This document shows positions 1-64,000 of a stretch of 64,000 bases of DNA, one piece after another. The DNA is from a virus. Lineage: Duplodnaviria > Caudoviricetes. The stretch is from positions 32,001-96,000 of IMG/VR virus record IMGVR_UViG_3300043642_000037; one strand, given 5' to 3'. The notes beneath the pieces were generated by a model, which saw only the letters and a program-made list of their open reading frames with translations, was not told where the DNA came from and made no database searches. Within the stretch, counting starts at the first letter, position 1; every line of letters starts with the position of its first letter. The translations under genes were made by a program, and so were the position numbers.

Positions 1-1
1 C

Positions 2-67
2 TGGACGGCCCTGGTGGACGCCGTTCGCGCGGAAGCTAAGGTCGTCGGCCTGTGGGTGACCGAGTGA
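2..67 (+). CDS. 3' end of a gene truncated by the window edge
   Basis: Open frame WTALVDAVRAEAKVVGLWVTE* whose TGA overlaps the next GTG (GTGA). Confidence 0.5.
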   Translation, partial: WTALVDAVRAEAKVVGLWVTE

Positions 68-930
68 GCGCCGTGTTCGTCTTCGGCAGCAACCTGGCCG
101 GCCGTCACGGCAAGGGCGCCGCGCTGGACGCTCGGGTCAAGCACGGAGCGCGGCTCGGCGTCGGCGAGGGGCGGACGGGAAACGCGTACGCCATCCCGAC
201 CAAGGACGCGCAGCTGCGCACGAGGCCCCTCGAGGGTGTTCGCGCTTCTGTGGAGACGTTCAAGCGCTATGCGACGGCCAATCCTGACCTTGTTTTTCAG
301 GTCACGCGGGTGGGCTGTGGGTTGGCGGGATACACAGATAGTCAGATTGGTCCGATGTTTTCGGATGCGCCGGATAATTGCATGCTGCCTGAGGAATGGG
401 TTTGTTTCCGAATGTCTGAAAAAGACCAACATGGTTCGTTTACGGACAAAATCGCGCAGGGAGAAGTCATCGCGTTCACTGGTCATCGACCGGACAAGCT
501 CGGTGGATGGAACCTGGCACATCCGGTCGTAGGCCAGGTCAAGCTCGCCATACGAGGCTCGCTAGTCGACCTTCAGCCGTCGATGGTGATATCGGGGATG
601 GCGCTTGGCGTGGACCAGTGGGCGGCCCGTGAGAGCGTCGCCATCGGCGTTCCGTTCACGGCCGCGCTGCCGTGCGACGACATGGACGCGGCCTGGCCCC
701 CGCGGTCGCGGGCTGAGTTTCGCGAGCTGCTGGCGCTCGCGGCGCGCGTGCACGTCGTCTCGCCTGGGCCGTATAGGCCGTGGAAGATGCAGCGAAGGAA
801 CGAGTGGATGGTGGACAACTCGCAGCGGCTCGTCACCGTGCACGACGGCTCGTCGGGCGGGACCTTCAACTGCATCATGTACGCCGAGAGCGTGGGACGC
901 CTGATCCACCCGCTTCGCTGGCGGGAATGA
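64..930 (+). CDS. Fusion of a phage 'VFVFGSN' (A1S_2505-like) domain and a YspA/DUF1273-like SLOG domain
   Basis: N-half VFVFGSNLAGRHGKGAA...YAIPTK...FQVTRVGCGLAG; C-half AFTGHRPDKL...ISGMALGVDQWAA...QRRNEWMVD...GGT. Confidence 0.75.
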   Translation: MSAVFVFGSNLAGRHGKGAALDARVKHGARLGVGEGRTGNAYAIPTKDAQLRTRPLEGVRASVETFKRYATANPDLVFQVTRVGCGLAGYTDSQIGPMFSDAPDNCMLPEEWVCFRMSEKDQHGSFTDKIAQGEVIAFTGHRPDKLGGWNLAHPVVGQVKLAIRGSLVDLQPSMVISGMALGVDQWAARESVAIGVPFTAALPCDDMDAAWPPRSRAEFRELLALAARVHVVSPGPYRPWKMQRRNEWMVDNSQRLVTVHDGSSGGTFNCIMYAESVGRLIHPLRWRE

Positions 931-977
931 TCCGATTCGCGTTGACGGACGCTCGTGGTCTACCCGATAAACATCAC

Positions 978-1205
978 ATGCCGAAGATTGCAACCAAATT
1001 CACCGCTGACACGATCATCAAGGTCGGTCGTCGGAGCCTAGTCGTGAAGACGCCGATCGATCTCGCGGACATCCGCGGCGACGACGCGGGCGCCGTCATG
1101 ACGGAGTTCGCGAGCGCCAAGGTCCGGGACTCGATGAAGGTGTCGATCGCCAACCTTCCGGCGTTGAAGAAGGCCCACAAGGCGTACAAGAAGGCGCATC
1201 CGTAG
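978..1205 (+). CDS. Small basic hypothetical protein (75 aa)
   Basis: ATG directly after GATAAACATC motif; phage-typical codon use. Confidence 0.6.
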   Translation: MPKIATKFTADTIIKVGRRSLVVKTPIDLADIRGDDAGAVMTEFASAKVRDSMKVSIANLPALKKAHKAYKKAHP

Positions 1206-1224
1206 CCCGCGAGGAGCCGCGGGG

Positions 1225-1282
1225 CCCCTGGTTGACCTTTTCCGGGCTGAGGCTGGAACAGGTCAACCAGGGGTTTATCTTT
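1225..1282 (+). terminator. Long hairpin followed by a T-rich tail
   Basis: CCCCTGGTTGACCT (1225-1238) pairs perfectly with AGGTCAACCAGGGG (1260-1273), then TTTATCTTTT. Confidence 0.55.
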
Positions 1283-1320
1283 TCCGGGCTGAGGCTGGAA
1301 CAGGTCAACCAGGGGTTTAT
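1237..1320. repeat. Exact 42-bp tandem duplication
   Basis: CTTTTCCGGGCTGAGGCTGGAACAGGTCAACCAGGGGTTTAT at 1237-1278 and 1279-1320. Confidence 0.95.
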
Positions 1321-1380
1321 CTTTTTGGAGGGGAGGCCAAAAAAGGTCGCCAAATCGGGCAAAAGACCCCGAGGAGAAAC

Positions 1381-1626
1381 ATGCCTGATCCCAAAACCCG
1401 CGAGCTTCCCAATCCGATCGAGGAGACCATCAACTGGTGCCGGCACAATCGGCCTGACTGCGTCGAGCATCTCGAGCGCATCTACAGGACCAATCGCAAC
1501 AAGTCGGACGAGAGCAGCCAGGCGTTCCTGCTCCTGATCTCGCTCGGCTTCGCCGCCGGGCGCGTGTTCCAGGCCGCGCCTGCTCACGATGAGGTCCCGC
1601 TGCTCAGCAAGTCGCCCTATCATTAG
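1381..1626 (+). CDS. Hypothetical protein
   Basis: GAGGAG SD before ATG; 81 aa. Confidence 0.7.
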   Translation: MPDPKTRELPNPIEETINWCRHNRPDCVEHLERIYRTNRNKSDESSQAFLLLISLGFAAGRVFQAAPAHDEVPLLSKSPYH

Positions 1627-1671
1627 AAACACCCCACAAAGGGGCATAAGGCATTGAGGAGGAAAACGTCC

Positions 1672-2508
1672 ATGAACGCTTTTGTTGCGGTGTTTCTAGT
1701 CATGTTTATGGCCGCCTGCAGCGCGGACGCGCAGGACGGCTCGGTGCTTCGAGGTCCCCCGGGGCCCGACGGGATGGTTGGTTCCGCAGGACCCGCGGGG
1801 CCCGCGGGGCCCGCGGGTCCTGCCGGGGTCGCTGGTCCCGCGGGCCGACAGGGTGATCACGGCGCACCCGGCGCGACGGGGTCACCCGGACCGCAAGGCT
1901 CGCCCGGCCCCCAGGGCTTTCCTGGGCCTCAGGGACCCCTCGGTCCTGTGGGACCCGCGGGCGCGTCGATCGTCGGCCCGTCAGGACCCACGGGCCTCCA
2001 GGGTCCGCAAGGCCCCTCGGGAACAGGCCCCGCGGGCCCCGCAGGACCTCGCGGCAATGCCGGACCCGCGGGCCCCGCGCCCATCGCGTACGCGAAGGAC
2101 GGTCACCGGCTCGGGCTGTTCGTGGGCAGCGTCAGCTTTCCTACGGCCAGCGTTGGGATGACCGGCTCGTTCGTGACGTTCGGTACCGATGCGTTCTCGG
2201 TGTCGGACGGGCTGTTCGTGTCGATGGCACCGACGCCGATCTACTTCACGCAGGCGGGATGTCTCGGCCAGGCGTTCATCGCGGCGGCCGACGCCGACGG
2301 CGGAATCGCGAACCAGCTCTGGTGGACGACGACGCAGATCTACCAGCGGGGCTCGACCACGGCGACGAACATACAGGCCGCGTCTAAAATGGTCGCGGAC
2401 ACGTGTGTGGGCGTCGGCATTACGACGATCTCGACCTACGTCGCCTTCGTCCTCCCCGTCGCGTACAACATGAAGTCCACGCTGCCGTGGACGATCGTCA
2501 TCGAGTAG
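1672..2508 (+). CDS. Collagen-like lipoprotein
   Basis: GAGGAGG SD; signal peptide ending MAAC (lipobox-like); long Gly-X-Y run; globular C-terminal domain. Confidence 0.85.
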
Positions 2509-2517
2509 CTCACACAA

Positions 2518-2688
2518 ACGTCGCCTTCGTCCTCCCCCGACGAAGCCGCAGGCGAAACCGGGTCGAGTCACCTCCCCCACTGAACGCTCGACCCGTTCCG
2601 GTCGGAACTGCCCTACCGACGCTGAAGAAGCCAGGGCACGTGGAAGGCAGTAAGCGCGTAGGCTATTCCGGCCTGCGCGAGTTGTTAC
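2518..2688 (+). ncRNA. Candidate structured RNA (C-rich-loop hairpins, type II hammerhead-like core)
   Basis: Stems 2525-2531/2539-2545, 2559-2567/2587-2595, 2601-2605/2616-2620, 2609-2614/2633-2638 and 2655-2663/2671-2679; GAAA at 2554-2557; CTGAAGA at 2622-2628. Confidence 0.5.
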
Positions 2689-2693
2689 CAAAC

Positions 2694-2711
2694 CGCCCTG
2701 TTCGGGCAAGG
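2694..2711 (+). promoter_or_regulatory. 18-bp hairpin+SD element, copy 1
   Basis: CGCCCTGTTCGGGCAAGG, 7 nt before ATG 2719. Confidence 0.8.
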
Positions 2712-2718
2712 AGATATT

Positions 2719-3546
2719 ATGCGTATTTCTCATCGCTGTGTTGTTTCGTTTATTGCAGTTCTGTTCATGTTGTTTATTTCATCCATGGCATATGCTGCGG
2801 ACACGGCGGCACCTGCGGGCGCGGCTCAGCCTGTTGGTGCCGCAGGCATCATTGCTGCCATCGCTGCGGGTCTTGCCGCGGTCGTGACAGCCGCTGCTGC
2901 GCTGGTGAGCGCATCCCGCAGTGGCCGCGCAGCCGCGGCCGCGACCGAACATGCCGCGACCGCAACTGCAACTGCAACGGTGGCTGTTGCGCAGTCTGCA
3001 GCTGCCGACGCTCGCGCTGCGGCGGCAGAGACCCGCGCGGCCGCGGCTGCGCAGTGGGCTGATCGCCTTGCTAGCGCGCATCAGGATGGTGTGGTTCTCT
3101 TATTGACTTATCCCGGCGTGGCCAAAAGTTCACGAGAGCTGCTGACGACTAACGGTTGGCGCGTTCTGGCGTACGCGGTGACAGATGCAGAGCTTGCACG
3201 CGGCGAACTGCTTCCGGGCGGTGAGCGTTTGCTTGCGGATGTCGCCGCGGCCGACGCTGTTGTTGTGGAGGGTCTCGATGAGGCACACGTGGCTCAGCTG
3301 GCTGGCATGCGCGACCTTCGTGATCGTGTGCGGGCGGGCGCGTCGGTGTGCTTGTACACCGGAGGTCGTAATTATCGGTATGATCTCACCCTCTGGGGGG
3401 AGTGTGACCAGGGCGTCACAATGCCCGTCACAGTTGAGGCGGCTGTTAGAGGGTCGCTTGCTCGTCGCGAGGCGACTAGTCGTCGTCAGGGTATTCGTCC
3501 AGGTCAGTTAGCCGCCGCGCGAGAGGCCCTGATTCATTGTCAGTAA
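2719..3546 (+). CDS. Ala-rich membrane-associated hypothetical protein
   Basis: Hydrophobic N-terminal segments; preceded by the 18-bp element. Confidence 0.7.
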   Translation: MRISHRCVVSFIAVLFMLFISSMAYAADTAAPAGAAQPVGAAGIIAAIAAGLAAVVTAAAALVSASRSGRAAAAATEHAATATATATVAVAQSAAADARAAAAETRAAAAAQWADRLASAHQDGVVLLLTYPGVAKSSRELLTTNGWRVLAYAVTDAELARGELLPGGERLLADVAAADAVVVEGLDEAHVAQLAGMRDLRDRVRAGASVCLYTGGRNYRYDLTLWGECDQGVTMPVTVEAAVRGSLARREATSRRQGIRPGQLAAAREALIHCQ

Positions 3547-3566
3547 AAACTACAGGAGAGACCCAA

Positions 3567-4430
3567 ATGAACGATCCATTCGGTGGTTATCAGCCTCAAG
3601 TGCCGCTTCGCACGCACCTCACGATGCAGATTGGTGGGTTCAGCTGCCAGTTGAACATGCCGGTCGCGACGCGCTCGCAGTACGTTGGCGGCGCCGAGGT
3701 GACCTCCCGTCTCGCGCCCTCCGCGCCGGTCGGGGTGCTTCGCGTCGACGACTATCCGGGATGCCCGGCCGACTGGGCTCGCAGCAACCATACGCGAGCG
3801 AGCTACTTCTTCGCGGCCCAGCCGGGCCACATGGTCTGGCTGGACCTGCGCGCGTGCGAGCAGAACACGCATCACGTCGCCGCGCTCATATCGGCGCAGG
3901 GCATCAACGCGATCACCGGCGCGCAGATGACCCCGCCGCCGCGCCTCGAGCAGCGACCGGCGCAGAACTACATCGCCACGACGTCGGTCAGCCCCGGTCG
4001 GTTCTGGCGCGACGGGTTCTGCGGGCGCGACGGACAGACCCGGGAGTTCCTGTTCACCGAGGACGTGGGGCGCGGCGTCGCCGCCCAGGTCATCGGCGAG
4101 GATCGCGTGCATGCGTTCGGCATCGCGCTGTTCAAGTCGGCCCAGCCCAAGCCGCGCCCGGCGTACAGCGGGTATCGCGGTGGCGGCCAGATGATGGGCG
4201 GCCTCGAGGGCGTGACCCGCGGCGCGAGCCGCGGCATGGAGGTCGGCGCCGGTGCGCTGGTCAGCCAGCAGGTGGAGCAGGACAGCAGCGCGCCGGGCTT
4301 CTGGCACGGGGCCCCCGACGCCGTGTTCGTGCTGTACTACGTCAGCGCGGAGGAGCTTGCGGCGATTGTTGGCCACGGCTCGACGCCGCAGTCCGAGGGA
4401 TTCATTCCGGGGCCTGTCGGCAACCCCTGA
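3567..4430 (+). CDS. Conserved hypothetical protein
   Basis: AGGAG SD; motifs VWLDL, GINAITG, QNYI, WRDGF, MEVGAGA recall an uncharacterised bacterial/fungal family (recollection only). Confidence 0.7.
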   Translation: MNDPFGGYQPQVPLRTHLTMQIGGFSCQLNMPVATRSQYVGGAEVTSRLAPSAPVGVLRVDDYPGCPADWARSNHTRASYFFAAQPGHMVWLDLRACEQNTHHVAALISAQGINAITGAQMTPPPRLEQRPAQNYIATTSVSPGRFWRDGFCGRDGQTREFLFTEDVGRGVAAQVIGEDRVHAFGIALFKSAQPKPRPAYSGYRGGGQMMGGLEGVTRGASRGMEVGAGALVSQQVEQDSSAPGFWHGAPDAVFVLYYVSAEELAAIVGHGSTPQSEGFIPGPVGNP

Positions 4431-4494
4431 GGCTGTCTCGAGACGGCTGACCTTCGGGAGAACGATAATCAGAGTCCTGATCGGACTCAAATCA

Positions 4495-4512
4495 CGCCCT
4501 GTTCGGGCAAGG
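4495..4512 (+). promoter_or_regulatory. 18-bp hairpin+SD element, copy 2
   Basis: CGCCCTGTTCGGGCAAGG, 8 nt before ATG 4521; preceded by hairpin GAGTCC-TGATC-GGACTC (4472-4488). Confidence 0.8.
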
Positions 4513-4520
4513 GACTAGAC

Positions 4521-6134
4521 ATGCTTTCAACCGAATTTGATGAATATGGAGTAGATTTTGCTGAGGGGCTCAAGGCACTGCGCCGGTGGGACCGGTCGAT
4601 TGCGCCGAGCGTCAAACAGTATTATACTGACCGGTCATATTCGCAAGCTGTTCGCCGATTGGCTCGATATAGCCAGTCTGGTATGGATGCCATCGACGGC
4701 AGGATCCTAGCGGCGGGTTGGTGCTGGGCGTCGCCCCGCAGGTTCCATGATGCGCTCCCGTCGTTTCTGCACTTCTGGCAGCGGGCCGTCGACCGACCCG
4801 CTATCGTTGGCAGCAGCCATAATATCGTCGACCCGGCCGACGCCTATGCTGCGTGGACTCTCGGTGTGCCGGCGGCTGCCCTGCGATTGGCGTTGATACG
4901 TGTGATCGTCCAGGAGGCGGGACGGGCCCGCCGTGCCTCGCCTGAGGCGCCTTACCCGCGTCGCATCACTCGGACGAGGCACGATAAATTGGTCCGCGCG
5001 GGGCGCGCCGCCGCTCGGACGTCAGCTGGCCTCGTCGTCGACTCGGGCGGTCATCCGCTGCGCGGTCACACCCTCGGTCTCGACGCGTGGGCGGCTCTTG
5101 GTAGGGTCTCTCCAGAGATGCAGCGCGCCGTCCTATGGTCCGTGCAGTTCATGGCGCCCGGACTGATTCGATCCAGGGATCTCCCATGGGACGTCGCGCG
5201 CCGTCGGTGCAGTGGGCCGGTTGCCCGCTCGGCATGGGCGACCGGGCGGCGACAGGTGGAGATACTCTGCGCGCAGGGGCGTCTGGGGCCATGGTCGCTA
5301 TGGTTGCCTAGCGATCGGCGCGCGCTCGAGCTTTCGCGCGGTGTCCCGCCAACTGAGATGGCGCGGTACGCCCTTATGCGGTCGCACTATCATATAGGTG
5401 AGCTTACTACGCGAGAGGCCGGAATTTGGGTGTCAGCGGGACGCCCTGAGATTAGGCAATGGTACGTTGACCGCGCGTGCGACGGAGTGCGGCCCGCGAT
5501 GGTCGCTGACATGCGATCGATCGTGGGTTCTGCGCGCAGTCTGCGTGTGATCAGGTGGCTGGAGTCCGTCAGCCGCCACCAGGCGCAGTGGGACGCGCTG
5601 ACGAGGCAGCGTCCGCTGCCCCCGGCGGTGGCGCGGCATGCCCCGCTCGGGGCAACGTACCAGCTGGCGGCGCGTGTCGACGAGATCACTGACGCCGACA
5701 TCCCGTTGCTATCGGCGGGCCCGGTGGCTGTCCTCGAGCGCGCTGCGGCGCGGTGGACACGTGAGCAGGAGGAGCGGCTCGTTGCAGATGCAACGCCATT
5801 CGCCGAAGTCGCGCCGTGGCGCGACGCTAAGGTTGTCATTGACACGACGGCGACGATCATCGTGTCCGTAATTCGGACACCGGCGTCACTGGTGCAACTT
5901 GGGCGCGAGGAGGGGCACTGCGTTGGCGGCTATGCCCAGCTGATCTCGGCCGGGACCTCGGTGATTTGTACCGCGACGGATGGTTCGGGACTCCGGTCGA
6001 CCGCGGAGATCGACCCGCGACGCATGCGCGTCGCACAGCACTTTGCGGCGGCCAATACGGCGCCATCATGGCTCTCAGCCCATCGTCAAGGATTGGATGC
6101 CTGGCTCCAAATGGGTCCAATACAGCACTACTGA
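4521..6134 (+). CDS. Protein with a C-terminal PcfJ-like domain
   Basis: LVQLGREEGHCVGGY...STAEI...VAQHFAAANTAP fits the PcfJ pattern. Confidence 0.65.
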   Translation: MLSTEFDEYGVDFAEGLKALRRWDRSIAPSVKQYYTDRSYSQAVRRLARYSQSGMDAIDGRILAAGWCWASPRRFHDALPSFLHFWQRAVDRPAIVGSSHNIVDPADAYAAWTLGVPAAALRLALIRVIVQEAGRARRASPEAPYPRRITRTRHDKLVRAGRAAARTSAGLVVDSGGHPLRGHTLGLDAWAALGRVSPEMQRAVLWSVQFMAPGLIRSRDLPWDVARRRCSGPVARSAWATGRRQVEILCAQGRLGPWSLWLPSDRRALELSRGVPPTEMARYALMRSHYHIGELTTREAGIWVSAGRPEIRQWYVDRACDGVRPAMVADMRSIVGSARSLRVIRWLESVSRHQAQWDALTRQRPLPPAVARHAPLGATYQLAARVDEITDADIPLLSAGPVAVLERAAARWTREQEERLVADATPFAEVAPWRDAKVVIDTTATIIVSVIRTPASLVQLGREEGHCVGGYAQLISAGTSVICTATDGSGLRSTAEIDPRRMRVAQHFAAANTAPSWLSAHRQGLDAWLQMGPIQHY

Positions 6135-6136
6135 AA

Positions 6137-6154
6137 CGCCCTGTTCGGGCAAGG
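6137..6154 (+). promoter_or_regulatory. 18-bp hairpin+SD element, copy 3
   Basis: CGCCCTGTTCGGGCAAGG, 7 nt before ATG 6162. Confidence 0.8.
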
Positions 6155-6161
6155 ATTCAAC

Positions 6162-7655
6162 ATGCGAAACTCAGATCGTCAGTACATTCCCACCATGCCG
6201 GCCAAGCCGGCTCCATCTCTCTGGCAGCGCGTCCGCAGCGCCGCCTCGACCGCGGTCGCCGCGGTGCGCTCGGCTGGCGCACGGGTCATCGCCTTCGTCG
6301 CGCGCAAGGCGACCGGCGCCCGCGCGGCACTTTCCCGCGTGGCCCGCGCCGCGATGACTCGGCGGCCCTGGGTCCTGACCCGTCAGGGCGCGGGCCACGC
6401 CGCCACCCGCGCCACCGTCTGGTGCCGGGACACGTGGCACCGCGTGGTTCGTCCGTTCATGCGCGTTCGCGTGACCGTGCTGGGTATTGGCGCGGCCGTG
6501 ATCGGGCTCGTTGCCGCGCCCATCACGACCCTCACGGTCATGGCGGGCGCGGGCGCGGCCCTGCTCGGGCTCTCTCGGCTCATTTCCGCTCTCGAGAGTT
6601 CGGATCGGCGCGCCGCCCGCGTCGCGCTGCTCGTCATCGAATACGCCGCCCAGGCGCTCCGCGCCGTCGCGTACGCGGTCGCCGGCGGCGTCGTGATCGC
6701 CATCAGCATGGTGTCGATTCCCTTCGCCCTGACGGAGATTGCCGAGCTGGTTCTGCGCTACCTCGACGTGCCGCATGCCACCTCGCTCGCGGCCCTCGCG
6801 TTCTTCGTGATGACCGCGAGCTGGGGGCTGGCCGTTATCGAGGTCGCCTGGCTGGCGCTCGTTCATGACAGCGTCCGCAAGCCGGGCGCCGGCGTGCGGC
6901 AGGAAATCCCGCTCATCCGCATCGACGCCGATTGCGCGTGGAATGGAACCGAGGTCGTTGATCTCGTTCCAGGCACCGCGTTGGCCAGCGAGGAAGAGAT
7001 GAAGAGCACGTTCGAGATGACGGACATCGAGTCCACCCCCGCCCCCGCGGGCACCCCGTGCGTGGGTTGCGATCTCGAGGATCGAAGCCCCCGGTACCGC
7101 ATCGGCAACATGTCGTCGCTGTGCGGCGACTGCTTCAAGTGCCTCGTCGACGACGAGCTGATCACCGCGGCTGACCGCGGCGAGGTCAGCGCGGAGGACG
7201 TGCTCGCCGCGGCTCGCGCGGGCATTCAGGTCCCGGCCTACGTCATCATCGCGACGGGTGCCCGCCTGCGCAGCACGCGCATCGACCTCGACCGCGAGGC
7301 GATTACTTGCCGGACCGAGGCTCGCGTGCTCAGCGAGCAGGACACGTCCAAGGTCCACTGGGCTGAGACGGGCTGGTGGTTCGACGCGCGGGGGAGCCGT
7401 CGGGCTCGCCGTTGGCACGGCTTCGTCGCGGGTCGCGCGGTCGCGGAAGTTGACTACGCGTACGAGCGCGACGTTCGTGGATTCTACGTCGTCTCTCCCT
7501 CGCGCGAGGGCTCGCCCGCGCGGGGGATGGGTCCGTACCGCGCGCTCGCGTACGCGCAGGAAGTCGCGGCTGACGAGATCGCGGATCGCGTCATGACGCC
7601 GATCATCAAGACGGCGCGCCCCCAAGCCGCGCCTGTCGCAGGGTTCGCGTGGTGA
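6162..7655 (+). CDS. Multi-pass membrane protein with a CxxC...CxxC segment
   Basis: Several hydrophobic helices; CVGC...CGDC. Confidence 0.7.
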   Translation: MRNSDRQYIPTMPAKPAPSLWQRVRSAASTAVAAVRSAGARVIAFVARKATGARAALSRVARAAMTRRPWVLTRQGAGHAATRATVWCRDTWHRVVRPFMRVRVTVLGIGAAVIGLVAAPITTLTVMAGAGAALLGLSRLISALESSDRRAARVALLVIEYAAQALRAVAYAVAGGVVIAISMVSIPFALTEIAELVLRYLDVPHATSLAALAFFVMTASWGLAVIEVAWLALVHDSVRKPGAGVRQEIPLIRIDADCAWNGTEVVDLVPGTALASEEEMKSTFEMTDIESTPAPAGTPCVGCDLEDRSPRYRIGNMSSLCGDCFKCLVDDELITAADRGEVSAEDVLAAARAGIQVPAYVIIATGARLRSTRIDLDREAITCRTEARVLSEQDTSKVHWAETGWWFDARGSRRARRWHGFVAGRAVAEVDYAYERDVRGFYVVSPSREGSPARGMGPYRALAYAQEVAADEIADRVMTPIIKTARPQAAPVAGFAW

Positions 7656-8110
7656 CCGTCGACGAGGCGCTGCGAGCCCTCCCCGATCTTCGCGCGCGCG
7701 TGGATGCCGACGACGACTATTTGCGCGAGGTCATCCGTCGGACCGAGCGCGTGCTGGGAGACCTCCGGCCCGGCTCACTCTTTGTTCCGTACTCGGTGAA
7801 CGGCTCGCGCCGACAGATCCAGCTCCGTCAGTCCCGTGACGCCCGATGGCACGTGGCATGGCAGGGTGAGGATGGTCACTCGGTCGCGCTGCTCAGCGCC
7901 CCGCGGGGCGTCCGCGTGGAGGCATTCACGTCGATGCCCTGGGACGGCCACGAGTCTCCGATTGCGCCGATCGAGGCGCTGGTCATCGGCGTCAACCGCG
8001 AGCTGTCCTCGGCCGTGACGAATCGCGGTCCGCTGATGGAGGTCGCCCGGCGATTGGAGGCCGTGATCGAGGTGGCCGCGCGCAAGCCCCGCGGCAAGGG
8101 TTCGGATTGA
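7652..8110 (+). CDS. Hypothetical protein
   Basis: GTGA overlap with the upstream stop. Confidence 0.65.
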   Translation: MTVDEALRALPDLRARVDADDDYLREVIRRTERVLGDLRPGSLFVPYSVNGSRRQIQLRQSRDARWHVAWQGEDGHSVALLSAPRGVRVEAFTSMPWDGHESPIAPIEALVIGVNRELSSAVTNRGPLMEVARRLEAVIEVAARKPRGKGSD

Positions 8111-8409
8111 CCCTCGCGTTTGACGACATCCGGCACGGGTCATGGTCGTGTCGGTGGGGTCAATGGCTGATTCTCGTGCGAGAGCAGCCGGCCGGCTGGG
8201 TCGTGGTAGTCTGGGAATTGCAACCGGACGCCTCCATGACGACTCGAAATCCAATCGCCACGGCGAAGGGCATGGACTCAGCGCAGCACGCGGTGACGCA
8301 CGCGTGCGACGTGCTCAGATCGGCCGGGGTCACCCTGCTGGTGTCCGGCGTGCCCCAACGGCTGGAGAAGTTCCTCTCGTTCACGCCCGCGCCGCAGGAG
8401 GTCCCGTGA
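8107..8409 (+). CDS. Hypothetical protein
   Basis: TTGA overlap coupling. Confidence 0.6.
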   Translation: MTLAFDDIRHGSWSCRWGQWLILVREQPAGWVVVVWELQPDASMTTRNPIATAKGMDSAQHAVTHACDVLRSAGVTLLVSGVPQRLEKFLSFTPAPQEVP

Positions 8410-8621
8410 GGCTGTTCGTGGTCGAAGACCTCGGCGAGCGGGGCGCGGATGGGCGCTACGAGACGATGGAATCGCTCACCGAGCGCCTTGGCCGCGACTG
8501 GACGGCGCCCAGCGTCCGCGCGCTGGACGAGGCGCTGCTCGCGACCATCAACGTCGCCCACGTCGGGATGGTCCTGCGGTATCGGCGGGGGTGGGTGTTC
8601 CTGGCGGAGGATTCAACGTGA
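8406..8621 (+). CDS. Hypothetical protein
   Basis: GTGA overlap; AGGAGG upstream. Confidence 0.6.
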   Translation: MRLFVVEDLGERGADGRYETMESLTERLGRDWTAPSVRALDEALLATINVAHVGMVLRYRRGWVFLAEDST

Positions 8622-8854
8622 GCAGGTTGCTCTACCTCCCCATCATCGGAGTGATCGCTCTGGTGCTTGGTAGCTGGGAGCAATCGAGCGAGAACGTGAA
8701 CGACGCAGGCTCGTGTCATTGTTCGCTCGCTCTTGCAGCAGGTGCTGTATGGGATCGCTCTTGGCAGCGGCGGTTCGCACTGACGCCGCGGATGACGCAG
8801 GGCATTCTCGGCGGTCACACCGCGGCGCGATGCGCGCACGAACTGTCGACGTGA
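8618..8854 (+). CDS. Small hypothetical protein with a hydrophobic N-terminus
   Basis: GTGA overlap; GGAGG upstream. Confidence 0.5.
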   Translation: MSRLLYLPIIGVIALVLGSWEQSSENVNDAGSCHCSLALAAGAVWDRSWQRRFALTPRMTQGILGGHTAARCAHELST

Positions 8855-8890
8855 GTCGAAGTCGAGTAGAGGAGGCGCATGTTTGCATGC

Positions 8891-8956
8891 ACGAGCGGCG
8901 AAGCGTTACTGGCGGGATAACCCCGGCACAGGTGCAGCTTCGCCGCTTGTTTTTTT
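8891..8956 (+). terminator. Branched stem-loop with U-tract
   Basis: ACGAGCGGCGAAGC (8891-8904) pairs with GCTTCGCCGCTTGT (8937-8950), followed by a T run. Confidence 0.6.
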
Positions 8957-8984
8957 GGCCGATGCTTATAAGATAAGCATCCCC

Positions 8985-9815
8985 ATGAAGGCCTCTCCGA
9001 TCGTGAAGTGGGCGGGCGGCAAGACCAAGCTGCTTCCTCGACTGATGGCCCGCGCGCCCGCGCGATTTCGCCGGTACTACGAGCCGTTCATGGGGGGTGC
9101 GGCGCTGTTCTTCGCGCTGGAGCCCGCAGCCGCGTCGATCGGCGACGTCAACGTCGCCCTGGTCACCCTGTATCGCGCGGTGGCCTCCGAGCTGAGCGAG
9201 GTGATTCGCGTCGCGCTCGCGCACAAGGCCGAGCACGCCGAGGTCTCGTACTACTACGACGTTCGTCGCCGATGGAACGACCCGACGGTCCGCGCCGCGA
9301 TGAGCCCGGCGGAGATCGCGGGGACGTTCGTCTACCTCAACAAGACGTGCTTCAACGGCCTGTGGCGAGAGAACAAGAGCGGCGGGTTCAACGTCCCCCG
9401 AGGCGACTACGCTAACCCCACGATCGTCGACGAGGACGAGCTTCGCGCCGCCGGCGCCGCCCTGGCCAAGGCTCGGATCACGTGCGGCACGTTCCAGGAC
9501 ACCACCGCGGACGCCGGGAGCGGCGACTTCGCGTACTTCGATCCGCCGTACGATCCGCTCTCCGAGACCTCGAGCTTCACGTCCTACGCGGCGACCCCCT
9601 TCGGCAAGAAGGAGCAGCGCGCGCTCGCCGAGCACGCCCGCGCGCTGGACGCCCGGGGCGTGTTCGTCATGCTCTCCAACAACGACACGCCGCTGATCCG
9701 GGATCTCTACGACGGGTTCGTGATCGAGACGGCCCCGTGCGCGAGGTCCATCAACAGCAAGGCGGAGGGGCGCGGCAAGGTTGACGAAGTGATCATCACC
9801 AGCAGGAGAGCGTGA
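8985..9815 (+). CDS. dam: DNA adenine methyltransferase (D12/Dam family)
   Basis: KWAGGK, EPFMGGAA, YLNKTCFNGLWREN, DPPY, MLSN. Confidence 0.92.
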   Translation: MKASPIVKWAGGKTKLLPRLMARAPARFRRYYEPFMGGAALFFALEPAAASIGDVNVALVTLYRAVASELSEVIRVALAHKAEHAEVSYYYDVRRRWNDPTVRAAMSPAEIAGTFVYLNKTCFNGLWRENKSGGFNVPRGDYANPTIVDEDELRAAGAALAKARITCGTFQDTTADAGSGDFAYFDPPYDPLSETSSFTSYAATPFGKKEQRALAEHARALDARGVFVMLSNNDTPLIRDLYDGFVIETAPCARSINSKAEGRGKVDEVIITSRRA

Positions 9816-10421
9816 ATGAAGCGACCCAGAATCCTGATCGACGTCGACGGCCCGATGGCCGACTTCGTGGCGCCGGCCCTCGAGGCCATATTCCAGGTCA
9901 CGGGCCGGAGGTTCAACGCCTCCGATCACGTGAACGGCTGGGATCTCTTCGCGGGGCTCGGTCTCTCCGACGAGGAGACCAAGGAGGTGTTCCGCGTCAT
10001 GCAGGTCCCGGGCTTGTGCCTCGGGATCCCGATGGTTCAGGGGGCTCGCGAGGGCATCGAGGAGCTGCGTAAGTTCGCTGACGTGTGGGCCGTGACCTCG
10101 CCGTTCGGCGGCGAGCACTGGATGCACGAGCGCGACGCTTGGCTCGTCCGAAACCTGGGATTCCAGAAGAAGGACGTCCTGCACGTGCGCGGGGAGTCGA
10201 AGCACGGCGTGTACGGCAACATGCTGATCGAGGACAAGACCGAGACGCTGCGGGCGTGGCAGGCCGCGTGGCCGATGGAGACGGCGCTGCTGTTCGAGCT
10301 GTCGTACAATCGCAACGACGGATGGGCCGGCGCGGCGGTCGACGACTGGCCAAGCCTGGTCTCCTGGGCCTCGACGTTCTTCACGGGGGACCACTCTAAG
10401 GCGCGCGAGCTGCGGACTTGA
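9816..10421 (+). CDS. 5'(3')-deoxyribonucleotidase-like HAD phosphatase
   Basis: ILIDVDGPMADF, VTSP, LIEDK, SYN. Confidence 0.85.
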   Translation: MKRPRILIDVDGPMADFVAPALEAIFQVTGRRFNASDHVNGWDLFAGLGLSDEETKEVFRVMQVPGLCLGIPMVQGAREGIEELRKFADVWAVTSPFGGEHWMHERDAWLVRNLGFQKKDVLHVRGESKHGVYGNMLIEDKTETLRAWQAAWPMETALLFELSYNRNDGWAGAAVDDWPSLVSWASTFFTGDHSKARELRT

Positions 10422-10696
10422 TCCTGGTCGTGCACTGCCGACGATCGCACTACGACGTCCTGATCGATCGGACCACGAAGTGGGGTAATCCGTTCACGCA
10501 CGTCCGTGATCGGCAGACCCGCGCGAGCTTCCTGATTCCGACGCGCGACGAGGCGATCGCCGCGTACGAAGCCTGGCTGCTGGCCCAGCCACACCTGGTT
10601 GCCTCGCTGCCCGAGCTTCGCGACAAGATCCTGGGGTGCTGGTGTCGACCGCAGACGTGCCACGGCGACGTCCTCGTTCGCCTGGCGAACCAATGA
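10418..10696 (+). CDS. DUF4326-family protein
   Basis: YDVLIDRTTKWGNPF...LGCWCRPQTCHGDVL. Confidence 0.85.
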   Translation: MILVVHCRRSHYDVLIDRTTKWGNPFTHVRDRQTRASFLIPTRDEAIAAYEAWLLAQPHLVASLPELRDKILGCWCRPQTCHGDVLVRLANQ

Positions 10697-10706
10697 AGGG
10701 CCCCGC

Positions 10707-10901
10707 ATGAGCAAGCTCGAGGATCTCCTCACGGATTTGACGACGCAGGTGTCCCGTCTGGCCTTCGCCGTCGAGGCGCTCGCGAGCAACCAAGGCGTCC
10801 CATCGCAGCACACCCCCTGCAGAGGCTGCGGATGCCGACTGACCGCCGTCTTTCTACCATTCACCACCTGCCCCGTGTGCAGGACGGAGAACGCACGATG
10901 A
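10707..10901 (+). CDS. Small zinc-ribbon protein
   Basis: CRGC...CPVC. Confidence 0.6.
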   Translation: MSKLEDLLTDLTTQVSRLAFAVEALASNQGVPSQHTPCRGCGCRLTAVFLPFTTCPVCRTENAR

Positions 10902-11167
10902 GCGACATCGAATCGAAGCTGAGCGACCTCCAGCTCAAGGTCTACGACCAAGTCCGGCTCGCCGGATGGGACGGAAAGACCACGGACGAGATCGAGGCGA
11001 CCCTCGGGCTCACGCATCAGTCGGTGTCGGCCCGGGTCAACGAGCTGAAGAACTGGAAGCCGGATCCCCTGATCGAGCGCCGGGGCGTCACGCGGAAGAC
11101 CCGCGCGGGCCGTCCCGCGGACGTGTACGTGCTGGCGGGCCTCCGCGCGGCCACCGAGCGGAAGTGA
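10898..11167 (+). CDS. Winged helix-turn-helix protein
   Basis: TTDEIEATLGLTHQSVSARVNEL...RKTRAGRPADVY. Confidence 0.75.
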   Translation: MSDIESKLSDLQLKVYDQVRLAGWDGKTTDEIEATLGLTHQSVSARVNELKNWKPDPLIERRGVTRKTRAGRPADVYVLAGLRAATERK

Positions 11168-12070
11168 CTACGGGGGCGACGACAGCGCGAAGCGCGTCGC
11201 GGCTCCGACCTTGCCGTCGGCCACCAGCCCGTGCCCGCGTTGGAACGTCCTGACTGCCTGATCGGTCATCGGACCGAACACGCCGTCCTGGGAGACCTTC
11301 ACGCCGTGAACTACGAGGTCGGCCTGCAGGACCATGACGTCCGTGCCGGTCATGCGCGGCTGCGCGAGGAGCAGCAGGCGAGGCTCAGCGGAGCCCGGAC
11401 GCTCGGAGCCGGGCCAGTGAGGTCCTCCGGTGACGCAGTCGTCGCCGTAGCCGTGGTCGACGATGTTGTCGGTGGTGTTGCGCTCCTTGTACGACGTCCA
11501 GTCCATTCGATATCGCTGGATCGTGAGCCTGGCGAACCCCATGCCCTTGTTGTGGGCGATGGCCAGGTAGGCGCGAATGACGCCCCCCGGCCAGCGACGA
11601 CCGCTGAGGTCCACGTGGTCGGGATCCGGCGTGGCGTCCGAGAGCCCGGCCGCGGCCCGGAGCCCTCGGCGGTTGTCCTCGGCCATGCGCACCATGCACT
11701 CCGTGGCCTTGTCGAGGTCGATCATGTCCTCCAGGCGGAACCCGTATCGCCGGGCCTCCTCGTCGCCGATCTGGTAGGGGCCCACCGACACGAAGCCGGG
11801 CGGGCACGACGCCGTCGCGATCTCGGTGTCCCACTCGTTCAGGCACCCGGCCTCGTGGAAGCAGGTCGCCACGTGGTATCGCGGGTCGACGGCGGTTTGG
11901 CCGAGGCGGGTCCGCGCGCGGACCACGGCGTCGAGCACCTGCTGGCCCGTCAGGCGCACGGCCGCGCGGCGGTCGGTGGTCGGCGGTAGGCCGTCGCGGA
12001 CGTACTCCTCGACTCGGGATGGGAGTAGCTTGGTCGGGTAGTGCTGCTCGTGTTGGGGGTAGATGACCAT
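11168..12070 (-). CDS. Endolysin-like protein with a C-terminal peptidoglycan-binding domain
   Basis: DVMVLQADL...DGVFGPMTDQAVRTFQRGHGLVADGKVG; N-part FHEAG...GPYQI...AHNKG is lysozyme/SLT-like. Confidence 0.75.
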   Translation of the reverse strand: MVIYPQHEQHYPTKLLPSRVEEYVRDGLPPTTDRRAAVRLTGQQVLDAVVRARTRLGQTAVDPRYHVATCFHEAGCLNEWDTEIATASCPPGFVSVGPYQIGDEEARRYGFRLEDMIDLDKATECMVRMAEDNRRGLRAAAGLSDATPDPDHVDLSGRRWPGGVIRAYLAIAHNKGMGFARLTIQRYRMDWTSYKERNTTDNIVDHGYGDDCVTGGPHWPGSERPGSAEPRLLLLAQPRMTGTDVMVLQADLVVHGVKVSQDGVFGPMTDQAVRTFQRGHGLVADGKVGAATRFALSSPP

Positions 12071-12077
12071 CGCCACA

Positions 12078-12130
12078 AGGATAGGTCGAAAGGGGCTCGC
12101 CCACTTTTTTTGGCCCTTCTAGCCTATACT
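12078..12130. promoter_or_regulatory. Divergent pair of CC-TAnnnT promoter-like motifs
   Basis: CCTATCCT on - (12085-12078) and CCTATACT on + (12123-12130). Confidence 0.6.
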
Positions 12131-12158
12131 TGTGACGACCTTCCCGGAGGAGATTCAC

Positions 12159-13049
12159 ATGCCCCTGCTGACCATAGTCAACTTGCACACCAGCTCCGTG
12201 TCGTTTCAGGATCCGACGGGATTGTACGGCACCACGATTTCCGTGGCTGGATCGGCCACGTTTGGCCCGTCGTCGATCTCGCTGCCCGCGCTCGGCGCCC
12301 TCGAGTCCCAGCTGATCGCGGAGACCCTCGCCGGGAATGTCACATGGACGGTGGCGGACGACCCCTCGTCTGCAGTCGACACGTTGCCGGAGCACGAGAC
12401 CACGGTTCTCATCACCCCATACAACGCCGTGGCGGGCGATCAGGACATTCTGACCAACCTGACCACGCCGGGCGCGGTGTCGGTGGTGCTATCTGCGTCC
12501 GCGAAGATCGGCCAGCTGGTCAAGATCATCGATCTCAAGGGTGACGCCGCCTCAAACAATATCACCGTCACCGTGGCCGGCGGAGGCACGATCAACGGGG
12601 GTGCCAGCGCAGTCATCAACGTCAACAAGGGGTGGGTGTTCTTGCTGAAGGTCAGCGCCACGGCGTGGGTGTCGATTGCGGCCGCGGTGGTATCTACGGC
12701 CGCGGCGGGTGGCGACCTTACGGGCAACTACCCCAACCCTACGCTGGCCGCGATTTTCGCGAGCGCGCCCCAGGCGCTGTCGGGCGCCGGCGCGGTCAAT
12801 GTCACGACACGCACGACGCTCTTCACGTCGACCGGCGCGGCGCAGGCGCTGACGCTCGCGAATGGCACCAAGACCGGGCAACGCAAGACCGTTCATCACA
12901 CGGTCGACGGAGGCTCGGGCGTTCTGACGCCGGCTACCGCGGGCAACTTCGCCACCGTGACGTTCACCAACGTTCACGACTGGGCCGAGCTGGAGTGGTC
13001 AGGCGCTGCGTGGAACGTCGTCGCCTTTGGCGGCGCGACCATTGCGTAG
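12159..13049 (+). CDS. Probable virion structural or fibre protein
   Basis: GGAGG SD; T/G/A/V-rich; AGGDLTGNYPNPT motif. Confidence 0.65.
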   Translation: MPLLTIVNLHTSSVSFQDPTGLYGTTISVAGSATFGPSSISLPALGALESQLIAETLAGNVTWTVADDPSSAVDTLPEHETTVLITPYNAVAGDQDILTNLTTPGAVSVVLSASAKIGQLVKIIDLKGDAASNNITVTVAGGGTINGGASAVINVNKGWVFLLKVSATAWVSIAAAVVSTAAAGGDLTGNYPNPTLAAIFASAPQALSGAGAVNVTTRTTLFTSTGAAQALTLANGTKTGQRKTVHHTVDGGSGVLTPATAGNFATVTFTNVHDWAELEWSGAAWNVVAFGGATIA

Positions 13050-13055
13050 TGTCGG

Positions 13056-13361
13056 ATGGCCGACCAGCATGCCGACACCGGCCGGCCGATGCCGGCCGAG
13101 CTTCAGTCCGACACGGAGCCGCGGTACCACGCACTCCCGACGACCGCCCGGCAGATCTCGCTGCGGAACACCGGGGTCAACACTCTGTGGGTGTCCTTCG
13201 ACAAGGAATCGTGGTTCGACGTCGCGTGCGGGACTTCGTGGGACGACCGGGTCAACGCGCCAGGCTTCTGGCACTGCACCCAGGTCGGGCGGACCTCGCT
13301 CGTGGTTAACGCGCTTGCGTTGAACTTTGTTGGCGTGCGACCCCCGAAAGACACGGTGTAA
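13056..13361 (+). CDS. Hypothetical protein
   Basis: Closely packed ORF. Confidence 0.6.
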   Translation: MADQHADTGRPMPAELQSDTEPRYHALPTTARQISLRNTGVNTLWVSFDKESWFDVACGTSWDDRVNAPGFWHCTQVGRTSLVVNALALNFVGVRPPKDTV

Positions 13362-13824
13362 TATTCCTTACACTCATTACCCCAAACTTTCGGCCAACAT
13401 CATTGCCGCGTGGGTTCAGCCGCCACCGCCGGACGCCGCGCCGTTTCTCAACTTCCCGCGGTTCTCGACTCTCAACAGGTTCGATCGCCCGATCGAGCCT
13501 GGCGAGTCGTCCGTTGTTCACCACGACGGACAGAACTTCACGCGCTTCTACGGCACCATCGCCGCGGACCAGCCGCTGGAGGTCACGTTCTCCTTCTCGA
13601 ATGAGGAGACCGATCCCGACGGACGATGGGTCACGGACGACAACGTCGATCGCCTCCACTACGACGGAGAGGCGCTGCGCCAGCTCTACGCCCCGGACAA
13701 GCAGGGCCCCTCGGGCAAGTACTTCGTCATGATCTACGGGCGGTGGCTGCGCATCGAGGTCAAGAACGTGGGGAAGGCCCCGACCAAGGAGCTGCGCGTG
13801 TTCGTGCGAGCCTCGGTGTTCTGA
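13327..13824 (+). CDS. Hypothetical protein (start uncertain)
   Basis: Strong codon bias in the 3' part; only an overlapping TTG start is available. Confidence 0.6.
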   Translation: MLACDPRKTRCNIPYTHYPKLSANIIAAWVQPPPPDAAPFLNFPRFSTLNRFDRPIEPGESSVVHHDGQNFTRFYGTIAADQPLEVTFSFSNEETDPDGRWVTDDNVDRLHYDGEALRQLYAPDKQGPSGKYFVMIYGRWLRIEVKNVGKAPTKELRVFVRASVF

Positions 13825-13849
13825 CCGTGCTCGTGTGATAAGCATCGGC

Positions 13850-14071
13850 ATGGCCAAGCACCCCGTGCGATCTCCTGTGGGCGGCAGCGTGTGGGCGCAC
13901 TCGGTCGGGGTCGGCCAGCAGGTGGTCGAGGGCGCCACGCTGATGATCGTCGAGGTGATGAAGACGGAGTTTCCCGTCGAGTCGCCCGTCGCGGGCGTCG
14001 TGACGTGGCTGGCCGCGTGCGGCGACGCGATAGACGCCGACGCGCTGGTCGCTATCGTAGATTTTTTTTGA
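13850..14071 (+). CDS. Stand-alone biotin/lipoyl carrier domain protein
   Basis: VRSPVGGSVW...VEVMKTEFPVESPVAGVV, matching the E-x-M-K biotinylation loop. Confidence 0.85.
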   Translation: MAKHPVRSPVGGSVWAHSVGVGQQVVEGATLMIVEVMKTEFPVESPVAGVVTWLAACGDAIDADALVAIVDFF

Positions 14072-16586
14072 AGAGAGATGACAGACGTCCCAGTAGACCC
14101 GGTGTTTGTTCACCTAGAATTGGTGCGCCTAATAGTTGTTTCGCGAAGGCGGGCGCATCGTGATGTAACGCGTTAACTGTCGGCGCGTGCTGCAATACGT
14201 GGGGAGGTAGGTCACCTCTTAGGACGTTAGGGCCTTTGGTCAGTTGAAATTTGCCTGGCGAAAGGAGTGGTTTGTAGGTCGAAAGCGGCTCAGCGGGTAT
14301 TGCTTTCGCATCAATGACTTTTTCGTAAATTGGAGAATTTCCAACCTCCGATTTTCCGGAGTTTTTGGGTTGGTGAATTTTTTGGCCTCTTGGGTCCTCC
14401 GATATATGAGGAGTCCATGAGCCTTGATTTTCATCAGGGATTTTAGCTAATTCATATGCGTTTAAACGTGCGGCGCTGGTTCCAGACTGACTTAGGCTTT
14501 GCGCGTATCCGCTAGATACGTTCGGGATCCCTGAAAACCACCTCGGGCCCGTTCCTTCGTGGCTGGTTGGATTTGCGCCCCGCCAAGCAATCCGATCAGG
14601 ATGCACCCCTGGTTGGGTTGATGCGACATTAGGATCATCTATGAATGGCACATGTACGACGTCTGTAGCTTTGTGTCTTCCTGAGGATTGAAGTTTGTCG
14701 ATTTCATCTGTGGGCCGTCCGACTGACCCTTTCAATGAATTCGGGATTTCTTTGTTTTGCCTTCTAAGCGCTCTGGTTTTTTCTCTGCCATCTTCGTAGG
14801 TCGGTGAAAAATCGTGCTGATATTTTTCGTTGGCCAGTTCTTGTGTAGGTGAAGTGTTGAAGTCGAGTAAATCAGGTGTCAACGCTTCGGAGGCGGGTCG
14901 CCAAAGTGGTCCTAGTGAATTGTTGGATGACGGCGTAATGGCGCGTCTTGCACTATTCGTGTTGCGCAGTGCTTGTTCAATTCTCGTCGTTTGGCGTTTC
15001 CCGATCGCAGTTTTTTCGTTCGCCATCTTCGAGGCTCTCGACATCGCGCGAGCCGCCATGACGCCCAGCGGGACCGAGGCGCCGAGCGCGAGGGTTTGGC
15101 CCGGCGACAGCGGATTCTTCAGGTACGGCGTCCAGCCTCCGCCGGTCGTGCGTCGGCCGGAGTGCAGGGTCAGCAGCTTCTCGTGACGGGACAGGCCTGA
15201 CGGGTCGATGCCGGCCGCCTGCAACCGTTGGTCAAGCTGGTTCCCCCAGCCCTCACGCGGTCGGAGCTTCATGACCGCCCCGTTGCCCATGTCGACCTCG
15301 TCCCCGTCAAGCGTGTCGAATCCGAGGTCCGCAACCCCGAGTGACTTGTCGAGGTCCATCATGTCCCCGATGTAGGCCGCGTTTCCTCGATGATTGAGCT
15401 GCTCGCGGAGCTTGCTCGGGTCGCGGCGCAGGTGAATCTGCGCGTCGAACAGCTCGGGGTCGTGCGTGCGGTTGAGGAGGTAGTGCTCCATGATCTCGCC
15501 GGCTCTCGGGGCGTGCGGCATCTTCTCGACGTTTCGTCCGAGCCCGATGGTCGACTTCCACGCGTTGCCGGGCTCCCAGTCGAGCCCGTAGTGAGTCATT
15601 CCGGTCTGGTGCGCGAGTGCGCGAGCGAGCGTCGTCTTGCCTGAGCCGGGCGGCGCGTCGATGCCGATCCGAAGCGTGCGAGGGTCCAGCCCGCGGCTCG
15701 TCAGGTGCTGGTGTATCGCCTGCGCCTGCTGAAGCACCTGGTCGGGGATCGCGCCGCTGGTGTCCTGGTCCTGCGTGGAGCCCTTCCCCGCCATCAGGTT
15801 GTGGAGGTTCGACTGAATGCCTGGCTTGGAGGCCAACATGCCTGCGCCAAGCGCGAGAGGGATGCCGACGCCAACCGCGGTCGGTAGTGCGGCGCCTGTC
15901 TTGCTCATCTGGAATTTCGCTCGAGGAAATTGTCGCGGTCCTGCTGCTGCTGCTGCGGCTTGTCCAGGAGGTACGCCGCGGGGCAATACCGCGGTGGGCA
16001 CGTCCCGCGGGGTCATTGGTTGTTGTGGCGCTATTGCTGCTTGACCTTTTGGCAGTACCGCTGTTGCTTGTCCTTGTTGCGGCGCTATTGCTGCTTGACC
16101 TTTTGGCAATACCGCTGTTGCTTGCCCTTGTTGTGGGCGGATGGCGGTGGGCTGCGCTTGTGCGTGTGCTCTTTCCTGTGCTACCCAATCGCCCCGGTCT
16201 GACCGCTGCCCGAACGCTGCGTCGATCCGCTGCTGCGCCGTGGGCTGCCCCGCAGGCGTGTTGTGCACCAATCTCCGTTGTTCCAGGACCCTGTCAAAGC
16301 GCGCTGGTGCCTTATCGGACATTGCTGACGTGGTGTGCTCCTCCCCCGCCCAGGGGAGACGATGAGCAAGATTCTGCATCGCCGACACTTGCGGAGTTTG
16401 AGGGAGCACGCCGGGTTCGCGCACGTAGGAGGACAGCCCCGGCTTGAAGATGGCCTGAGGCTGCGCTGCGATGTGGTCGAACGCGTTCGGGGCGAACGTG
16501 CGGCCTGCGCGCGTGCCTGCGTTCTGAAGGGCGCGCGCGTAGGTGCTGCCCGAGATCGCGAACTTCATCCACGGCTGCCAGGGCAC
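14052..16586 (-). CDS. Modular 844-aa putative internal virion polyprotein (repeats, P-loop kinase, ART-like domain)
   Basis: GIDAPPGSGKTT Walker A; C-terminal AWRG...RWFSG...GYA; modules begin at MSKTG and KMANEKTA. Confidence 0.7.
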   Translation of the reverse strand: MPWQPWMKFAISGSTYARALQNAGTRAGRTFAPNAFDHIAAQPQAIFKPGLSSYVREPGVLPQTPQVSAMQNLAHRLPWAGEEHTTSAMSDKAPARFDRVLEQRRLVHNTPAGQPTAQQRIDAAFGQRSDRGDWVAQERAHAQAQPTAIRPQQGQATAVLPKGQAAIAPQQGQATAVLPKGQAAIAPQQPMTPRDVPTAVLPRGVPPGQAAAAAAGPRQFPRAKFQMSKTGAALPTAVGVGIPLALGAGMLASKPGIQSNLHNLMAGKGSTQDQDTSGAIPDQVLQQAQAIHQHLTSRGLDPRTLRIGIDAPPGSGKTTLARALAHQTGMTHYGLDWEPGNAWKSTIGLGRNVEKMPHAPRAGEIMEHYLLNRTHDPELFDAQIHLRRDPSKLREQLNHRGNAAYIGDMMDLDKSLGVADLGFDTLDGDEVDMGNGAVMKLRPREGWGNQLDQRLQAAGIDPSGLSRHEKLLTLHSGRRTTGGGWTPYLKNPLSPGQTLALGASVPLGVMAARAMSRASKMANEKTAIGKRQTTRIEQALRNTNSARRAITPSSNNSLGPLWRPASEALTPDLLDFNTSPTQELANEKYQHDFSPTYEDGREKTRALRRQNKEIPNSLKGSVGRPTDEIDKLQSSGRHKATDVVHVPFIDDPNVASTQPGVHPDRIAWRGANPTSHEGTGPRWFSGIPNVSSGYAQSLSQSGTSAARLNAYELAKIPDENQGSWTPHISEDPRGQKIHQPKNSGKSEVGNSPIYEKVIDAKAIPAEPLSTYKPLLSPGKFQLTKGPNVLRGDLPPHVLQHAPTVNALHHDAPAFAKQLLGAPILGEQTPGLLGRLSSLFKKNLR
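16015..16135 (-). repeat. 54-bp coding tandem repeat (about 2 copies)
   Basis: Encodes QQGQATAVLPKGQAAIAP twice. Confidence 0.85.
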
Positions 16587-16587
16587 G

Positions 16588-16866
16588 CTAGCCTCCCGCG
16601 GGGTTCATCATGGGCGGGGGAGCCGACGGCGCGCCCGCAAGCTCGGGGGCCACCGTGGACCCCGCGCCGAACGATGGAAGCGGCGGCATGGGGGTCGTGC
16701 CATCCAGCGCCGCGGGCGGTCCGGGTGCGGGAGGCTGCGCGGCTTCGGGCAGGACGTCCTTCCCGCTCTCGACGTCGGCGACGAACTGGTCGACCTGCGT
16801 GGGTGGGCCGAGCGCGAACTTCCGGAACGCGGCCCGGCGGCCCTCGAGATATGCCGACTTGATCAT
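16588..16866 (-). CDS. Small Pro-rich protein with the shared helix motif
   Basis: MIKSAYLEGRRAAFRKFAL. Confidence 0.7.
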   Translation of the reverse strand: MIKSAYLEGRRAAFRKFALGPPTQVDQFVADVESGKDVLPEAAQPPAPGPPAALDGTTPMPPLPSFGAGSTVAPELAGAPSAPPPMMNPAGG

Positions 16867-17276
16867 TGGATGAAGCTCCCCGGCAGCGGCGCGTACGCCA
16901 GTCGCCCGTCGTCGCTGGGCTCGCGCGCGTGCAGCATGGACGCGCCGACGGCGCCGAGACCCATCAACCCGAGGGTTCCCGTTGACGGAATCGCCCGCTT
17001 CGCCGCGCGTCCGATGCTGGATCCCATCGCGAGACCGCGATCCAGCATCGAGGGTCCCGCGGGGGACGCCGCGGGGACGCGCGGGATGGCTGCCGGCGGA
17101 GACGCGGCGGCCGCGGGAGCCGGCATGCTCGACGGTCGCATGCTCGGCGCGGACATCACGCCGGGCCGCGCGATCGGCAGGGGCACGTGCGGGCTGAACC
17201 CGGCCACGCGGATCCCGAAGCGGGTCAGGGCCACCTGGCCTCCCGCGTGAACCGACTGACGAATGGCGCCCGACAC
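16863..17276 (-). CDS. Small protein with the shared helix motif and a hydrophobic segment
   Basis: SVHAGGQVALTRFGIRVA; GTLGLMGLGAVGA. Confidence 0.7.
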   Translation of the reverse strand: MSGAIRQSVHAGGQVALTRFGIRVAGFSPHVPLPIARPGVMSAPSMRPSSMPAPAAAASPPAAIPRVPAASPAGPSMLDRGLAMGSSIGRAAKRAIPSTGTLGLMGLGAVGASMLHAREPSDDGRLAYAPLPGSFIQ

Positions 17277-17277
17277 G

Positions 17278-17646
17278 CTAGCCCACCGCGATGAACACGA
17301 CGGTGGCCGCGCCCGTCGTGGTGATGAGCGCGGCGGTTAGGAAGCCCTGCGCGCTGTTCATCCACAGGAAGTAGCCGGTGCCCGCGGCTAGGGGCCAGGC
17401 GTCCGTGCCGCCGTTGAACTTGGCGGTGCAGGTGCCCGCCATGCACTTCACCATGACGCCCTTGGCGCCGCCCGACGTGAGCGTTCCGAGGTTGACGGTG
17501 TCATCGGTGACCGCGCCGTCGTACTTGCGGATGAAGTCTGCCTTGGCTCCGTACGGAAAATTGACACCCAGGTCGATGGGGGCCGACGGTCCGGCGTCCT
17601 CGAGAGGGGTCGACAGCTTGCCTGCGACGGTGAAGTTCTGCGCCAT
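17278..17646 (-). CDS. Probable structural protein
   Basis: ATG after GGAGG and the CCTATACT motif (17667-17674). Confidence 0.65.
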   Translation of the reverse strand: MAQNFTVAGKLSTPLEDAGPSAPIDLGVNFPYGAKADFIRKYDGAVTDDTVNLGTLTSGGAKGVMVKCMAGTCTAKFNGGTDAWPLAAGTGYFLWMNSAQGFLTAALITTTGAATVVFIAVG

Positions 17647-17689
17647 GGGTCCGGGCCTCCACCACAAGTATAGGGCGAGACCGACGACG

Positions 17690-18352
17690 TCAGCGACGTG
17701 CGTTTCGCCCGAGGCCGAGGCCGAACAGCGCTCGACGCGACGATCGCATCTGTCCGACCTGCTGCCATGTCCGGGTGTCCGAGTCGTAGCGCTGCGCGTA
17801 CCCGCCATCGCGAACCTCCCACGGACGACGACACAGGCCGAGATGGTCGTAGCGGGCGGCGGACGTCACGGACGGCGGCTCGCTCCACGCAGGGAGGCAG
17901 AAGTTCGACACCGAGACGCCGTCGATGGCGTACGTGTCCGCCTCGACCGCGTCGCAGATCTCCACCGCCCACCACGTGCCGTCGTCATCTTGAACGCCTC
18001 GCCGGAGCCACGGGTCCGCGAGGGTTTCGAGAATCTCGTGCGAGGCCGTGACGGTCCATGGGACGCCGTCCTGCGCGTCGAGCAGTGGGAAGTCGAACAT
18101 CAGTGGGGTCCCGGATGGCGTGACCTGGTGGACGCCGAGCGCGCCTTCCAGCGTCGGCGTCCTGCGCAGCTCGAGGACCCAGTCGCCCGCGCGGGCCGGT
18201 CCGGACAGCGCGACCGCGCGGACGGTCGCGGACACTCCCCAGCACGGGAAGAAGTGCTCGAGAACCTGCCGCTGCAGGGCGGACGCCGCGCGGGCCAGCT
18301 CCGCGGGCTCGACCCCCGTGTCGACGTCCACGATCGCGATCGCGAAGCTCAC
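17690..18352 (-). CDS. Zincin-like metallopeptidase candidate
   Basis: GALGVH...ASHEILETLADP...EICDAVE...VSNF; GTG overlaps the upstream TGA. Confidence 0.6.
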   Translation of the reverse strand: MSFAIAIVDVDTGVEPAELARAASALQRQVLEHFFPCWGVSATVRAVALSGPARAGDWVLELRRTPTLEGALGVHQVTPSGTPLMFDFPLLDAQDGVPWTVTASHEILETLADPWLRRGVQDDDGTWWAVEICDAVEADTYAIDGVSVSNFCLPAWSEPPSVTSAARYDHLGLCRRPWEVRDGGYAQRYDSDTRTWQQVGQMRSSRRALFGLGLGRNARR

Positions 18353-18717
18353 TTGTACGCGAAGCCCTGGGCGTCGATGAACGACCGTGCCCGACGAGCC
18401 GACACGGACGGCGCGGCGGCCTGCGCTCCGGCCGGATGGGCGGTGAGCGCGTCGTAGGTCGCCTTGGCGGCGCAGGCCAGCGTGTCCTTGCCGTACTTCG
18501 TTCCGATTTCGAGGAGCTTGTCGGTCCAGCCATCCGCGCCGGCCTGGATGACTGCCATGACGTCCTGGAAGATCGTCATGCCGACCTCCGGGACGGTTCT
18601 GCCGATGTCCACGGTGGCGCAGTCGTAGGCGACCTGCTTGACCTGCGCGGCCTGGGTTCCTCCGCAGCTGATCGATAGGGCGAGGACGAGGGTGATCATG
18701 CACGTGACGAGCTTCAT
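18349..18717 (-). CDS. Lipoprotein (possible o-spanin)
   Basis: Signal MKLVTCMITLVLALSIS-C; next to a holin-like gene. Confidence 0.6.
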   Translation of the reverse strand: MKLVTCMITLVLALSISCGGTQAAQVKQVAYDCATVDIGRTVPEVGMTIFQDVMAVIQAGADGWTDKLLEIGTKYGKDTLACAAKATYDALTAHPAGAQAAAPSVSARRARSFIDAQGFAYK

Positions 18718-19253
18718 GGAGCGATTCCTTGCGTGTTCGTGTTGACGATGGTTCCAGCGGCCGCCACCGCGGCGCCCGGCTGTATCACGGAAGTGATCTT
18801 CTCGACGCCGTACGACGGCTCGGTCTTGGTCGTTGTGGTCGTGACGGGTCCGTTCGCTACTTTCATAGACAACACTGAGCTTTCGATGTACGAGAGCAGC
18901 AGCCTGACGACCGCGTCATTGTCCTTCAGGCCGAGCACGACCATAAGCTCGCGGAGGCCCTTCTCCCCCAGGTGTGACTTGAGGGTCGCCAGCGCCTGAT
19001 CCCGCGCTGCCAGCAGCGCGGCCTTGTCCGCCTTGTCGGGCAGCGAGGACACGACGGTCTGCTGGACCTCCTGGACCACGTTGAAGGCGAGCTGCGCCAG
19101 ACGATCGAGCACGCCGGTGACCGCGTCGTTGCGCACCTTGGATCGGACCCAGGCGCCGAGATGGGCCGCCGCCCACGTGACGAACACGGCGAACGCCGGC
19201 GCGAGCACGCCCTTGATCAGCATCATTCCGAACGTCTCGATCTGGTCTTGCAT
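18714..19253 (-). CDS. Holin-like (LL-H type) membrane protein
   Basis: Single N-terminal TM then LAFNVVQEVQQTVV...ARDQALA. Confidence 0.5.
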   Translation of the reverse strand: MQDQIETFGMMLIKGVLAPAFAVFVTWAAAHLGAWVRSKVRNDAVTGVLDRLAQLAFNVVQEVQQTVVSSLPDKADKAALLAARDQALATLKSHLGEKGLRELMVVLGLKDNDAVVRLLLSYIESSVLSMKVANGPVTTTTTKTEPSYGVEKITSVIQPGAAVAAAGTIVNTNTQGIAP

Positions 19254-19510
19254 CAGAAGCTTCCTTTGTTGGCTGGGACGGACACGGACCGCCTCTCCGC
19301 GGGTCGATCTCCGTGGGAGTGGACGAAGCCCGCCTTCTTGGTCAGGGACTTGCGGTGCATCGGCACGATGATGTGGATCAGCTTGGCGCCCACGAGCGCG
19401 TCCGCGACGACGCCGCCGCAGGACGGGCACGGCACCGGCTCGTCGGACGTCATCCGCGTGAACTCGAACCGCTCCCCGCAGGGGCACTCGTAGTCGTCGA
19501 TCCTGGGCAT
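19253..19510 (-). CDS. FmdB-family zinc-ribbon protein
   Basis: MPRIDDYECPCGERFE...CPSCGG. Confidence 0.75.
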   Translation of the reverse strand: MPRIDDYECPCGERFEFTRMTSDEPVPCPSCGGVVADALVGAKLIHIIVPMHRKSLTKKAGFVHSHGDRPAERRSVSVPANKGSF

Positions 19511-19528
19511 GTACCCCGGAATGATAGG

Positions 19529-21283
19529 TCAACAGAGGTCGGACGTGGGGATCACGTTGGTCTCGCCCTGGTTCGGGTTCGCCGGGTCCTCGGCCGCCAC
19601 CGGGACGCCCCCGACGGATATCACCGGAGTGACCGGCGCGGGCGGGCGGCCAGTCAGAGGGTCGACGGCGACGGTCGACCCGCCGGCCGCCGGGGCGATC
19701 GGGCGCATCCCGGGCCCGAACACGGTCGCCTCCGCCTGCGTGACGACCGTGTCGATCGCGGTGAGCACGGACAGCAGAGGGTTGCCGTCGTCGGCGGGGC
19801 CGACCAGGGACCCGAACAGCGCGATGACCGGCGCCAGGTCGGCCAGTCGCGGCGCGCCGGCGACCACGCACACGCCGCACACGTATTCCCCGGCGTCGAA
19901 CGGCGGACGCGCGGGGTCCGACAGGTCGCCGAGCCGTCGCGCCAGCTCGGCGGCCAGGAAAGCGTTGCCGCCCGTGTCGCTGGTGAGCTGTATGGCGTGC
20001 AGCGAGGGCAGCGGGCGGGAAAGGGAGGCCTGCAGCCTGTCGACGTCGGCGAGCAGGTCTCCCGCGCGGGCCGACAGACGCTGGGCCATGTTGGCGGCGT
20101 CCTTCATCGCAGCCTTGAGTCTCGAGGTCGGGCTCGGTCGACCCTCGACAAGTGACTCGAGCTGCGCCAGGACGCGCCGGACCACGTCCGAGAGCCCGGG
20201 GAACACGTCCATCGCGGCGCCGACCGATCGCCAGTCGGGCGGAGATCCGGAGGCCGTGGGGGGCGGCGCGGAGGCCGCGACCTTGGCCATGCCCGACACC
20301 TGGTCGAACGGCATGACGACCGTTCCCGACGGCTCGACCACGTCGATCTCCCACGCGACGCAGTAGTACAGCGGTGCCGTCGGGTCCGGCGGCGGATCCG
20401 CGTCCAGGAACCTCGAGTTGAGGCCCGACCCGACCGCGACAACCTCGGCTCCGGGCGCGGTCATGCCCTCCGTGAGATCCTGCGTCGAAAACAGGTCCAG
20501 CACGCCGCGGACGGAGGTCGCCGCGCTCTTGGTGACGCGGAGGACGGCGTAGCGCCGCACGGCCATGGACAGCCCCGGGAAGTAGGGGAGCGCGATCACG
20601 CCCTGCGGAGGGTCCCACGACACTTGGACCGCGATTCGACCGCCCGCGGCCGCGGCGACGGGACGAGCGATCACGCCCTGCGGGATCGGAAGGACCCGAC
20701 CACCCGCGCCCCCGCCGGATCCCGCGGGACGGACCAGCTGGTCGATCACGGAGGCCGCGTGCGCCGCCGATGCGTAGGACGACGCCCCGGCCATGATGAC
20801 GGTCATCGTCACGGCGTCCGACTGGTTGACGAACTGAGGCCGGTTGGGATCCCCGACGTCGAACAGCGACTCGAGAAACGCCCGATAGAATCCCGCGTTC
20901 CCTCCGATGCCGGAGACGAGCGCCTGGTAGGCCTCGGCCGTGCCGGCCGTGGGTCCGAGCCGAACGTCGAGCCACGCCTGGAGGTCCTCCACGGTGGCGG
21001 GCGCTCTGGGCGGCGGTTGATCGGGGATGATTTTTGAGATGGGGATTAGCGCGACGTGAGCTTTGGTGCCGGTCACGAGCGCGTCGAGAGCCGCGACGAT
21101 TGCCCCCGCGGCCACCGATGCCGGATCCGGCAAGTTGGGCAGGGCGGGCACGGACGCGACCGCGTCGATGCCGTCCTGCATCGCCTGGATCGCGCCCGTC
21201 GCCAGGTGCGCCGCACTCCTCACGGCCGTGATGAGGTCAGCTGGAATCAGCTTGCCCGCGTCTATCACGCTCCACTGCGTCAT
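19529..21283 (-). CDS. Probable baseplate or tail-associated protein
   Basis: Downstream of the spike gene; GAGGAG SD. Confidence 0.55.
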   Translation of the reverse strand: MTQWSVIDAGKLIPADLITAVRSAAHLATGAIQAMQDGIDAVASVPALPNLPDPASVAAGAIVAALDALVTGTKAHVALIPISKIIPDQPPPRAPATVEDLQAWLDVRLGPTAGTAEAYQALVSGIGGNAGFYRAFLESLFDVGDPNRPQFVNQSDAVTMTVIMAGASSYASAAHAASVIDQLVRPAGSGGGAGGRVLPIPQGVIARPVAAAAGGRIAVQVSWDPPQGVIALPYFPGLSMAVRRYAVLRVTKSAATSVRGVLDLFSTQDLTEGMTAPGAEVVAVGSGLNSRFLDADPPPDPTAPLYYCVAWEIDVVEPSGTVVMPFDQVSGMAKVAASAPPPTASGSPPDWRSVGAAMDVFPGLSDVVRRVLAQLESLVEGRPSPTSRLKAAMKDAANMAQRLSARAGDLLADVDRLQASLSRPLPSLHAIQLTSDTGGNAFLAAELARRLGDLSDPARPPFDAGEYVCGVCVVAGAPRLADLAPVIALFGSLVGPADDGNPLLSVLTAIDTVVTQAEATVFGPGMRPIAPAAGGSTVAVDPLTGRPPAPVTPVISVGGVPVAAEDPANPNQGETNVIPTSDLC

Positions 21284-21284
21284 G

Positions 21285-21431
21285 TCACTCCTCGAGCAGG
21301 CGAACGGTCCTTGCGATCGCGGTCATTCGTTGAGCAGCCTCGAGACGGTCGAGGCGCGCCTTGAGGGATAGTAGGCGAACCAGAACCTCGCCAAGCGCGG
21401 GTCGACCCTTGGACCACCCGGGGTCAGTCAT
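21285..21431 (-). CDS. Small 48-aa protein not in the ORF track
   Basis: MTDPGWSKGRPALGEVLVRLLSLKARLDRLEAAQRMTAIARTVRLLEE fills the gap between two genes. Confidence 0.5.
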   Translation of the reverse strand: MTDPGWSKGRPALGEVLVRLLSLKARLDRLEAAQRMTAIARTVRLLEE

Positions 21432-22827
21432 TTCCGACCTTGGTGGACTCGTAGGGGAACCCCTGCGCGACGAGGATGATGAACTTTTGCATCAGCGCCA
21501 GCTGCGTCGCCAGCCCTATGGGGTTGCTCGGCACGAGGGCCCCGATTGCCGTTACCAGGTGGGTCATGAACTCCGCGTGGTCCCGCAGGTACGCGTCGAA
21601 CAGTGGCAGCGGGTGGCGACCGTTCGGCCCGAGCAGCACCTTGCTTCCGTCGATCCCGGCCCTTCCGGAGGCCTTGATCCTGGCGTCGCCCGTGATGTTG
21701 ACGTCCATGCCCCCGCCGATCTTCGCGGTCGCCTTGTCGCCGACGTCGAGGCTGGCGGTCTCGCCGACCTTCGCCGTCAGCTTTCCGGTCACCACGCCGA
21801 CCGCGTCGCCGCCAACGCTCTCCGCGGAGTCCCCGATCGTCGATCGCACGCGATCGGCGCCGGCGATCACCGTGTCGGTGCCGCCCACCTGGGTGGTCCT
21901 GTCCCCGTCGATCGTCGCGATCTTCACCCCGTGAACCGTGACCTGGTCGTCGCCTCCGATGTCCGTCCTGCGGTCCCGGGCCACGTCGTGACGCGTCTCG
22001 CCGACGCCAGCGGCCCCGGACGACACGTCCACGCCGCCGTCGCCGTACAGCTGAACGCGGCCATCCGATCCGGCGTGCAGGCGAAACAGGACGCGGCCCT
22101 TGGGCTCGGCGATGACGAAGTCGAGGATGTCCCCCGTGGACCCGAGGTCGAGCCGGATGGTCCAGTTCTGCTCGTCCATGCCGGTCTCGGTGGCCTGCAC
22201 GGATCCCGCGCGCAGGACGAACGACGTGCGTCCCTGGTCGTTCTGGACGCGGGACACCCCGAAGTCCGATATCGACTCGATTCGGCGGGCGACGTGCTGG
22301 AGCACGCCGGACATGCCGAACGATCGCGTCTGCGCGGTCGGGCTGCCAACCAAGGTCAGTCCGCCGCCCAGCACTGCGACGTGGTTGCCGTGGGCGCCCA
22401 CGTGGGCCCAGTCTCCCTGGCTCATGTCGGTGGGCGCGAGCGGTGGCTTGTAACTGTTCCCACCGGAGGTCGCTTGCGTTGGATCCGCGTCCCCGTATCC
22501 CTCGACGCCGGTGAGCGAGGGTGGCGAGATCGCAGTTTGGGGAGGCCCGACGAAATCGATGCATCCGACGATCACGGGAAACCCGAGGTCCCAGGAGACG
22601 ACGACGGACGTGCCGGTCTCGAGGTGATCGTAGCTCCCCCCCGAAGGCCTCATCTGCGGGACGTCGCGCAGCGGTTGACCGGCGTGAGTCCTGACGGTCG
22701 AGGTGTGGGTAGCGGAGTTGTACTCGACAACCACGCCCAGCTGCCAGCGCATCCCCTCCGGCGCGGTCCTGGAGAGTCCCGCGGCCCCGATGTTCGCGGC
22801 ACCCGGGGTGTGGAGAGGATCGCGCAC
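21424..22827 (-). CDS. Baseplate central spike (gp5/gpV/VgrG-like)
   Basis: OB-fold-like N-terminus; C-terminal IGGD/VGG 8-residue beta-helix repeats. Confidence 0.75.
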   Translation of the reverse strand: MRDPLHTPGAANIGAAGLSRTAPEGMRWQLGVVVEYNSATHTSTVRTHAGQPLRDVPQMRPSGGSYDHLETGTSVVVSWDLGFPVIVGCIDFVGPPQTAISPPSLTGVEGYGDADPTQATSGGNSYKPPLAPTDMSQGDWAHVGAHGNHVAVLGGGLTLVGSPTAQTRSFGMSGVLQHVARRIESISDFGVSRVQNDQGRTSFVLRAGSVQATETGMDEQNWTIRLDLGSTGDILDFVIAEPKGRVLFRLHAGSDGRVQLYGDGGVDVSSGAAGVGETRHDVARDRRTDIGGDDQVTVHGVKIATIDGDRTTQVGGTDTVIAGADRVRSTIGDSAESVGGDAVGVVTGKLTAKVGETASLDVGDKATAKIGGGMDVNITGDARIKASGRAGIDGSKVLLGPNGRHPLPLFDAYLRDHAEFMTHLVTAIGALVPSNPIGLATQLALMQKFIILVAQGFPYESTKVGND

Positions 22828-22841
22828 GCGGGAATCGTAGC

Positions 22842-23174
22842 CTAGTCGTCGCTCGGCTTCGACACGTTCATTGGAGGAATCGAGTACATGTCACGTCTTG
22901 CGTCGGGGAATCGCTGCCGGGACCAGTGAAACGAGAGGTAGAAGTTCACGATGACGAACGCGTTGACCGCGATCGTCAGCATGCGCACAGTCTCCCACGC
23001 GCCTTGGCCCATCGCGGTCAGCGCCGTCGTGATGTTTCCGTAGATCAGCGCGGAGATCGTCGCGCAGATCGCGAGGCTGACTGGGTTGCGCCGGCTGTGC
23101 CACCCGCGCAGGAAGCGGATGAGTAGGGGGACCCACGCGAGCGCGAGTGCCGTCGGGACGATGACGTAGACCAT
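22842..23174 (-). CDS. Small multi-pass membrane protein
   Basis: Three hydrophobic helices. Confidence 0.65.
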   Translation of the reverse strand: MVYVIVPTALALAWVPLLIRFLRGWHSRRNPVSLAICATISALIYGNITTALTAMGQGAWETVRMLTIAVNAFVIVNFYLSFHWSRQRFPDARRDMYSIPPMNVSKPSDD

Positions 23175-23184
23175 TGGACCTTCC

Positions 23185-23403
23185 TCACTTTTTCACGACG
23201 CTGGGATCCACCAGGGGAAATGTCCCGGTCGCGTCCTTCCCAAACATTTCCCGGTGTCGATCGAAGGTCAGCTTCGCGAGGTCGTTAATTTGCTGGGTGG
23301 TCTTCGCGAGCTTGATCTTACTCCGTCGGCCACTGCGAAGCTCGGCTCGCACGATCGCCGTCAGCACGACGACGAGCATGAGTGTTGAGATCCAGACCGC
23401 CAT
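23185..23403 (-). CDS. Small single-TM protein
   Basis: GGAGG SD; MAVWISTLMLVVVLTAIV. Confidence 0.6.
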   Translation of the reverse strand: MAVWISTLMLVVVLTAIVRAELRSGRRSKIKLAKTTQQINDLAKLTFDRHREMFGKDATGTFPLVDPSVVKK

Positions 23404-23414
23404 GGTGCCTCCGT

Positions 23415-23720
23415 TTACGCTACGTCTTTCCCGCCGACCTGACCCAGCCCCGTCCTCGTTCGCGTTCGCCCCATCGACAGCTCGTCCACGGACCGCGACA
23501 TGATGGTGACGATGGTCAGCAGCTTGTTGATGCTCTCGGTGAACGCGTCCATCCGGCGCTCGAGACGCCACATGAACCACACCGACACGAATATCGGGAA
23601 CCCGAACTCTCGAAGCAGCCCGGTGACGTCGGTCAGGCTCACGCCGGCCTCGCCTCCCCCCGTCGCGCCCGTCAACAACAGGACGATCAGGATCAGCAGC
23701 GTGACGTTGAAGACCCGCAT
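23415..23720 (-). CDS. YvrJ-like (holin-like) membrane protein
   Basis: LLREFGFPIFVSVWFMWRLERRMDAFTESINKL. Confidence 0.7.
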   Translation of the reverse strand: MRVFNVTLLILIVLLLTGATGGGEAGVSLTDVTGLLREFGFPIFVSVWFMWRLERRMDAFTESINKLLTIVTIMSRSVDELSMGRTRTRTGLGQVGGKDVA

Positions 23721-23723
23721 GCC

Positions 23724-24488
23724 TCAGACCGCCGTGACGCCCGGCGACGCCGTGGCGTCCGCGTTCTCGATGTCGGTCTCCGTGCCGTCGATGAAGTTGA
23801 GCACCCTGTCGAGATCGGTCTTCACGATGCCGTTGCCTGCCGCGTGCGGGCGAACGCCGGCCGGCGTGTCTGCGCCGTAGGGCAGGAGACGATCCGCCAT
23901 GCCGGACACGTTCTCGAGGATCAGATTTTGCCCGGCGTTGAACCCGATGGCGTAGCTGGTGATCATGCTCAGCTCCGCGTAGAAGCCGCCGCAGAACGCA
24001 TGCGACTTGTCGCGGAACACGGTGGCGAGTCCGACCGGGACGAGGAAAAGCTCGCTGTCCAGGTTGATGTAGAACTTCTGCCCGCTCCGGTTGGTGTCGG
24101 CCGCCGGGTCATCGAACTGGCTGGGGTCGATCCCCCCGATGACCGCGTTGTGATAGAGCACGCGCAGCAGGTTCCTGCCGTTGACGAACAGGCGACCCAT
24201 CGACCACTGGGTCTGCGCCTTGCCGGAGACGTAGAACGACCTGCCCGACCCGATCGCCATCATCGGCTGCGTCGGCTTGGTCTGCGTGAAGTTGACGGCC
24301 TGGAGCATGCCGATCGGCAGCATGTTCGCCGCGCCACCCTCCTTGAGGCTGTGCTTTCGCGCCGGCCCCGCGAGGGTGAGCGTGTCGTCCGGATGCGCGG
24401 CCGTGTAGGCCGCGTTGTCCATCACCCGCTCGACGTACGACTCCTGGAACCGCCAGGTATCGAAACTCTTCACTACACCGAGTGCCAT
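23724..24488 (-). CDS. Probable tail tube protein
   Basis: IGMLQAVNFTQ...MMAIGSGRSFYVSG; lies downstream of the sheath gene. Confidence 0.6.
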   Translation of the reverse strand: MALGVVKSFDTWRFQESYVERVMDNAAYTAAHPDDTLTLAGPARKHSLKEGGAANMLPIGMLQAVNFTQTKPTQPMMAIGSGRSFYVSGKAQTQWSMGRLFVNGRNLLRVLYHNAVIGGIDPSQFDDPAADTNRSGQKFYINLDSELFLVPVGLATVFRDKSHAFCGGFYAELSMITSYAIGFNAGQNLILENVSGMADRLLPYGADTPAGVRPHAAGNGIVKTDLDRVLNFIDGTETDIENADATASPGVTAV

Positions 24489-24496
24489 GGTGCTCC

Positions 24497-25084
24497 TTAC
24501 CGTCGAGCGAACTCGAGCCCTTTGACGTTACCCATCGTAGCGCCCAGCCCAGAGAGAATTGTGGTGAGAGGAATGTTCAGGGGCCCCATGACGGGGTGAC
24601 CGACGATCTTGTCGATGACGTGACCGACGCCGTGACCGACGAGACCTCCGCCGAGCGTGCCCAGTCCCTGTCCGGCGACGTTCTTGGCGATGTCGCCGGT
24701 GGACTGGTTGTTGCGGATGCCATCGGCGACGGGCCAGCCCAGGCCGCCAAGGTCCCCACCGACGATGTCTCCGAAGTGGCTGCCCTGCTTCATTGCGGGC
24801 TGCAGCATGTGTGCGCCCTGGAGCGCCCACGGCGGAATGTCCATGGACGTCGAGTCGATCGCGTACGGCGCACCTGGTGGCACGTTCTCGACGCGCTCTC
24901 GGATGAGTTGCCCCCCGATGCCGCCACTGATAGCACCGAGTACGCCACCGAGTTCCGGGCCAAGTCCGGGGTACCGCGCGCCGAGGGCCCGACCCGCGTA
25001 GCCGCCGAGCGCTGGCGCGGCGACGGAGGGTACGATGCCTGCGAAGCTGGCGGTTCGCCGGAAGAACTGCTCGGGTCCGCTCAT
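24497..25084 (-). CDS. Glycine-zipper protein
   Basis: Repeated GxxxG helices (LGGVLGAISGGIGG, LGGGLVGHGVGH). Confidence 0.7.
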   Translation of the reverse strand: MSGPEQFFRRTASFAGIVPSVAAPALGGYAGRALGARYPGLGPELGGVLGAISGGIGGQLIRERVENVPPGAPYAIDSTSMDIPPWALQGAHMLQPAMKQGSHFGDIVGGDLGGLGWPVADGIRNNQSTGDIAKNVAGQGLGTLGGGLVGHGVGHVIDKIVGHPVMGPLNIPLTTILSGLGATMGNVKGLEFARR

Positions 25085-25386
25085 AGGATCCTCGGCGCGC
25101 CGGGCGGAACGCGCGGCAGGCTCGCCTTGGAGAGGTGCTTGACCAGGGCGTCGGCGGGCGTCTGCACGGGGCTGACGACGCGACGAAGCGCGTTGACCGG
25201 GGCCGCGCCGAAGCTCTCGAGCGCTGGCAGCACGCGGGGTGACACGGCGTTGAGCGCGCCGCGCGCGACCGAGCCGCCGGCTGCCGTGCCGAGGACCCCG
25301 AGGATCGTCTCGAGCGTCGAGGCCTCGCGAATGGCGAAGCGTCGAGCAGCCTTGAGGGCGCCATCTTTCACGGCGTCACGCATCAT
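25081..25386 (-). CDS. Small protein with the shared helix motif
   Basis: AVKDGALKAARRFAIREA. Confidence 0.7.
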   Translation of the reverse strand: MMRDAVKDGALKAARRFAIREASTLETILGVLGTAAGGSVARGALNAVSPRVLPALESFGAAPVNALRRVVSPVQTPADALVKHLSKASLPRVPPGAPRIL

Positions 25387-26120
25387 CCCATCGGTCCCTG
25401 GGACTGCAGCTTGTTGCCGAGCGCGCCTCCCGCCATGCTGGATGCGGCGTCGAACGCCATGCCGCCCATCCCACCGCCGATGCGCGGCAGGATCTTGCCG
25501 GCCATGCCGCCGAGCGCGGCGCCGCCGGCGCCCTTGGCGAGGGCTCCCACGCCGGCACGCGCCAGGGCGGGTCCCGCGATCGAGCCGAGCAGGGGTCCGA
25601 TGAAGGCTTCCTTGACGCCGTATCGCGCGGCCGCGGCCCGCGTGCCGCTGTCCCGCGCGGCGCCGAGCTTGTCAGCGATGCTGTCCTTGTGGCCGCTCTT
25701 CTGCGCGCCGTACATCATGCCGCCCAGGCCGCCGACTCCCGCGCCCACGCCGGCACCCAGCTGCGCGCCGAGCCCCGGGTTGTGCGCGAGCGCGCCGAGC
25801 AGCGCGCCCAGGCCTCCGCCGCTCGCCGCGCCGAGCCCGGCACCTCCGACGCCGCCCAGAACCGAGCCGATGGCCGCGCTGCCCCGCTGGCCGTCGTCGG
25901 CACCCATGGCCGCCCCGATGGGCGCGCCGATGCCGGGGAGCATCAGGCCTCCCGCGAGCGCGCCGAGCCCGGCGTGGTTGGCCAGCTTGTGGCCGGTGCT
26001 TCCGCTGACCTCGACGTGGAGCGTCTCACCGGGCTGTCGTCGGGGGCTTCGCGCGAAGCTCTCCTTGGCGGCCTTGATGATGTCCGCGATGAACTGGTCG
26101 GTCGTTGAGTGCAGGGACAC
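25383..26120 (-). CDS. Glycine-zipper protein with an internal shared helix motif
   Basis: Long G/A hydrophobic repeats; ARDSGTRAAAARYGVKEA. Confidence 0.7.
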   Translation of the reverse strand: MSLHSTTDQFIADIIKAAKESFARSPRRQPGETLHVEVSGSTGHKLANHAGLGALAGGLMLPGIGAPIGAAMGADDGQRGSAAIGSVLGGVGGAGLGAASGGGLGALLGALAHNPGLGAQLGAGVGAGVGGLGGMMYGAQKSGHKDSIADKLGAARDSGTRAAAARYGVKEAFIGPLLGSIAGPALARAGVGALAKGAGGAALGGMAGKILPRIGGGMGGMAFDAASSMAGGALGNKLQSQGPMG

Positions 26121-26129
26121 GTGATCTCC

Positions 26130-28493
26130 TCAGGCGACGAGATGCAGCTCGATGACGTTGAGGGGCTTGGGCAGCCCGATGCCGAGGTGGGTGACCACCC
26201 GATCACCCGACGTGGGGCTGACCCCCAGATCGTTGATCTGGAACGAGGTGAGCGGCGCGCCGATCTTGGCGACCGAGCGGAGCTTGAGGACGTCGCCTCC
26301 GGTGTTCAGGGCCGCCTGCAGGTACGTCAGGGTGTCCTGCGTGACGTTGTACACGCCGAGGAACACTTGGAGGATGTCGACGAAGAACAGCGCGACGAAG
26401 TCGAAGTTCTTGACCACGGAGTACTCGCCGCTCTCGAGCGTCGTCGTGTCCGTGGTCAGCTGGTGAATGGAGAACGGCAGCGAGGTCGGGGTCGACTGCG
26501 CGAACACGAACCACCCGCCGTTGCTGATGTCGGTCAGCTGGCGATCGGTGAAGTACGTGTTGCTGTCGTAGATCTGGCTGACGCCCGCGATGCCGAGATT
26601 GGTGAAGCCCTGCTGGCTGGGCAGGCCGGCCGTCATGCCGCCGACGGCGGACGCCAGGTACCAGCCAGGCTGCTTGCTGCCGCCGGTCACGCCGGCGACG
26701 TCGCACTTGTCCGGCCACACCAGGATCGTGCGCTTGGATCGGAAGGACTGCGACTGGGCCACCAGCTCCAGCACCTGCTGGTCCTTCGAGAGCGTGCGGA
26801 CGACCTGGTAGTTGACGGTGGAGGTCGAGACCACGGCCCCGCCCGCGCGCTTGACTCCGTGCGGAAGCTCGTTGATGACCGTCGACGCGTCCGGACCGCC
26901 GTTGACGATCTGCAGGCGGTTCTCGCTGAGGACGGCCGCCACGATGACGGTCGTGAATGTGCTCGTGGCGGTGATGGTGGCGTTGGGGTCGACCGGGATG
27001 CGAACGAGGTCGCCGGCGGCCACGCCGCTGGACACGAAGGTGCCGCTGTTGTCCTTCAGGATGAGGAAGAGATCATCGCCTGCGGAGGTGACGACGCCCG
27101 TCAAGGCCGCGGACGCGATGCGCGGCGTCGTCCCGTCGGACTGGGTGATCGAGGCGGTCACGTTGCACGTGCCGGCCCCGGCGAACGGGGTCGAGACGTC
27201 GACCTCGAGGGTGGTCGCGTCGGTCACGGACGCCACCGGGTAGGTCCCCAGCGCGATCGTCCCCGCCGCGCTCGTGACCGTCACGATGAGCTTGTCGCCG
27301 GGAATGACGCCGCCGGTGACCATGCTAGCGATTCCGGTCAGCACGATCTTGGTCAGCGTCGCCGGCGCCGACGAGGTCAGCTGGGTGGACTGGCCCGTGG
27401 CCGACGGCTGGATCAAGGTCTTGGTGATCGGGAGCGTCCCGTTGCCCAGCACGACACGGAAGCGCTGCGGCCGGCCCGTGTTCTCGTCGGGCGTCGCGAG
27501 GCCGAGATTGTCGGCGTTCCACATCGCGAACACGGACACGTTGGTCGTCAGCGGCACGATCGCGTAGACGTCCGGCCGCGCGGTGATGTGGTCGCGCGCC
27601 TGCGTGTGGCCGGGCAGGTCGTCGGTCAGGACGCCGATGAACTGCACGACCGTCGTCGTGTTCTGGAGCGCGACGAACGCGGCCGCGCCGAGCGGGTTGC
27701 GCGCGTCCAGCCGACCGATCTTGGTCTTGATCTGATCGGTCGACTCGACCGTGTCGAGGTCGACCAGGTCCTGTCGCAGCGTCCGGTACTGCACGAAGAC
27801 CTTGGCGTACGACACGGTCTTCGAGCCCTGTCCGACGACGGGGACCGTCACCGAGCCGTTGATCTTGACCGCGTTGCCGCTGATCGTGAAGAACGACGGA
27901 TCGATCTTGACGTCGTTGATCTGCCGCTCGATCCGATACGTCTGGCCGCTGCCCGGGGTGAACCCGGAGGACGGCAGATCCGCGGTGAACCGCAGGCTGG
28001 TGTCGCTGTCGACCGCCAGCACCGTGCGCGCGATGACGTTGGTCGTCCCGTCCTTGACGATCACGCGGTCGCCCGACTTGACCTGTCCGACGCCGGCGGT
28101 GTTCCACGTGGTGCCGGTCGCGGTGAAGGTGTTCGGCGTCGAGGCCGAGGTCACCCCGGTTCCCGCGGTGTTCACGATCGCGCGGGCCTCGTCGAAGAAC
28201 ACGACGACGCTCGCCGCGTCGAGCAGGGCGCCCGGCTTGTTGCTGGGCGGCTCGGCTACCGTGATCACGGCGGAGCCGACCGGCGTCGCCGTGGAGGGGT
28301 TGCCCTCCAGCGCGCCGTAGTCGCTGACGCGAATGTCCGCCTTGTCGGCGTTGGTCGTCGTCCCCGGTTGGAAGTAATCCTGAATCCAGTACGCCGGGCC
28401 GACGACCAGGCAGTTGAGATCCGGGGTCGACGGAGTCACCGTCGGCGTCGCGATCTCTTGGAAGACGAGAACGACCGGTCGAATCAGCGCCAT
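26130..28493 (-). CDS. Contractile tail sheath protein
   Basis: 787 aa; C-terminal LTDISNGGWFVF...EYSVVKNFDFV...LPKPLNVIELHL. Confidence 0.8.
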   Translation of the reverse strand: MALIRPVVLVFQEIATPTVTPSTPDLNCLVVGPAYWIQDYFQPGTTTNADKADIRVSDYGALEGNPSTATPVGSAVITVAEPPSNKPGALLDAASVVVFFDEARAIVNTAGTGVTSASTPNTFTATGTTWNTAGVGQVKSGDRVIVKDGTTNVIARTVLAVDSDTSLRFTADLPSSGFTPGSGQTYRIERQINDVKIDPSFFTISGNAVKINGSVTVPVVGQGSKTVSYAKVFVQYRTLRQDLVDLDTVESTDQIKTKIGRLDARNPLGAAAFVALQNTTTVVQFIGVLTDDLPGHTQARDHITARPDVYAIVPLTTNVSVFAMWNADNLGLATPDENTGRPQRFRVVLGNGTLPITKTLIQPSATGQSTQLTSSAPATLTKIVLTGIASMVTGGVIPGDKLIVTVTSAAGTIALGTYPVASVTDATTLEVDVSTPFAGAGTCNVTASITQSDGTTPRIASAALTGVVTSAGDDLFLILKDNSGTFVSSGVAAGDLVRIPVDPNATITATSTFTTVIVAAVLSENRLQIVNGGPDASTVINELPHGVKRAGGAVVSTSTVNYQVVRTLSKDQQVLELVAQSQSFRSKRTILVWPDKCDVAGVTGGSKQPGWYLASAVGGMTAGLPSQQGFTNLGIAGVSQIYDSNTYFTDRQLTDISNGGWFVFAQSTPTSLPFSIHQLTTDTTTLESGEYSVVKNFDFVALFFVDILQVFLGVYNVTQDTLTYLQAALNTGGDVLKLRSVAKIGAPLTSFQINDLGVSPTSGDRVVTHLGIGLPKPLNVIELHLVA

Positions 28494-28545
28494 GGGTGGG
28501 TCTCCGCTGCCATTTGAACGTTGGAAGTATAGGACAGCGCGGGGA

Positions 28546-29247
28546 TCATTCCCTGCGCCGGAGCGCGACGGCCTCGAAGAACTCGGTGGCCGACGACGCG
28601 CCCGACGACGCGATCGCGGTCTCGATCTCCTCGAGCAGAGGGCCTGTGGGCGCGTTGGTGTACCGCACGTTGTTTTGGACGGTGAACGTCACGGGGGTGA
28701 TGAACGTGCCCTTGTCCCTCGGGAACGGCTGGGTGCGTCCGACCGTCGTCGGGGTCATGTCGTGGAAGCCGAACTTGCCCTGGATGAGCCTGTTGCTGGC
28801 GAGCAGAAAGATGCTGACCTGATCGCCGATGATGGCGCTCTCGAGCCGCTTCGCCGCCACGCACTCGATGAGAATCGGAACGGTCTCAAGGTGCCAGAAG
28901 CCGGAGAGCCCGGTGACGTTGTTCTTGCCGACGAAGTCGCCCAGCACGGTTCGGCTGTTGACCTGATCGTCGGCGTCGACGTAGACCGCGGGTCGCTTGT
29001 TCTTGGCCGGGTTCTCCTCGTTGAACGCGCTCTCGATCTCGATCCGGCTGGTGTTGGGATCCGGGTCCCACGGCCAGGGAAAGTCGGCTCCCACGGTCAC
29101 GCGCGCGAACCGCCGGCGTATCACCTCGACGAACACGCCGATCACCGCCAGCTTGGAGCCCGGTCGGATGCTGTCGACCTGCCGCCCCTCGGGCGACGGC
29201 AGAACCTTGGGGTCGGGGACGTATCCTGGATGGATCAGGTCGCTCAT
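28546..29247 (-). CDS. Probable tail completion/terminator protein
   Basis: Sits between neck genes and the sheath. Confidence 0.5.
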   Translation of the reverse strand: MSDLIHPGYVPDPKVLPSPEGRQVDSIRPGSKLAVIGVFVEVIRRRFARVTVGADFPWPWDPDPNTSRIEIESAFNEENPAKNKRPAVYVDADDQVNSRTVLGDFVGKNNVTGLSGFWHLETVPILIECVAAKRLESAIIGDQVSIFLLASNRLIQGKFGFHDMTPTTVGRTQPFPRDKGTFITPVTFTVQNNVRYTNAPTGPLLEEIETAIASSGASSATEFFEAVALRRRE

Positions 29248-30093
29248 CTAGTACAGCCCCGGGCTCTCTATGAGGTCGACCGGGACCTCGTACTCGACGG
29301 CGTTCCTGCCGAGAAGCGACGCGGTCAACTTCTGGTGTACGGTGACCCCCTTCAGCTCGGTCGGCGTCATGCGCTGGACCTCGTAGCGGTCTCCCGATCT
29401 CAGGTCGACAACGACGTCCTTGTACTCCAGCCGTGGGAAGTCCAGCAGGATGTAGTCGGCGTACTTGACGTCGGTTTCGCCGTGGGCGGAGAGCTGCGTC
29501 TGGACGGTCGCTGCCTCGCGGCGCCCTCGCACGCGCACCGGGGACCAGTATCCGTCCTCGAACCCGGTGCCGAAGCAGGTCAGGCAGTGCTCCTGCGTGG
29601 CCTCGCGCAGCGTCGGATCCCAGCAGACGGGGCAACGCGAGCCCCAGCGACGCCGCTTGAGCAGCGACAGCGGAACCCCGTTGAGACGGCGAAACCCCAC
29701 CGACAGATCGCGTAGGAGCTTGCGCTTGAGGAGGCGTGTCCGCTTGTCGAGCCCGGGTTCCACGGGCACGGCCGGGCTCGAGAACGCCGCGGCCCCGCCC
29801 GAGGGCGGGGTCACCGTCACCTTGTAGAATATCTCCCTCGACAGGGAGAATAGGGTGACGGGTTCCCGACCGTTGGCGTTGCTTGGCGGCGACGGCGGGA
29901 GGCCGAACGCCTCGTCGACGAAGTTGTAGGCCTCGCGGAGGCCGACGGCTATCGACTCCCACGGGCCGGCGGGTCCGCCGGCGCGAAACACGTCGACGAA
30001 GAATGCGCCGCTCTCGTCGGACGCCACGTCCCACTGCACGAATACCTTCGTCGGGTACAGCGCGGTCGTGCGCGTGATCGACACGCTGCTCAC
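29248..30093 (-). CDS. Probable neck/head-closure protein with Zn-finger
   Basis: RCPVCWD...CLTCFGTGFEDGY; position in the module. Confidence 0.55.
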   Translation of the reverse strand: MSSVSITRTTALYPTKVFVQWDVASDESGAFFVDVFRAGGPAGPWESIAVGLREAYNFVDEAFGLPPSPPSNANGREPVTLFSLSREIFYKVTVTPPSGGAAAFSSPAVPVEPGLDKRTRLLKRKLLRDLSVGFRRLNGVPLSLLKRRRWGSRCPVCWDPTLREATQEHCLTCFGTGFEDGYWSPVRVRGRREAATVQTQLSAHGETDVKYADYILLDFPRLEYKDVVVDLRSGDRYEVQRMTPTELKGVTVHQKLTASLLGRNAVEYEVPVDLIESPGLY

Positions 30094-30812
30094 GGCGCGA
30101 CGCTCTCGACGCAGGTCGAGTCGACGGCGTTGTCGACTCCGTTGAAGGCTCGATCGATTCGCTGCGAGCCCTCGTCGCCCCAGGCCACCGGCGGCGTCCT
30201 TACCGCGGCGCGCTCTTCATACGGGTTGACGGAGGGTCCACGCTTCTCGGATCCCGGCTGGACCAGACCCGAGACTTTATCGAGCCCCGAGGTCATCTGG
30301 GCAGGCTCGTCGGCGACGCTGTTGATGCCGAGGTGTCGAAGCAGGTCCGCGAACGCGGACGACGCCTGCTCGTCCGCAGGCCTGCCGTCGCGAGCCCGGG
30401 CCAGCGAGCTGTCCGCGCTGGTGGCCGAGCTGTAGTGCGGGCTGGTCGAGGGCCCGCCCTCCTGGGCGTCGTCAGCGGTCATGCCGAGGTTGAAGTTCGC
30501 GCGCTTGATGGGCACCGGGCGCTTGCAGGGCCCGTAGTGCTTGGGCTTGCGGCACGTGCCGCAGACGTCGCTGGCGGACAGCTTTCGCCGCGGCTCCATC
30601 CGCGTCTCGCCCTGCTCGTGACGATCGAAGGTCTGGCTGAGCACCGCCGGCGTCGACGTCGGCGATGGCACCGGCACCGGTGGCGGCGGCGGCTGGCTCT
30701 TCAGGACGGCGCTCTGCTGAACCACCGGGTTGGTCGTGGATGGCCACGCCAGCTTGTGGCGCCGCAGCGCCGCCAGCTGACCGTCGGCGTACGCGCGCTC
30801 GAGGACGCTCAC
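30090..30812 (-). CDS. Low-complexity protein with the shared helix motif
   Basis: AYADGQLAALRRHKLA; CGTC...HYGPC; RIDRAF. Confidence 0.7.
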   Translation of the reverse strand: MSVLERAYADGQLAALRRHKLAWPSTTNPVVQQSAVLKSQPPPPPVPVPSPTSTPAVLSQTFDRHEQGETRMEPRRKLSASDVCGTCRKPKHYGPCKRPVPIKRANFNLGMTADDAQEGGPSTSPHYSSATSADSSLARARDGRPADEQASSAFADLLRHLGINSVADEPAQMTSGLDKVSGLVQPGSEKRGPSVNPYEERAAVRTPPVAWGDEGSQRIDRAFNGVDNAVDSTCVESVAP

Positions 30813-31162
30813 GGGGAGACCACCGCGCCCGGCAGCGGCATGGACGAGGTGGCGAAGTCGTCCTCGTTGCGCTGGAAGGCCCTGTCGATCACGCTGCGCT
30901 GCCTGCGTCCCTGATCGACCGGGTCCGCGGCACCTGCGCCCGCGCCATCCGTCGAGGTCGACGCGCCCATCCCGACGTTGAACGCGGTCTTCGCCGGCGT
31001 GACGTCGCCTCCGGTCAGCCGCGAGGGCGCCGATCCGGGCTTGGGGATTCCCGGGATCTTGGGCACGCCGATGCCGGCCGACGCGAGCGTCGGTTGACCC
31101 GGCAGGCCGAACGTCGCCAGCGCGACGCGGCCGCCCTGCAGCGCTGCCTGCCGTAGGTTCAC
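30809..31162 (-). CDS. Small protein with the shared helix motif
   Basis: AALQGGRVALATFGL; KTAFNVGM; VIDRAF. Confidence 0.7.
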   Translation of the reverse strand: MNLRQAALQGGRVALATFGLPGQPTLASAGIGVPKIPGIPKPGSAPSRLTGGDVTPAKTAFNVGMGASTSTDGAGAGAADPVDQGRRQRSVIDRAFQRNEDDFATSSMPLPGAVVSP

Positions 31163-31173
31163 GAGGTGAAGTC

Positions 31174-31347
31174 CTAGCGCTTGACGAGACCCGCGATCAG
31201 GCCGTCGAGGCCGTGAGCCTGCGGCGTCTGGCTCGGCAGCAATCCGATCTCCTGGGCCTCCTTGTAGACGTCCTCGAGGGACGCGTAGCCTGCTTCCTTG
31301 ATCGCCTTCTGGACGCCGATATCACGCGCGGTTTTGATGTGGCTCAT
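31174..31347 (-). CDS. 57-aa protein not in the ORF track, motif variant
   Basis: MSHIKTARDIGVQKAIKEAGYASLEDVYKEAQEIGLL...; AGGAG SD and GCTACAAT upstream. Confidence 0.7.
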   Translation of the reverse strand: MSHIKTARDIGVQKAIKEAGYASLEDVYKEAQEIGLLPSQTPQAHGLDGLIAGLVKR

Positions 31348-31372
31348 CGAAGTCTCCTGGCTGGATTGTAGC

Positions 31373-31645
31373 TCATCCGATGACCTCCTGGCCGTACGTG
31401 CCGTCGGCGCGCCCGGGCGCGAGGTGATCGACGTCGGAGACGTTCCACAGCCAGTCGGGCATGTTGGGATCCTGCCCGCCGGGGGCGGATGCCGGCGATC
31501 TCGAGGGGTACTGGAGTCGCTCGGTGCCGTGGCTCTGCTCGTCGCCGCGCGGCGCGACGCCGGGGCTCGCGCCCATGGCGCCGGACAGCTTGAAGCGCGC
31601 CAGCGCGCTCGCGACGCCGGCGCTCCGTGCCGCCCTCAGGCTCAT
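31373..31645 (-). CDS. Small protein with the shared helix motif
   Basis: MSLRAARSAGVASALARFKLS; ATGA overlap. Confidence 0.7.
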   Translation of the reverse strand: MSLRAARSAGVASALARFKLSGAMGASPGVAPRGDEQSHGTERLQYPSRSPASAPGGQDPNMPDWLWNVSDVDHLAPGRADGTYGQEVIG

Positions 31646-32118
31646 CGGTTGAATCTCGACACGTTCCGGTACCCCGATCCCAGGGTGCCGTACGCCGACT
31701 CGAGGTTGTTCTGCGTCTTGACGCCTCGCGCCTGCTCGTCCCACTCCTCCTTGAGTCCCTTCGCGAGCTGCGAGTACAGCGCGGACTTGTCGTCGATCCC
31801 GATCGGGCTGACGTCGCCGTCCTGCACGGTGGCCTGGTTCCTCGCCTGGAGGAACGACTCCGTCATGAGCAGGAACCTCGCCGTGCCCACCAGGAGGAGG
31901 TAGCGCAGATGCCGGGGGAACGACATCGGAGTCAGGTTGGTCTGCGGCGTGATCCCGTTGTAGGCGCTGACGGCCATCTCGAGCGCGAAGTTGACTTCCT
32001 TGTCGGTGAACTGGACCTCGTCGAGCAGGATGTTGTTGTCCGCGCGGTCCCGGAGGAACATGCGAACCTGGTCCCTCGAGAGGATGACGGGCGTGGTTGG
32101 CGTCGCTACGACCGGCAT
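31642..32118 (-). CDS. Probable head-tail connector/adaptor
   Basis: VRMFLRD...FTDKEVNFAL helical pattern; position. Confidence 0.55.
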   Translation of the reverse strand: MPVVATPTTPVILSRDQVRMFLRDRADNNILLDEVQFTDKEVNFALEMAVSAYNGITPQTNLTPMSFPRHLRYLLLVGTARFLLMTESFLQARNQATVQDGDVSPIGIDDKSALYSQLAKGLKEEWDEQARGVKTQNNLESAYGTLGSGYRNVSRFNR

Positions 32119-32618
32119 CAGCGCACGAACGTCCTCTCCAGGCTGGCGACGACCCGAGCGATCTGCGCGGCTGCGTTCGCGGTGCTCACGATTTTGATGG
32201 CCTGGTAGGGGAACACCACCACCTTGAGCTTGGTTTCATCCAGCGCCAGAAACGTCACGCCGGTGGCCTGCTCGATCGTGATGTCCTCCCCGGCGACGGT
32301 CGTCGGGAGGTCGTCGTTGACCGTGGACGGTACGAGGTTGCAGAGCTTGACTACGACGTCGCTCGCGGCACCGAAGTCGACGTGGATCTGCGTGCACATC
32401 AACGGCTCGTTGGCGTTCCAGAAGAACAACCCGCCCTTGGCCGCGGCTGGGTACTTGTACACTGCGTTCGCCTGGCTGAGCGGGCTGTCGGCTCGAACGC
32501 CCGCGGCCTGCGGAAGGGTCCCGTCGAAGTTGCCCGCCGCCGAGATCCTCTGCTGGATGACGGTGGACCAGCTGAACGCCTGACGAGAGGCTACCGGGGT
32601 GACGGAGGGTGACGCCAT
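32118..32618 (-). CDS. Probable structural protein
   Basis: CCTACAAT motif 8 nt upstream of ATG. Confidence 0.6.
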   Translation of the reverse strand: MASPSVTPVASRQAFSWSTVIQQRISAAGNFDGTLPQAAGVRADSPLSQANAVYKYPAAAKGGLFFWNANEPLMCTQIHVDFGAASDVVVKLCNLVPSTVNDDLPTTVAGEDITIEQATGVTFLALDETKLKVVVFPYQAIKIVSTANAAAQIARVVASLERTFVR

Positions 32619-32800
32619 ACCGTTGTATTGTAGGCCATGAACAAGTGCAAGGAGCTTGAAGTCGCACGTAACATGGAAGCCGCATGCACGTTAGGAGCTG
32701 GCGCGCGGTCTCGTCGGCATCTAGATGGGCGTAGATGGGCAGAGGCCGATGTCACCATCGGCTCACGTGAACCCCCTCGACGTCTTTGGCGTGGCGATGA

Positions 32801-33451
32801 CTAGGCGAAGGTCTCGCGCGTGTCGGGCCCGAATTCGTCCGACTTCTCGAAGCGCACGACGTACGAGAAGCCGGGGTTGACCAGGATCGGATTTCGCCAT
32901 CGCCCGCCCGCGTCGGTTGTGGTTACGCCCACCGGACGCGTCAGGTTGCCGGCCGCGTAGTCGCTCTTGAAGTACACGCGGATCTGCGCGTTCTCGATCG
33001 GGGACCCGCCGGGCGTCACGTACGACAGCTCGCCGGGCAGCTGGTAGTCGTGATCGATCTTGGTCGTGTTCTCGAACGGCGGCGGAGGCACCGCGGACGA
33101 GCCACCGAGGCCGACGTCGAATGGGCTCCACTGGATCGCGTCCGATACGGTCCCGTCCTGGAGCACGACGCGGAGACGGTAGAAGTAGGTCTGCAGCGCG
33201 AGCGGGATCGTGTCGGACGGGACGAGGGCCAGGTTGACGGCGGCGCGCTCGAGGCGAAACGACAGGCCGGACGGGTTGTCGACGGTCGTCAACTGCACGG
33301 CGTTCGTGCTCGAGTCGGGGCTCGTTCGGACGAGGAACTCCGCAGTCGCGCCGAGGAGCCGCTCGACGGGAAGGGGTTGACCGTTCACGTCGACGAGGTC
33401 GACGATCTTCGAGAAGGACGCGCCTCGGATGACATCGATTCGATTAGACAT
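32801..33451 (-). CDS. Probable structural protein (beta-sandwich)
   Basis: IDVIRGASFSKIVDLVD N-terminus, BppU-like by recollection. Confidence 0.55.
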   Translation of the reverse strand: MSNRIDVIRGASFSKIVDLVDVNGQPLPVERLLGATAEFLVRTSPDSSTNAVQLTTVDNPSGLSFRLERAAVNLALVPSDTIPLALQTYFYRLRVVLQDGTVSDAIQWSPFDVGLGGSSAVPPPPFENTTKIDHDYQLPGELSYVTPGGSPIENAQIRVYFKSDYAAGNLTRPVGVTTTDAGGRWRNPILVNPGFSYVVRFEKSDEFGPDTRETFA

Positions 33452-35636
33452 CGTTCTTGCTCCTGATCACGCCGAACAGGTGGACCTGTTCGGACGCTCG
33501 CGACTCGATGGACGGCACCACTACGCGACCCTCGAGCTTGCCCGCGGCGCGTCCGGGCGGGATCGACGGGACCACGGCGGACACGCCCTCCCCGACCTGC
33601 GTCTGCACCTCGGACCCACGCAGCGATATCGCAGCCGGCACGATCGGCACGGCGTAGGTCACGCGCGTCTGGAGCACGGCTCCGACGAGCACCAGCACGG
33701 CCGGCGTCACCGCGTCCTGCGCGCCGGACGTTACAAGGTCCTGCACGTTTCCGCCCAGGAGCGTCACGGCCGCGGGCCCCACCGAGACCTTTCGCGCGAC
33801 GCGAGCAGGGACCTGTCCTCCGGACAGCGAGATCCCCGCAGGTTGAATCGCGACACGCCGAGCGACGGCGACCGGCACGACACCGCCGACCAGCGCGACC
33901 AGCGCCGGCGTGATCGAGTCCTTCTGGCTGTTGGACACCTGGTCCTGCACGTCGCCGCCGACGATCGACAGGGCCGCGGGCGCCACGGACACGACACGCG
34001 TCACGCGATCGGGGACGCTGCCGCCGACGAGCGCGATCGCGGCAGGCACCACCGTGTCCATGCGCTCGACGCCTTCGACGACCGTCCCTCCCGTGATCAC
34101 CAGCGACGCCGGGGTGACTGCGACGCGGTACGCGACTCGCTCGCCGACGACCTGACCAACCAGGGAGGTCGACGCAGACGTTACGGGCTCAGAGAACGCC
34201 GGTTGGATCGCGACCAGACGGAGCTGCGCGCCCTGCGCGGGCGAGTGAGTCCACGTGACGCTGCGCGTGCTCGGGCCGGCGCCCGCGGGGACGTACAGGT
34301 ACGCCATCGCGCCTTGGACCTCGCCGAACTCGTTGTTCACCAAGTACGACTGCGCGACCGTGAATCCGCCATCAGGCACGGCGGTGTACGGGGTTCCCAC
34401 GCCCGGTGACGGGCTCGAGAACGGTGGAACCACCGGGGACGATCCCCACCAGTAGGCGACGAGCAGGGCCTCTCCGTCGATCGATATCGTCGGGCTGATC
34501 TGCTGCGTCGTGCCCGACGCGTTGGCGACGTTGTTGTGGACCTCCGTGACCCGGGGATGTCCGCCGGCGACGACCGCGACGAGCGCGAACGTCGTGTTCT
34601 CGTCGCTCGTGGTGACGGGCTGCGTGAAGGTTTGCCCGACGTCGCCGACCATCGGGGCCGGCGTGAGCGCCACGACGGTTCCGTATCCCGGGAAGTCGGG
34701 ATAGTCGACGACGACGCCCACGATGACCGCTGAGGCCACGTTCTTGCTGTCGGTCCACGCCACGGACACGTCGCTGCTCTTGCCGCCGGCGCACAGCAGC
34801 ACCACGGCACCCGACGTCGGGGTGTCCACGGTCACGCTCGATGAGCGATTCGCGAAGGCGAAACGCTGGAAGTCGACAGCCGTTGGGCCGAGCGAAATCA
34901 GGCCGCCCTGACCCTCCGGCACGCTTCCGCCGGCGATCGTCACGAGCGCGGAAGACACGGAGTCCGCGTAGGACCTCTTGACCGACACTGATCCGCCGAC
35001 CAGGGTGACGGAGGCCGGCGTCACCCCGTCCGAGTTTCCCCCGCGCCCCTCGCTGACGCTCCCGCCGACCATGGTCAACGTCGCAGGCGACACGACGTCC
35101 TTGAGGCCGAGCTTCTCGCCGATCGCGCCTCCCGCGATCACGATTGCGGCCGGCGTGATCGTGTCCCCCGACACGCCGTCGTCGATCGCGCTCACGCCGC
35201 CGATGAACTCGAAGTTCGTGCCGCCTCCCTGGCGACCGATCTCGAGAAGCAGCGTCGGGTCGAGAAACGGGCCGGGGAAGTCCACGCTCAGCGTGGTGTT
35301 TCCGGTCGTCGCGCCGGTGACCGTCGCGGTCAGGTGGCCAACGTCGGCGTCGACAACCAGCGTGATCGGCTGGCCCGGAGACCACGTCAGCGGGAATGAG
35401 AAGGCCAGATTGTCGTCTGGGTTGGTGTACAGCTCGAGGTTCTTGTCGTTGAACCAGAGCCCGCCGTGAAGCTGACCGAGGATCGCGTGGAAGTTGCCGC
35501 CGGTGTACGCGACGCTTCCGTCGGTCGGCGTGATGACGATGCGCCACTTCCCGGCGTTGATCGTGGACGCGGCCGCGTCGAAGGTTCCCCCGGTGAAGTC
35601 CTGGGGAACCGTCGTTATGTTGAGGACGACGGTCAC
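33444..35636 (-). CDS. Fibre-like protein with about 13 V(T/S)PA..h..GG.V repeats
   Basis: Repeats such as ITPAAIVIAGGAI, VTPASVTLVGGSV and VVPAAIALVGGSV flank a globular domain. Confidence 0.65.
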   Translation of the reverse strand: MTVVLNITTVPQDFTGGTFDAAASTINAGKWRIVITPTDGSVAYTGGNFHAILGQLHGGLWFNDKNLELYTNPDDNLAFSFPLTWSPGQPITLVVDADVGHLTATVTGATTGNTTLSVDFPGPFLDPTLLLEIGRQGGGTNFEFIGGVSAIDDGVSGDTITPAAIVIAGGAIGEKLGLKDVVSPATLTMVGGSVSEGRGGNSDGVTPASVTLVGGSVSVKRSYADSVSSALVTIAGGSVPEGQGGLISLGPTAVDFQRFAFANRSSSVTVDTPTSGAVVLLCAGGKSSDVSVAWTDSKNVASAVIVGVVVDYPDFPGYGTVVALTPAPMVGDVGQTFTQPVTTSDENTTFALVAVVAGGHPRVTEVHNNVANASGTTQQISPTISIDGEALLVAYWWGSSPVVPPFSSPSPGVGTPYTAVPDGGFTVAQSYLVNNEFGEVQGAMAYLYVPAGAGPSTRSVTWTHSPAQGAQLRLVAIQPAFSEPVTSASTSLVGQVVGERVAYRVAVTPASLVITGGTVVEGVERMDTVVPAAIALVGGSVPDRVTRVVSVAPAALSIVGGDVQDQVSNSQKDSITPALVALVGGVVPVAVARRVAIQPAGISLSGGQVPARVARKVSVGPAAVTLLGGNVQDLVTSGAQDAVTPAVLVLVGAVLQTRVTYAVPIVPAAISLRGSEVQTQVGEGVSAVVPSIPPGRAAGKLEGRVVVPSIESRASEQVHLFGVIRSKNDV

Positions 35637-35649
35637 GACCGCCTCTCGG

Positions 35650-36078
35650 CTAGGTCGCGGTCATCGTCCAGAGGTTGGACGACAGGATCTGATACGTCTC
35701 GCCGGTTACGCCGTTCAGCGTAATGGAGGACCCGTGGTCGATGAATCCCAGCACGGGCTTGCCGGACGCCGTGTCGTCGTAGAACACGACATAGCGGAAC
35801 GCGGCCATGCTTCCGGTGTTGGCGGTCCAGGTCGGGTTCGACGGGGCGATGGCGATCGTCTCGACGTTGCTGGACCTGGACTTGGTGCAGTTCACGTTGA
35901 CGCCGCCAGCCGCGTAGCCGTTGCCGGCCGAGATCTCGGTGATGTCGGTCTTGACCGCGGTCGTCGCCTGGACCGGCGCGACGTTGGTCAGCATCGCCTT
36001 GATGACGTTGGTGCCGAAGACGTGCGCGCCTATCGACAGGTTGTCGACGAGGACGTTGACGGGCAGGAAAGTGGCCAT
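35650..36078 (-). CDS. Conserved phage structural protein
   Basis: IKAMLTN...EISAGNGYAAGG...FRYVVFYDDT. Confidence 0.65.
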   Translation of the reverse strand: MATFLPVNVLVDNLSIGAHVFGTNVIKAMLTNVAPVQATTAVKTDITEISAGNGYAAGGVNVNCTKSRSSNVETIAIAPSNPTWTANTGSMAAFRYVVFYDDTASGKPVLGFIDHGSSITLNGVTGETYQILSSNLWTMTAT

Positions 36079-36101
36079 GACCGATTACCTTTCCGGGTCG
36101 G

Positions 36102-36581
36102 CTACGAGCGCCGACCAGCCTTTCGGGAGTCCGACCTGCCGGATGGCTTGTTGGACCCCTCGGGCTTGGTGGACATGTCGGTCATCGCGTCGTCTTCCGG
36201 CGGCTGGGCGGGGCCGACGTCGTCGACATGATCGGCCGCGCCGGGTGGGCTGACGCTCTCGACGGACGACGCCTCGGAGGTCTCGGGCGGGGCCTCTGTC
36301 CCGGCGGCTTCGGGGTCTCCGGACGGCTCCGGGTCGTTGGTGACAACCGGGGCCTCGGGTGGGCCGAGGTCGCTGGGCGGATCGTCATCCGGGACGTCGA
36401 CCGGAAGGCGGGCAAGGGTCACCCACTGCGCGGCCACGACGCGCTGCAGAACCGGATTGCTCCCCTCGCGGTCCGGAACGTCCCGATGCGACGGGCCGTT
36501 CAAGACCACGGGAAGCCCGTGCTCGTCCTTGACCGCTGACAGGTCAAGGACACCAGGGCTGGTTTTGGCGATCCTCAGCAT
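36102..36581 (-). CDS. Hypothetical protein with an acidic disordered tail
   Basis: Immediately downstream of the capsid gene. Confidence 0.6.
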   Translation of the reverse strand: MLRIAKTSPGVLDLSAVKDEHGLPVVLNGPSHRDVPDREGSNPVLQRVVAAQWVTLARLPVDVPDDDPPSDLGPPEAPVVTNDPEPSGDPEAAGTEAPPETSEASSVESVSPPGAADHVDDVGPAQPPEDDAMTDMSTKPEGSNKPSGRSDSRKAGRRS

Positions 36582-36585
36582 GCGA

Positions 36586-37530
36586 TCACAGGGGGAAGTC
36601 GATGCGCTGGAAGGCCAGGGTGTTGCCGATGCCGATGCCGGGAGCGGCGTAGCTCCAGAACTCGATCAGATCCGCCTCCTGTTTGATGTACAGCGTCGCG
36701 TCCTGGAGCAGGAAGAACACGCCGAGGTAGTTCTGCGGCGCGAAGATGTACGCGCTGCGGCGGCCGATCGTCGGATCCGTCGACGGGTTGTCGATGATCT
36801 CGTTCTTGATCGAAGAAACCACTGGGATGCCCCAGAGCTTCTCCTCTGCCTCGATGCCGAGGTCGTAGTGCCGCGACGCCACGTCGTTGCCGACCGAGGT
36901 GGCGGGCAGGTCGATGGCCTCGTAGTACAGCTCCTTGGACATCAGCATCTTGCCGATCGGCTGCTTGCGACGGACGAGCGCCTGGAATCCCTTCTTGAAG
37001 GCGGACGAGCCGAAGCTCGCGGCCTGGGTGCGCTGGGTGGCCAGGTTGAGCGCGATCAGGCCGTTGATCGTGTCCGTGAACTTCTGGTCTTCCTGGTCCG
37101 ACATGTCCTTGACGGAGTTGTCGGACAGGATCTTCCTGATGTCGTTCTGGTACGTCATCAGGTTCCACTTCCGGGTCTTGAAGTGCTGGCTCTCCGTCTT
37201 GCCGAAGTAGACGGCGAAGCGCTTGCCCCGGAAGAACGTCGAGCGGCCGCTGCCGTTGAAGGGAACGAACGTGGCGATGGAGTCGGGCTCCTTCTCCACG
37301 ATCTTCTTCGGCATGTCGCTGTTCTCGTCGCGATCCAGCTCGTCGTCCTGGAGCAGGATCGGCTCGATGATCTCGCGGGCGAAGCTCTCCTGTCGGAGCC
37401 GCTGGCGGACGAACGCGCTGCCCTCGGCCTCCGCCTCCTTGGTGCGGCCCTCCTCGAGCTTGCGAACGAAGTTGCTGTTGATGTACTGGGCCGAAACCTG
37501 CTGGGTCTCGGTCTTGTAGGCTGCCGACAT
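36586..37530 (-). CDS. Major capsid protein (HK97-fold, probable)
   Basis: 314 aa; AGGAG SD; very strong codon bias; follows protease, scaffold-like and decoration genes. Confidence 0.75.
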   Translation of the reverse strand: MSAAYKTETQQVSAQYINSNFVRKLEEGRTKEAEAEGSAFVRQRLRQESFAREIIEPILLQDDELDRDENSDMPKKIVEKEPDSIATFVPFNGSGRSTFFRGKRFAVYFGKTESQHFKTRKWNLMTYQNDIRKILSDNSVKDMSDQEDQKFTDTINGLIALNLATQRTQAASFGSSAFKKGFQALVRRKQPIGKMLMSKELYYEAIDLPATSVGNDVASRHYDLGIEAEEKLWGIPVVSSIKNEIIDNPSTDPTIGRRSAYIFAPQNYLGVFFLLQDATLYIKQEADLIEFWSYAAPGIGIGNTLAFQRIDFPL

Positions 37531-37578
37531 TCAGATCTCCTGGGGGTCTTCGAGGGTTGATGGTTGCCCGGCCGAAGG

Positions 37579-38040
37579 CTACTTGGCGGCCGTGTCGCCG
37601 CCGGAGTAGTAGACGACGATCGTGCCATCGGTCGCGGTGTTGTCCTCGAGGACCTCGCCGATGATCTGGTTGTTGGTGACCGCCGGCTGCCACTTGCCGG
37701 CGGAGAACGTGAGGCGCGTGCTCGGCGGGTAGCTGCCCGCGCCGAGGTTGCTCGGGTCGAGCCGGAACACCGCGTTGGCGCGGAGGCAGACGGCCTTCTG
37801 GAGGAAGGCGCCGGCTGGATCGTCGTTGCCTTCGACGACGACCCAGGTGGAGATCGCCTCGACGGTCGACCGATCCGGGGTGGTGGCGGCGATGACCGCG
37901 CCATCGGTGCCGAGCTTGACCACCATGCCCAGGACGATGGAATCGAAGGTCCCGGTGGTGACGTGGATCGGGTACGTCTCGTCGATCGCACCCTCCTTGG
38001 GATACCCGCGCAGAATGTCGAACTTCGAGTTGAGCAGCAT
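37579..38040 (-). CDS. Probable capsid decoration/cement protein
   Basis: Directly upstream of the capsid gene; GGAGG SD. Confidence 0.6.
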   Translation of the reverse strand: MLLNSKFDILRGYPKEGAIDETYPIHVTTGTFDSIVLGMVVKLGTDGAVIAATTPDRSTVEAISTWVVVEGNDDPAGAFLQKAVCLRANAVFRLDPSNLGAGSYPPSTRLTFSAGKWQPAVTNNQIIGEVLEDNTATDGTIVVYYSGGDTAAK

Positions 38041-38064
38041 GTCAGTTTCCTCCGTGGGTGCGAG

Positions 38065-38412
38065 CTACGAGAGAATCCAGTTTCCGAAGCGGCCGAAGGC
38101 GTCGTCCGACGCCTGCTTGATGCCTCGGGATTCGTTGGTTTCGGGATCCGCAGGCGAGCCGAGGGCCTCGACAACGCCAGACTGCTTCTGGAGCACGTTC
38201 TCGACGTACGCCAGGACGGACGGGTCGGTCTCCGCCAGCTTCCGTCGGATGTCGTCCGGGATGGCCTCGCCGTGCGCGGACGCGTGCGCGGACGCGACTT
38301 TGTCGACGCGAGCCAGACGAACGGACTCGGCGGCGGCTTGCTTCTCGCCCTCGACCGCATCCACGTACGTGGCCACGGCATCGAACACGTTGGCGACCTT
38401 GCGAAGGTTCAC
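38065..38412 (-). CDS. Scaffold-like helical protein, K-x-A rich
   Basis: KVA, KQA, KVA, KLA, KQA in 115 aa. Confidence 0.65.
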   Translation of the reverse strand: MNLRKVANVFDAVATYVDAVEGEKQAAAESVRLARVDKVASAHASAHGEAIPDDIRRKLAETDPSVLAYVENVLQKQSGVVEALGSPADPETNESRGIKQASDDAFGRFGNWILS

Positions 38413-38561
38413 GAGCGCCCTCCTGCGAGCTTGCGCAGCGCGGTGATTCCGGCCGCGGCGGTGATGATGCGGACGGACTGGATCCTCCGGTGAGCGTCAC
38501 GCAGGTCCGCTTCGGCGCGGAGGTCGCTGGCGATCTTCCTGAGCGCGTCGGAATCACGCAT
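38409..38561 (-). CDS. Small head-module protein
   Basis: MRDSDALRKIASDL...RKLAGGRS. Confidence 0.6.
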   Translation of the reverse strand: MRDSDALRKIASDLRAEADLRDAHRRIQSVRIITAAAGITALRKLAGGRS

Positions 38562-38733
38562 GGCCGTCACCGTCCTGTCGCAGGGCGGAGGCCATCCGGC
38601 GAAGCGCCTGCGCGAGGTCCGTGCGCGGCTGCGCGGCGGCTTCCTTGACGGCGGAGCGCTCCTCGCGCCGCCGACGATCCGCCTCGCGAGCGCCGCGGAC
38701 GGCGTCGTCGATCGCGTCGACAATCCTGGTCAT
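38554..38733 (-). CDS. 59-aa head-module protein not in the ORF track
   Basis: MTRIVDAIDDAVRGAREADRRRREERSAVKEAAAQ...; overlaps both neighbours. Confidence 0.6.
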   Translation of the reverse strand: MTRIVDAIDDAVRGAREADRRRREERSAVKEAAAQPRTDLAQALRRMASALRQDGDGHA

Positions 38734-39005
38734 TGCCCCGGCTCCCTGGTCATGCTGTGGAGACCCCTGATGATGCTGGGCGCGGCGAGCCCGGTTGCGA
38801 CGCCGGCGCCGTACCCGACGTTTCGCGCGCGGGCGCGTGCCTCGCGCTCGTGGGCGCGCATCATGAGCGCGATCGGGATGCCGGCCGCGGCGGCGCCCAT
38901 GCCGCCGGCCGCCACCAGCGGGCCCAGGTCCGACGCCGTCCGGACAACGGACAACGCCGCGGCGCGGAGCCGATCAATCACGCACATGTCCGAGTCACCC
39001 GACAT
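38730..39005 (-). CDS. Small protein with two hydrophobic Gly/Ala segments
   Basis: VRTASDLGPLVAAGGMGAAAAGIPIAL...GYGAGVATGLAA. Confidence 0.6.
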   Translation of the reverse strand: MSGDSDMCVIDRLRAAALSVVRTASDLGPLVAAGGMGAAAAGIPIALMMRAHEREARARARNVGYGAGVATGLAAPSIIRGLHSMTREPGQ

Positions 39006-39007
39006 GC

Positions 39008-39607
39008 TCAGCGCGCGGCCTCGATGAGTCGAGCCGTGTCCGCGAAGCCGGCGACGAAGCTGTCGCTGGCCGTCTTGTGGATCCACTGGACGGTGCCGTT
39101 GTGGCCGTACAGCCACGCGGCCTCGGCGAGCTTGGTGAGGTCGATCTTGGTCTGCTCGTAGCCCAGGTCGTGGGCGTCGCGGACGATGTCCGGGTTCGCC
39201 GAGGCGAACTTCTCGAAGTCGTCGACGCCACCCGAGACCGCCGCGGTCTTCACGGCTGGCAGGGTTGTCGCGGTCCTCTGCGCGGCCTCGTCGTACTGGG
39301 CGAGGCGGGCCATGAATCCGTCGCACACCGCGGCGCCGTACAGGTTCGCCTCCTTGATGGTCGCGGCGTGCTCGTCCGCGACGACGCTCGCCGCGAGCTT
39401 GGTGAGGTCGTCGAGCGGCGAGGACTGCCCCGCCGTCTTGGTCGACGCCTCGACCTCGGCGGTCGCTTCCTTGAGGGCCTGCCGAAGCCCGGCCGCCGCG
39501 GCGTCGCTGGGCGACCCCCCGCTCGAAATGGCACGAGGAGACGGAGCCGCGGCGGCCGTCTTCTCGGCCTCGGGCTCCAGTAGCTGAAACGCTTGCGTGA
39601 GCATCAT
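39008..39607 (-). CDS. Scaffold/core-like protein, very K-x-A rich
   Basis: KTA, KEA, KTA, KLA, KEA, KTA, KFA, KLA, KTA in about 200 aa; CCTATCAT upstream. Confidence 0.7.
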   Translation of the reverse strand: MMLTQAFQLLEPEAEKTAAAAPSPRAISSGGSPSDAAAAGLRQALKEATAEVEASTKTAGQSSPLDDLTKLAASVVADEHAATIKEANLYGAAVCDGFMARLAQYDEAAQRTATTLPAVKTAAVSGGVDDFEKFASANPDIVRDAHDLGYEQTKIDLTKLAEAAWLYGHNGTVQWIHKTASDSFVAGFADTARLIEAAR

Positions 39608-39659
39608 GTGCGGTCTCCGTTGCAACGAGATGATAGGGCGGTTGTCGAAAATCCCCAAG

Positions 39660-42527
39660 TCAGCCGATGACGACCGACCCCAGGAAGTCCACCACGTGCT
39701 CGACGTCGAGCACCAGGCCGACTATCGGATCCACGACGGATCCGATCTTCGCACGAGAAATGTCGAGCGCGCCCGACGAGGGCGATCTGCACTCGACCAT
39801 GCTGATCAGCGCGGCCATCTTGGGCGCGGTCTCGGTGACGTCCGGCACGTCCACGCCCTCGGCGGTGCCCCGCGTCGATCCGGGGCGAGGAGACAGCGCG
39901 GCCTGCCCCAGCGCGCCGATGCCGACCGCGAGCGGGGCCCGCGCCTTGCGGAGCCACGGATAGGCCGTCAGCATCTTGTAGCTTCCCAGCATGAGCGCCG
40001 TGCCTCCCAGCACCTTGCGCATGTGGGCGCGCGTGACCGCGTCCTGCGCCTCGAGAGCCGCCCCCCTGGTGGTGACCTCGTTCCCCGCGTGAAGGAGGTC
40101 CGTGGTCGGCGCGGCGTCGGGGCGCAGACCCGCCCCCTCGGGCACGAGGCGCCGGTACAGCATGTCGCCGGCGTAGGCGCGCTTCTCGCGGATCCTGGCG
40201 AGGGCGGACGCCAGGGCGGCGTCGACGTTGGACGCCTCGCCGAGCTTGCACTCGTCGAGCACGTGGTCGAGCAGCGACGGCGACTCGGAGAAAAGCTCCA
40301 GCGCCGCGTCAGCTGCGGCCGCGAGGCGGACCAGAACGTCGTGGGCGACCCTGGTCGGCCGGCCGGTCAGCTGGCTGATGGCCGCCTCGGCGAACTCCGC
40401 GTCCTTGAGGACCACGCCGGCTCGATCCGCGGTCGTGACGACGCCGCGGAGACCCACGCCGGGTGACAGCGCCGCGGCCTGCACGACGCGAGACGGCAAC
40501 CCCGGTGATCCCGACAGCCGGTCGCCCGCGTAGTCGCGAAACCGAACCGCGAGGTCCCTCTCGCCACGCGAAACGGTCGAGATCGCGATCGGCTCGCCGC
40601 GGATCACCTTGCTCATCTCCGACAGCTTTCGCGCCGCGGCCGTCTTCCGCGCCGCCGCGTCCGCCTCGACGCCGAGATCCGCCGCCAGGCGACCCCCGGC
40701 GTCCGCGACCTTCTTGAGCGTGTAGCCGATGCGGTCGGCCGGACGAAACACGCGGCTGATGTCGAAGAAGTCGGAGTCGGGGTTGTAGACGAAGTTCTTC
40801 GTGCCGTCGGGGTTGACCTGGTTCATCGCCAGCGCATGCTTGCAGTACTCGGCGCGGGACGGGGCCTTGTTGCCACACCGGGAGCACACGTCGTATTTGA
40901 TCTTGCAATTGTGAACAGCGAGGCCCTCGATGAGATAGCTCTCGTCTTCCTCAACTTCGAGATTGAACACTTGCGTCTCTGCGTACTGCGTTTCGATTTC
41001 CCGTATCGGAACGCAAACATAGTCTCCAACGATCTTTCTACTTTCCTTGCGGGCCAAGACCTCCCTTGCCTCGACCTTTGCGCAGGTAGTTTTCAGCTTA
41101 TATGCCCACTGTACACCGATGTGGATGACCCATTCAAACGTGTCTTCCGTGCTGAATCCGCTGCCAGCTTTGTGTGTCAGCTGATTGCAGGACGCGAGGA
41201 TTCCAAGCCGAAGAAGCATGTGACGCCACTGAGACGCTAAGTCACTCGAAGCGGTCGATACCTTCAACCAGCCGTCCCTACCGCAACCATCTCCGTTCGC
41301 GTACGCACCAAACAGCTCGCGCTGCATTTCAGGCGGCCAGTGCATTACGGCCTTCGATAATTTCTTTTGGCGGGCTGATACGCCTCCGTGCGTGAGGCAA
41401 AGCGCGGCTAGCTTGTCATCGCAAATCATGATTCCGCGCGCTGATTCACAATTCGCACGAACATACGTCCATGGTGCGTTTCGCGTTCCGAACTCCGCGC
41501 AGAGTTGACAAATTTCCGTGTGGATTGCGTCAGACTGATTCGTGGTCAGTTCGATGCCGTAAGGCGATCCTTCTCGCCAAATGATGTGACCTTCCGCCAC
41601 GTAATAGCCGAGCAGTCGAGCGAACGTACGGGACAGCTCAGGGGTTGTCGCTTCCGTTCGATCAATCGGAGCCAGCAGGAGTTGCGATTCCAGGCATGAT
41701 GCGTGCGTCCATTCACCTTCGACGCGAGCGTCTGGCCGCCAGCGTACGTTGCCTTTGGCTCGTTCTTTTTCTTTTACGGAGCCCCACGCGGTCGTCCAAA
41801 ATGGATGTTCGTCCGTTGCGTAGATGGTCGCGTGCGCTTCGCCGCGGATGGCGTGGATGTTTCCACGGTAAGGACGTTTGTGAGTGCTTGAGACGCGACG
41901 CGCTCTGCCTCGATGTGTAATGACCTCGTCGCCTTCGATGATCTCTTCGATGGCTTTTTGCGTCCCGTCAGCCAGGGTGACTCGGGCACCTGCCAAGAAG
42001 CAGCCCATCGACACTGCCGGGAACTCGCCCTGCTCGACGCGGTCCACCCACTCCGCGTCCTTTTCGTTGTCGATGACCGTCAGCAGCTCCACGCGGTGCA
42101 TGCGCGGGTTCCAGAACGCGCGTTTGACGTAGCCCGACGCCTTGGCAGGATCCTTGTTCTGGTGGTGCTTGAACGTGTGCGCCGGGTTGGTCTCGAACGT
42201 CCGATAGGTCTGGGTCAGCTCCTGGCCCGGGGCGACCCACCAGCGCTCGCCGCGAGCCGTGGCCTCCTTGCCGCGGGCGGGGACCGGATACTCCGAGAAG
42301 CCGTCACCGTTGCGGTTGGGCCCGTAGGTCTCCTCCGCGCCCATGGCGAGGAGCAGCAGGTGGGTCTTTCCGGGCTCCGGGCTGACGTTCTTGATGTAGT
42401 CGAGCGCGTCGGACGCGTGCTTGGTCACCCTGCCGACGTCGAACCGCCCTCCTCGCAGGGGCAGCACGAGCTGGAGGGTCAGCTCTCCCGTCGGAAACGT
42501 GTCCGCGAACTCGATGATCTTCTTCAC
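39660..42527 (-). CDS. Prohead maturation protease (intein-containing)
   Basis: NRNGDGF, HHQNKD, AVSMG|C, FFDISRVFRPAD fit an HK97/T4-like prohead serine protease. Confidence 0.8.
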   Translation of the reverse strand: MKKIIEFADTFPTGELTLQLVLPLRGGRFDVGRVTKHASDALDYIKNVSPEPGKTHLLLLAMGAEETYGPNRNGDGFSEYPVPARGKEATARGERWWVAPGQELTQTYRTFETNPAHTFKHHQNKDPAKASGYVKRAFWNPRMHRVELLTVIDNEKDAEWVDRVEQGEFPAVSMGCFLAGARVTLADGTQKAIEEIIEGDEVITHRGRARRVSSTHKRPYRGNIHAIRGEAHATIYATDEHPFWTTAWGSVKEKERAKGNVRWRPDARVEGEWTHASCLESQLLLAPIDRTEATTPELSRTFARLLGYYVAEGHIIWREGSPYGIELTTNQSDAIHTEICQLCAEFGTRNAPWTYVRANCESARGIMICDDKLAALCLTHGGVSARQKKLSKAVMHWPPEMQRELFGAYANGDGCGRDGWLKVSTASSDLASQWRHMLLRLGILASCNQLTHKAGSGFSTEDTFEWVIHIGVQWAYKLKTTCAKVEAREVLARKESRKIVGDYVCVPIREIETQYAETQVFNLEVEEDESYLIEGLAVHNCKIKYDVCSRCGNKAPSRAEYCKHALAMNQVNPDGTKNFVYNPDSDFFDISRVFRPADRIGYTLKKVADAGGRLAADLGVEADAAARKTAAARKLSEMSKVIRGEPIAISTVSRGERDLAVRFRDYAGDRLSGSPGLPSRVVQAAALSPGVGLRGVVTTADRAGVVLKDAEFAEAAISQLTGRPTRVAHDVLVRLAAAADAALELFSESPSLLDHVLDECKLGEASNVDAALASALARIREKRAYAGDMLYRRLVPEGAGLRPDAAPTTDLLHAGNEVTTRGAALEAQDAVTRAHMRKVLGGTALMLGSYKMLTAYPWLRKARAPLAVGIGALGQAALSPRPGSTRGTAEGVDVPDVTETAPKMAALISMVECRSPSSGALDISRAKIGSVVDPIVGLVLDVEHVVDFLGSVVIG
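40908..42002 (-). mobile_element. Intein with LAGLIDADG homing endonuclease (365 aa)
   Basis: Starts CFLAGARVTLADG; TDEHPF block B; LLGYYVAEG and LFGAYANGDG; ends LAVHN before C; AT-richer than flanks. Confidence 0.93.
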
Positions 42528-43066
42528 GGAAGGATTCCCCGCACCGCGCGCATCGCGTCGAGCCTGTGCCCGATGAGGTGCACCAGCGCGGCGTGCTTAT
42601 CCGCGGCGGCGCCCGATCGGCAGGCGTCCTCGAGCAGGTCGTCGACGCGCAGGTCGGCGGCTAGCCGCTGCATCGGGTCGACCGGTCCCTGATCCGGCTG
42701 CGCGCGAGAGCGAACCGCCGACTGCAGCATGCCGCCCAGTGATTGCATGCCGCCGACGCCGGCCGCGGTCAGCAGCGCCTGGTTTCGGGCGTCGCGGACC
42801 AGGTCCTTGGCGTGCGAGTGCGCGTCCGAGATCAGGGCGTGCCCCACTCCGAGCGCCGGAAGCCCGAGACCGAGGCCCCACGCCAGCGGGCGCTTGGCCA
42901 GGGACAGCGTCTCCTCCAGGCCGGCGGTCTTGACGCTGGCGTACGCCCCGAAGTCGAACACGGCCTGCCTCTCGCGCAGCTCAGCCGCGCGGGGATCGCC
43001 GTGTCTCAGCGCGGCCCGCTTCTCGGCGAGCGCGGCGGACGCGCGTATGACGTCGGCGAGGTTCAC
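42524..43066 (-). CDS. Head-module protein with hydrophobic segments
   Basis: KRA, KTA, KHA; WGLGLGLPALGVG. Confidence 0.65.
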   Translation of the reverse strand: MNLADVIRASAALAEKRAALRHGDPRAAELRERQAVFDFGAYASVKTAGLEETLSLAKRPLAWGLGLGLPALGVGHALISDAHSHAKDLVRDARNQALLTAAGVGGMQSLGGMLQSAVRSRAQPDQGPVDPMQRLAADLRVDDLLEDACRSGAAADKHAALVHLIGHRLDAMRAVRGILP

Positions 43067-43069
43067 GCG

Positions 43070-43342
43070 TCACGCGTCCCGCGCGGGCGACACCGAGTCG
43101 CGGATCCGACGCTCGCCCTCCGCGGACAGGCGCTCGCCGCTCGCAGCTGCCAGCGACAGGATGCCGCCGGCGACGAGCCTCGCGGTCTTCCTTCGGACGA
43201 ACGATCGCGCGCCGATGAGACCCGCCACCTTTCCCGGGTGAAGCTCGCCCACGCCCGCGATCTCGCCGACGATACGATGCAGGCCCGCGGCCTTGACGAT
43301 CGCGACTGTTTCGGGCCTCAGGAGGTTGTCGAGAGTGGCCAT
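43070..43342 (-). CDS. Small head-module protein
   Basis: KAA, KVA, KTA. Confidence 0.6.
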   Translation of the reverse strand: MATLDNLLRPETVAIVKAAGLHRIVGEIAGVGELHPGKVAGLIGARSFVRRKTARLVAGGILSLAAASGERLSAEGERRIRDSVSPARDA

Positions 43343-43344
43343 CG

Positions 43345-44181
43345 CTACTTGTCCTTTCCGCCGCCGGTAACCGAGCGCTCGGAGTCCGCGATCAACTTGA
43401 TCGACATGTAGTCCGGCCCAGACCCCGACATCACCGCCTGTCGGAGGAACGAGCGGACCGCGTTCTTGTCGGTGGATAGGGTCGGCGCGAATCGAGCCAT
43501 CGTATGGTAGGCCTCCATCAGCGTCCTGTCGTCGGCGGCGGACAGAACCGGGTCGCTCTGCTTGAGGTCGCCCAGGATCGCGTGGCGCGCGGACTCGTCG
43601 CCGGCGCGGCTGACCGACTCCATGGCCTTGTTCGCGATGTCCCGGAGGAGGTTCGCGCCCGTGGTGCCCATCTCCTTGCCGAACGCGGATATCGCGGCCG
43701 ACCCGCCCATGTGCATGGGGTCCTTGCGCTCGCCGAACTCCCGGCCGAGGAGCATGCGCTTGATCGACTCTCCGATGCCCCCGCTGATCCCGGAGGCCAC
43801 GCCCTGAAGCGGCGCCGCGCCAACCTGGCTCAGCCCTCCCATCAGGCCGGATGGCTTGCCTGAGTGCATGCCTTGGCCCAGCATCTGGTCCCCGACGTTG
43901 CCCGCGAACTCCCCGATCGCACTGCCGGCACGCCTCACGGGCCCGTTGGAGGACATGGCCTGCGTGAAGGGCAGCGCGAACTGCGGAGGCAGCGCCGCGA
44001 CCTTGGACCCTGCCGCGCGATCCAGCGCCTTCTCGGTGCCCGACGCCCGGTGCACCGCCTTCTCCGCGATTCCCGGCAGCATGGCGCCGACCGCGAGGGG
44101 GAGAACGACGCCGGCCCGCTTCCGGACGAAGCGGTCCGCGCCGTGACGAGCGACCATGCCGACGATGTCTTTCAGCTGCAC
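43345..44181 (-). CDS. Head-module protein, Gly-rich
   Basis: KRA, KVA; C-terminal helical domain YHTMARFAPTL. Confidence 0.65.
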   Translation of the reverse strand: MQLKDIVGMVARHGADRFVRKRAGVVLPLAVGAMLPGIAEKAVHRASGTEKALDRAAGSKVAALPPQFALPFTQAMSSNGPVRRAGSAIGEFAGNVGDQMLGQGMHSGKPSGLMGGLSQVGAAPLQGVASGISGGIGESIKRMLLGREFGERKDPMHMGGSAAISAFGKEMGTTGANLLRDIANKAMESVSRAGDESARHAILGDLKQSDPVLSAADDRTLMEAYHTMARFAPTLSTDKNAVRSFLRQAVMSGSGPDYMSIKLIADSERSVTGGGKDK

Positions 44182-45038
44182 AGGGACCTCACGTGTGTCG
44201 CGGCGTCGCGGACTCGCGCGGCCTGACGGGCCACCTTGACGAGCGCGCAGAACTCGCGAAGCGGTGGGGTGTCGTCGACGACGTGGCGGTCTCTGAGCTG
44301 GGCCGTCTTCTCGAGAGCCTCGCGCCCGCGCAGAGGGAGCCCGCGCTCGCGTCGCATGAGGTTGATGACGGCGAGCCCGTGTGAGTCGCCCTCGACGGAC
44401 ATCGCGTCCTTCTCGAAGTCTTCGAAGCGAGGAGCCCCGTGCGCGAGCTTGAACAGCCGCGCCAGACGGCCGTAGCCGTCGTCGAATGCCATCTCGGCTT
44501 CGACCAGCTGGTCGTCGAACACCGTCGCCAGCTTGGCCAGGCGATGACCCTTGACCATCGCCTCCTTCTGCGTGTCCTTGTCGCGGGCCCTGGCCGGCGG
44601 CTTGTCGCCGGCTTTCGGCTCGCCGGAGGGTCCGCTGCGCCCCAGGATCGCCTCGCCCTCCCCGACGGGCTGCTTGCGCAGCGAACCCATCTCATCCGGA
44701 AGCGGCGCGTCGTCCCCGTCCGGCGGGGACGGCGCCGACGGCTCGGCGCCGTCGAGCTGCGGGCCCGAGTCGATGATGGACTTGATGACGGATCGGGTCT
44801 CGAGCGGCTCGAACTCGTGGGTCATGTCCCGCTGACCGTCGGCCTTGCGCGCCTCCATCATGCGCAGGAACGCCATCGTGTTGGCCGCCTGAACGAGGCG
44901 CTCGATCTGGTCGGCGTTGAGCTGGCCGTGAACGGCTTCCTCGACGGCCGCGTCGGCCATCTTGACCCCGCGCGCGAGGAATCCGTCGACAACGCGGCCA
45001 GCCATCTCGTCGTAGTCTTGTTCCCTGAGAGCCCGCAT
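44172..45038 (-). CDS. Head-module protein
   Basis: LNADQIERLVQAANT; several K-x-A sites. Confidence 0.7.
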   Translation of the reverse strand: MRALREQDYDEMAGRVVDGFLARGVKMADAAVEEAVHGQLNADQIERLVQAANTMAFLRMMEARKADGQRDMTHEFEPLETRSVIKSIIDSGPQLDGAEPSAPSPPDGDDAPLPDEMGSLRKQPVGEGEAILGRSGPSGEPKAGDKPPARARDKDTQKEAMVKGHRLAKLATVFDDQLVEAEMAFDDGYGRLARLFKLAHGAPRFEDFEKDAMSVEGDSHGLAVINLMRRERGLPLRGREALEKTAQLRDRHVVDDTPPLREFCALVKVARQAARVRDAATHVRSLCS

Positions 45039-45706
45039 CAGTGGAGAACCTCCGCCGTCTTGTCGACGAATTCAATCGAGGACGTCATCTCTCGATGTTT
45101 GATTTTGAGCGCGACGCTCTCGGTCATCGGCGCCCGCTTGGCGAGAACGGCGGCCTGCGCGACCGCCATCTGCTGGTGCTTGAGGGCCTCGCGCGCCACG
45201 CCGCTGTCCAGTCCGGCCTCGCGCCCCATCAACGCCTTGAAGTGCCCGTCGACCATGGCCTGCGTCTGGACGACTCCCGGGTCGATGATGACCGGCAGGC
45301 CCGACAGGTACGCGACCGCCTCGACGCCGTACATGACAGCCCAGCGAACGTACTGCGTTGATCCCACGACCGCGTCGGGCGCCTCGCTCGCCTCGCGCAC
45401 CCACTCGACCAGGTCGATGTGGTCCCGGAACACCGCGACGTCGAAGAACAGGTGACGGAAGGCCCTGATGACGTCGAAGGACAGTCGCGTCCGTCGGCTG
45501 ATCTCCTCATCGTTCGAGGTCGCGAGCAGCCACCCGCGCATGCAATCGCACGCCTTGCCCGCGCTCAGCTCGAGAGCCCTGACCACCGACTCGTCGGCTG
45601 GCTGACCCCTGCGGGACAACCACAGCGCCCGCTCGAAAGGATGCTCCGGCTGGTCGCGGGACGCGATCGCGGCAATCGCTCGATGGTCGGGGTTACGGCG
45701 TGGCAT
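45038..45706 (-). CDS. Hypothetical protein
   Basis: MPRRNPDH...FRHLFFDV; overlaps neighbours. Confidence 0.65.
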   Translation of the reverse strand: MPRRNPDHRAIAAIASRDQPEHPFERALWLSRRGQPADESVVRALELSAGKACDCMRGWLLATSNDEEISRRTRLSFDVIRAFRHLFFDVAVFRDHIDLVEWVREASEAPDAVVGSTQYVRWAVMYGVEAVAYLSGLPVIIDPGVVQTQAMVDGHFKALMGREAGLDSGVAREALKHQQMAVAQAAVLAKRAPMTESVALKIKHREMTSSIEFVDKTAEVLH

Positions 45707-48536
45707 AGCCCTCAGGGTCCTTCGCGCCCTGAACGCCACGCGCCAGACGAAGCACGATGTCCCCCAGGCTCTTGAACGTGGAGCCCAAGCTCTGCTCGAG
45801 AGCGTCGAACACCGACTCGCCCACGCGCTCCTTGAGATCCGACTCCTGCATCCACAACGTGAGCTGGACACGCGCGAGATTGTCGACCGCCTTCTCGAGG
45901 TTCGGCAGGTGCTGGCCGACAACCGCGTGAAGCTCCGGCGACTGCACGAGCGTCGCGACGGCGGCGACGTCGAAGATGTCCGGAGGCAGCGCGCTCGCCT
46001 GCTGAAGGAACTGCGGGTTGACCTCCGCGTCCAGCGCGTGCCCGTTGGGGCCGTCGACAGGCATCAAAGCGCCGGGCGCGGGGCCTTGTCCGCCCATCGG
46101 ACCCATGCCGGAAGCGCCCATGCCCTGATCACCCATCGGGTCGCTCATCGGGTCCGCGCCCATGGGCGGCATACCCGGATCTCCACCCATCGAAGCCGGA
46201 TCCATCGGTCCAGCACCCATGCCCGGAGCGCCGCCCATCGGGTCTGCGCCCATGCCTGGAGCGCCGCCCATCGAAGCCGGATCCATCGGTCCGGCACCCA
46301 TGCCTGGAGCACCACCCATCGGATCGCCGCCGGGCGCCCCCGGCATCCCGGGGTTCATCGGCTGGCCCGTGGCGAGGTTCGCCGATGACGGCGGCGCACC
46401 CATCATCTGGGTCTGCGTCGAGGCCGACATCGGTGCTCCACCCGCGATCTCGTGCGAGCGCTGGACAAGCGTGGCGAGCATCTGCTGCTTGTCCTGGAGC
46501 TTCTGCATCTCGGCTTGGATCGCCTGGTCCATCTCCATCGCCGCCAGCTCGACGGGCGACGGAGGGGGTGGGGCCGGAGGCGGACCCATCACGGCCTGTG
46601 CCGCGCCGGCGGCCAGGTCGGGTTCGGGGGCGGGTTCTGCGGAGGCGGGCGGCTTCCGCTTCTTTCCGCCGCCGCGGTCGCCGCTCTTGTCGCCGCCCTT
46701 GTCGCCGCCCTTGTCGTCGTCAGCAGCCAGCTTGTCGACGGCCATCTGCGCGCGCGCGACCTGCTCGGTCGACACGACCCACGCGCGGGCCGAGCCGTCT
46801 CGCGTCGCCTGGTCGAGCAGCATGCCGGCGGCCGCGACCTTGATTCCGTAGTCGGCCGCGACCTTGCGGAGAGCCTGCACGCGACCGACACCGGGACGGC
46901 CGTCGACGGAGAACTGCCGAGCCCCCGCGTCTTTGATCGACACCTTTCGCGCTCCGACCGCGGCGAGCGACGACGACACGCATCGCGCCAGGTCGTGCGC
47001 CGACTGGAACCACGCCCTCTCGTCGAGGCGCTCCCGCAACGGAATCCATATGAAGTCAGGCGGGATGTACACCACGTCCGCGCCCTTCGGCATCACGATT
47101 CCGCCGAGCGGGCTGCGCGGGTCCGTGACCAGCGTTTTTTCCTCGGTGAATCCGCGCACCGCGGTGACCCGCATGCGGCGAACGCCGTCGGCGCCGGTGG
47201 TGACCGACTTGATGTCGAGCGGGATGGTGGCCTGGAACGTCGAGCCCTTCTGGCGCACGAACAGGCCCTTGCCCGCGCGCGGCTGACCGTCGACGTCCTT
47301 GAACAAGCGCTTGTGCAGCGGGCCGGACAGCTCGTCCGCGACCGAGTCGCGACCGACCAGGCGATCCGGCTCGATGTAGTCCCCGTCGCCGAACACGGCC
47401 ACGTACTTCGAGACGTTCCACCGCCTGCGCGTGACGTAGTCGGTCTCGTCGGGCCTGCCCATCGGGTAGACCTTGTTGGCGCTGCGTCCGACGCCGCCGG
47501 GGCGACGCTCGTTGAGCAGGGGGTTGTGGCCCGCGACGGCAGGACGTCGCCCGTACTGCGTTCCCTCCCCGAGGACGTCGATCGGGTCGGAGACAACGAG
47601 CGCCGGACGCTCCTTGCCCGTGGACTCGTAGAGAACGTACACACCCGGCTGGTTCGGCTCGATCCAGCGCTCGTAGGGCTGGACCTGCACGGTCAGGTTG
47701 TGGGACGCGCGGTCGTCGCGAACCGCGTAGCCCTCGCGACGAACCCCGGCGTACGCCTCGCCCGCCTTGTCGCCGAACATGCGATGGAACTCCGACGGGG
47801 TGGTGTCCTTGTCGGCGATCCACAGCGCGCCGCCGAAGCTCTGCTTGGCGGCGACTTTCTCGAGGCCGGGGCGCAAGGCGTGCGACAGCTCCGACATGCC
47901 GTACGCGGCCGCGGCTGCCTTCAGGATGCGAGGATTGTGCGCGAGCACGTGTTGAAAGGCCGACTTGACGCGGTTGGACGCGGACCGCAGAAGAGGCAAA
48001 AGCAACTCGGGCTGCTTGTCGTCGCCCTCCTTGGTCAGGTTACTCGGCGACATGACCTGCTCGAGGTCCAGCATGGCTGACGCGTAGGAGAACCTGCCCG
48101 TGATGGGCGGCACCACGATGTTCCGTATGTCGACGTCCGTGTACAGCGTCTCGGGCGTCTTCACGCCGGTTCCCAGCGACGCCAGCCCGGCCTTGGCTAG
48201 CTCGTCCAGCCACCCCTTGTTGAGGGGGAGGAACATGTTGAGTGCCTTGTGGTACATGATGTCCAGCGGCTTGATCGCGCTGTTGGACATCACGACGGGG
48301 ACGTACAGCGACTGGCCGTGGCGCGAGACTACGAAGGCGCCCACGCCGTAGCCCTTGTCGACGTCGGTCGACAGGACCTTGAAGGTCACCACGTCCGGGA
48401 CCAGGTCCGGGACCCTCTGCGTGAGCAGCTGGTACGCCATCTCGCTCAGTCCGGACTCGAACAAGCTGGTGGCCTGGTCGGGACTTTGGCCCGTTCCTCC
48501 TTGGAGTTGCTGCATGCGCGGGCTGAGCGGGGGCAT
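45693..48536 (-). CDS. Large head-module protein with an M/G/P-rich repeat region
   Basis: 947 aa; GAPGMGAGPMDPASMG repeats (~46130-46360); several K-x-A sites. Confidence 0.75.
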   Translation of the reverse strand: MPPLSPRMQQLQGGTGQSPDQATSLFESGLSEMAYQLLTQRVPDLVPDVVTFKVLSTDVDKGYGVGAFVVSRHGQSLYVPVVMSNSAIKPLDIMYHKALNMFLPLNKGWLDELAKAGLASLGTGVKTPETLYTDVDIRNIVVPPITGRFSYASAMLDLEQVMSPSNLTKEGDDKQPELLLPLLRSASNRVKSAFQHVLAHNPRILKAAAAAYGMSELSHALRPGLEKVAAKQSFGGALWIADKDTTPSEFHRMFGDKAGEAYAGVRREGYAVRDDRASHNLTVQVQPYERWIEPNQPGVYVLYESTGKERPALVVSDPIDVLGEGTQYGRRPAVAGHNPLLNERRPGGVGRSANKVYPMGRPDETDYVTRRRWNVSKYVAVFGDGDYIEPDRLVGRDSVADELSGPLHKRLFKDVDGQPRAGKGLFVRQKGSTFQATIPLDIKSVTTGADGVRRMRVTAVRGFTEEKTLVTDPRSPLGGIVMPKGADVVYIPPDFIWIPLRERLDERAWFQSAHDLARCVSSSLAAVGARKVSIKDAGARQFSVDGRPGVGRVQALRKVAADYGIKVAAAGMLLDQATRDGSARAWVVSTEQVARAQMAVDKLAADDDKGGDKGGDKSGDRGGGKKRKPPASAEPAPEPDLAAGAAQAVMGPPPAPPPPSPVELAAMEMDQAIQAEMQKLQDKQQMLATLVQRSHEIAGGAPMSASTQTQMMGAPPSSANLATGQPMNPGMPGAPGGDPMGGAPGMGAGPMDPASMGGAPGMGADPMGGAPGMGAGPMDPASMGGDPGMPPMGADPMSDPMGDQGMGASGMGPMGGQGPAPGALMPVDGPNGHALDAEVNPQFLQQASALPPDIFDVAAVATLVQSPELHAVVGQHLPNLEKAVDNLARVQLTLWMQESDLKERVGESVFDALEQSLGSTFKSLGDIVLRLARGVQGAKDPEGYATP

Positions 48537-48546
48537 TGGTTCCTTG

Positions 48547-48747
48547 CTACGTGGCGGGAAAGCTCACAACTTTTGGGATGTTCGCATCGGGAATGGCTCT
48601 TGCCTTCTCGACCTCGACGACCTTCTTGGCGTGCTCATGTCCCAGCGTGTGCGTTGCGATCTCGGCGCTCGGCCTCCGGTGATGGTCGTGTGCGAGATGA
48701 TGTTCGATCTGCCGGAGGCCCTCGTGACGGACGTGTCGCGGCAGCAC
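48547..48747 (-). CDS. Small His-rich protein
   Basis: 66-aa ORF filling the gap between two genes. Confidence 0.5.
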   Translation of the reverse strand: MLPRHVRHEGLRQIEHHLAHDHHRRPSAEIATHTLGHEHAKKVVEVEKARAIPDANIPKVVSFPAT

Positions 48748-48750
48748 GGA

Positions 48751-50088
48751 CTACCTCGTGCCGGCTCGCATGGCGTGCTCGATGCGCCGGACGTGGTCGC
48801 GCATCGCCGCCTCCTTGCCCTTCTCGTCGTCGCCGTCCTTGTCGTCCTTGTCGTCTTTCTTCGCGAAGGGGTTCTCACCCTTCTTGTCGTCCTTGTCGTC
48901 GTCCTTCTTCTCGCCCTTGTCCTCCTCCTTGCGCATGAAGAACGGCAGACCGCTCTCCTCGGCGGCCTTGCTCTGGTTGTTCTTGCGGCCGTCGTAGGCG
49001 CCCGGGCGCGAGTGGGTCGCGTCGGAGCTGTGCTGCGCGTACCCGTCGGACCGCGAGCCCGGCGGAACCGCGGCGGGCGCCGCCGCCGCCGTGCGCTCCT
49101 GGACGGAGGTCTGCAGGCCCGTGAGGTAGGCGGCCTTCTCGGCGACCTGCATTCCCATGCACGCGCGGACGTGAGCCACCTTCTCGTCCTCGGACAGGGA
49201 GGCGGGAATGTAGGGGAAGCACTCGGCCGCCGTCTTCTTGAAGACGGCGATCCACGGGTCCTCGGCCGCGGCCTTCGACGAGTGCTGAGTGACCGAGTTC
49301 GATCCGCTCGGCGACTCGCTGGGACCGTTGGGCTGCGGGGTCTCGCGACCGATGATCGCCGGGCCCTTGGCCTGGCTCATCAGTTCGCCGAGTCCGCCCT
49401 GCATGGGGAGCACGGCGTATCCGGATGGACGCTGCGACATGTCCATCTTGCCCTCCGCGGTGGTCGGCTCCTTGTTGCCCTTGTCCCCACCGAGGATGGT
49501 GGTGCCCTCCGCGATCTTCCGCATCATGTCGGCGAGCGACGCGGTCCTGGACTGCTCGGTCACCGAGTTCTCTCCCGAGGGAGACTCGTGCGGGCGGTTC
49601 GGCTGGTCCTGCTCCTTGCCGACCGCCCCGGCGCGGGTGTCGACCTCGGTCTTACCGAGGCTGTTCTCGGCGTAGCCGGGCGGGCGCTGCGCCGCGTCCA
49701 TCTTGGTCTCGCCCTGACCCGACTCGGCCTGCGTGTTGCCCTTGTCGCCGCCCTCGATCGTGCTGCCCTCCGCGCGCTTCTCGGCTTCCTCCATCAGGTG
49801 CGTGGCGTTGGCCTGCGCGATCTTCTCGAGGTCGGCCTGGTTCTCGACGCGGTTGAACGAGGCGGCCTTGAAGCCGGGCCGCTGCTGGCGGATCCTGTTC
49901 GACGCGTCGATGACCGTGTTCGCGATCTTCGCCGTCGCGTCCCCGGGGCTCGCGGGATCGAAGTCCAGCTGGTCCGCGACGTAGTCCGCGACCTTGATCG
50001 CGTCGCCGCCGTCCTCGAACTGGGCGCGCCCGCCCTGGATCACTGCCAGCGCGACACCGCGGGCGTATGCTTGCTTGAACATGGTCAT
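48751..50088 (-). CDS. Scaffold/inner-core-like protein with an internal duplication
   Basis: AGGAG SD; CCTATCAT motif; more than ten K-x-A sites; two GGDKGN...ESPSG.NSVT repeats. Confidence 0.75.
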   Translation of the reverse strand: MTMFKQAYARGVALAVIQGGRAQFEDGGDAIKVADYVADQLDFDPASPGDATAKIANTVIDASNRIRQQRPGFKAASFNRVENQADLEKIAQANATHLMEEAEKRAEGSTIEGGDKGNTQAESGQGETKMDAAQRPPGYAENSLGKTEVDTRAGAVGKEQDQPNRPHESPSGENSVTEQSRTASLADMMRKIAEGTTILGGDKGNKEPTTAEGKMDMSQRPSGYAVLPMQGGLGELMSQAKGPAIIGRETPQPNGPSESPSGSNSVTQHSSKAAAEDPWIAVFKKTAAECFPYIPASLSEDEKVAHVRACMGMQVAEKAAYLTGLQTSVQERTAAAAPAAVPPGSRSDGYAQHSSDATHSRPGAYDGRKNNQSKAAEESGLPFFMRKEEDKGEKKDDDKDDKKGENPFAKKDDKDDKDGDDEKGKEAAMRDHVRRIEHAMRAGTR

Positions 50089-50144
50089 CTAGTGCTCCTG
50101 GGTCGCGATCGTGTTTCGTTGTGGATGATAGGTCAGATCGTCGG

Positions 50145-50558
50145 TTATCCCAAGACCTTGGCCTTGGCCGCGCCCGCCGCCATCGGTGGAGACGGCGGGG
50201 CCGGAGGCTTCATCGAGGGCGGAGACATCGCCCCACCCATCGACTGGCCGTTGAGGGTCGGATTGTACCCGGCGGCGCCCGCCTGCATGTTGGACATCTT
50301 GTACCGAGCAAGAGCCGCAGCTTTGCCAGCTTCAAATGCGTTGTTCATGGGTTTGAAATTGTCCTCGAAGTATTTCTTGGCGACCAACCACTGGTCTGTG
50401 TGGTCTTTTGGATTTCGAGCGATCATGTCTCCGGACTTCGGAGAGCCGTTTTTTCGATCTGCGGCGCTGATGCTGACGTCTACAAGTCGTTCTTCTGGTT
50501 TATAGGGACGCAGCTCCGCTACGTCTGTTCGACGATACTTTTCAAATTCGTCTGTCAC
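50145..50558 (-). CDS. AT-richer phage domain fused to a helix-motif peptide
   Basis: KYRRTDVAELRPY...GDMIARNPKDHTDQWLVAKKYF then MNNAFEAGKAAALARYKMS. Confidence 0.7.
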   Translation of the reverse strand: MTDEFEKYRRTDVAELRPYKPEERLVDVSISAADRKNGSPKSGDMIARNPKDHTDQWLVAKKYFEDNFKPMNNAFEAGKAAALARYKMSNMQAGAAGYNPTLNGQSMGGAMSPPSMKPPAPPSPPMAAGAAKAKVLG

Positions 50559-51130
50559 GGAAGGTCCTGTCTGGGAGTGGTCCCCAACACGTGGTCCAGC
50601 CCGCGCCCGACGACGTGACCGAGGCCCCTGCCGACCCCGAGACCGATTGGGGTTCCAATCATGCCGCCGGCGGTGCCGCCGTACATCATGCCGGCAAGGC
50701 CGCCCACGCCGCCGAGGAGACGCGACATTCGGCCCTCCGAGGCGTCCTGGCGCATCATGCTCGGCAGCGCCGCGGCGGTCAGCAGGGTGCCCGCGCGTCC
50801 GGCGGCCTGCATGAATGGCCGGCCGGGCATCGAGGGCCACAGGACGTTGCGCCAGTGGAGAGAGCCGCCGGGTGCGAACGTCCTGGCGCCCTCGACGAAG
50901 GCGTTGGGTCCCTGCCCGAAGGCGACGAGCTTGGCGGTGCCGGCCGCGGAGTCGACGAGGCCCTGGCCCAGGTAGGCCAGCTTGGCGGCGCGAACCCCCT
51001 CGGTGAGGGCCTGCACGATTGTCGACAGCTCCGTCGAAGGTTTTGCATGTTGGTGCGGCCGATGTCCGTGTCTTGCGAAGTGTTCGCGCATGGTGTCGAC
51101 GGAGTACCCTGGGTCGTTCGGACCGAACAC
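50555..51130 (-). CDS. Glycine-zipper protein with a weak helix motif
   Basis: ALTEGVRAAKLAY; GGVGGLAGMMYGGTAGGMIG. Confidence 0.65.
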   Translation of the reverse strand: MFGPNDPGYSVDTMREHFARHGHRPHQHAKPSTELSTIVQALTEGVRAAKLAYLGQGLVDSAAGTAKLVAFGQGPNAFVEGARTFAPGGSLHWRNVLWPSMPGRPFMQAAGRAGTLLTAAALPSMMRQDASEGRMSRLLGGVGGLAGMMYGGTAGGMIGTPIGLGVGRGLGHVVGRGLDHVLGTTPRQDLP

Positions 51131-52908
51131 TAGTACCTTCCTTCCGGGCCCTGCCCGAACTCGGTTCCGGCGGCGTACGCCGGAACGGGCGAGTAGCCGT
51201 GAACGTCGGCGTGGTCGCCGCGGTGGGCGCCGGCCAGCAGGCTCTCCTTCAGGTACCGGTGACCAAGACGCGCCATCCAGTCTGGGTTCAGCAACGGGGT
51301 TCTCGACGCGGGCCGCATGAGCGGGGCCGCCATCGGAGCGTTGTCCGCCACGTTCACCTCGTGAACCCCGCGACGCGCGAGCACGCTTGCGACGTCGGGC
51401 GTCACCCGGGTTCCGGCGGTGAAGTGGAACGCGTCCTGCGCGAGCGTCTCGCCCGCTGCCTCGGCCAGGCCGACACGCCTGTGGGACGCGGCGAGCGCGG
51501 CGCGGAACCTGTTGTAGTCGATCACGTCGCCCTTCATGAAGGCGTCGTCCGGCCCCGGATCGATGATCTGGACGTGGGACAGCACGCTTCTCGCGAGCGT
51601 CTCGAGGTGGCGCTTGTCGACGTCCGCGCCGGCGCGCCGGTACACGTCGTGAAGAGCGTCGACCAGGTAGCGCCTGCCCTCGCCGAGCCCCTTGTGACGG
51701 ACGATCTCGTCGGGACGAGGCACGCCGTCCGACAGCGTGTCGCCGGCGAACAACGGCTGGCCTACGGCCACCGTCACCCGCTGGTCCGGCGGGACGTAGT
51801 GGCGCGACCCCTCGACGGTGACGTAGGCGCCTCCCTGTGGGGCGGGCTCGACGATCCCGACCTTGCCGTCCCTGTCCGCGAGCACGGCCTTGTGGAGGAA
51901 TGAGGTCGGTATCTCGAGGAGCTGGCGGACCCCCTTTATCCCCTCGAGCTGCTTCTTGTCGGTCGCGGCCGCAGCGACGCGGCCGCCGTGCTTGGCGTTC
52001 AGGCTGAACTGGGTCAACGGCTCACTGAGCGCCTGCGCCGCGCGCATGCCGACGTTGGTGCCCAGCACGTGCGGGTGTCCCGAGGGGTCGAGACCCTGGC
52101 AGCGCTGGCAGATGCCGTGCGGCGCCTCGCAGGTCATCGGCGATCGGACTGTGACGGGGTCCCCCTTCGCCGCGATTGACGATGCGAGCCCAGGAGTCAC
52201 CAGACGACCGTCGGTCAGGTAGCGATCGATCAGGTGCGGATCGGCCGCGGCCATCTCGATCCCGTTCCGCGTGCCGCAGTCGAGGGTCGTGATGAGCTTG
52301 TCGCCCATATTGTTGACGAGGATCTTCGCCAGGTCCCCCGGCTCGACGACCGAGATGTTCGACCTCACCGCGTTGACTCGAGCCTCGCCGCCCGCGACCC
52401 AGGCGTCGGCGGGCGTCAGGCCCTCGGAGAAGCTCTTCTTGATCAACCAGGGCACCGTTCGGTCCCTGGAGTCCCTGGCCAGGACCGGAGAGCCGACCGC
52501 GCGCATGAGCTGGGCCGCGTTGCCGCGTCCGCCCGACCTCACCATCTCCCCCATCGCCCCCTTGTCGCGCTTGGCGAGCGAGAGCATCGCGTCCTGCGCC
52601 GCGAACAAGGCCTTCTCCCTGTCCGCGTGCGTCCTCGCCGCGTGGAAGGCGTCAACGTGCGGCGCCAGCATGGCGTCCCGCTCCGGGTGCGGCGCGATGT
52701 CGTCGAGCCCGACCGAGATGCCCTCCAGCGTCGCGACCTCGTCGCCGAGCCGCTTGAGCCTGGTGACGACCTCGGGATACGCGGAGGGATCGGACTTCGC
52801 CAGGCGAACCAGGCTGTCGTTGAGCACGCCCTTGGTCAGGGCCTGGTCGTCGTGTCGCCAGCCCTTCGGCAGCACCGCGTCGACGAGATGTTGTCCCAGC
52901 GTTCGCAT
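51130..52908 (-). CDS. Phage RNA polymerase, beta' C-terminal part
   Basis: SGGRG, SFSEGL, DCGT, VRSPMTC..GICQRC, AAQALSEPLTQFSLNAKHGG (bridge helix, Zn site, trigger loop). Confidence 0.9.
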   Translation of the reverse strand: MRTLGQHLVDAVLPKGWRHDDQALTKGVLNDSLVRLAKSDPSAYPEVVTRLKRLGDEVATLEGISVGLDDIAPHPERDAMLAPHVDAFHAARTHADREKALFAAQDAMLSLAKRDKGAMGEMVRSGGRGNAAQLMRAVGSPVLARDSRDRTVPWLIKKSFSEGLTPADAWVAGGEARVNAVRSNISVVEPGDLAKILVNNMGDKLITTLDCGTRNGIEMAAADPHLIDRYLTDGRLVTPGLASSIAAKGDPVTVRSPMTCEAPHGICQRCQGLDPSGHPHVLGTNVGMRAAQALSEPLTQFSLNAKHGGRVAAAATDKKQLEGIKGVRQLLEIPTSFLHKAVLADRDGKVGIVEPAPQGGAYVTVEGSRHYVPPDQRVTVAVGQPLFAGDTLSDGVPRPDEIVRHKGLGEGRRYLVDALHDVYRRAGADVDKRHLETLARSVLSHVQIIDPGPDDAFMKGDVIDYNRFRAALAASHRRVGLAEAAGETLAQDAFHFTAGTRVTPDVASVLARRGVHEVNVADNAPMAAPLMRPASRTPLLNPDWMARLGHRYLKESLLAGAHRGDHADVHGYSPVPAYAAGTEFGQGPEGRY

Positions 52909-52909
52909 G

Positions 52910-53323
52910 TCACATCGACGGCGGGTAGCCCGGGGGCGATCCATAGCCCTGCTGGGCCATCATGGCTCGACGTCGCGCCTGCTCATCCTGCTCCTGGTTG
53001 CGTCGGTGCCACATGTACAACCCGCCGGCGGCGAGCGTCGGCGCGAGCTTGCCCGCGTTTCCGATGGCCTGCTGTCGGTGAGTCGCGCGCGCGAGGTCCA
53101 TGCTCTGCGGTGGCACGGCCCCTGTGATCAGGGTGGGGTTCATCTGTCCGCCCAGGCCGCCTCGCAGGTTGCGAAACAGGTCCTTGGCCGCGCCGGCCTG
53201 ACCCGCGCCGAACGTCTTCAGCTTGTCGAGGATGCCGGCCGGCGCGACGTCGGCCATCTTGAACCTCGCCAGGGCGTGTCGGACGCCCGCATGCGCAAAC
53301 GGGGTGACGTGTGTCGTCGACAT
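52910..53323 (-). CDS. Small protein with the shared helix motif
   Basis: FAHAGVRHALARFKMA; LAPTLAAGGLYMW. Confidence 0.7.
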   Translation of the reverse strand: MSTTHVTPFAHAGVRHALARFKMADVAPAGILDKLKTFGAGQAGAAKDLFRNLRGGLGGQMNPTLITGAVPPQSMDLARATHRQQAIGNAGKLAPTLAAGGLYMWHRRNQEQDEQARRRAMMAQQGYGSPPGYPPSM

Positions 53324-53790
53324 CAGACGCCTCCAAACGCGGATGGGCCGACGCCCGATCGGCCGCCGGCGTCGCCCGCGGCCGTGCTGCTGGGCGGACC
53401 CCAGTTGGTCGATCGATCGAGCGGGTTCTTGGCCGCGACGGGCGCCCCCGGCTGCGGCGGCTCGTCGAGCGCCTGGAGCATTCGAGCCAGGTCCTCCGAC
53501 GATCGTCGATCGCCGTACTCGTTCGCCTTCTTGGCGTGGCCCTTCGCCGCCACCGTCTTGCCCGCCGCGTCGAACCCGTGAAAGGTCCGATCCGGGATCT
53601 TGAGCCGAAGCTCCTCCCCCGCGCGCTTGAGGCCGAAGCGCTCCAGCGCGGCGATCGCGCCGGACGCTCTCGCGTGCTTGACGTGCTCGGGCAACGTCAC
53701 GTCCTTGGGCGTGTGGTCCGCGAACTCCCGTGCCACCTCCGGGTGGTTGGCCCAGAGGTACTTTCGTTGCGCGTCGGATCGGAAGGGCAC
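53323..53790 (-). CDS. Small protein with an MPFRS.AQR N-terminal domain and the helix motif
   Basis: MPFRSDAQRKYLWANHPEVA...KHARASGAIAALERFGLKRA; CCTATACT at 53800-53807. Confidence 0.7.
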   Translation of the reverse strand: MPFRSDAQRKYLWANHPEVAREFADHTPKDVTLPEHVKHARASGAIAALERFGLKRAGEELRLKIPDRTFHGFDAAGKTVAAKGHAKKANEYGDRRSSEDLARMLQALDEPPQPGAPVAAKNPLDRSTNWGPPSSTAAGDAGGRSGVGPSAFGGV

Positions 53791-53810
53791 GGCACCCCAA
53801 GTATAGGCCG

Positions 53811-56800
53811 TCACTCGCCGATGTGGATATGGTCGTTCAGGGCAACCTCTCCGCGGTGATACGCGGCGCGGGCGTCCTGCAGGGACGCGAACCTCTTCGC
53901 CGTTCGACCGGAGGCCGGCTGGGTGGCCCTGTGGAGACCGAGCACGGCCTCCATGTCGGGCGCGACGTTGAGCATGCCCGGCCTTCGATCCGCGAAGATC
54001 TGGTGCGAGAGCGTCATCCGCTTGACGTCCTCCACGCCCGCGGGTGTCACCGGGGCGTGGATCTGCATCGCGTCGCCATCGTAATCCGCGTTGGTCCCTC
54101 GCTCAGCGAAGGGGTTGAGTGTGATCGTCTTGCCTTCGGTCATCCTTGGGTAAGCGCCGATGATGTTGTGGCGGGTCAACGAGGGCGCACGGTTGACCAT
54201 GACCGGGCGCTCTCGTGTCTCGTTGATCAACTCGTCTTTGGCGATCGGCGCTTTGTCCTCGACCAGCTTTTGCGCGTCGATAGCCGAGTAACCCCGCCGT
54301 ACGAGCCGTCCAATTACGAACTTGGAATACATGCCCCAGAGCATGTCGGTGGGTACGCCGATCTCATCCATGGATAGCGTGGGGTCTGGCGCGATGGTCG
54401 CGCGTCCGCTGACGTCCTGCTGGCGCTTCATGAGCTTCGATTGGAAGAACCCTGAGCCAGGCCGGCTTCCGGTGATCGTTGCGATGTATCCCTTGGCACC
54501 TCGGCGCAGCACCCCGGGGCTAACGGGGTCACCGACGCCGAACAACGCGCTGACAGCGTCGAACAGGTGTCTGCGCGGCGCGTGAAGCTCGGATTCCGGT
54601 AGGACCTTCGTCGAGTCCTTGAGCTGGTCGTTTGCCAGGAACGCGTCGCGGTACAGCAGGTTCGCGTCGCCGACCTGGAGCCTGCCGTCCTTGAGGGGAA
54701 GGATCGGTCGAATGATCGGCGGCGTGACAGGGACCTTGCTGATCACGTAGGCATCCGCGGGCTTCAATCCGTGCGCCTGGAGGGCCGCCAGGTACTTCGC
54801 CTGCTTGACCGCGTCGTCGAGCGCCGCGCCGCGCAGGTGCCTGGATCGATCGCGCAGCTCCTCGAGACGGGACGGCACGTCGATGCGGCCCAGCTCGCTG
54901 CGAAACCACTCTCCGCCGCGGCCGGTTCTCTCCGCGAACTCCTTCTGGGTCAGGCCGAGGAGCCGGCGCACGGGCTCCTCGAACACGGGGTTGACGATCG
55001 ACTCGGACAGCTCGACGTGCGACCACTTGGTGCCGGCCATTCCGCCGGTCCTCGCGGGGTCGAACATCCCGCCGGTCTCCGGGCGCAGGTCCTTGGCTCG
55101 AATCATCTTGCTCGGGTCGGGCAGCTCGCCGGAGGACATCTTCAGGATGTCCGCGTCGGTGAGCGGCCCTAGGGCCAGCCTCGAGCCCGCCTTGGAGATC
55201 TTGACGCCGGCGCCCGAGAGCATCGCGTGCAGCTTGTCGTACGCGAACGGCGTGCGCGGGGCGGGCGCGGGGGTGCCGAGCTGCACCGAGCGCCAGAACT
55301 CGTCGTTGCGCTGGCTCTTGATCGCCGCGGACTCGCGGAGCACGGCCCTCGCGTTGTGCGCGACGAGACCGTCGAACTCCATCTTGCCGATGCCCTTGGC
55401 GCCGTCGTCGCCGCCTCGCGCGGGCTGCTGGTTGTAGTCGTAGCGCTCGGCGCCGTGCGCCGCCCAGTTGCTGTCGGTCGTCTTGAAGAGCTTGAGGAAG
55501 TACGACTTGCCGACGAACACGCCCGGCACGCTCTTGCCCGTCATCGGGTCGACCACCGTCTCCTTGTCCGACAGGCCGTTGCTCTTGAGCAGGCCCTTGG
55601 CGTATGCGACGGCGTCCCGCGCGGCGAACTGCGGGACGAGAATGGGCTCGCCCCGGTGGTCGGCGACCTTGCCGAGCGACGCCTCGACCAGCTGCGCGGG
55701 GTTGATGCGCGTGATGATGCCGGCGCTGGTGAGGATGACGTCGACCGGGCGTCCCTTCTCGTCATGAATCATTTGTGCATCTGGGATTATTTTGGCGACT
55801 ACGCCTTTTGCGCCAAACCTGTTCGAGATCTTGTCGCCGACCTGCAGGGTCTCCTGCGTCTTGACCGTGGCGCTGTGGCGCTCGCCGGTCTTCGAGACGT
55901 CCGTCACGACTCCGGGGTGGTCGTGGGTCCACGTCTCGACGATTTCGGCGTAGGGACGAACGAGCGACTTGGAGAGCTTCCCCAGGAGCGCCGCGTCGCC
56001 CGTCGCCGTCTCGGGCCTCACGCCGATGATGATCGGGTCGCCCTTCTGCAGGACGGTGCCAGGCCGGGCGACGCCGCTCTCGTCGAGCGCGTCGTACTGC
56101 CGGGCGGAGTAGCGCCCGCCGAAGTACGCCCGATGCTTCTCCCTGCTGGTCTCGACGTCGCCCGCCTTGCTGAGCACGTGATGGAACATGTGCTCGGACG
56201 TGAGCTTGTCCGCCGCGCCTTGGCTGACCACGATCCCGTCGTTGGTGTTCAGGCCTCGGTACGGCATGTACGCGACGCGCAGGTTCGTCCCCAGCGCCAG
56301 CACACCGTCCCTGGTGAAGTTGGACTCGGCGAGCGGCTGTCCCTCGCGCACCAGGTCCCCCTCCTTCACCGTCAGCTTGTTGTTGAGGTAGGTCTTGGCC
56401 GCGAGCGGGAAGTCGTGATCGTAGTGCAGTCGAAGGGGGCCGTCAGCGGCGTGCTTCTCGCCGCCCGGAACGAAGTGAATGTAGTCGGCGTCGATCTTGT
56501 CGATGCGGCCGGCCGACGGCGCGGTCGGCACGATGAGTCGAACCATCTCGCGCTCGACCGACATTCCAGGATTCCAGGACTCGACCTGCACCAGAGGCGC
56601 CTCGCGATGCGTCAGAGGGAGCGCCTGGCCCTGGTGCTTGGACGCCATCAGGGCGCGGTTTCCCTGCATGCCGTTGAGGAGGGGAAGGAGGTTGGTCGTC
56701 GCGCCGTACATGTCCGACGCGTGCCGCACCTGGTGCGTCACCTCGGACGACGCGACGCGCTGCACGGATCCGTCCTTCATCACGTCGACGATTCGTCCCG

Positions 56801-58187
56801 CGCCGAGGTCGCCCCCGGGGAACGCGACCACGGCCCTCGCCATGTCCGCGGCCTTGAGGTACTCGTCCTTACCCGTCCGGACGTTTCGCACCGGCGCGTA
56901 CAGGTTGCCGTGATCGTCTCGTCTCGTGCCCACGCCGACGCGCAGGTCCACGCCGACCTTGAAGGACTCGGGCACGCGCGTGGGATCGATGATGCCGAGA
57001 TGCGTGGGATGGACGTCCCGCGCCTCGAGGGGAATGGCGCGCTCGGACGCGATCGCACCCTCGCCCAGCAGGGTGACGCGCGACGCCTCGTCGATAAGCT
57101 CCATCGGGTTTATCTGCATCGGGACCGCCGACAACGAGCTTGTCGTCAGGAACCCGGTGACGGCCCGCGTGAGAGGCGCGGCAGGCAGGGCGTCCTTGAT
57201 CGAGCCGCGGCTGGCGTCCAGCTTCCAGCCCAGCTTGTTGCGCATGGCCCGGGCGTTCAGCTGCAGGCGCTCCTTGACGAAGTCGTCCACCGAGTGGAAC
57301 GTCTTGAACGCGAGGCTGTCGCGGTCGTCCACGTCCGCGGCCTTGCGATGAATCTCGAGGATCTTGTTCGACGCGGCGAGCATCGCCTGTCCCGACGCCT
57401 TGTCGAACGGCGCGCCGAGCGTCACGCGGTTGACCTCCGGGTCCATCGACGTCGCGTCGAGGTACTCGCGAATGGCTCCGACGCGGGCCTCGGGCGTCGC
57501 GTGGTTCCGCTTGGCCGGGTGGATCAGGGCCTCGTAGAGACGCCCGACGTGGGCGTCAGGCGATCGAAAGGCGTCGCGATTGACGGCCGCGACCTGCGAT
57601 CCCCAGCTTCGAACGATGTCCGGATGCGGGACGTCGAGGGCGCGAAGGACCGGGTAGAGCGCGACGCGGGCGGTCGTGTGCCCCGGCTGCATGTACAGCA
57701 GGCCCTTCTCGGGCTCCATCATGACCTTGAAGTTCGCGCCCTTCGACAGGTTGAAGGCGGCCTCCAGCTCCTCGTTGCCCCGTCGCCTGACGTAGACGCC
57801 CGGCTTGGTCCGGAGCTGGTTGGACACCGAGTACTCGGTGCCGTCGAGAATGAACGTGTGGCGCGGTGTGAAGTAGGGAAGGTGGAGCAGCGTGAATCCC
57901 TGCGCGCGACTGGTCACCGCGCCCTGGGCGTCGCGCACGGTCAGGTCGCCGCGGACGCGCTCGGACAGCGTCTTTCCCTCGAGGATGGCCACCTTCTGCT
58001 CGCGCGACGAGAACTCGCGCGGCTCGACCCTGGCGTCGGCCAGCTCGACCGTCCACTTGCCCGCCTTCATGGGGAAGGCCCTGCCGAGCCCCTGAATGGC
58101 CGCCTGGCGGATCTTCTCCCGGCGCGTGGCGCTGTCCTCGAGGACCGGCCTTAGAACCGGCTGCGTTTTGGTAGAAGCATCCGTCAT
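53811..58187 (-). CDS. Phage RNA polymerase, beta fused to the beta' N-terminal (catalytic) part
   Basis: RDVHPTHLG, NRALMASKHQGQA, GDKISNRFGAKGVV, GKMEF; then DVSGRATI, NRAPSL, NADYDGD. Confidence 0.93.
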   Translation of the reverse strand: MTDASTKTQPVLRPVLEDSATRREKIRQAAIQGLGRAFPMKAGKWTVELADARVEPREFSSREQKVAILEGKTLSERVRGDLTVRDAQGAVTSRAQGFTLLHLPYFTPRHTFILDGTEYSVSNQLRTKPGVYVRRRGNEELEAAFNLSKGANFKVMMEPEKGLLYMQPGHTTARVALYPVLRALDVPHPDIVRSWGSQVAAVNRDAFRSPDAHVGRLYEALIHPAKRNHATPEARVGAIREYLDATSMDPEVNRVTLGAPFDKASGQAMLAASNKILEIHRKAADVDDRDSLAFKTFHSVDDFVKERLQLNARAMRNKLGWKLDASRGSIKDALPAAPLTRAVTGFLTTSSLSAVPMQINPMELIDEASRVTLLGEGAIASERAIPLEARDVHPTHLGIIDPTRVPESFKVGVDLRVGVGTRRDDHGNLYAPVRNVRTGKDEYLKAADMARAVVAFPGGDLGAGRIVDVMKDGSVQRVASSEVTHQVRHASDMYGATTNLLPLLNGMQGNRALMASKHQGQALPLTHREAPLVQVESWNPGMSVEREMVRLIVPTAPSAGRIDKIDADYIHFVPGGEKHAADGPLRLHYDHDFPLAAKTYLNNKLTVKEGDLVREGQPLAESNFTRDGVLALGTNLRVAYMPYRGLNTNDGIVVSQGAADKLTSEHMFHHVLSKAGDVETSREKHRAYFGGRYSARQYDALDESGVARPGTVLQKGDPIIIGVRPETATGDAALLGKLSKSLVRPYAEIVETWTHDHPGVVTDVSKTGERHSATVKTQETLQVGDKISNRFGAKGVVAKIIPDAQMIHDEKGRPVDVILTSAGIITRINPAQLVEASLGKVADHRGEPILVPQFAARDAVAYAKGLLKSNGLSDKETVVDPMTGKSVPGVFVGKSYFLKLFKTTDSNWAAHGAERYDYNQQPARGGDDGAKGIGKMEFDGLVAHNARAVLRESAAIKSQRNDEFWRSVQLGTPAPAPRTPFAYDKLHAMLSGAGVKISKAGSRLALGPLTDADILKMSSGELPDPSKMIRAKDLRPETGGMFDPARTGGMAGTKWSHVELSESIVNPVFEEPVRRLLGLTQKEFAERTGRGGEWFRSELGRIDVPSRLEELRDRSRHLRGAALDDAVKQAKYLAALQAHGLKPADAYVISKVPVTPPIIRPILPLKDGRLQVGDANLLYRDAFLANDQLKDSTKVLPESELHAPRRHLFDAVSALFGVGDPVSPGVLRRGAKGYIATITGSRPGSGFFQSKLMKRQQDVSGRATIAPDPTLSMDEIGVPTDMLWGMYSKFVIGRLVRRGYSAIDAQKLVEDKAPIAKDELINETRERPVMVNRAPSLTRHNIIGAYPRMTEGKTITLNPFAERGTNADYDGDAMQIHAPVTPAGVEDVKRMTLSHQIFADRRPGMLNVAPDMEAVLGLHRATQPASGRTAKRFASLQDARAAYHRGEVALNDHIHIGE

Positions 58188-58552
58188 GGGATCCTGAATG
58201 GCCTGATCTCGGCCTCCTCCGCGCCCCCGCCGCCACCCGCTGCGGGCTGCGGACGCTGAGCCGGCGCGTCAGTGAAGTAGGACAGGATGATCACGACTTC
58301 GCCCTCCTTGGTGAAGGTTCGATCCTCGAATCGGATCTTGCCGCGCCCGGCCCACAGCTCGTTGCAAAGCTCGTCGTACGCTCCGATGTCGCGCGGCAGG
58401 TTGAACACCTGGGTCGTCTGCCGGATCGGCAGGCGCGGGCCCTGCGCCAGGGCCTGCTGCGGAATGCCGAAGGGGCTCGCGATCGGGCTCTGCGTCATCT
58501 GGTTGGCCTGATCGATCACGTCCTGAAAGCCGCCCGGATTTGGCTTGTTCAT
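58184..58552 (-). CDS. Hypothetical protein
   Basis: Between portal and RNAP; TAGGAT 6 nt before ATG. Confidence 0.65.
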   Translation of the reverse strand: MNKPNPGGFQDVIDQANQMTQSPIASPFGIPQQALAQGPRLPIRQTTQVFNLPRDIGAYDELCNELWAGRGKIRFEDRTFTKEGEVVIILSYFTDAPAQRPQPAAGGGGGAEEAEIRPFRIP

Positions 58553-58556
58553 GCCG

Positions 58557-60353
58557 CTATCCTATCTGACCCGAGGCGCCGACGCCGTCCATGTCGGCCC
58601 CGCCCGCGGTCGGATCCTGTCCGGTCCGCGCCACGCTGATCGCGGCGCGGTTCTGCTGGTTGACCGCGTTCTCCATCCGCTCCTTGATCAGCGCGTACAT
58701 CGGCAGGTCGGTGGTCTGGAGCTGGTGCATCTGCGACTGGCGGGTGCCCTGGTCGAGCGGCATGAGCTGCTCCACGACGCTGTCGGCCTGGGCGATCATC
58801 TGCTGCGGATCGTAGGCGGCGCCCTGCTGGCCGAGCTGTGCCTGCGCGCGGACGCGGGCGCCAAGCTCGGTCTGGCGCTTCTGCATCTCGACCTGCGTCT
58901 CCGCGGCCATGCGCGCGTCGTCGAGCATCTCCTGCTTCCGCTTCTTGCGCTCCTCGATCGGGTCGACGTTGAACGGCTTGCCCATCGTGGTCTTGGAGAT
59001 CCAGGGGCCGCCCTGGGGATCCGCCATGTTGAGCTGCATCAGCAGCGCCTTCTGCTGGACGTCGTCGATGAACCTGAACGGCGCAAGCTCGGTCGGCATC
59101 GGTCCCCAGCCGAGCTTGCGGCCCGCGTTGTCGGTGATCCACTGCAGGAAGTCGTTGAGGTCGCCGGTCTGGTGGACGAGCTGGTTCTCCAGGACGCGGA
59201 GCTGGATGCCCGAGCCCATCGCGGAGAACCCGCCGTAGATGAACTCCTTGGGCAGGCCCATGGCCGCGATGATGTTGTCCTCGGCGGCCTGAACCTCGCC
59301 CAGCGTCATGAGGGCGCGCGCCTGGCCGCCGAGGTGCGTGACCTCCGCGGGGACCGGGGACCACATGATGTGCAGCGGGTCGCGGCGCCAGCGCTTGACC
59401 GAGTGCTTCATCTCGTTGGTCCAGGTCGCCAGGTTCATCGACAGGAGCGGGTCGGCGTTGCCGGTCGACTGCTTCGGGCTGACGATGCGAAGCGGCACGA
59501 TGTAGTCCAGCGCGATCGCCTCGTTGGCCTTGCGCAAGACCGCGGCGTAGAAAAACAACTTAATGGTCGACGCCAGCGGCGGGAAGCCCCACTGGGCCTC
59601 GATGCCCGCGGGCGCGTCCATCTTCATGTGGAAGACCTGGTTCTCCGCGAACTTGAAGATCTTGTCGTCCCTCATCGCCTTGAGGAACTCCATGGGCAGG
59701 CTGTCGATCAGGTGCTTGTTGTTCTTGGCGACCCGCTCCTTCATCTCCTTGGGGATCGTCCAGAAGTACTCGCTGTGCCCGGTGATCGGGTTGTAGTCGA
59801 TGTCGACCAGCTTGGGGTCCCACCGGATGATCGCGATCTTGTCGGGGCGCGTGATCGGCTTGTCGACGACCGCGTCGGGGCCGACGTCGACCTTGGTCCG
59901 GCACGACGCGCACTCGTAGCTGAACGAGAGCTTCTTGAGGCGGAACTTGTAGCTGACCGATCCGGCGTTGGACAGTTGGCGGCACGCCGGGCACCGCAGG
60001 AACCGCACGAACGGCGAGTACATCGAGTAGAAGGCGTTGCCGTAGACGAACTTGTCGATGGCCGCCTTGATCAGCCAGCGCTTGGTCTTGAGCTTCTTGT
60101 TGTGCAGGTCCTCGTACTTGGACTTGAGCCCCTCGTTGGTCGTGTCGTACACGATGTCGGTGATGGGGTACGTGCAGAACTTCTGCAGCGCGGCGAATAT
60201 CTGGCTGCAGTTGAAGTAGAGGTATTCGCACAGCCTGAAGAGGTCCTTCAGCTTCCTCGGCGCGAACGCCGTGAGGAAGTCGAACAACGGCGACCCGTGG
60301 CTCGACACGTTGTGGAAGGAGAGATCTGCGGCACCGGGATCGCTGTCCAGCAT
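58557..60353 (-). CDS. Portal protein (probable) with a Zn-ribbon insert
   Basis: About 600 aa at the head of the virion module; WGFPPL...VLRKANEAIA...IIAAMGLPKEFIYGG; CPAC...CASC. Confidence 0.7.
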   Translation of the reverse strand: MLDSDPGAADLSFHNVSSHGSPLFDFLTAFAPRKLKDLFRLCEYLYFNCSQIFAALQKFCTYPITDIVYDTTNEGLKSKYEDLHNKKLKTKRWLIKAAIDKFVYGNAFYSMYSPFVRFLRCPACRQLSNAGSVSYKFRLKKLSFSYECASCRTKVDVGPDAVVDKPITRPDKIAIIRWDPKLVDIDYNPITGHSEYFWTIPKEMKERVAKNNKHLIDSLPMEFLKAMRDDKIFKFAENQVFHMKMDAPAGIEAQWGFPPLASTIKLFFYAAVLRKANEAIALDYIVPLRIVSPKQSTGNADPLLSMNLATWTNEMKHSVKRWRRDPLHIMWSPVPAEVTHLGGQARALMTLGEVQAAEDNIIAAMGLPKEFIYGGFSAMGSGIQLRVLENQLVHQTGDLNDFLQWITDNAGRKLGWGPMPTELAPFRFIDDVQQKALLMQLNMADPQGGPWISKTTMGKPFNVDPIEERKKRKQEMLDDARMAAETQVEMQKRQTELGARVRAQAQLGQQGAAYDPQQMIAQADSVVEQLMPLDQGTRQSQMHQLQTTDLPMYALIKERMENAVNQQNRAAISVARTGQDPTAGGADMDGVGASGQIG

Positions 60354-60426
60354 GGGGATGTTTATCCTATAAACTTTGTAGACATTGCCGCGCGCGTCGT
60401 GTAACGGTGCGCAGGAGGTTTTCCGC

Positions 60427-62388
60427 GTGAACCTTGAGATTCGAGTCGGCGCCGCGGGCAACGGGACGCCCGTGTTCATGGCGACCGGAAGCCACCCGGC
60501 GCTGGGTCGCCCGTTCGGGGCGGTCTACGACTCCGGTCGTCGGCTCTGGATGTACCCGGCGTTCTACCCGGCCTCGAAGAAGGTGCTGGCCGACCTGGAC
60601 GTGATGTCCAAGGACTTCCACGTCACGTTCTCCGATGTCGCGCGGCGCCACGTTGGGGATCTCGAGCACGTCGAGGAGAGTGTAGCGAATCGAGCGCTCC
60701 CCGTGGGGTTCGAGTACGTGACGCGGCCCTACGATCACCAGGTCCTGGGGCTGTGCCACGCGTGGTGGATGCTTCGTGCCGCGGTGTTCTTCGACCCGGG
60801 GCTGGGGAAGTCCAAGATCGCGGTCGACCTCATCCGGCTGATGCGGCACGTCGGCCGGCGCGGCACGGTCCTCGTCCTTGGCCCCCTGGTCACCGTGACC
60901 AACTGGGGTCGGGAGATCGACCGGCACTCCGGCGGCCAGCTCCGGTGGGTGATCCTTCACGGGTCCCCGGACGAGCGCGCGGACATCCTGTCCTCGATCG
61001 TGGAGTCGCCGCCGGACGTCGTGCTTCTCACGTACGACGTGGCCCGCGTGATGTCCGTCGACCTCGTGCGACGGGTGCCGTACGAGGCGATCATATGCGA
61101 CGAGTCCCATCTGGTGAAGTCGTGGGACTCGGGTAGGACGGTCGCGACCTACGACATCGCGCAGAAGGCGTCCCGGCGGGTCCTGATGACGGGGTCCCCG
61201 ACGCAGGGAGACCCGCGGGACACGTACGGCCAGTACAAGATCCTCGGCGACTGCTTCATGCCGGAGGACTACGCGCGGTTCAAGCGCCAGTTCCTGGTGA
61301 CGCCGAGCCCGCGGTCCCACGCGGTCACCGGGTTCAAGAACCTGGACGTGCTGAACGGTCGGGTGACGTTCCTGTCGCTGCGCAAGACGAAGGAGGAGTG
61401 CCTCGATCTCCCGGAGCAGGTTGTCGTGGACGTCCCCTACTCGCTGTCCAGGACGCAGAAGGTGCTGCACAACCAGCTCGTCGAGCAGATGGAGGTCGAT
61501 CCCGACGTCCTCGCGATCCTCATGTTCGGGCGACAGGCGACGCTCCCGCCGGCGTCCCGCATGCCGCATCGCGCGGCCATGCTGCTCAAGCTGCTGCAGA
61601 TCGCGTCCGGGTTCCTCATCACCAACCCGATCGACGACGCGTTCTGCGACCAGGCCGAGCCGGGCGGCTGCCGGTACCTCGAGGCCTGCGTGGAGGCCCG
61701 GGTTCGCCCGCACACGCCGCGCTGCCTGGTCGACTCGTCGCGACTTCCCGACGTGCTCACGACGTTCGACGAGAACCCCAAGCTCGACGCGACGGAGGAA
61801 CTGCTCGAAACAATCCTGGTCAACCCGACCAACAAGGCGATCATCTGGTGCACGTTCGAGAACGAGCTGAATATCGTGTCCGCCATGCTCGACCGCCGAG
61901 GGTGGGGCCACGTCCGCGTCGACGGGTCCAACAGCCGGGAGGCCCAGGACCTCATCGATCAGTTCACCGTCGACAACGGGCTCCGCGTGTACCTGGCGCA
62001 GGTGTCGACCGGCGTCGGCGTGACGATCAACGCGGCGTCATACATGATCTACTTCGCGCTCCCGTTCTCGCTGATCGTCTACGAGCAGTCCAAGGATCGA
62101 AACTACCGGATCGGGCAGACGCGGAAGGCCACGGTGTATAGGATGCAGGGCGAGGGGACGCCTGAGCCGGCGATCGCGCGCCTTCTCGACGTCAAGATCG
62201 ACGTCGACGACGCGCTCACGCGGCGCACCGACTGCCTGCGCTGCGAGCACAATCCCACGTGCATTCCGGCGGGCGTTCACCCGTTCGACGCCGGGTGCTC
62301 CGTGTACAAGAGAAACATTGACAGACCGGTCACGCGAGCCCGCTCGTTCGAGGGGGCCGACGCGCCGGACGAGACGGAGGAACCTTGA
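60427..62388 (+). CDS. SNF2-family helicase
   Basis: FDPGLGKS, ICDESH, MTGSP, QSKDRNYRIGQ; GGAGG SD before GTG. Confidence 0.9.
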   Translation: MNLEIRVGAAGNGTPVFMATGSHPALGRPFGAVYDSGRRLWMYPAFYPASKKVLADLDVMSKDFHVTFSDVARRHVGDLEHVEESVANRALPVGFEYVTRPYDHQVLGLCHAWWMLRAAVFFDPGLGKSKIAVDLIRLMRHVGRRGTVLVLGPLVTVTNWGREIDRHSGGQLRWVILHGSPDERADILSSIVESPPDVVLLTYDVARVMSVDLVRRVPYEAIICDESHLVKSWDSGRTVATYDIAQKASRRVLMTGSPTQGDPRDTYGQYKILGDCFMPEDYARFKRQFLVTPSPRSHAVTGFKNLDVLNGRVTFLSLRKTKEECLDLPEQVVVDVPYSLSRTQKVLHNQLVEQMEVDPDVLAILMFGRQATLPPASRMPHRAAMLLKLLQIASGFLITNPIDDAFCDQAEPGGCRYLEACVEARVRPHTPRCLVDSSRLPDVLTTFDENPKLDATEELLETILVNPTNKAIIWCTFENELNIVSAMLDRRGWGHVRVDGSNSREAQDLIDQFTVDNGLRVYLAQVSTGVGVTINAASYMIYFALPFSLIVYEQSKDRNYRIGQTRKATVYRMQGEGTPEPAIARLLDVKIDVDDALTRRTDCLRCEHNPTCIPAGVHPFDAGCSVYKRNIDRPVTRARSFEGADAPDETEEP

Positions 62389-62837
62389 AGAACAAGACCA
62401 CCTACGAGATGAGCGACATCATGGGTCTCATCACCAGAGACCTCGAGGAGAAGGGTCTCGCGCCCGACTCCGCGTCGGTCGAGATCTGGGGCCGCGTGGA
62501 CGGAGCCCGCATCAGCGTAAAGGAGATCGAGATCGAGGCCAACGTGTCCTGGGTCGGGGTTCCCGAGCAGGGCGATGCCAGGGCCGCCGCGCCCCGGGCG
62601 CGCAACCGTCGCGAGCCGGACCTGGAGGCGGAGCCCGCCCCGCAGGACCTTCTCGATGAAGCGCCCCGACCCGGCGGCGGGCCCGCGCTCGAGATCGGAA
62701 TCGACGAGGTCACGGCCGCCAGCACTCGCATCGCGCGGTCGGGCGGGCCAGGTCCGTTCTCGCCGGAGCGCGTGAAGCGCCGGCTGACGGAGGGCGAGTC
62801 GACCGAGTATCCGGGCACCACCCCGAGGGAGCGCTGA
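62385..62837 (+). CDS. Hypothetical protein
   Basis: GGAGG SD; TTGA overlap. Confidence 0.65.
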   Translation: MKNKTTYEMSDIMGLITRDLEEKGLAPDSASVEIWGRVDGARISVKEIEIEANVSWVGVPEQGDARAAAPRARNRREPDLEAEPAPQDLLDEAPRPGGGPALEIGIDEVTAASTRIARSGGPGPFSPERVKRRLTEGESTEYPGTTPRER

Positions 62838-63757
62838 TGGCGACCGGGATGGAGGACGTCGAGGATCTCATCGATCCGGCGATCAGCATGCCGTCCGAGG
62901 TCGAGCCGGAGATGTCCGACCTCCTGCCGCGCGGGTATCTGTCGGTGTCGCAGGCCGCGACGTTCATCAAGTGCCCGCGCCAGTGGGCGCTGCTGTACGT
63001 CGAGCAGAAGGCGCGACGGGCGTCCGCGCGGATGCTTCAGGGCGTGTTCGTTCACACGGCCGTGGAGATTGTCCTCAAGGAGATTCTGGCCACCGGAAAG
63101 CTCCCGCCGCTGGCGCTGGCGACGGACACGTTCGCGGACACCTTCGAGGCCAACAAGAGCCTCATCGACGACTGGGAGGACTCGCAACCCGGCCTCGTCA
63201 AGGACGTTGGCATCGAGTGCGCGAAGATCTTCCACCAGAACGCGGGACCGACCTCCACGCCGGTCTCGGTCGAGACCACGTTCCACGTGGTGATCAGGTC
63301 CGAGGACGGCAAGGTCCGGCTCCCGATCCTGGGGCGCATCGACAGCACGCAGGTCCAGGCGCACACCGACGCCGAGTACCAGCAGATTCGAGAGGACCTC
63401 GCCGCGGGGAAGCCGTCACGCAAGCCGCTGAGGATCCACGACCTCAAGGTGTCCGCGGACAAGAAGAACGAGGCCGACATCGAGAACAGCCTCCAGTTCG
63501 CCACGTACGCGCACGTCGAGGGCATCCCCGACGTTCAAATCGACAACCTGGTCAAGGGACGCGCCAAGGTCCCGAGGCCTCGCTACGAGAAGGTCACCGG
63601 CGTCATCACGCCGCGACAGGCCAAGCACGCGCTGCGAGTCCTCGAGGGCGCCGCCCGCTCCATCGCGCTAGGTCACTTTCCGTGCACCGATCCGGACAAC
63701 TGGTGGTGCTCCTCGAAGTGGTGCCCCGTGTGGAAACATTGCAGGGGTGCCGACTGA
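62837..63757 (+). CDS. PD-(D/E)XK (RecB/Cas4-like) nuclease
   Basis: LSVSQ..CPRQW, GRID, IHDLK, QFATY, C-terminal Cys cluster. Confidence 0.85.
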   Translation: MATGMEDVEDLIDPAISMPSEVEPEMSDLLPRGYLSVSQAATFIKCPRQWALLYVEQKARRASARMLQGVFVHTAVEIVLKEILATGKLPPLALATDTFADTFEANKSLIDDWEDSQPGLVKDVGIECAKIFHQNAGPTSTPVSVETTFHVVIRSEDGKVRLPILGRIDSTQVQAHTDAEYQQIREDLAAGKPSRKPLRIHDLKVSADKKNEADIENSLQFATYAHVEGIPDVQIDNLVKGRAKVPRPRYEKVTGVITPRQAKHALRVLEGAARSIALGHFPCTDPDNWWCSSKWCPVWKHCRGAD

Positions 63758-64000
63758 TGGTGAGCCTGAATGACCAGGTGGAATTCCGTGTTTTTCTGGT
63801 TTGGAAACTCATGGACCATGGCCCTGTTCTCGTGGCCATCGACACAAGTCAGTCCCGTGCAGATCAACATGTCCTCCTTGTTCGGGATGAGGCTCGATGC
63901 CTCGAGAAACCAATCCCCGAAACGTTCGTCGAGGAATCGAAGCTGAACCATCTGTACGGGCAAACGGTTTCAGACATCTCGAGCTTCAAGTACGCTTCTG
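63757..64000 (+). CDS. Hypothetical protein, truncated by the window end
   Basis: TGATG overlap; frame MVSLNDQVEFRVFLVW... stays open to the edge. Confidence 0.55.
   Translation, partial: MVSLNDQVEFRVFLVWKLMDHGPVLVAIDTSQSRADQHVLLVRDEARCLEKPIPETFVEESKLNHLYGQTVSDISSFKYAS

Follow-up and report, generated by a model that had tools for sequence, protein, structure and literature searches.

The segment at positions 2551–2638 of the window (the term used herein for the whole 64,000-nucleotide stretch of DNA analysed) very probably belongs to a phage-borne, pseudoknot-stabilised lineage of type II hammerhead ribozymes, a placement drawn from comparison with homologous copies in related genomes. The class itself is well known; what is new is a conserved variant that is invisible to Rfam, that retains a C.U apposition next to the catalytic core, and in which an inserted nucleotide moves among three core positions. 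Self-cleavage after C2598, perhaps slow or conditional, is predicted from the same comparison and seems moderately likely, and lineage membership combined with the proposed cutting mechanism is, as a whole, the best explanation of the data, held here with slightly more than moderate confidence. No other small ribozymes have been studied as thoroughly as the hammerheads.

The source of the window is a 156-kb IMG/VR record of an uncultured soil phage (84 % complete by CheckV, with a G+C content of approximately 67 %), of which it comprises bases 32001–96000. The element lies within a 210-nt intergenic gap, with both flanking genes carried on the + strand. Homologues of the upstream collagen-repeat protein are 63–91 % identical across its C-terminal domain, and no Pfam family was matched by the 275-aa product of the downstream gene, referred to below as gene 2719. 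The features of the region are as follows.

1654–2508, + strand: upstream gene, encoding a secreted collagen-repeat protein of 284 aa (Pfam Collagen PF01391, E 3e-13)
2512–2515, + strand: 5′ strand of P0, a possible helix closing the domain, ACAC (CCAC in relatives), with GUGG at 2640–2643 as its would-be partner (RNAalifold, 8 family members)
2519–2549, + strand: hairpin 1, with an inner stem of 2525–2531 paired to 2539–2545 and the loop CUCCCCC (folds)
2551–2553, + strand: 5′ strand of stem II, GGC, in which C2553 is position 11.1 (sequence; invariant in 11 of 11 copies)
2554–2557, + strand: core GAAA, comprising G12, A13, A14 and A15.1 (invariant in 10 of 11 copies; GAUAA in L114)
2558–2596, + strand: stem III hairpin (sequence; 11 of 12 pairs changed on both sides among homologues)
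2597–2598, + strand: U16.1 and C17 (hammerhead numbering; both invariant in 11 of 11 copies)
2599–2621, + strand: stem I hairpin (sequence; 100 % of cells paired among copies)
2622–2629, + strand: core strand CUGAAGA (C3 to A9) plus the extra A2629 before G10.1 (sequence)
2630–2632, + strand: 3′ strand of stem II, GCC, in which G2630 is position 10.1 (sequence; invariant)
2633–2638, + strand: 3′ tail AGGGCA, pseudoknot partner of the loop I sequence UGCCCU at 2609–2614 (sequence)
2655–2679, + strand: hairpin T, of 10 pairs, with the loop AUUCC (RNAalifold with covariation; flank comparison)
2695–2713, + strand: small hairpin GCCCUGUUCGGGC, followed by the Shine–Dalgarno sequence AAGGAG of gene 2719
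2719–3546, + strand: downstream gene, encoding 275 aa with a signal-peptide-like N-terminus (homologues 48–77 % identical)

Every motif named in the original prediction, which had proposed a type II hammerhead-like core with a pseudoknot between loop I and the tail, is found exactly where it had been placed (GGC, GAAA, stem III, UUC, stem I, CUGAAGA, GCC and the tail). The three helices follow type II order, with stems I and III closed by loops and stem II open, and this arrangement is accompanied by covariation. The core strand of the window copy reads C3 U4 G5 A6 N7 G8 A9, as in type II hammerheads, and G12 A13 A14 is similarly in place; A2557 is able to pair with U2597 (A15.1–U16.1), and position 17 is a base other than G, as in the consensus (H17). 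Stem III is formed by 2559–2568 with 2586–2595, which, read from the sequence, comprises nine Watson–Crick pairs and one U.G, and encloses a loop of 17 nt that includes CCUCCCCC. Stem I consists of C2599–G2621 and G2600–C2620, a bulged G2601 and then 2602–2605 with 2616–2619, leaving 2606–2615 as loop I. The tail, which sits directly 3′ of stem II, is fully complementary to its loop I partner (UGCCCU/AGGGCA), generating a pseudoknot of 6 bp; a pairing of this kind with at least 4 bp is the norm for type II hammerheads, for which phage intergenic sites are also typical (PMC3088659). The predicted cut site, derived from hammerhead numbering, lies between C2598 and C2599.

Three departures from the consensus had been listed as caveats when the element was first proposed, and all three are genuinely present. 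C2558 stands opposite U2596, so that a C.U mismatch, again read from the sequence, occupies 15.2/16.2 (usually C–G) and stem III does not continue unbroken to the core; the bulged G2601 in stem I sits two pairs from the core; and an extra A follows the core strand. In strand order, short stem II, loop I–tail pseudoknot and phage intergenic site the element resembles Rfam family RF02276 and the type II hammerheads of Perreault 2011, and the RF02276 consensus similarly begins gGCGAAAC and ends CUGAUGA.Gc AGCC. It differs from RF02276 in the C.U at 15.2/16.2, the stem I bulge, the extra core base and the long stem III (10 pairs with a 17-nt C-rich loop), and also in being embedded within a larger conserved cassette that includes a 5′ flank, hairpin 1 and hairpin T.

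The motifs might be a chance look-alike on ordinary intergenic hairpins, a reading to which almost no probability is assigned. A descriptor incorporating the relaxations of the original prediction (a single irregularity tolerated in each stem, and one additional base permitted behind the core) gave four matches in the real 156-kb genome, of which only the window element has long stems, and 2.64 matches per genome across 150 dinucleotide shuffles, a rate that in itself favours chance. Set against this, equally good stems appeared only 0.03–0.04 times per shuffled genome, with the 6-bp pseudoknot not yet counted. Given that many windows were scanned, the shuffle test alone is suggestive, not decisive.

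The lack of an Rfam hit, and the chance matches given in metagenomes by a pattern specific to the window, also speak on the side of chance. A search with the Rfam hammerhead models, which had been proposed as a check on the element, returned no score at all for the window copy, even at E ≤ 10. At gathering thresholds nothing was found in the whole window or in the loci of eight relatives; at E ≤ 10, no ribozyme family was matched by the 401 or 101 bases surrounding the element, the only hits being at noise level (ar14, miRNAs), and the copies in L082, L084 and L089 likewise received no hammerhead score and only noise-level matches. Relative to the RF02276 threshold of 37 bits, the window copy falls below about 9 bits. 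That Rfam misses it is probably due to the C.U mismatch, to the bulge in stem I and to the length of the stem III loop. When the same model was applied to the whole 156-kb genome, two matches elsewhere (13 and 12.3 bits) were rejected as noise, the same level being reached in control genomes. A blastn comparison of 2400–2800 with GenBank phages and PLSDB plasmids gave no match. A metagenome pattern scan fixed on the window's CTGAAGAAGCC yielded four chance matches in coding-like sequence, this pattern being too specific to the window, given the CTGAAYGAGCC of its relatives. A scan with a 17-mer was negative in IMG/VR and, in GTDB genomes, produced 20 chance matches, the best of which (22 bits with R1, the covariance model described below) was rejected as it lacks GAAA.

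The homologues that bear on the question were reached by way of the C-terminal domain of the collagen protein, through which contigs L082, L084/L085 and L089 were seen to hold the same intergenic cassette. A covariance model, R1, combined the window copy with those of three close relatives under an imposed hammerhead structure. This model finds copies in L073, L074, L075 and L083 at 82–95 bits, two distant copies in L076 at 33–34 bits (E about 1e-5), and one copy at L114:1501–1585 (53.8 bits), L114 being the IMG/VR record that holds L007. Besides the window there are thus ten homologous copies, seven of them close (L073–L075, L082–L084 and L089) and three distant (two in L076 and one in L114), and the window's own genome contains a single copy by R1 search. 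The cassette is absent from a further IMG/VR relative, L112, in which the 288-aa gene is present, and IMG/VR scans with the collagen-domain, PcfJ-like and 287-aa proteins gave only collagen-repeat matches or nothing.

The distant copies are those closest to the textbook form. Both L076 copies harbour CUGACGA plus an extra U (core strand CUGACGAU), a stem I of GACGGG/CCCGUC and C15.2–G16.2, and the L114 copy has CUGAUGA, a stem I of UGCAGG/CCUGCA, C15.2–G16.2, and GAUAA in place of GAAA. All three therefore possess a standard CUGANGA strand and a paired 15.2–16.2, which tells against a chance origin. With Rfam Hammerhead_II (RF02276) the two L076 copies reach 30.7 bits (E 4e-4) and 22.6 bits, and that of L114 reaches 16.5 bits, all of them short of the 37-bit threshold. 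A strict descriptor, demanding perfect stems and permitting one optional base after CUGANGA, was matched by the two L076 copies alone over about 85 kb of the relatives' loci.

Alignment of the eleven copies reveals a shared architecture. The spacing is identical in all of them (a GGC/GCC stem II, a 6-bp stem I, a 10-nt loop I and a 6-nt tail), and in every copy the tail pairs in the same register with positions 4–9 of loop I. In this alignment, which was fitted by the model to the hammerhead structure, 91.3 % of cells are standard pairs over all copies, compared with 30–42 % when the partners are slid, and 16 of the 27 pairs are changed on both sides; the test for covariation in related phages that had been suggested alongside the original prediction thus came out in its favour. 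Such two-sided changes affect 11 of 12 pairs in stem III and four of six in stem I. Stem III forms a hairpin in each copy despite an almost wholly different sequence, as seen in CGGGUCGAG/CUCGACCCG of the window versus UAGGAUAGAGC/GCUCUAUCCUA of L089. In stem I, 100 % of cells form pairs, which at several positions are of the types CG, GC and UA over three lineages, and a single two-sided change (C–G to G–C) is seen in the pseudoknot, in L076. The covariation of stem I and of the pseudoknot comes only from L076 and L114, because both parts are invariant within the close family, and stem II, which is invariant in all copies, carries no covariation signal. Two open reading frames, at 2403–3062 (+) and 1981–2733 (−), overlap the region and offer a coding reading of it; this was rejected because compensated stem changes and loop indels are variation of an RNA type.

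The degree of constraint is apparent from the adjacent collagen gene, in which third-codon positions are 53–70 % identical between the window and its relatives, whilst the 49 hammerhead bases outside stem III are 90–96 % identical. Variation within the close family falls mostly on positions left free in hammerheads, namely two 5′ loop I bases and N7; the one other variable column is at the end of the tail, in the terminal and weakest pair of the pseudoknot. No variation is seen in the unpaired core bases GAA, CUGA and C17, and G8 A9 occurs in every copy, in the window shifted by one position. Core conservation in homologues, the lack of which, along with an absence of Mg2+-dependent cleavage, had been named as grounds for abandoning the hammerhead assignment, is accordingly what the copies display, and purifying selection on the hammerhead bases is evident at the level of sequence comparison. 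As ten homologous copies keep the architecture with covariation, the original assignment to type II hammerheads with a loop I–tail pseudoknot is upheld, and conservation and covariation together rule out, for practical purposes, a chance look-alike, which is thus very unlikely.

The core of the close family departs from the standard in several respects that bear on whether the RNA would still cut. In each of the 11 copies the core is longer by exactly one nucleotide, for which three positions are used. The addition is an A after A9 in the window and a U at the same place in L076, and lies inside GAAA in L114; in the seven close relatives it falls between A6 and G8, giving CUGAAYGA (core strand CUGAAUGA) in place of a strict CUGANGA. 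The core strand is always 8 nt in the close family and L076. In addition, six of the seven close relatives (L073–L075, L082, L083 and L089) share the C.U at 15.2/16.2 with the window, the exception, L084, having U–A plus a bulged A, and the bulged G of stem I is conserved across the close family. Natural hammerheads mostly carry C–G at 15.2/16.2, with U–A in a few (PMC1636495), and no precedent was found in the literature for a C.U there, beside the essential A15.1–U16.1.

For the extra nucleotide, precedents do exist. The RNAMotif descriptors of Perreault 2011 (Text S1) allow one base after the core (PMC3088659), and the CChMVd (+) hammerhead carries an extra A10 that lowers its rate only moderately (De la Pena and Flores 2001, PMC3705267). 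The CUGAAGA-A-GCC of the window and CUGACGA-U-GCC of L076 are of the same kind as CChMVd (+) and the class with one base allowed after the core, although CChMVd is a type III viroid hammerhead with loop–loop contacts and the seven closest relatives of the window place their extra base elsewhere (CUGAAYGA). Under 'Core nucleotide variation' (Figure 5), Perreault 2011 also describes natural A6a insertions, with low activity, and U13a insertions, as rare single cases (PMC3088659). The seven close relatives approximate to A6a and the GAUAA of L114 to U13a, but here the insertions are alternative states of one homologous lineage rather than isolated occurrences.

These features give substance to an alternative in which the element is a hammerhead descendant that no longer cuts and whose fold is kept for another role, be it a stable 3′ end for the upstream mRNA, a platform for C-rich loops, or a terminator/attenuator cassette formed with P0, hairpin 1 and hairpin T. 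This is considered unlikely, yet by no means negligible. The conservation of the C.U, the bulged G and an insertion before G8 across the close family is compatible with it, as are the low activity reported for an insertion after A6 (PMC3088659) and the failure of Rfam to score the window and close copies. What weighs against it is that the unpaired catalytic bases GAA, CUGA, GA and C17 are all kept in the face of 30–47 % divergence at neighbouring synonymous sites, and that the two L076 copies and the L114 copy retain standard CUGANGA with a paired 15.2–16.2. The window itself supplies a further argument, since what separates it from the seven closest relatives is a pair of neighbouring substitutions, YG to GA, which convert CUGAAYGA to CUGAAGAA. 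This removes G8 in one register and recreates a perfect CUGANGA in the other, restoring the motif in a shifted position, which points to selection on G8/A9 and would be unlikely under decay. The original prediction had left open a variant or a degenerate hammerhead; with the mismatch and the bulge conserved in the close family, the former description holds and random decay does not.

The surroundings of the ribozyme are also conserved, and in a manner that the hammerhead itself leaves unexplained, the 5′ and 3′ flanks being invariant; this again can be read as favouring a non-cutting role. Within the close family the cassette runs from an invariant 5′ flank, CACCACAAACGUCGCC, through hairpin 1, the hammerhead, CGUGG and hairpin T to the ribosome-binding site of a gene of 282–298 aa. 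The P0 pairs show no variation among the eight family members and hence yield no covariation signal. In hairpin 1, two pairs of the inner stem are changed on both sides among relatives (U–A to C–G), whereas its outer extension, 2519–2524 with 2548–2554, is invariant and would sequester GGCG, made up of the 5′ strand of stem II and G12. The RNAalifold consensus for the close family similarly pairs CGUC (2519–2522) with GGCG (2551–2554), which would block stem II and G12, and none of these bases vary. Hairpin T resembles a terminator in some relatives, in which a U-rich tract follows; this tract is weak in the window, and a terminator scan of the window did not call the hairpin.

Non-hammerhead pairings are, moreover, thermodynamically favoured, a further point in support of a fold retained for something other than cutting. 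The minimum free energy of 2516–2645 is −45.6 kcal/mol, compared with −35.3 kcal/mol for the best fold containing the hammerhead helices, to which the pseudoknot duplex would contribute about −9 more. From the modelled folds, the alternative flank pairings could mark a gated ribozyme, or could mean nothing; because conserved flanks are able to form competing pairings, cleavage may be slow or conditional. One other hairpin, GUUCC/GGAAC (2595–2599 with 2604–2608), would compete with stem I and is kept in some relatives; it was not adopted because it is broken in L084.

A more specific proposal, put forward tentatively and distinctly doubtful, is that the lineage needs exactly one extra core nucleotide, the position of which is flexible, so that the insertion would have migrated in evolution with its number unchanged, in conjunction with the conserved C.U and, upstream, the conserved CGUC strand able to capture GGCG in the close family. 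Were it true, the element would be a gated, conditional cutter, and its 5′ product would carry away hairpin 1 and the C-rich loop of stem III.

The C-rich loops invite a different explanation, namely that function resides in two hairpins whose loops are C-rich (CCUCCCCC), in the manner of 6C, cuckoo or alpha-r14 RNAs, small RNAs that bind Shine–Dalgarno or G-rich sequences, and that the likeness to a hammerhead is incidental. In the window CCUCCCCC is present in the loops of hairpin 1 and of stem III alike, nine of the 11 stem III loops include four or more consecutive C, and L114 is likewise C-rich in both hairpin loops. Hairpin loops with CCUCC or poly-C are a feature of 6C RNAs in Actinobacteria and of alpha-r14 and cuckoo/CcsR RNAs in Alphaproteobacteria, and Rfam returns a weak ar14 match over 2516–2625 (12.8 bits, E 4.3). 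That score, however, is far under the threshold of 58.8 bits, and no 6C or cuckoo match was obtained in Rfam. Unlike those sRNAs, the loops here are borne by hammerhead stem III and a neighbouring hairpin, and the loop of hairpin 1 is not conserved, reading CGGCAA in four of eight members of the close family. Nor would such a unit account for the pseudoknot, for the covariation of stem I or for core bases that do not change, and the explanation is regarded as highly improbable. The C-rich stem III loop is a real and conserved feature, and C-rich loops fit more readily as an addition to the hammerhead cassette than as a rival reading of it.

With regard to the genes served by the ribozyme, the original prediction had suggested processing of the transcript ahead of gene 2719. 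This is plausible in the present genome, where the cassette abuts the GCCCUGUUCGGGC hairpin and the Shine–Dalgarno sequence of that gene, but the link is not conserved, as the cassette of the relatives precedes the different gene of 282–298 aa, which is absent from the window's genome. Homologues of gene 2719 in L007 and L073–L081 have no hammerhead just upstream of the gene. For L073–L075 this apparent non-conservation is resolved by the location of the cassette, which lies further upstream, before another gene. A 17-mer from the GCCCUGUUCGGGC hairpin region precedes three genes in the window, and also the homologous gene in L073 and L075. As the window's genome holds a single copy and lacks the usual downstream gene, a relaxed constraint in this genome is possible. 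In L076 and L114 the ribozyme fills the intergenic spacer and ends 14–16 nt before the start codon, with the Shine–Dalgarno sequence just after the tail. Prophage hammerheads are known to flank single genes (PMC3088659), and the intergenic placement in L076 and L114 matches that published picture.

Considering the hammerhead assignment as it applies to the window, the element would be transcribed with the + strand operon, after the collagen-like gene, and would fold so that stems II, III and I meet in a three-way junction, in which loop I–tail pairing holds stems I and II side by side. The core (CUGAAGA, GAAA, A15.1–U16.1 and C17) would then bring about a Mg2+-assisted transesterification between C2598 and C2599. 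As a result, the upstream mRNA would be left with two stable hairpins at its end, hairpin 1 and the long hairpin of stem III, and with a 2′,3′-cyclic phosphate, and the downstream RNA would begin with a 5′-OH at stem I and bear hairpin T and the ribosome-binding site of gene 2719. The collagen-gene and downstream messages would thereby be uncoupled, and this separation by cleavage after C2598 would be the likeliest function of the element; the rate of cutting, and its effect, are to be understood in the same conditional sense.

The finding does not alter the general picture of hammerheads. It does suggest that, as Rfam models miss a conserved phage hammerhead family, covariance-model surveys undercount variants of this type. 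The eleven natural homologues constitute a ready set of constructs with which the tolerance of the core may be assessed when a pseudoknot clamps stems I and II. Finally, the defined position of the element, before the ribosome-binding site in L076 and L114, and between C-rich-loop hairpins and a terminator-like hairpin in the window and close family, would suit tests of whether phage hammerheads uncouple the messages on either side of them.

Copies of the variant type II hammerhead (window 2551-2638) also occur in more distant phage contigs, at the following positions.

L076:3759-3868, type II hammerhead
L076:4422-4483, type II hammerhead; two such elements are likewise found in L077
L114:1501-1585 (46491-46575 of L007's IMG/VR record), homologous hammerhead

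In L076, the two hammerheads bracket a 178-aa gene and come immediately 3′ of the gene 2719 homologue, with the 3′ end of each hammerhead 15-16 nt upstream of the next start codon. Both copies possess the standard CUGACGA core followed by an extra U, and score 30.7 and 22.6 bits in Rfam, each below the gathering score of 37. The L114 example displays a standard CUGAUGA, C-G at 15.2/16.2, and GAUAA where GAAA is expected, i.e. a U13a-type insertion. A hairpin bearing a C-rich loop precedes it, and its 3′ end is 14 nt upstream of a start codon; by chance, the AUG within its CUGAUGA is in frame with the downstream gene. In the part of the window's own genome (G000) that lies outside the window, matches to the Rfam Hammerhead_II model (RF02276) at G000:98377-98441 (+) and G000:19190-19262 (-) score 13 and 12.3 bits, weak values that are also found in control bacterial genomes.

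In nine of the 11 hammerhead copies, the stem III loop contains four or more consecutive C residues, with CCUCCCCC occurring in this loop in the window, L076 and L114. Positions of the copies named here are as follows.

Window 2569-2585, stem III loop
L073:2039-2133, hammerhead copy
L074:1196-1283, hammerhead copy
L076:3759-3868, hammerhead copy
L114:1501-1585, hammerhead copy

The run numbers 9 C residues in L074 and 16 in L073, whilst their remaining sequence is near-identical, which points to homopolymer slippage. This C-rich loop may serve as an anti-Shine-Dalgarno sequence, act as a decoy for GGG in the ribozyme's tail, or provide a protein site.

With regard to genomic setting, window 2508-2720 was compared with L082:3320-3624, L084:3329-3524, L089:3549-3745 and L075:2507-2699, all from near relatives. 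In the relatives, the hammerhead cassette is followed by a conserved gene of 282-298 aa (protein N-terminus MSNKSIAVSPFTM). As tblastn did not find this gene in the window's genome, the window lineage seems to have lost it, together with one or two small genes 3′ of it, seemingly bringing the cassette next to gene 2719. That gene is itself preceded by a 17-mer, GCCCTGTTCGGGCAAGG, comprising a 4-bp hairpin and then a Shine-Dalgarno sequence, which lies 5-10 nt upstream of the start codons of three consecutive genes.

Window 2695-2711, + strand, before gene 2719
Window 4496-4512, + strand, before gene 4521
Window 6138-6154, + strand, before gene 6163

The gene 2719 homologue is preceded by the same 17-mer in two relatives (L073:3966-3982; L075, upstream of 4001), and the repeats look like a translation-initiation or regulatory cassette present in several copies.

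Upstream of the ribozyme, ACGTCGCCTTCGTCCTCCCC forms an exact 20-nt repeat: one copy, at window 2438-2457, is inside the collagen-like gene at its 3′ end, where the codons read YVAFVLP, and the other, at 2518-2537, makes up the 5′ arm and loop of hairpin 1. The relatives possess the hairpin copy with a different coding sequence at the matching spot; in L082, for instance, it reads TACGTGGCTGCCGTGCTCCCC (YVAAVLP). Exact identity is thus a feature of the window's genome alone, and looks like the product of a short gene conversion.

Finally, the ribozyme flanks (window 2512-2524 and 2639-2643) are invariant throughout the close family, reading CACCACAAACGUCGCC on the 5′ side and CGUGG on the 3′ side. 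They are predicted to form a CCAC/GUGG closing helix, and include a strand complementary to GGCG of the ribozyme; the pairs of this predicted structure show no variation within the close family. Such flank pairing, as modelled, may gate the folding of the ribozyme.

Follow-up and report, generated by a model that had tools for sequence, protein, structure and literature searches.

The window (the whole stretch of 64,000 nucleotides that was analysed) comes from the 156-kb genome of an uncultured phage, in a record that CheckV rates as about 84% complete. A run of minus-strand genes in this window encodes the major capsid protein, a predicted prohead protease interrupted by an intein, and a series of head-core proteins in which the tripeptide Lys-x-Ala (K-x-A) is unusually frequent. 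The initial annotation had extended this feature over positions 14052-58187, which is far too wide; it occupies about 36586-50088, as follows.

36586-37530, minus strand: gene for the major capsid protein, assigned through a match to Arash gp226
37432..37440, minus strand: K-E-A at aa 31-33 of the capsid protein, a predicted maturation cleavage site that would release a 33-aa propeptide
38065..38412, minus strand: small head-core protein of 115 aa, with 5 K-x-A against 1.0 expected
38409..38561, minus strand: ORF of 50 aa, an uncertain gene call with 2 K-x-A (LRKIAS, LRKLAG) and just 2 relatives matched
39008..39658, minus strand: scaffold-like, Ala-rich protein of 216 aa, with 9 K-x-A against 2.1 expected
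39660..42527, minus strand: predicted prohead protease precursor of 955 aa (PHROG 18299 match, AF2 fold)
40908..42002, minus strand: intein with a LAGLIDADG homing-endonuclease domain (Pfam Intein_splicing, Hint, LAGLIDADG_3)
42524..43342, minus strand: two small head-module proteins of 180 aa and 90 aa, with 3 K-x-A each
44172..45038, minus strand: head-core protein of 288 aa, with 7 K-x-A against 1.9 expected; by BLAST an orthologue of Arash gp220 and D69 0268
45038..48536, minus strand: two head-module proteins, one of 222 aa orthologous to Arash gp219 and one of 947 aa orthologous to Arash gp218
48751..50088, minus strand: head-core protein of 445 aa, with 13 K-x-A against 4.8 expected

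The protease precursor is divided into an N-extein (aa 1-175), the intein (aa 176-540) and a C-extein (aa 541-955). The intein borders read CFLAGA...VHN|CKIKY, that is, C176...HN540|C541, and the element shows all of the expected hallmarks: Hint splicing blocks, Cys as its first residue, His-Asn at its C-terminal end with Cys next in line, and alleles that lack the intein at the same point. Inteinless homologues, about 590 aa long, read uninterrupted through SMGC(R/K)IKYD, and the N-extein is 98% identical. The insertion point, between Ser-Met-Gly and Cys, lies directly behind the predicted catalytic serine, and an intein in that position might provide extra control over the timing of protease activity. 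In spliced numbering, the protease domain covers approximately aa 39-243 and is followed by a long C-terminal tail rich in K-x-A. The full-length product has 11 copies of the motif and the spliced exteins have 10, against 4.0 expected, in agreement with the earlier suggestion that the motif occurs within the protease itself.

What kind of protease is this? The exteins of the 955-aa product do look like a capsid protease of the gp21/assemblin fold, with the activity being predicted from the model and the alignments. The window protein matches PHROG 18299 (E 9.6e-6), as do all 39 of 39 inteinless relatives (best E 3.5e-15), the family name 'head maturation protease' being an annotation only. An AF2 model of the domain from an inteinless relative (57% identical; 39-sequence alignment) reached a pLDDT of 78 and a pTM of 0.74, while the protease domain within the full 590-aa inteinless homologue, modelled with 23 sequences, reached a pLDDT of just 30-45. 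When the domain model was compared with known structures by VIA-align, T4 gp21 (5jbl) gave a Z of 10.3 (rmsd 2.9, 129 residues aligned) and the varicella-zoster virus (VZV) protease, a herpesvirus assemblin, a Z of 9.2, with the next unrelated match at Z 7.2; the best Foldseek matches were all herpesvirus proteases, at a weak E of 0.016.

The hhalign program placed T4 His85 and Ser140, which we take to be the catalytic residues of gp21, on H120 and S172, at a probability to T4 gp21 of only 7%. All 39 diverse relatives retain H121, S172, D180 and D224, and H120 is near-invariant. The third catalytic residue is probably an Asp, as in the phage enzymes, rather than a second His, with D180 and D224 as candidates; a His-Ser-Asp catalytic triad has been described (PMC5694885). 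The confidently folded segment, residues 39-243, falls exactly between near-invariant K36-x-A38|S39 and K241-V-A243.

Neither the window protein nor the 39 relatives match Pfam S77 (PF03420) at E values up to 1, so that the enzyme is not a member of PF03420 at the sequence level and its kinship is traced through the fold and the catalytic dyad. Searches of PDB sequences with the protease, by phmmer and by profile, gave no matches, and Pfam scans of the protease and its relatives returned merely the intein and zinc-ribbon-like fragments. With S77 below threshold and hhalign at the probability given above, the family placement rests on the predicted fold together with a weak alignment. The initial annotation of 39660-42527 as a spliced prohead protease is consistent with that fold, with the PHROG match and with an intein located after Ser-Met-Gly.

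The abundance of K-x-A in the head proteins was first noticed by eye, and the counts made at that time were exact: nine in the 39008 product, five in the 115-aa product of 38065 and more than ten (13) in that of 48751. The excess also survives correction for composition. In a scan of every a-b, a-x-b and a-x-x-b pair, with the expectation taken from shuffling inside each protein so that composition is kept, K-x-A ranked first of the 1200 a-x(0-2)-b pairs in the head-core proteins. The eleven minus-strand proteins encoded between 38065 and 50088 contain 65 copies, against 23.3 expected (z 9.3). By the same shuffling, KA (20 vs 23) and KxxA (27 vs 23) are at expectation in the head core. K-x-A itself is at chance in the tail block (29 vs 22), the RNA polymerase/portal block (19 vs 18) and the remaining genome (136 vs 118), so that only the head core shows the excess. 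The three frames contain the DNA pattern AAR-NNN-GCN 61, 1 and 2 times; the excess is solely in frame, and the signal therefore acts at the protein level. Within the head core 39% of all Lys residues belong to a K-x-A, compared to 13% elsewhere, and a genome-wide ranking of proteins by K-x-A places contiguous head-module genes in six of the top seven positions.

The individual proteins carry the motif in characteristic arrangements that are largely retained in their orthologues. In the 39008-39658 product (199 aa if the alternative start at 39607 is used) the motifs are spaced 11-35 aa apart; across 54 relatives all nine of the nine conserved Lys columns are K-x-A, compared to none of 13 in RNA polymerase beta', 54/54 have the site at aa 33, and the pooled count is 656 against 182 expected. 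This protein is a predicted substrate, which judging from its sequence would be cut into small peptides. The 38065-38412 product has one of its motifs at aa 5-7, and K-x-A accounts for four of its five conserved Lys columns (pooled 328 vs 82). The 180-aa and 90-aa proteins have 3 copies against 1.0 and 0.5 expected, respectively (pooled 48 vs 13 and 54 vs 13), and for the 288-aa protein the excess is found again in Arash gp220 (10 vs 3.0) and D69 0268 (11 vs 3.9), the pooled orthologues giving 391 vs 108. A moderate excess is seen in the 222-aa protein (2 vs 0.9; pooled 68 vs 33) and the 947-aa protein (8 vs 4.8; pooled 568 vs 288), the latter with conserved motifs at aa 191, 227, 535 and 558. 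Six of the 13 motifs in the 48751-50088 product are clustered in its first 106 aa, and seven K-x-A columns are conserved (pooled 414 vs 174); a tblastn search of the phage collection with this product gave no match. It contains two tandem repeats of ~87 aa (aa 104-190 and 191-273; alignment score 184), each of which starts with K-x-A-EG. The earlier statement that sites fall at module junctions thus holds for these repeats and for the borders of the protease domain.

The TKEA reported near the N-terminus of the capsid protein is indeed present, at aa 30-33, and its K-x-A column is occupied in 66 of 66 relatives; the remainder of the capsid protein is depleted of the motif (36 vs 98.7 expected). 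The RNA polymerase had also been assigned a site, an EKHA at aa 578. This tetrapeptide is missing from both Arash and D69, and K-x-A in the polymerase is at chance level (9 vs 8.4), as it is in three phages, and we therefore rejected the polymerase as a substrate. According to the Arash proteome paper, the polymerase is among the most abundant virion proteins; considering that a packaged protein carries nine K-x-A at chance, presence of the motif alone must be insufficient for cutting. The 'coverage' column of that proteome was considered as a test of N-terminal removal and rejected, because it gives 100% at only 2 unique peptides and so is not sequence coverage.

The clade consists mostly of uncultured phages, with hundreds of metagenomic members along with Arash and the Vibrio D69-type phages. 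Syntenic proteins of Salmonella phage Arash and Vibrio phage D69, about 37-41% identical, also show the excess (GC content in this comparison is 45% vs 67%), and the relatives with the signal span 45-71% GC. Among 60 metagenomic relatives from IMG/VR, with protease identities down to 32%, K-x-A ranks first among the a-x-b pairs in 55, and the pooled count is 3360 against 1297 expected, bearing in mind that these are related sequences in which the events are not independent. The relatives of three tail-side ORFs (28546, 30809 and 31373) have an apparent K-x-A excess as well, with few or no conserved columns and in small families.

How strict is the motif? The variants proposed in the initial annotation do not belong to it, since across the clade K-x-S, K-x-G and R-x-A are without enrichment (ratios of 0.88, 0.56 and 0.98). 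A core of hydrophobic-x-Lys lacking the Ala was rejected on similar grounds, [LMI]-x-K having a ratio of 0.97. Longer forms are strongly enriched, [LMI]-x-K-x-A by 6.1x and K-x-A-[SA] by 5.9x, and the informative positions cover seven residues, with an extended motif of [L/M/I]-[E]-K-[T/V/L/I/E]-A-[A/S]. Cutting would most likely take place after the Ala (P3 Lys, P1 Ala, P1' Ser/Ala), a register that matches the P3-x-P1 layout of T4, SPN3US/phiKZ and the herpesviruses; the sequence by itself is also compatible with a cut after Lys. As a positive control, T4 gp67, gp68, gp21 and gp22 were put through the same scan, where I-x-E and L-x-E came out on top.

The best explanation for these results, and one that we regard as likely, is that K-x-A is what the phage itself provides a prohead serine protease to recognize, namely the intein-bearing product of 39660-42527 with its predicted gp21/assemblin fold. 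From the observed enrichment and conservation and the predicted fold, we infer that cutting takes place, that this enzyme would carry it out, and at which bond. The intein would be spliced out of the precursor and the spliced enzyme incorporated into the prohead, where it would trim itself at the K36-x-A38 and K241-V-A243 that border its catalytic domain, take off about 33 N-terminal residues of the major capsid protein at K-E-A, and cleave the scaffold-like and core proteins, whose genes lie between those for the capsid protein and the RNA polymerase, into short fragments or individual modules. The original proposal that this protease cuts at K-x-A is thus strongly, if indirectly, supported by the enrichment, the conservation, the avoidance of the motif in the capsid protein, the fold, the domain borders and the T4 control, with cleavage itself still a prediction and the suggested release of cargo a conjecture. 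For members of the clade, the searchable literature, the Arash virion proteome paper included, contains neither a cleavage product nor a mature N-terminus or a protease assay.

Could the motif instead be bound without being cut, recruiting core proteins to the inner surface of the capsid, the portal or the protease? Enrichment statistics alone do not separate binding from cutting, and K-x-A has the appearance of a tag where it stands right at the N-terminus (aa 5-7), as in two families, and where it closes an A-L-x-R-F helix that three small proteins have in common. Such a docking or assembly motif is nonetheless unlikely: it would not need 9-13 copies per protein, nor would it be expected on both sides of the protease domain or to be counter-selected in the mature capsid protein, and in T4 the same statistical signature marks true cleavage sites. 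Slightly less likely again is that the motif is cut by some other enzyme, from the host or from a second phage protease gene. The specificity of the 39660-42527 product is predicted, and with a record of this completeness a further protease gene could be missing; however, Pfam searches, six-frame translation included, found no S78, S77 or ClpP-type match elsewhere in the record, the near-invariant K-x-A lie at this protease's own domain borders, and the motif and the protease gene travel together through phages of hosts as unlike as Salmonella, Vibrio and soil bacteria of high GC, a pattern that speaks against a host enzyme.

The strict need for Lys, for which Arg is no substitute, is what Lys chemistry would predict if the residue were modified or cross-linked (by isopeptide formation, acylation or methylation). 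We nevertheless consider this improbable, in that the Ala is equally strict, the seven-residue informative span resembles the footprint of protease subsites, the domain borders and the capsid N-terminal site fit processing, and nothing in the head module was noticed that looks like a modifying enzyme. Least credible of all is an artefact of Lys/Ala-rich helical or low-complexity sequence, or of post hoc grouping. In its favor, Ala makes up as much as 22% of the head-core proteins, and the group was initially chosen by eye; yet the z value was obtained after within-protein shuffling with KA and KxxA flat, the unbiased genome-wide ranking returns the same contiguous genes, and the signal recurs in relatives over the whole GC range given above.

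To our knowledge few prohead proteases have a mapped specificity, and every gp21-type phage enzyme characterised so far cleaves behind Glu. For the gp21 lineage, a Lys-x-Ala rule would therefore be a novel specificity, and P1 Ala would recall the herpesvirus enzymes. That a large clade has shifted a gp21/assemblin protease to Lys-x-Ala|Ser/Ala, with a P1-Ala rule otherwise only herpesviral, is a tentative proposal to which we give a little less than an even chance; a search of the searchable literature found no K-X-A prohead motif, which leaves novelty unproven. If the rule is true, the motif would act as a 'barcode' from which the processed head proteome (propeptides, scaffold fragments and modules of repeat proteins) could be deduced. 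Considering how strict the motif is, head-core substrates, propeptide ends and cut-avoiding proteins should be predictable from sequence, a help in annotating phages most of whose genes are 'hypothetical'. The rule would also supply a defined protease/site pair, and cultured phages such as Arash on Salmonella exist.

The closest parallel is phage T4. Its gp21 (MEROPS S77; 5jbl) is the best structural match of the modelled domain, with His and Ser aligned; in both systems the protease gene adjoins the scaffold and capsid genes, and the motif is dense in core and scaffold proteins and single at the capsid N-terminus. The T4 sites, in gp22, gp67, gp68, gp23 and the internal proteins, likewise have two fixed positions two residues apart, but they read (L/I)-x-E, whereas K-x-A has no Glu at P1. 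In addition to failing to match Pfam S77, the enzyme differs from gp21 in having a zinc-ribbon-like insert (Cys-x2-Cys...Cys-x-His) that follows the catalytic Ser, a tail some 340 aa long and full of K-x-A sites and, in this phage, the intein.

The giant phages phiKZ and SPN3US, which carry an RNA polymerase in the virion, offer a second comparison. Their gp21-like proteases (gp175 and gp245) act on many head and internal substrates and remove their own C-terminal part, as is predicted here, and a multisubunit RNA polymerase is likewise encoded in or near the head module. Their cut follows (A/S/G)-x-E, however, with SPN3US gp245 cutting after A-X-E at P3-P2-P1 and preferring Ser at P1' (PMC10052503). 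The phages described here, in which the polymerase is without K-x-A excess, also differ in their smaller genomes (156-200 kb), grouping with the orphan phage Arash in a clade of their own.

Herpesvirus assemblin (MEROPS S21), as found in VZV, EBV, HCMV, KSHV and PRV, has release and maturation sites of the form (V/L/I)-x-A|S. It shares the predicted fold, and if the cut is indeed after Ala, the two would also share P1 Ala and P1' Ser/Ala, along with self-release at sites flanking the catalytic domain. The P3 residue would then be Lys rather than hydrophobic, and in place of the single scaffold fusion of the herpesviruses the phage enzyme would have many separate substrate proteins.

Many spurious ORFs arise at high GC, and genes were therefore predicted from codon usage, with long high-GC3 ORFs as the training set; the low-GC3, intein-bearing ORF was added manually. 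The window covers bases 32001-96000 of a virus record (156,126 bp, 67% GC, about 84% complete by CheckV). In window numbering, the virion module occupies the minus strand between about 16.6 and 60.4 kb, where the following genes were assigned by Pfam matches and by orthology to the cultured Salmonella phage Arash and Vibrio phage D69:

58557-60353, minus strand, portal
53811-58187, minus strand, RNA polymerase fusion, beta::beta'-N
51130-52908, minus strand, RNA polymerase beta'-C chain
36586-37530, minus strand, major capsid protein

The Arash paper terms Arash an orphan phage, and in its virion proteome RNA polymerase is one of the most abundant proteins (PMC10585845). An 844-aa ORF at 14052-16586 (minus strand) matches AAA/P-loop proteins weakly and belongs to a stretch of lower GC (61.5% versus 67%); it falls inside the range considered by the initial annotation and is unconnected to the signal described below.

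That annotation had read dense K-x-A tripeptides in head proteins as sites of an unusual prohead protease, and its counts were exact on recount. Expected counts were obtained by shuffling residues inside each protein, so that its share of K and A is unchanged, and the excess survives this correction: the eleven minus-strand head-core proteins (38065-50088) have 65 K-x-A where 23.3 are expected (z 9.3), the strongest by far among all 400 residue pairs at spacings 1, 2 and 3. KA (20 versus 23) and KxxA (27 versus 23) are both flat in the same proteins, which excludes low complexity or Ala/Lys-rich helices as the origin of the excess. The tail block (29 versus 22 expected), the polymerase/portal block (19 versus 18) and the remaining genome (136 versus 118) are at chance level. 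In the DNA, the excess of AAR-NNN-GCN is limited to the coding frame (61/1/2 for the three frames). When all proteins of the genome are ranked without grouping, six of the top seven are products of contiguous head-module genes, and 39% of head-core Lys residues lie in K-x-A, versus 13% elsewhere. The same unbiased scan of T4 gp67, gp68, gp21 and gp22 ranked I-x-E (15 versus 5.9) and L-x-E (16 versus 7.0) first and second, with no such signal in T4 portal/tube and gp23 proteins, and so recovers the gp21 motif known from experiment; the K-x-A signal is stronger than that of T4. The signal is real and very strong.

It also recurs in relatives of quite different composition. Arash and D69 have 45% GC, versus 67% here, and capsid and protease identities of 37-41%, and K-x-A is in excess in proteins syntenic with the head core: Arash gp220 (10 versus 3.0 expected), gp223 (8 versus 2.9) and gp225 (7 versus 1.9), and D69 0268 (11 versus 3.9), 0271 (10 versus 3.0) and 0273 (6 versus 1.5). 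No such excess is seen in the tail, portal and polymerase proteins of these two phages. Metagenomic homologues of the protease N-extein number more than 460. A scan of IMG/VR gave 79 loci with flanks, 60 of them with enough head-core sequence, and in 55 of these 60 K-x-A alone headed the ranking of a-x-b pairs, at protease identities as low as 32% (pooled, 3360 versus 1297 expected, from related sequences that are not independent events). Among the orthologue groups, only the scaffold-like and core proteins and the protease carry the excess; the capsid protein, the 37579 product and RNA polymerase beta' have none. Conserved Lys columns tell the same story: all nine in the scaffold-like 39008 family and four of five in each of the 38065 and 44172 families are K-x-A columns, against 0 of 13 in beta'. 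In the capsid protein, K-x-A stands at the N-terminal site in all 66 relatives and is scarce in the mature part (36 versus 98.7 expected, pooled over related, non-independent sequences), the pattern predicted under selection by a protease.

The polymerase itself is not enriched in K-x-A: in each of the three phages its chains stay at chance level, and the proposed EKHA site (aa 578) is absent at that position in Arash and D69. Their beta fusions (gp206 and 0261) begin M-P-K-(S/K)-A-S, with K-x-A-S at residues 3-6, which the orthologue here lacks; this may be a chance occurrence. The whole-genome maximum of enrichment is a 332-aa protein encoded far from the head module, beyond the window (record 113236-114234, or 81236-82234 in window numbering, minus strand), with 11 of 12 Lys in K-x-A (1.9 expected). 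It resembles D69 gene 0296 (10 versus 2.3) and, from its sequence, is a probable additional protease substrate. Three small minus-strand products (31373-31645, 52910-53323 and 53323-53790) share an N-terminal G-x3-A-L-x-R-F...K-x-(A/S), reading ALARFKLS, ALARFKMA and ALERFGLKRA (ALARFKLA in relatives of the first); the segment may be a capsid-targeting propeptide with a protease site at its end.

The 955-aa protease product contains an intein with a LAGLIDADG domain at aa 176-540, between S-M-G and C. This intein (40908-42002, minus strand) is polymorphic in the clade, with an intein at the same S-M-G|C point in about 15 of the 120 homologues listed (940-968 aa); the remainder, about 575-615 aa, lack it, and inteinless alleles are about 590 aa. 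Pfam and PDB sequence searches did not place the exteins, and 39 of 39 diverse relatives matched PHROG 18299, 'head maturation protease'. An AF2 model of the protease domain alone, from a 39-sequence alignment, reached pLDDT 78 and pTM 0.74. Its best Foldseek matches were all herpesvirus proteases, weakly, and an exhaustive structural aligner gave its highest score to T4 gp21 (Z 10.3, rmsd 2.9, 129 aligned), followed by VZV protease at Z 9.2, with unrelated beta-barrels at about Z 7 or below. A weak hhalign match to gp21 (probability 7%) pairs T4 His85 with H120 and T4 Ser140 with invariant S172, and also aligns NRN. The triad of the family is His-Ser-Asp (PMC5694885); the third residue may be D180 or D224, both invariant. 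Searches of the rest of the record, itself about 84% complete, gave no S78, S77 or ClpP-type protease.

The confident part of the model, residues 39-243, is bounded exactly by the near-invariant sites K36-x-A38|S39 and K240-K241-V-A243, as expected if the enzyme frees its own catalytic domain. The suggestion that sites fall at module junctions holds for these borders and for the 48751 product, where a stretch of about 87 aa occurs twice in tandem, each copy starting K-x-A-EG. The repeated module (48751-50088, minus strand, aa 104-273) is Gly/Pro/Ser/Gln-rich, its copies starting K-(R/I)-A-EG-(S/T)-TI-x-GGDKGN and ending SPSG-x-NSVT; an Asp/Lys-rich acidic stretch, then K-E-A and a 20-aa helix, form the C-terminus. 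Directly after the predicted catalytic Ser-Met-Gly, at the start of the C-extein (39660-40907, minus strand), the invariant or near-invariant C182, C185, C196 and H198 (Cys-x2-Cys ... Cys-x-His; columns 182-198 of the protease alignment) look like a zinc-ribbon-like insert, to which Pfam gave weak zinc-ribbon matches only. We know of no such feature in T4 gp21 or assemblin.

We consider it probable that K-x-A marks where a prohead protease of the gp21/assemblin fold cuts, and that the Lys-x-Ala specificity of this enzyme is one not yet described; no K-X-A prohead motif was found in the part of the literature covered. Lys and Ala both appear strict, since K-x-S (observed/expected 0.88), K-x-G (0.56) and R-x-A (0.98), which had been proposed as variants, show no excess. 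Information extends from K-2 through K+4 (Leu, Glu, Lys, Thr/Val/Leu/Ile, Ala, Ala/Ser, Ala/Glu), with 6.1-fold enrichment of [LMI]-x-K-x-A and 5.9-fold of K-x-A-[SA]; [LMI]-x-K with non-Ala at +2 is at chance (0.97). The Arash proteome (PMC10585845) was obtained with trypsin, an enzyme that itself cuts at the Lys of the motif, and its 'coverage' values, which reach 100% for proteins with only 2 unique peptides, are not sequence coverage and give no test of N-terminal removal. If the phage enzyme also cut after Lys, the prime side would hold most of the information, a less usual layout. Cutting after Ala, which we mildly favour on the shape of the motif, would give a footprint of P5-P2' with fixed residues at P3 and P1. 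P5-P2' is the usual footprint of enzymes of this kind, and in T4, SPN3US and the herpesviruses the fixed residues are likewise those at P3 and P1.

Follow-up and report, generated by a model that had tools for sequence, protein, structure and literature searches.

Ten proteins encoded in the virion module of this phage, which otherwise have no family in common, carry one and the same helical tag of 17 residues; an eleventh family carries it in decayed form, and the tags of a genome switch their character together. Because the tags change in step and end at the type of site that marks head-core proteins, they most likely load capsid cargo and are then cut off: we consider it moderately probable that the tag is a free-standing helix serving as a common address for bringing varied proteins into the forming capsid. 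The window, to which all coordinates refer, is a stretch of DNA of 64,000 nucleotides. It comes from an uncultured soil phage with a genome of 156 kb and 66% GC; Ala, Gly and Arg are plentiful in the encoded proteins.

A helical tag on unrelated virion-module proteins

The motif has the consensus [A]-[Y]-x2-G-x3-A-[L]-x-[RK]-[FY]-[KG]-[LIVM], usually with M-x-L upstream. A profile HMM applied to the six-frame ORFs of the whole 156-kb genome scores ten copies at 16.6-23.9 bits, with the next best match at 9.1. All ten lie on the minus strand within the virion module, in coding frames that show coding-type codon usage, and the other five frames hold no HMM match anywhere in the genome. The ten peptides cited in a first-pass annotation of the window are all present; the coordinates given there mark the low-coordinate ends of those ORFs and not the motifs themselves, which are located as follows.

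Tag 1, 16807..16857, minus strand: N-terminal in gene 16588-16866 (92 aa), with a Pro-rich payload; ends K-F-A
Tag 2, 17208..17258, minus strand: at the N-terminus of the 137-aa product of gene 16863-17276, which starts with GTG; payload Pro-rich, with a C-terminal Gly-zipper
Tag 3, 25327..25377, minus strand: at the N-terminus of the 101-aa product of gene 25081-25386, which lies between sheath and tube
Tag 4, 25611..25661, minus strand: internal (motif Gly at residue 159) in the Gly-zipper gene 25383-26120 (245 aa); a conserved K170-E-A comes after it
Tag 5, 30747..30797, minus strand: at the N-terminus of the 240-aa product of gene 30090-30812; K20-L-A conserved
Tag 6, 31100..31150, minus strand: N-terminal in gene 30809-31162 (117 aa)
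Tag 7, 31583..31633, minus strand: at the N-terminus of the 90-aa product of gene 31373-31645; helical at residues 3-17 in the AlphaFold model; K19 invariant (107 homologues)
Tag 8, 50292..50342, minus strand: N-terminal if the gene starts at 50348, as in orthologues (50145-50348, 67 aa)
Tag 9, 53252..53302, minus strand: N-terminal in gene 52910-53323 (137 aa), between RNA polymerase genes; K22-M-A
Tag 10, 53626..53676, minus strand: internal, its motif Gly being residue 44 of the 155-aa product of gene 53323-53790; a conserved K38-H-A lies on one side of it and a conserved K55-R-A on the other
Eleventh tagged family, 50555..51016, minus strand: tag decayed in this genome, full in relatives
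445-aa protein, 48751..50088, minus strand: conserved N-terminal half-tag MFK-x-AY-x-RG-x3-AL; strong codon bias; 10 conserved K-x-A sites
57-aa conserved protein, 31174..31347, minus strand: variant helix TAH-x-YGV-x-KAL

The earlier count of about 13 proteins sharing the tag resolves into ten strong copies, one decayed copy and two related helices, not 13 equal ones. The last three had been called weaker copies, a description that suits 50555, a true but decayed member; 48751 and 31174 carry distinct, conserved half-tags (AY-x2-G-x3-AL) in which the aromatic residue is missing and which receive no HMM score, and the variant helix of 31174 does not follow the Phe/Leu switch described below. 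The 445-aa protein is a candidate core or internal protein. A tag-like segment at residues 184-200 of the 44172-45038 product is not conserved in relatives and is put down to chance.

As the annotation had it, the tag is usually N-terminal. Eight of the ten begin within residues 3-8, placing the motif Gly at residue 8-13, and the internal ones are those of genes 25383 and 53323; the start codons of genes 16863 and 50145 need correction. The remainders of the proteins do differ, the payloads sharing no family, and Pfam and PHROG searches with all tagged proteins returned no family for any payload. A literature search found no description of the motif. In the AlphaFold model of the 31373-31645 protein the tag stands as an isolated, confident helix, the rest being of low confidence and possibly flexible.

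The called proteome contains 11 matches to the core pattern G-x3-A-h-x-[RKT]-[FYH]-[GKA]-h, where 2000 residue shuffles of the same proteome give 0.11, so that the motif is not equally frequent in shuffled ORFs, a check that the annotation had itself named; the strict 15-residue pattern is found 6 times against 0.006. The relaxed AY-x2-G pattern, observed 21 times against 6.8 expected, is too unspecific for this purpose. An HMM trained on other genomes only still ranks eight of the ten copies above all noise. Those in genes 25081 and 16863 (the latter at 5.5 bits) fall within the noise and their assignment rests on orthology; orthologues of 16863-17276 carry the full tag. In the relative designated G1, 25081-25386 has no orthologue. 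That the motif might be an artefact, a compositional coincidence of Ala/Gly/Arg-rich proteins or a nucleotide signal at gene starts, is a thought that the 66% GC content invites, but it is refuted by the six-frame scan, by the 100-fold excess over shuffles and by the divergence of the tags' DNA (47-54% identity between copies, with synonymous codons varying at conserved positions), and retention of the motif in relatives spanning 58-68% GC also counts against it; we give it practically no weight.

Concerted change and a candidate partner

Tags are kept at orthologous genes across about 25 related metagenomic phage lineages, and one tagged family spans 191 clusters; within orthologous families the identity conservation of the tag is no higher than that of the payload. 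In seven genomes, every detected tag has Leu at position +8 (9 of 9 in G1, 4 of 4 in each of L077 and L078, 3 of 3 in each of L069, L079 and L083, 2 of 2 in L038); the Leu codons of G1 are CTC eight times and CTG once, and this genome has TTC, TAC or CAC. About 25 other genomes have only Phe, Tyr or His at +8, and the short contig L081 has both kinds, a single Leu tag beside a single Phe tag. A second lineage-wide shift is the loss of Tyr at -3 from most tags in this genome's clade. Since two copies of the tag share only 47-54% of their nucleotides, gene conversion is excluded as the source of the concerted switch, which therefore points to one shared partner. To that extent the annotation's description of a portable docking tag gains indirect support; the partner itself is a candidate only, namely the following.

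Scaffold-like, all-helical protein, 39008..39607, minus strand: just downstream of the protease gene; 8-10 conserved K-x-A sites

Judged from sequence, the C-terminal helix of this protein (W169, V173, I176) is the best candidate for the receptor of the tag. With kinship of the genomes ignored, its positions 169, 173 and 176 co-vary with tag positions -3 and +8: M173 accompanies Leu tags in 4 of 4 genomes and V173 accompanies Phe or Tyr in 23 of 23, and Tyr at -3 is found with W169 in 16 of 18 cases and with other residues at 169 in 0 of 9. Blind prediction from the state of residue 173 gave the right tag type for L083 (Leu in 3 of 3) and L084 (Phe in 5 of 5). A Foldseek search with the model of the protein returned coiled coils only. 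The assignment is not unique, because other head proteins also carry substitutions specific to the Leu clade (A309M and A319Y in 48751, others in families 38065 and 44172), and these three families are weaker receptor candidates. In the sheath, the tube and families 24497, 28546 and 32118 no column is associated with tag type, nor is there an associated column among the invariant columns of the capsid protein and families 29248 and 31642, so that none of these is supported as the co-varying partner. A FastTree phylogeny built from genes 28546 and 29248, which carries no support values, gathers all Leu genomes into a single clade, so the Leu switch and the scaffold changes may be one historical episode; the sheath tree disagrees, requiring at least two changes for the Leu type.

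A more tentative extension, possible in our estimation but doubtful, is that the tags and this single helix form a matched 'address code' whose specificity has been switched in nature, amounting to naturally orthogonal, programmable cargo loading. Phe(+8) would be paired with V173/I176 in most lineages and Leu(+8) with M173/V176 in about 10% of them, with a further Tyr(-3)/W169 shift in this genome's clade. Were it correct, the loading of a dozen proteins into a phage head, possibly including adaptors of the virion RNA polymerase, would be programmable by sequence.

The K-x-A triplet and the proposed fate of the tag

Three further genes enter the argument at this point.

Major capsid protein, 36586..37530, minus strand: 37% identity with gp226 of Salmonella phage Arash; one conserved K-x-A, K31-E-A, close to the N-terminus
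Prohead-protease-like gene, 39660..42527, minus strand: interrupted by a LAGLIDADG intein
Tail sheath, 26130..28493, minus strand: no conserved K-x-A site and no column associated with tag type

No conserved residue pair of the head proteins is more over-represented than Lys followed two residues later by Ala (36 observed, 6.6 expected; other K-to-A spacings give 4-12), and tail proteins show 1 against 0.6 expected. Families 38065, 39008, 45693 and 48751 and the protease each contain 6-10 conserved K-x-A sites; the capsid protein has one, and the sheath, tube and neck proteins have none. Tagged proteins encoded among the tail genes have 1-3 each. A K/R-x-A/S site had been placed beside the tag from the start, and 78 of 112 tags (70%) indeed carry K-x-[AS], its first residue lying at +7, +9 or +11. 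The annotation had gone on to propose that the cargo enters the prohead and that the tag is then removed. The first proposal gains from the occurrence of conserved K-x-A in head-core and tagged proteins alike and from the co-variation of the scaffold-like protein, the second from the triplet at the end of those 78 tags; we infer both the destination and the cleavage.

The tag would attach the protein that bears it to a single common partner within the prohead as this assembles, most likely a helical scaffold or core for which the C-terminal helix of 39008-39607 is the best candidate. Docked in this way, at least 11 unrelated accessory proteins, among them disordered and Gly-zipper proteins and small ones beside the virion RNA polymerase, would be co-packaged. 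The prohead protease (39660-42527) would recognise the K-x-A/S triplet at the helix end and after assembly would free each payload from its tag, just as it would trim the capsid protein at K31 and fragment the core proteins. If this is true, the K-x-A signature would define a new prohead-protease specificity.

An unlikely alternative has the helix never removed: the tagged proteins, 48751 and 39008 would pack through the small-residue face of G-x3-A into a hetero-oligomeric core or internal body retained in the virion, and K-x-A would be a packing motif and not a cleavage site. AY-x2-G helices are indeed also present at the N-terminus of 48751 and at residues 164-180 of 39008, in head proteins that are abundant or helical; in Leu genomes the 39008 helix changes at its own +5 and +8 (V173M, I176V), as one more tag would, and mutual packing fits the concerted change as well as a separate receptor does. 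However, the K+2A excess extends to places that have no tag-like helix (the capsid N-terminus, the protease and 45693-48536), which is the pattern of a protease site, and AY-x2-G has the high chance rate already given.

Gene placement brings in the tail. Five tagged genes adjoin sheath, tube and hub genes, several lying in the tail part of the operon, and Gly-zipper payloads would suit membrane insertion, so that the helix might send proteins into the tube or onto the hub, the Gly-zipper payloads being delivered first, into the host envelope. We judge this quite improbable: four or five tagged genes sit in the head operon, among portal, RNA polymerase and protease, and the co-varying 39008 belongs to that operon too; columns tied to tag type are missing from sheath, tube and the 28546 family, and the 29248 family has one; and tagged proteins have conserved K-x-A, which the proteins just named lack. 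Highly improbable, in turn, is a function after ejection, with a common effector helix that binds a host target or membrane and has no role in assembly. A common host target would constrain all tags just as a phage partner would, but the Phe/Leu switch tracks a phage protein (39008), an N-terminal helix followed by a protease-like site is the typical layout of an assembly propeptide, and the low hydrophobic moment (0.09-0.36) means that the tag is not a typical membrane-binding amphipathic helix.

Cargo addressing in other systems and the nearest relatives

The T4 capsid-targeting sequence (CTS) is the textbook case of phage capsid cargo targeting, and the T4 prohead protease cuts at L/I-x-E. 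The CTS is an N-terminal peptide of 10-20 residues common to IPI-III and Alt (Mullaney & Black 1996, summarised in PMC7411985); its presumed target is the core of the prohead, and it ends at a prohead protease site and is removed (PMC7411985). The tag described here is likewise a short N-terminal peptide on several unrelated phage proteins. In contrast, its sequence is dissimilar, its site type is K-x-A/S, it has at least 11 carriers where T4 has four, two of its copies are internal, its carriers are scattered over head and tail gene blocks, and it is known from sequence alone. There is no PHROG or Pfam hit and the site is Lys-x-Ala rather than of the Glu-specific gp21 type, so the tag is not a homologue of the CTS; we read it as a probable member of a CTS-like functional class. 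If our reading is true, this would be a second, unrelated case of peptide-addressed capsid cargo. In the giant phages SPN3US and phiKZ many head-internal proteins are processed at a single motif, A-x-E, and N-terminal propeptides of 110-130 residues on ejection and head proteins have been put forward as prohead-targeting signals (PMC7411985). Those phages share with this one a virion RNA polymerase, but their propeptides are long and have no common short helix.

Outside the phage head, too, one short peptide or helix with a flexible linker can bring diverse cargo to the interior or core of a shell. Encapsulin cargo-loading peptides lie at the C-terminus in extended form and attach straight to the HK97-fold protein of a shell that has no portal, and microcompartment encapsulation peptides are clearly amphipathic helices (~18 residues) with a linker; neither is removed by a protease. 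Helical N-terminal or internal tags in a phage with portal, sheath and tube genes do not belong with the encapsulin peptides. Set beside the microcompartment peptides, the tag has a helix and, after it, a low-confidence and possibly flexible region, and its hydrophobic moment is only 0.09-0.36. Packaging signals of extracellular contractile injection systems such as Photorhabdus PVC comprise ~50 disordered residues, load the tube lumen and need a dedicated AAA+ ATPase; they too are N-terminal and common to the varied payloads of a contractile machine, but the evidence here points to the head.

To our knowledge, the choice of co-packaged proteins is understood for very few tailed phages. In the present system the carriers number at least 11, the helix is defined and there is a candidate triplet for cleavage, and natural variation names testable contact residues on the tag and on the candidate receptor. 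Capsid loading, if true, would account for many small orphan genes that a widespread clade of soil phages carries in its virion operons and would provide a compact tag and receptor pair for packing foreign proteins in phage capsids.

Searches of a phage collection with the RNA polymerase, the portal and the 45693 family found no cultured relative beyond distant ones, the closest being Salmonella phage Arash and Vibrio phages D69/D148/D181; PDB sequence searches with sheath, capsid and portal gave no match. The gene order of portal, fused RNA polymerase, 45693-48536 homologue, protease, capsid, neck, sheath and tube is shared with these phages, and they retain K-E-A near the N-terminus of the capsid protein. 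Unlike here, the tag HMM finds no match in Arash and the tagged genes are missing, sheath and tube, for example, being adjacent. Arash, itself without tag and tagged genes, is the one relative in culture for which a virion proteome is available. Mass spectrometry of its virions ranks the RNA polymerase, whose gene adjoins that of the portal, first in abundance among their proteins (PMC10585845).

A helix tag in the virion operon

The window is drawn from a single virus record of 156,126 bp and 66% GC (it is bases 32001-96000) and is spanned, from ~16.5 kb to 60.4 kb, by one long minus-strand virion operon. Gene calling relied on a codon-usage model derived from the genome itself.

Landmarks of the virion operon (window coordinates)
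21424-22752, minus strand: gp5-like hub
26130-28493, minus strand: tail sheath (Atlas structure against tail-sheath clusters, TM 0.83-0.84 by target)
36586-37530, minus strand: major capsid protein (37% identity to Arash gp226, E 1e-69)
39660-42527, minus strand: prohead-protease-like gene with LAGLIDADG intein (the intein-less orthologue matches phrog_18299 at 2.6e-8)
53811-58187 and 51130-52908, minus strand: the two chains of an RNA polymerase
58557-60353, minus strand: portal (30% identity to the Arash portal)

The intein (Hint/LAGLIDADG) of the protease-like gene occupies about residues 176-540; the orthologue in G1, a complete 184,915-bp relative that was taken whole, is an intein-less protein of 581 aa, and in another relative the protein is 945 aa long and includes Hint domains. 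The codon model missed an 844-aa minus-strand ORF at 14052-16586, in a stretch of lower GC (61.5% vs about 68%); it may have been acquired recently or be evolving fast, as a gene for a fibre or receptor-binding protein might. Three small membrane-type proteins are encoded between tube and hub (22842-23720, minus strand), as they are in two relatives (loci L077 and L078). A weak match to YvrJ (PF12841) is seen in one orthologue, and the families are heavily changed in this genome's clade.

The first-pass annotation had seen one helix tag on some 13 otherwise unrelated proteins of this operon and had taken it for a portable docking device that loads a payload into the prohead and is then cut off. 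The ten peptides cited all exist, in minus-strand coding frames; the coordinates attached to them are ORF ends, not motif sites. The tag is a 17-residue motif, [A]-[Y]-x2-G-x3-A-[L]-x-[RK]-[FY]-[KG]-[LIVM], with positions counted here from its Gly (so that Tyr is -3 and the aromatic residue or Leu is +8); eight copies are N-terminal and two internal. The shuffled comparison and profile scan proposed at the time bear the observation out, far beyond chance: the proteome has 11 instances of the core pattern vs 0.11 in shuffles, and 6 of the strict pattern vs 0.006. A 19-column HMM, trained partly on these ten copies themselves, scores them at 16.6-23.9 bits, with nothing else above 9.1 in all ORFs and six frames of the whole genome; with an HMM made instead from 79 tags found in other genomes, eight of the ten outscore all noise. 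Synonymous codons differ at the conserved Gly, Ala, Leu and Arg, and copies share only 47% DNA identity, so the tag is conserved at the level of protein. AlphaFold (107 homologues) predicts a helix at residues 3-17 of the 90-aa tagged protein 31373-31645 (pLDDT 81-89), the remaining chain being of low confidence. Among the supposed weaker copies, 50555-51016 holds up, in decayed form, as belonging to an eleventh tagged family; 48751-50088 (445 aa) and 31174-31347 fail as full copies and carry conserved half-tags of their own.

Cultured relatives are distant, the nearest being Salmonella phage Arash and three phages of Vibrio; their gene order is the same. Arash (locus L076, 126-175 kb) shares with this phage the order portal, RNA polymerase, protease, capsid, sheath, tube. 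It differs in that nine additional small genes separate its polymerase chains, several of them on the opposite strand, and in lacking the tagged genes: its sheath and tube genes are adjacent. The tagged genes thus look like accessory insertions in a conserved virion operon. Mass spectrometry of Arash virions ranks both polymerase chains with the most abundant proteins, in a list of 116 that may include contaminants (PMC10585845).

Concerted change of the tags

Loci from relatives, drawn from IMG/VR and metagenomes, cover the neighbourhoods of sheath, polymerase and the homologue of 45693-48536. Some 25 lineages carry the tag on genes orthologous to those tagged here; sheath identity among them goes down to about 57% and GC to 58%. 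A single tagged family makes up 191 clusters in a large protein collection. The set of tagged cargo genes differs between genomes, since 25081-25386 (minus strand) is without an orthologue in G1.

The strongest new result is that the tags of a genome change together. Where this genome has Phe, Tyr or His at +8 (codons TTC, TAC, CAC), G1 has Leu in nine of nine tags (CTC eight times, CTG once). All detected tags are Leu-type also in L069 (3/3), L077 (4/4), L078 (4/4), L079 (3/3), L083 (3/3) and L038 (2/2); the tags of about 25 other genomes include no Leu at +8, and the Leu type accounts for about 12 of 120 among the members listed of the 31373-31645 family. The sole mixed case seen is L081, a 2.5-kb contig on which a gene with a Leu-type tag adjoins one with a Phe-type tag; this may represent an intermediate state or the product of recombination. 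In a second shift, Tyr(-3) has been lost from most tags in this genome's clade (3/10 aromatic vs about 80% elsewhere). Gene conversion is ruled out as the source of the Leu switch: tags within one genome differ elsewhere from each other and resemble their orthologues, as expected of parallel substitution in separate genes. On the sheath tree the Leu type requires at least two changes; a tree of genes 28546 and 29248 (FastTree, without support values) groups every Leu genome together, and these genomes may indeed be a single clade. Both lineage-wide patterns argue for one shared partner, and we are confident that the tags have one.

K-x-A sites and the head

When all residue pairs at spacings of 1-4 were compared for conservation (at least 85%) in family alignments, Lys followed at +2 by Ala was by far the most over-represented pair in head-operon proteins (36 observed vs 6.6 expected; K+1A 4, K+3A 11, K+4A 9, A+2K 12); in tail proteins it was seen once (0.6 expected). 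Conserved K-x-[AS] triplets cluster in helical proteins encoded between protease and capsid (six in 38065-38412, 8-10 in 39008-39607), and also in the protease itself, 45693-48536 and 48751-50088. In the capsid protein there is a single one, K31-E-A, which is kept in Arash as well. In family alignments of sheath, tube, hub and neck proteins there is none; the tagged proteins encoded among those genes have one to three each. Such a distribution is what a maturation-protease site would be expected to have, making K-x-A a candidate for the prohead protease specificity of the head operon (36586-50088, minus strand), and it would tie the tagged proteins to the head irrespective of gene position.

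As to the K/R-x-A/S site reported beside the tag, 78 of 112 tag instances show a K-x-[AS] that starts at the helix end (+7, +9 or +11), and K19 is invariant across 107 members of the 31373-31645 family. That the tag is cut off there is probable, with moderate to low confidence; cuts would be expected, for instance, after K19-L-S in the 90-aa protein and at K31-E-A in the capsid protein. In its proposed mechanism the tag is like the T4 capsid targeting sequence (PMC7411985), to which it is not homologous.

A candidate partner, probably in the prohead core

Columns separating Leu-type from Phe-type genomes are absent from the sheath, the tube and the 28546 family, and from invariant columns of the capsid protein. 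They are densest (L68M, V173M, I176V, A186E) in the 199-aa protein 39008-39607, whose gene directly follows that of the protease and whose long helices in the AlphaFold model (pLDDT 88-96 at residues 139-198) would suit a scaffolding protein. Its 113 homologues include 92 with V173/I176 and 10 with M173/V176. Predicting tag type from residue 173 succeeded: the contig of an M173 homologue (L083) has only Leu tags (3/3) and that of a V173/V176 homologue (L084) only Phe tags (5/5). In 27 genome pairs, Leu accompanies M173 (4/4) and Phe/Tyr accompanies V173 (23/23); the tag of the 31373-31645 family has Tyr(-3) in 16/18 pairs with W169 and in 0/9 without it (hand-calculated exact p about 1e-5, kinship ignored). 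A single face of a helix, itself tag-like (AY-x2-G), bears residues 169, 173 and 176. Clade-specific changes occur in other head proteins too, A309M and A319Y in 48751-50088 being examples, and in a simple 1:1 pairing of helices at most one of the co-variations at +8 and -3 could reflect a direct contact. Of the proposed docking in the prohead, then, a common partner stands on the concerted change; the prohead core is its probable place, with moderate confidence, on the K-x-A link to the head and these co-variations, and 39008-39607 is the lead candidate.

Small helical head proteins of this phage (38409, 38554 and 38730, within 38409-39005, and 43070-43342, minus strand) depart from every relative at 32-50% of the columns that are invariant elsewhere, the RNA polymerase at 2-4%; by this measure the head core is fast-evolving in this phage's lineage.
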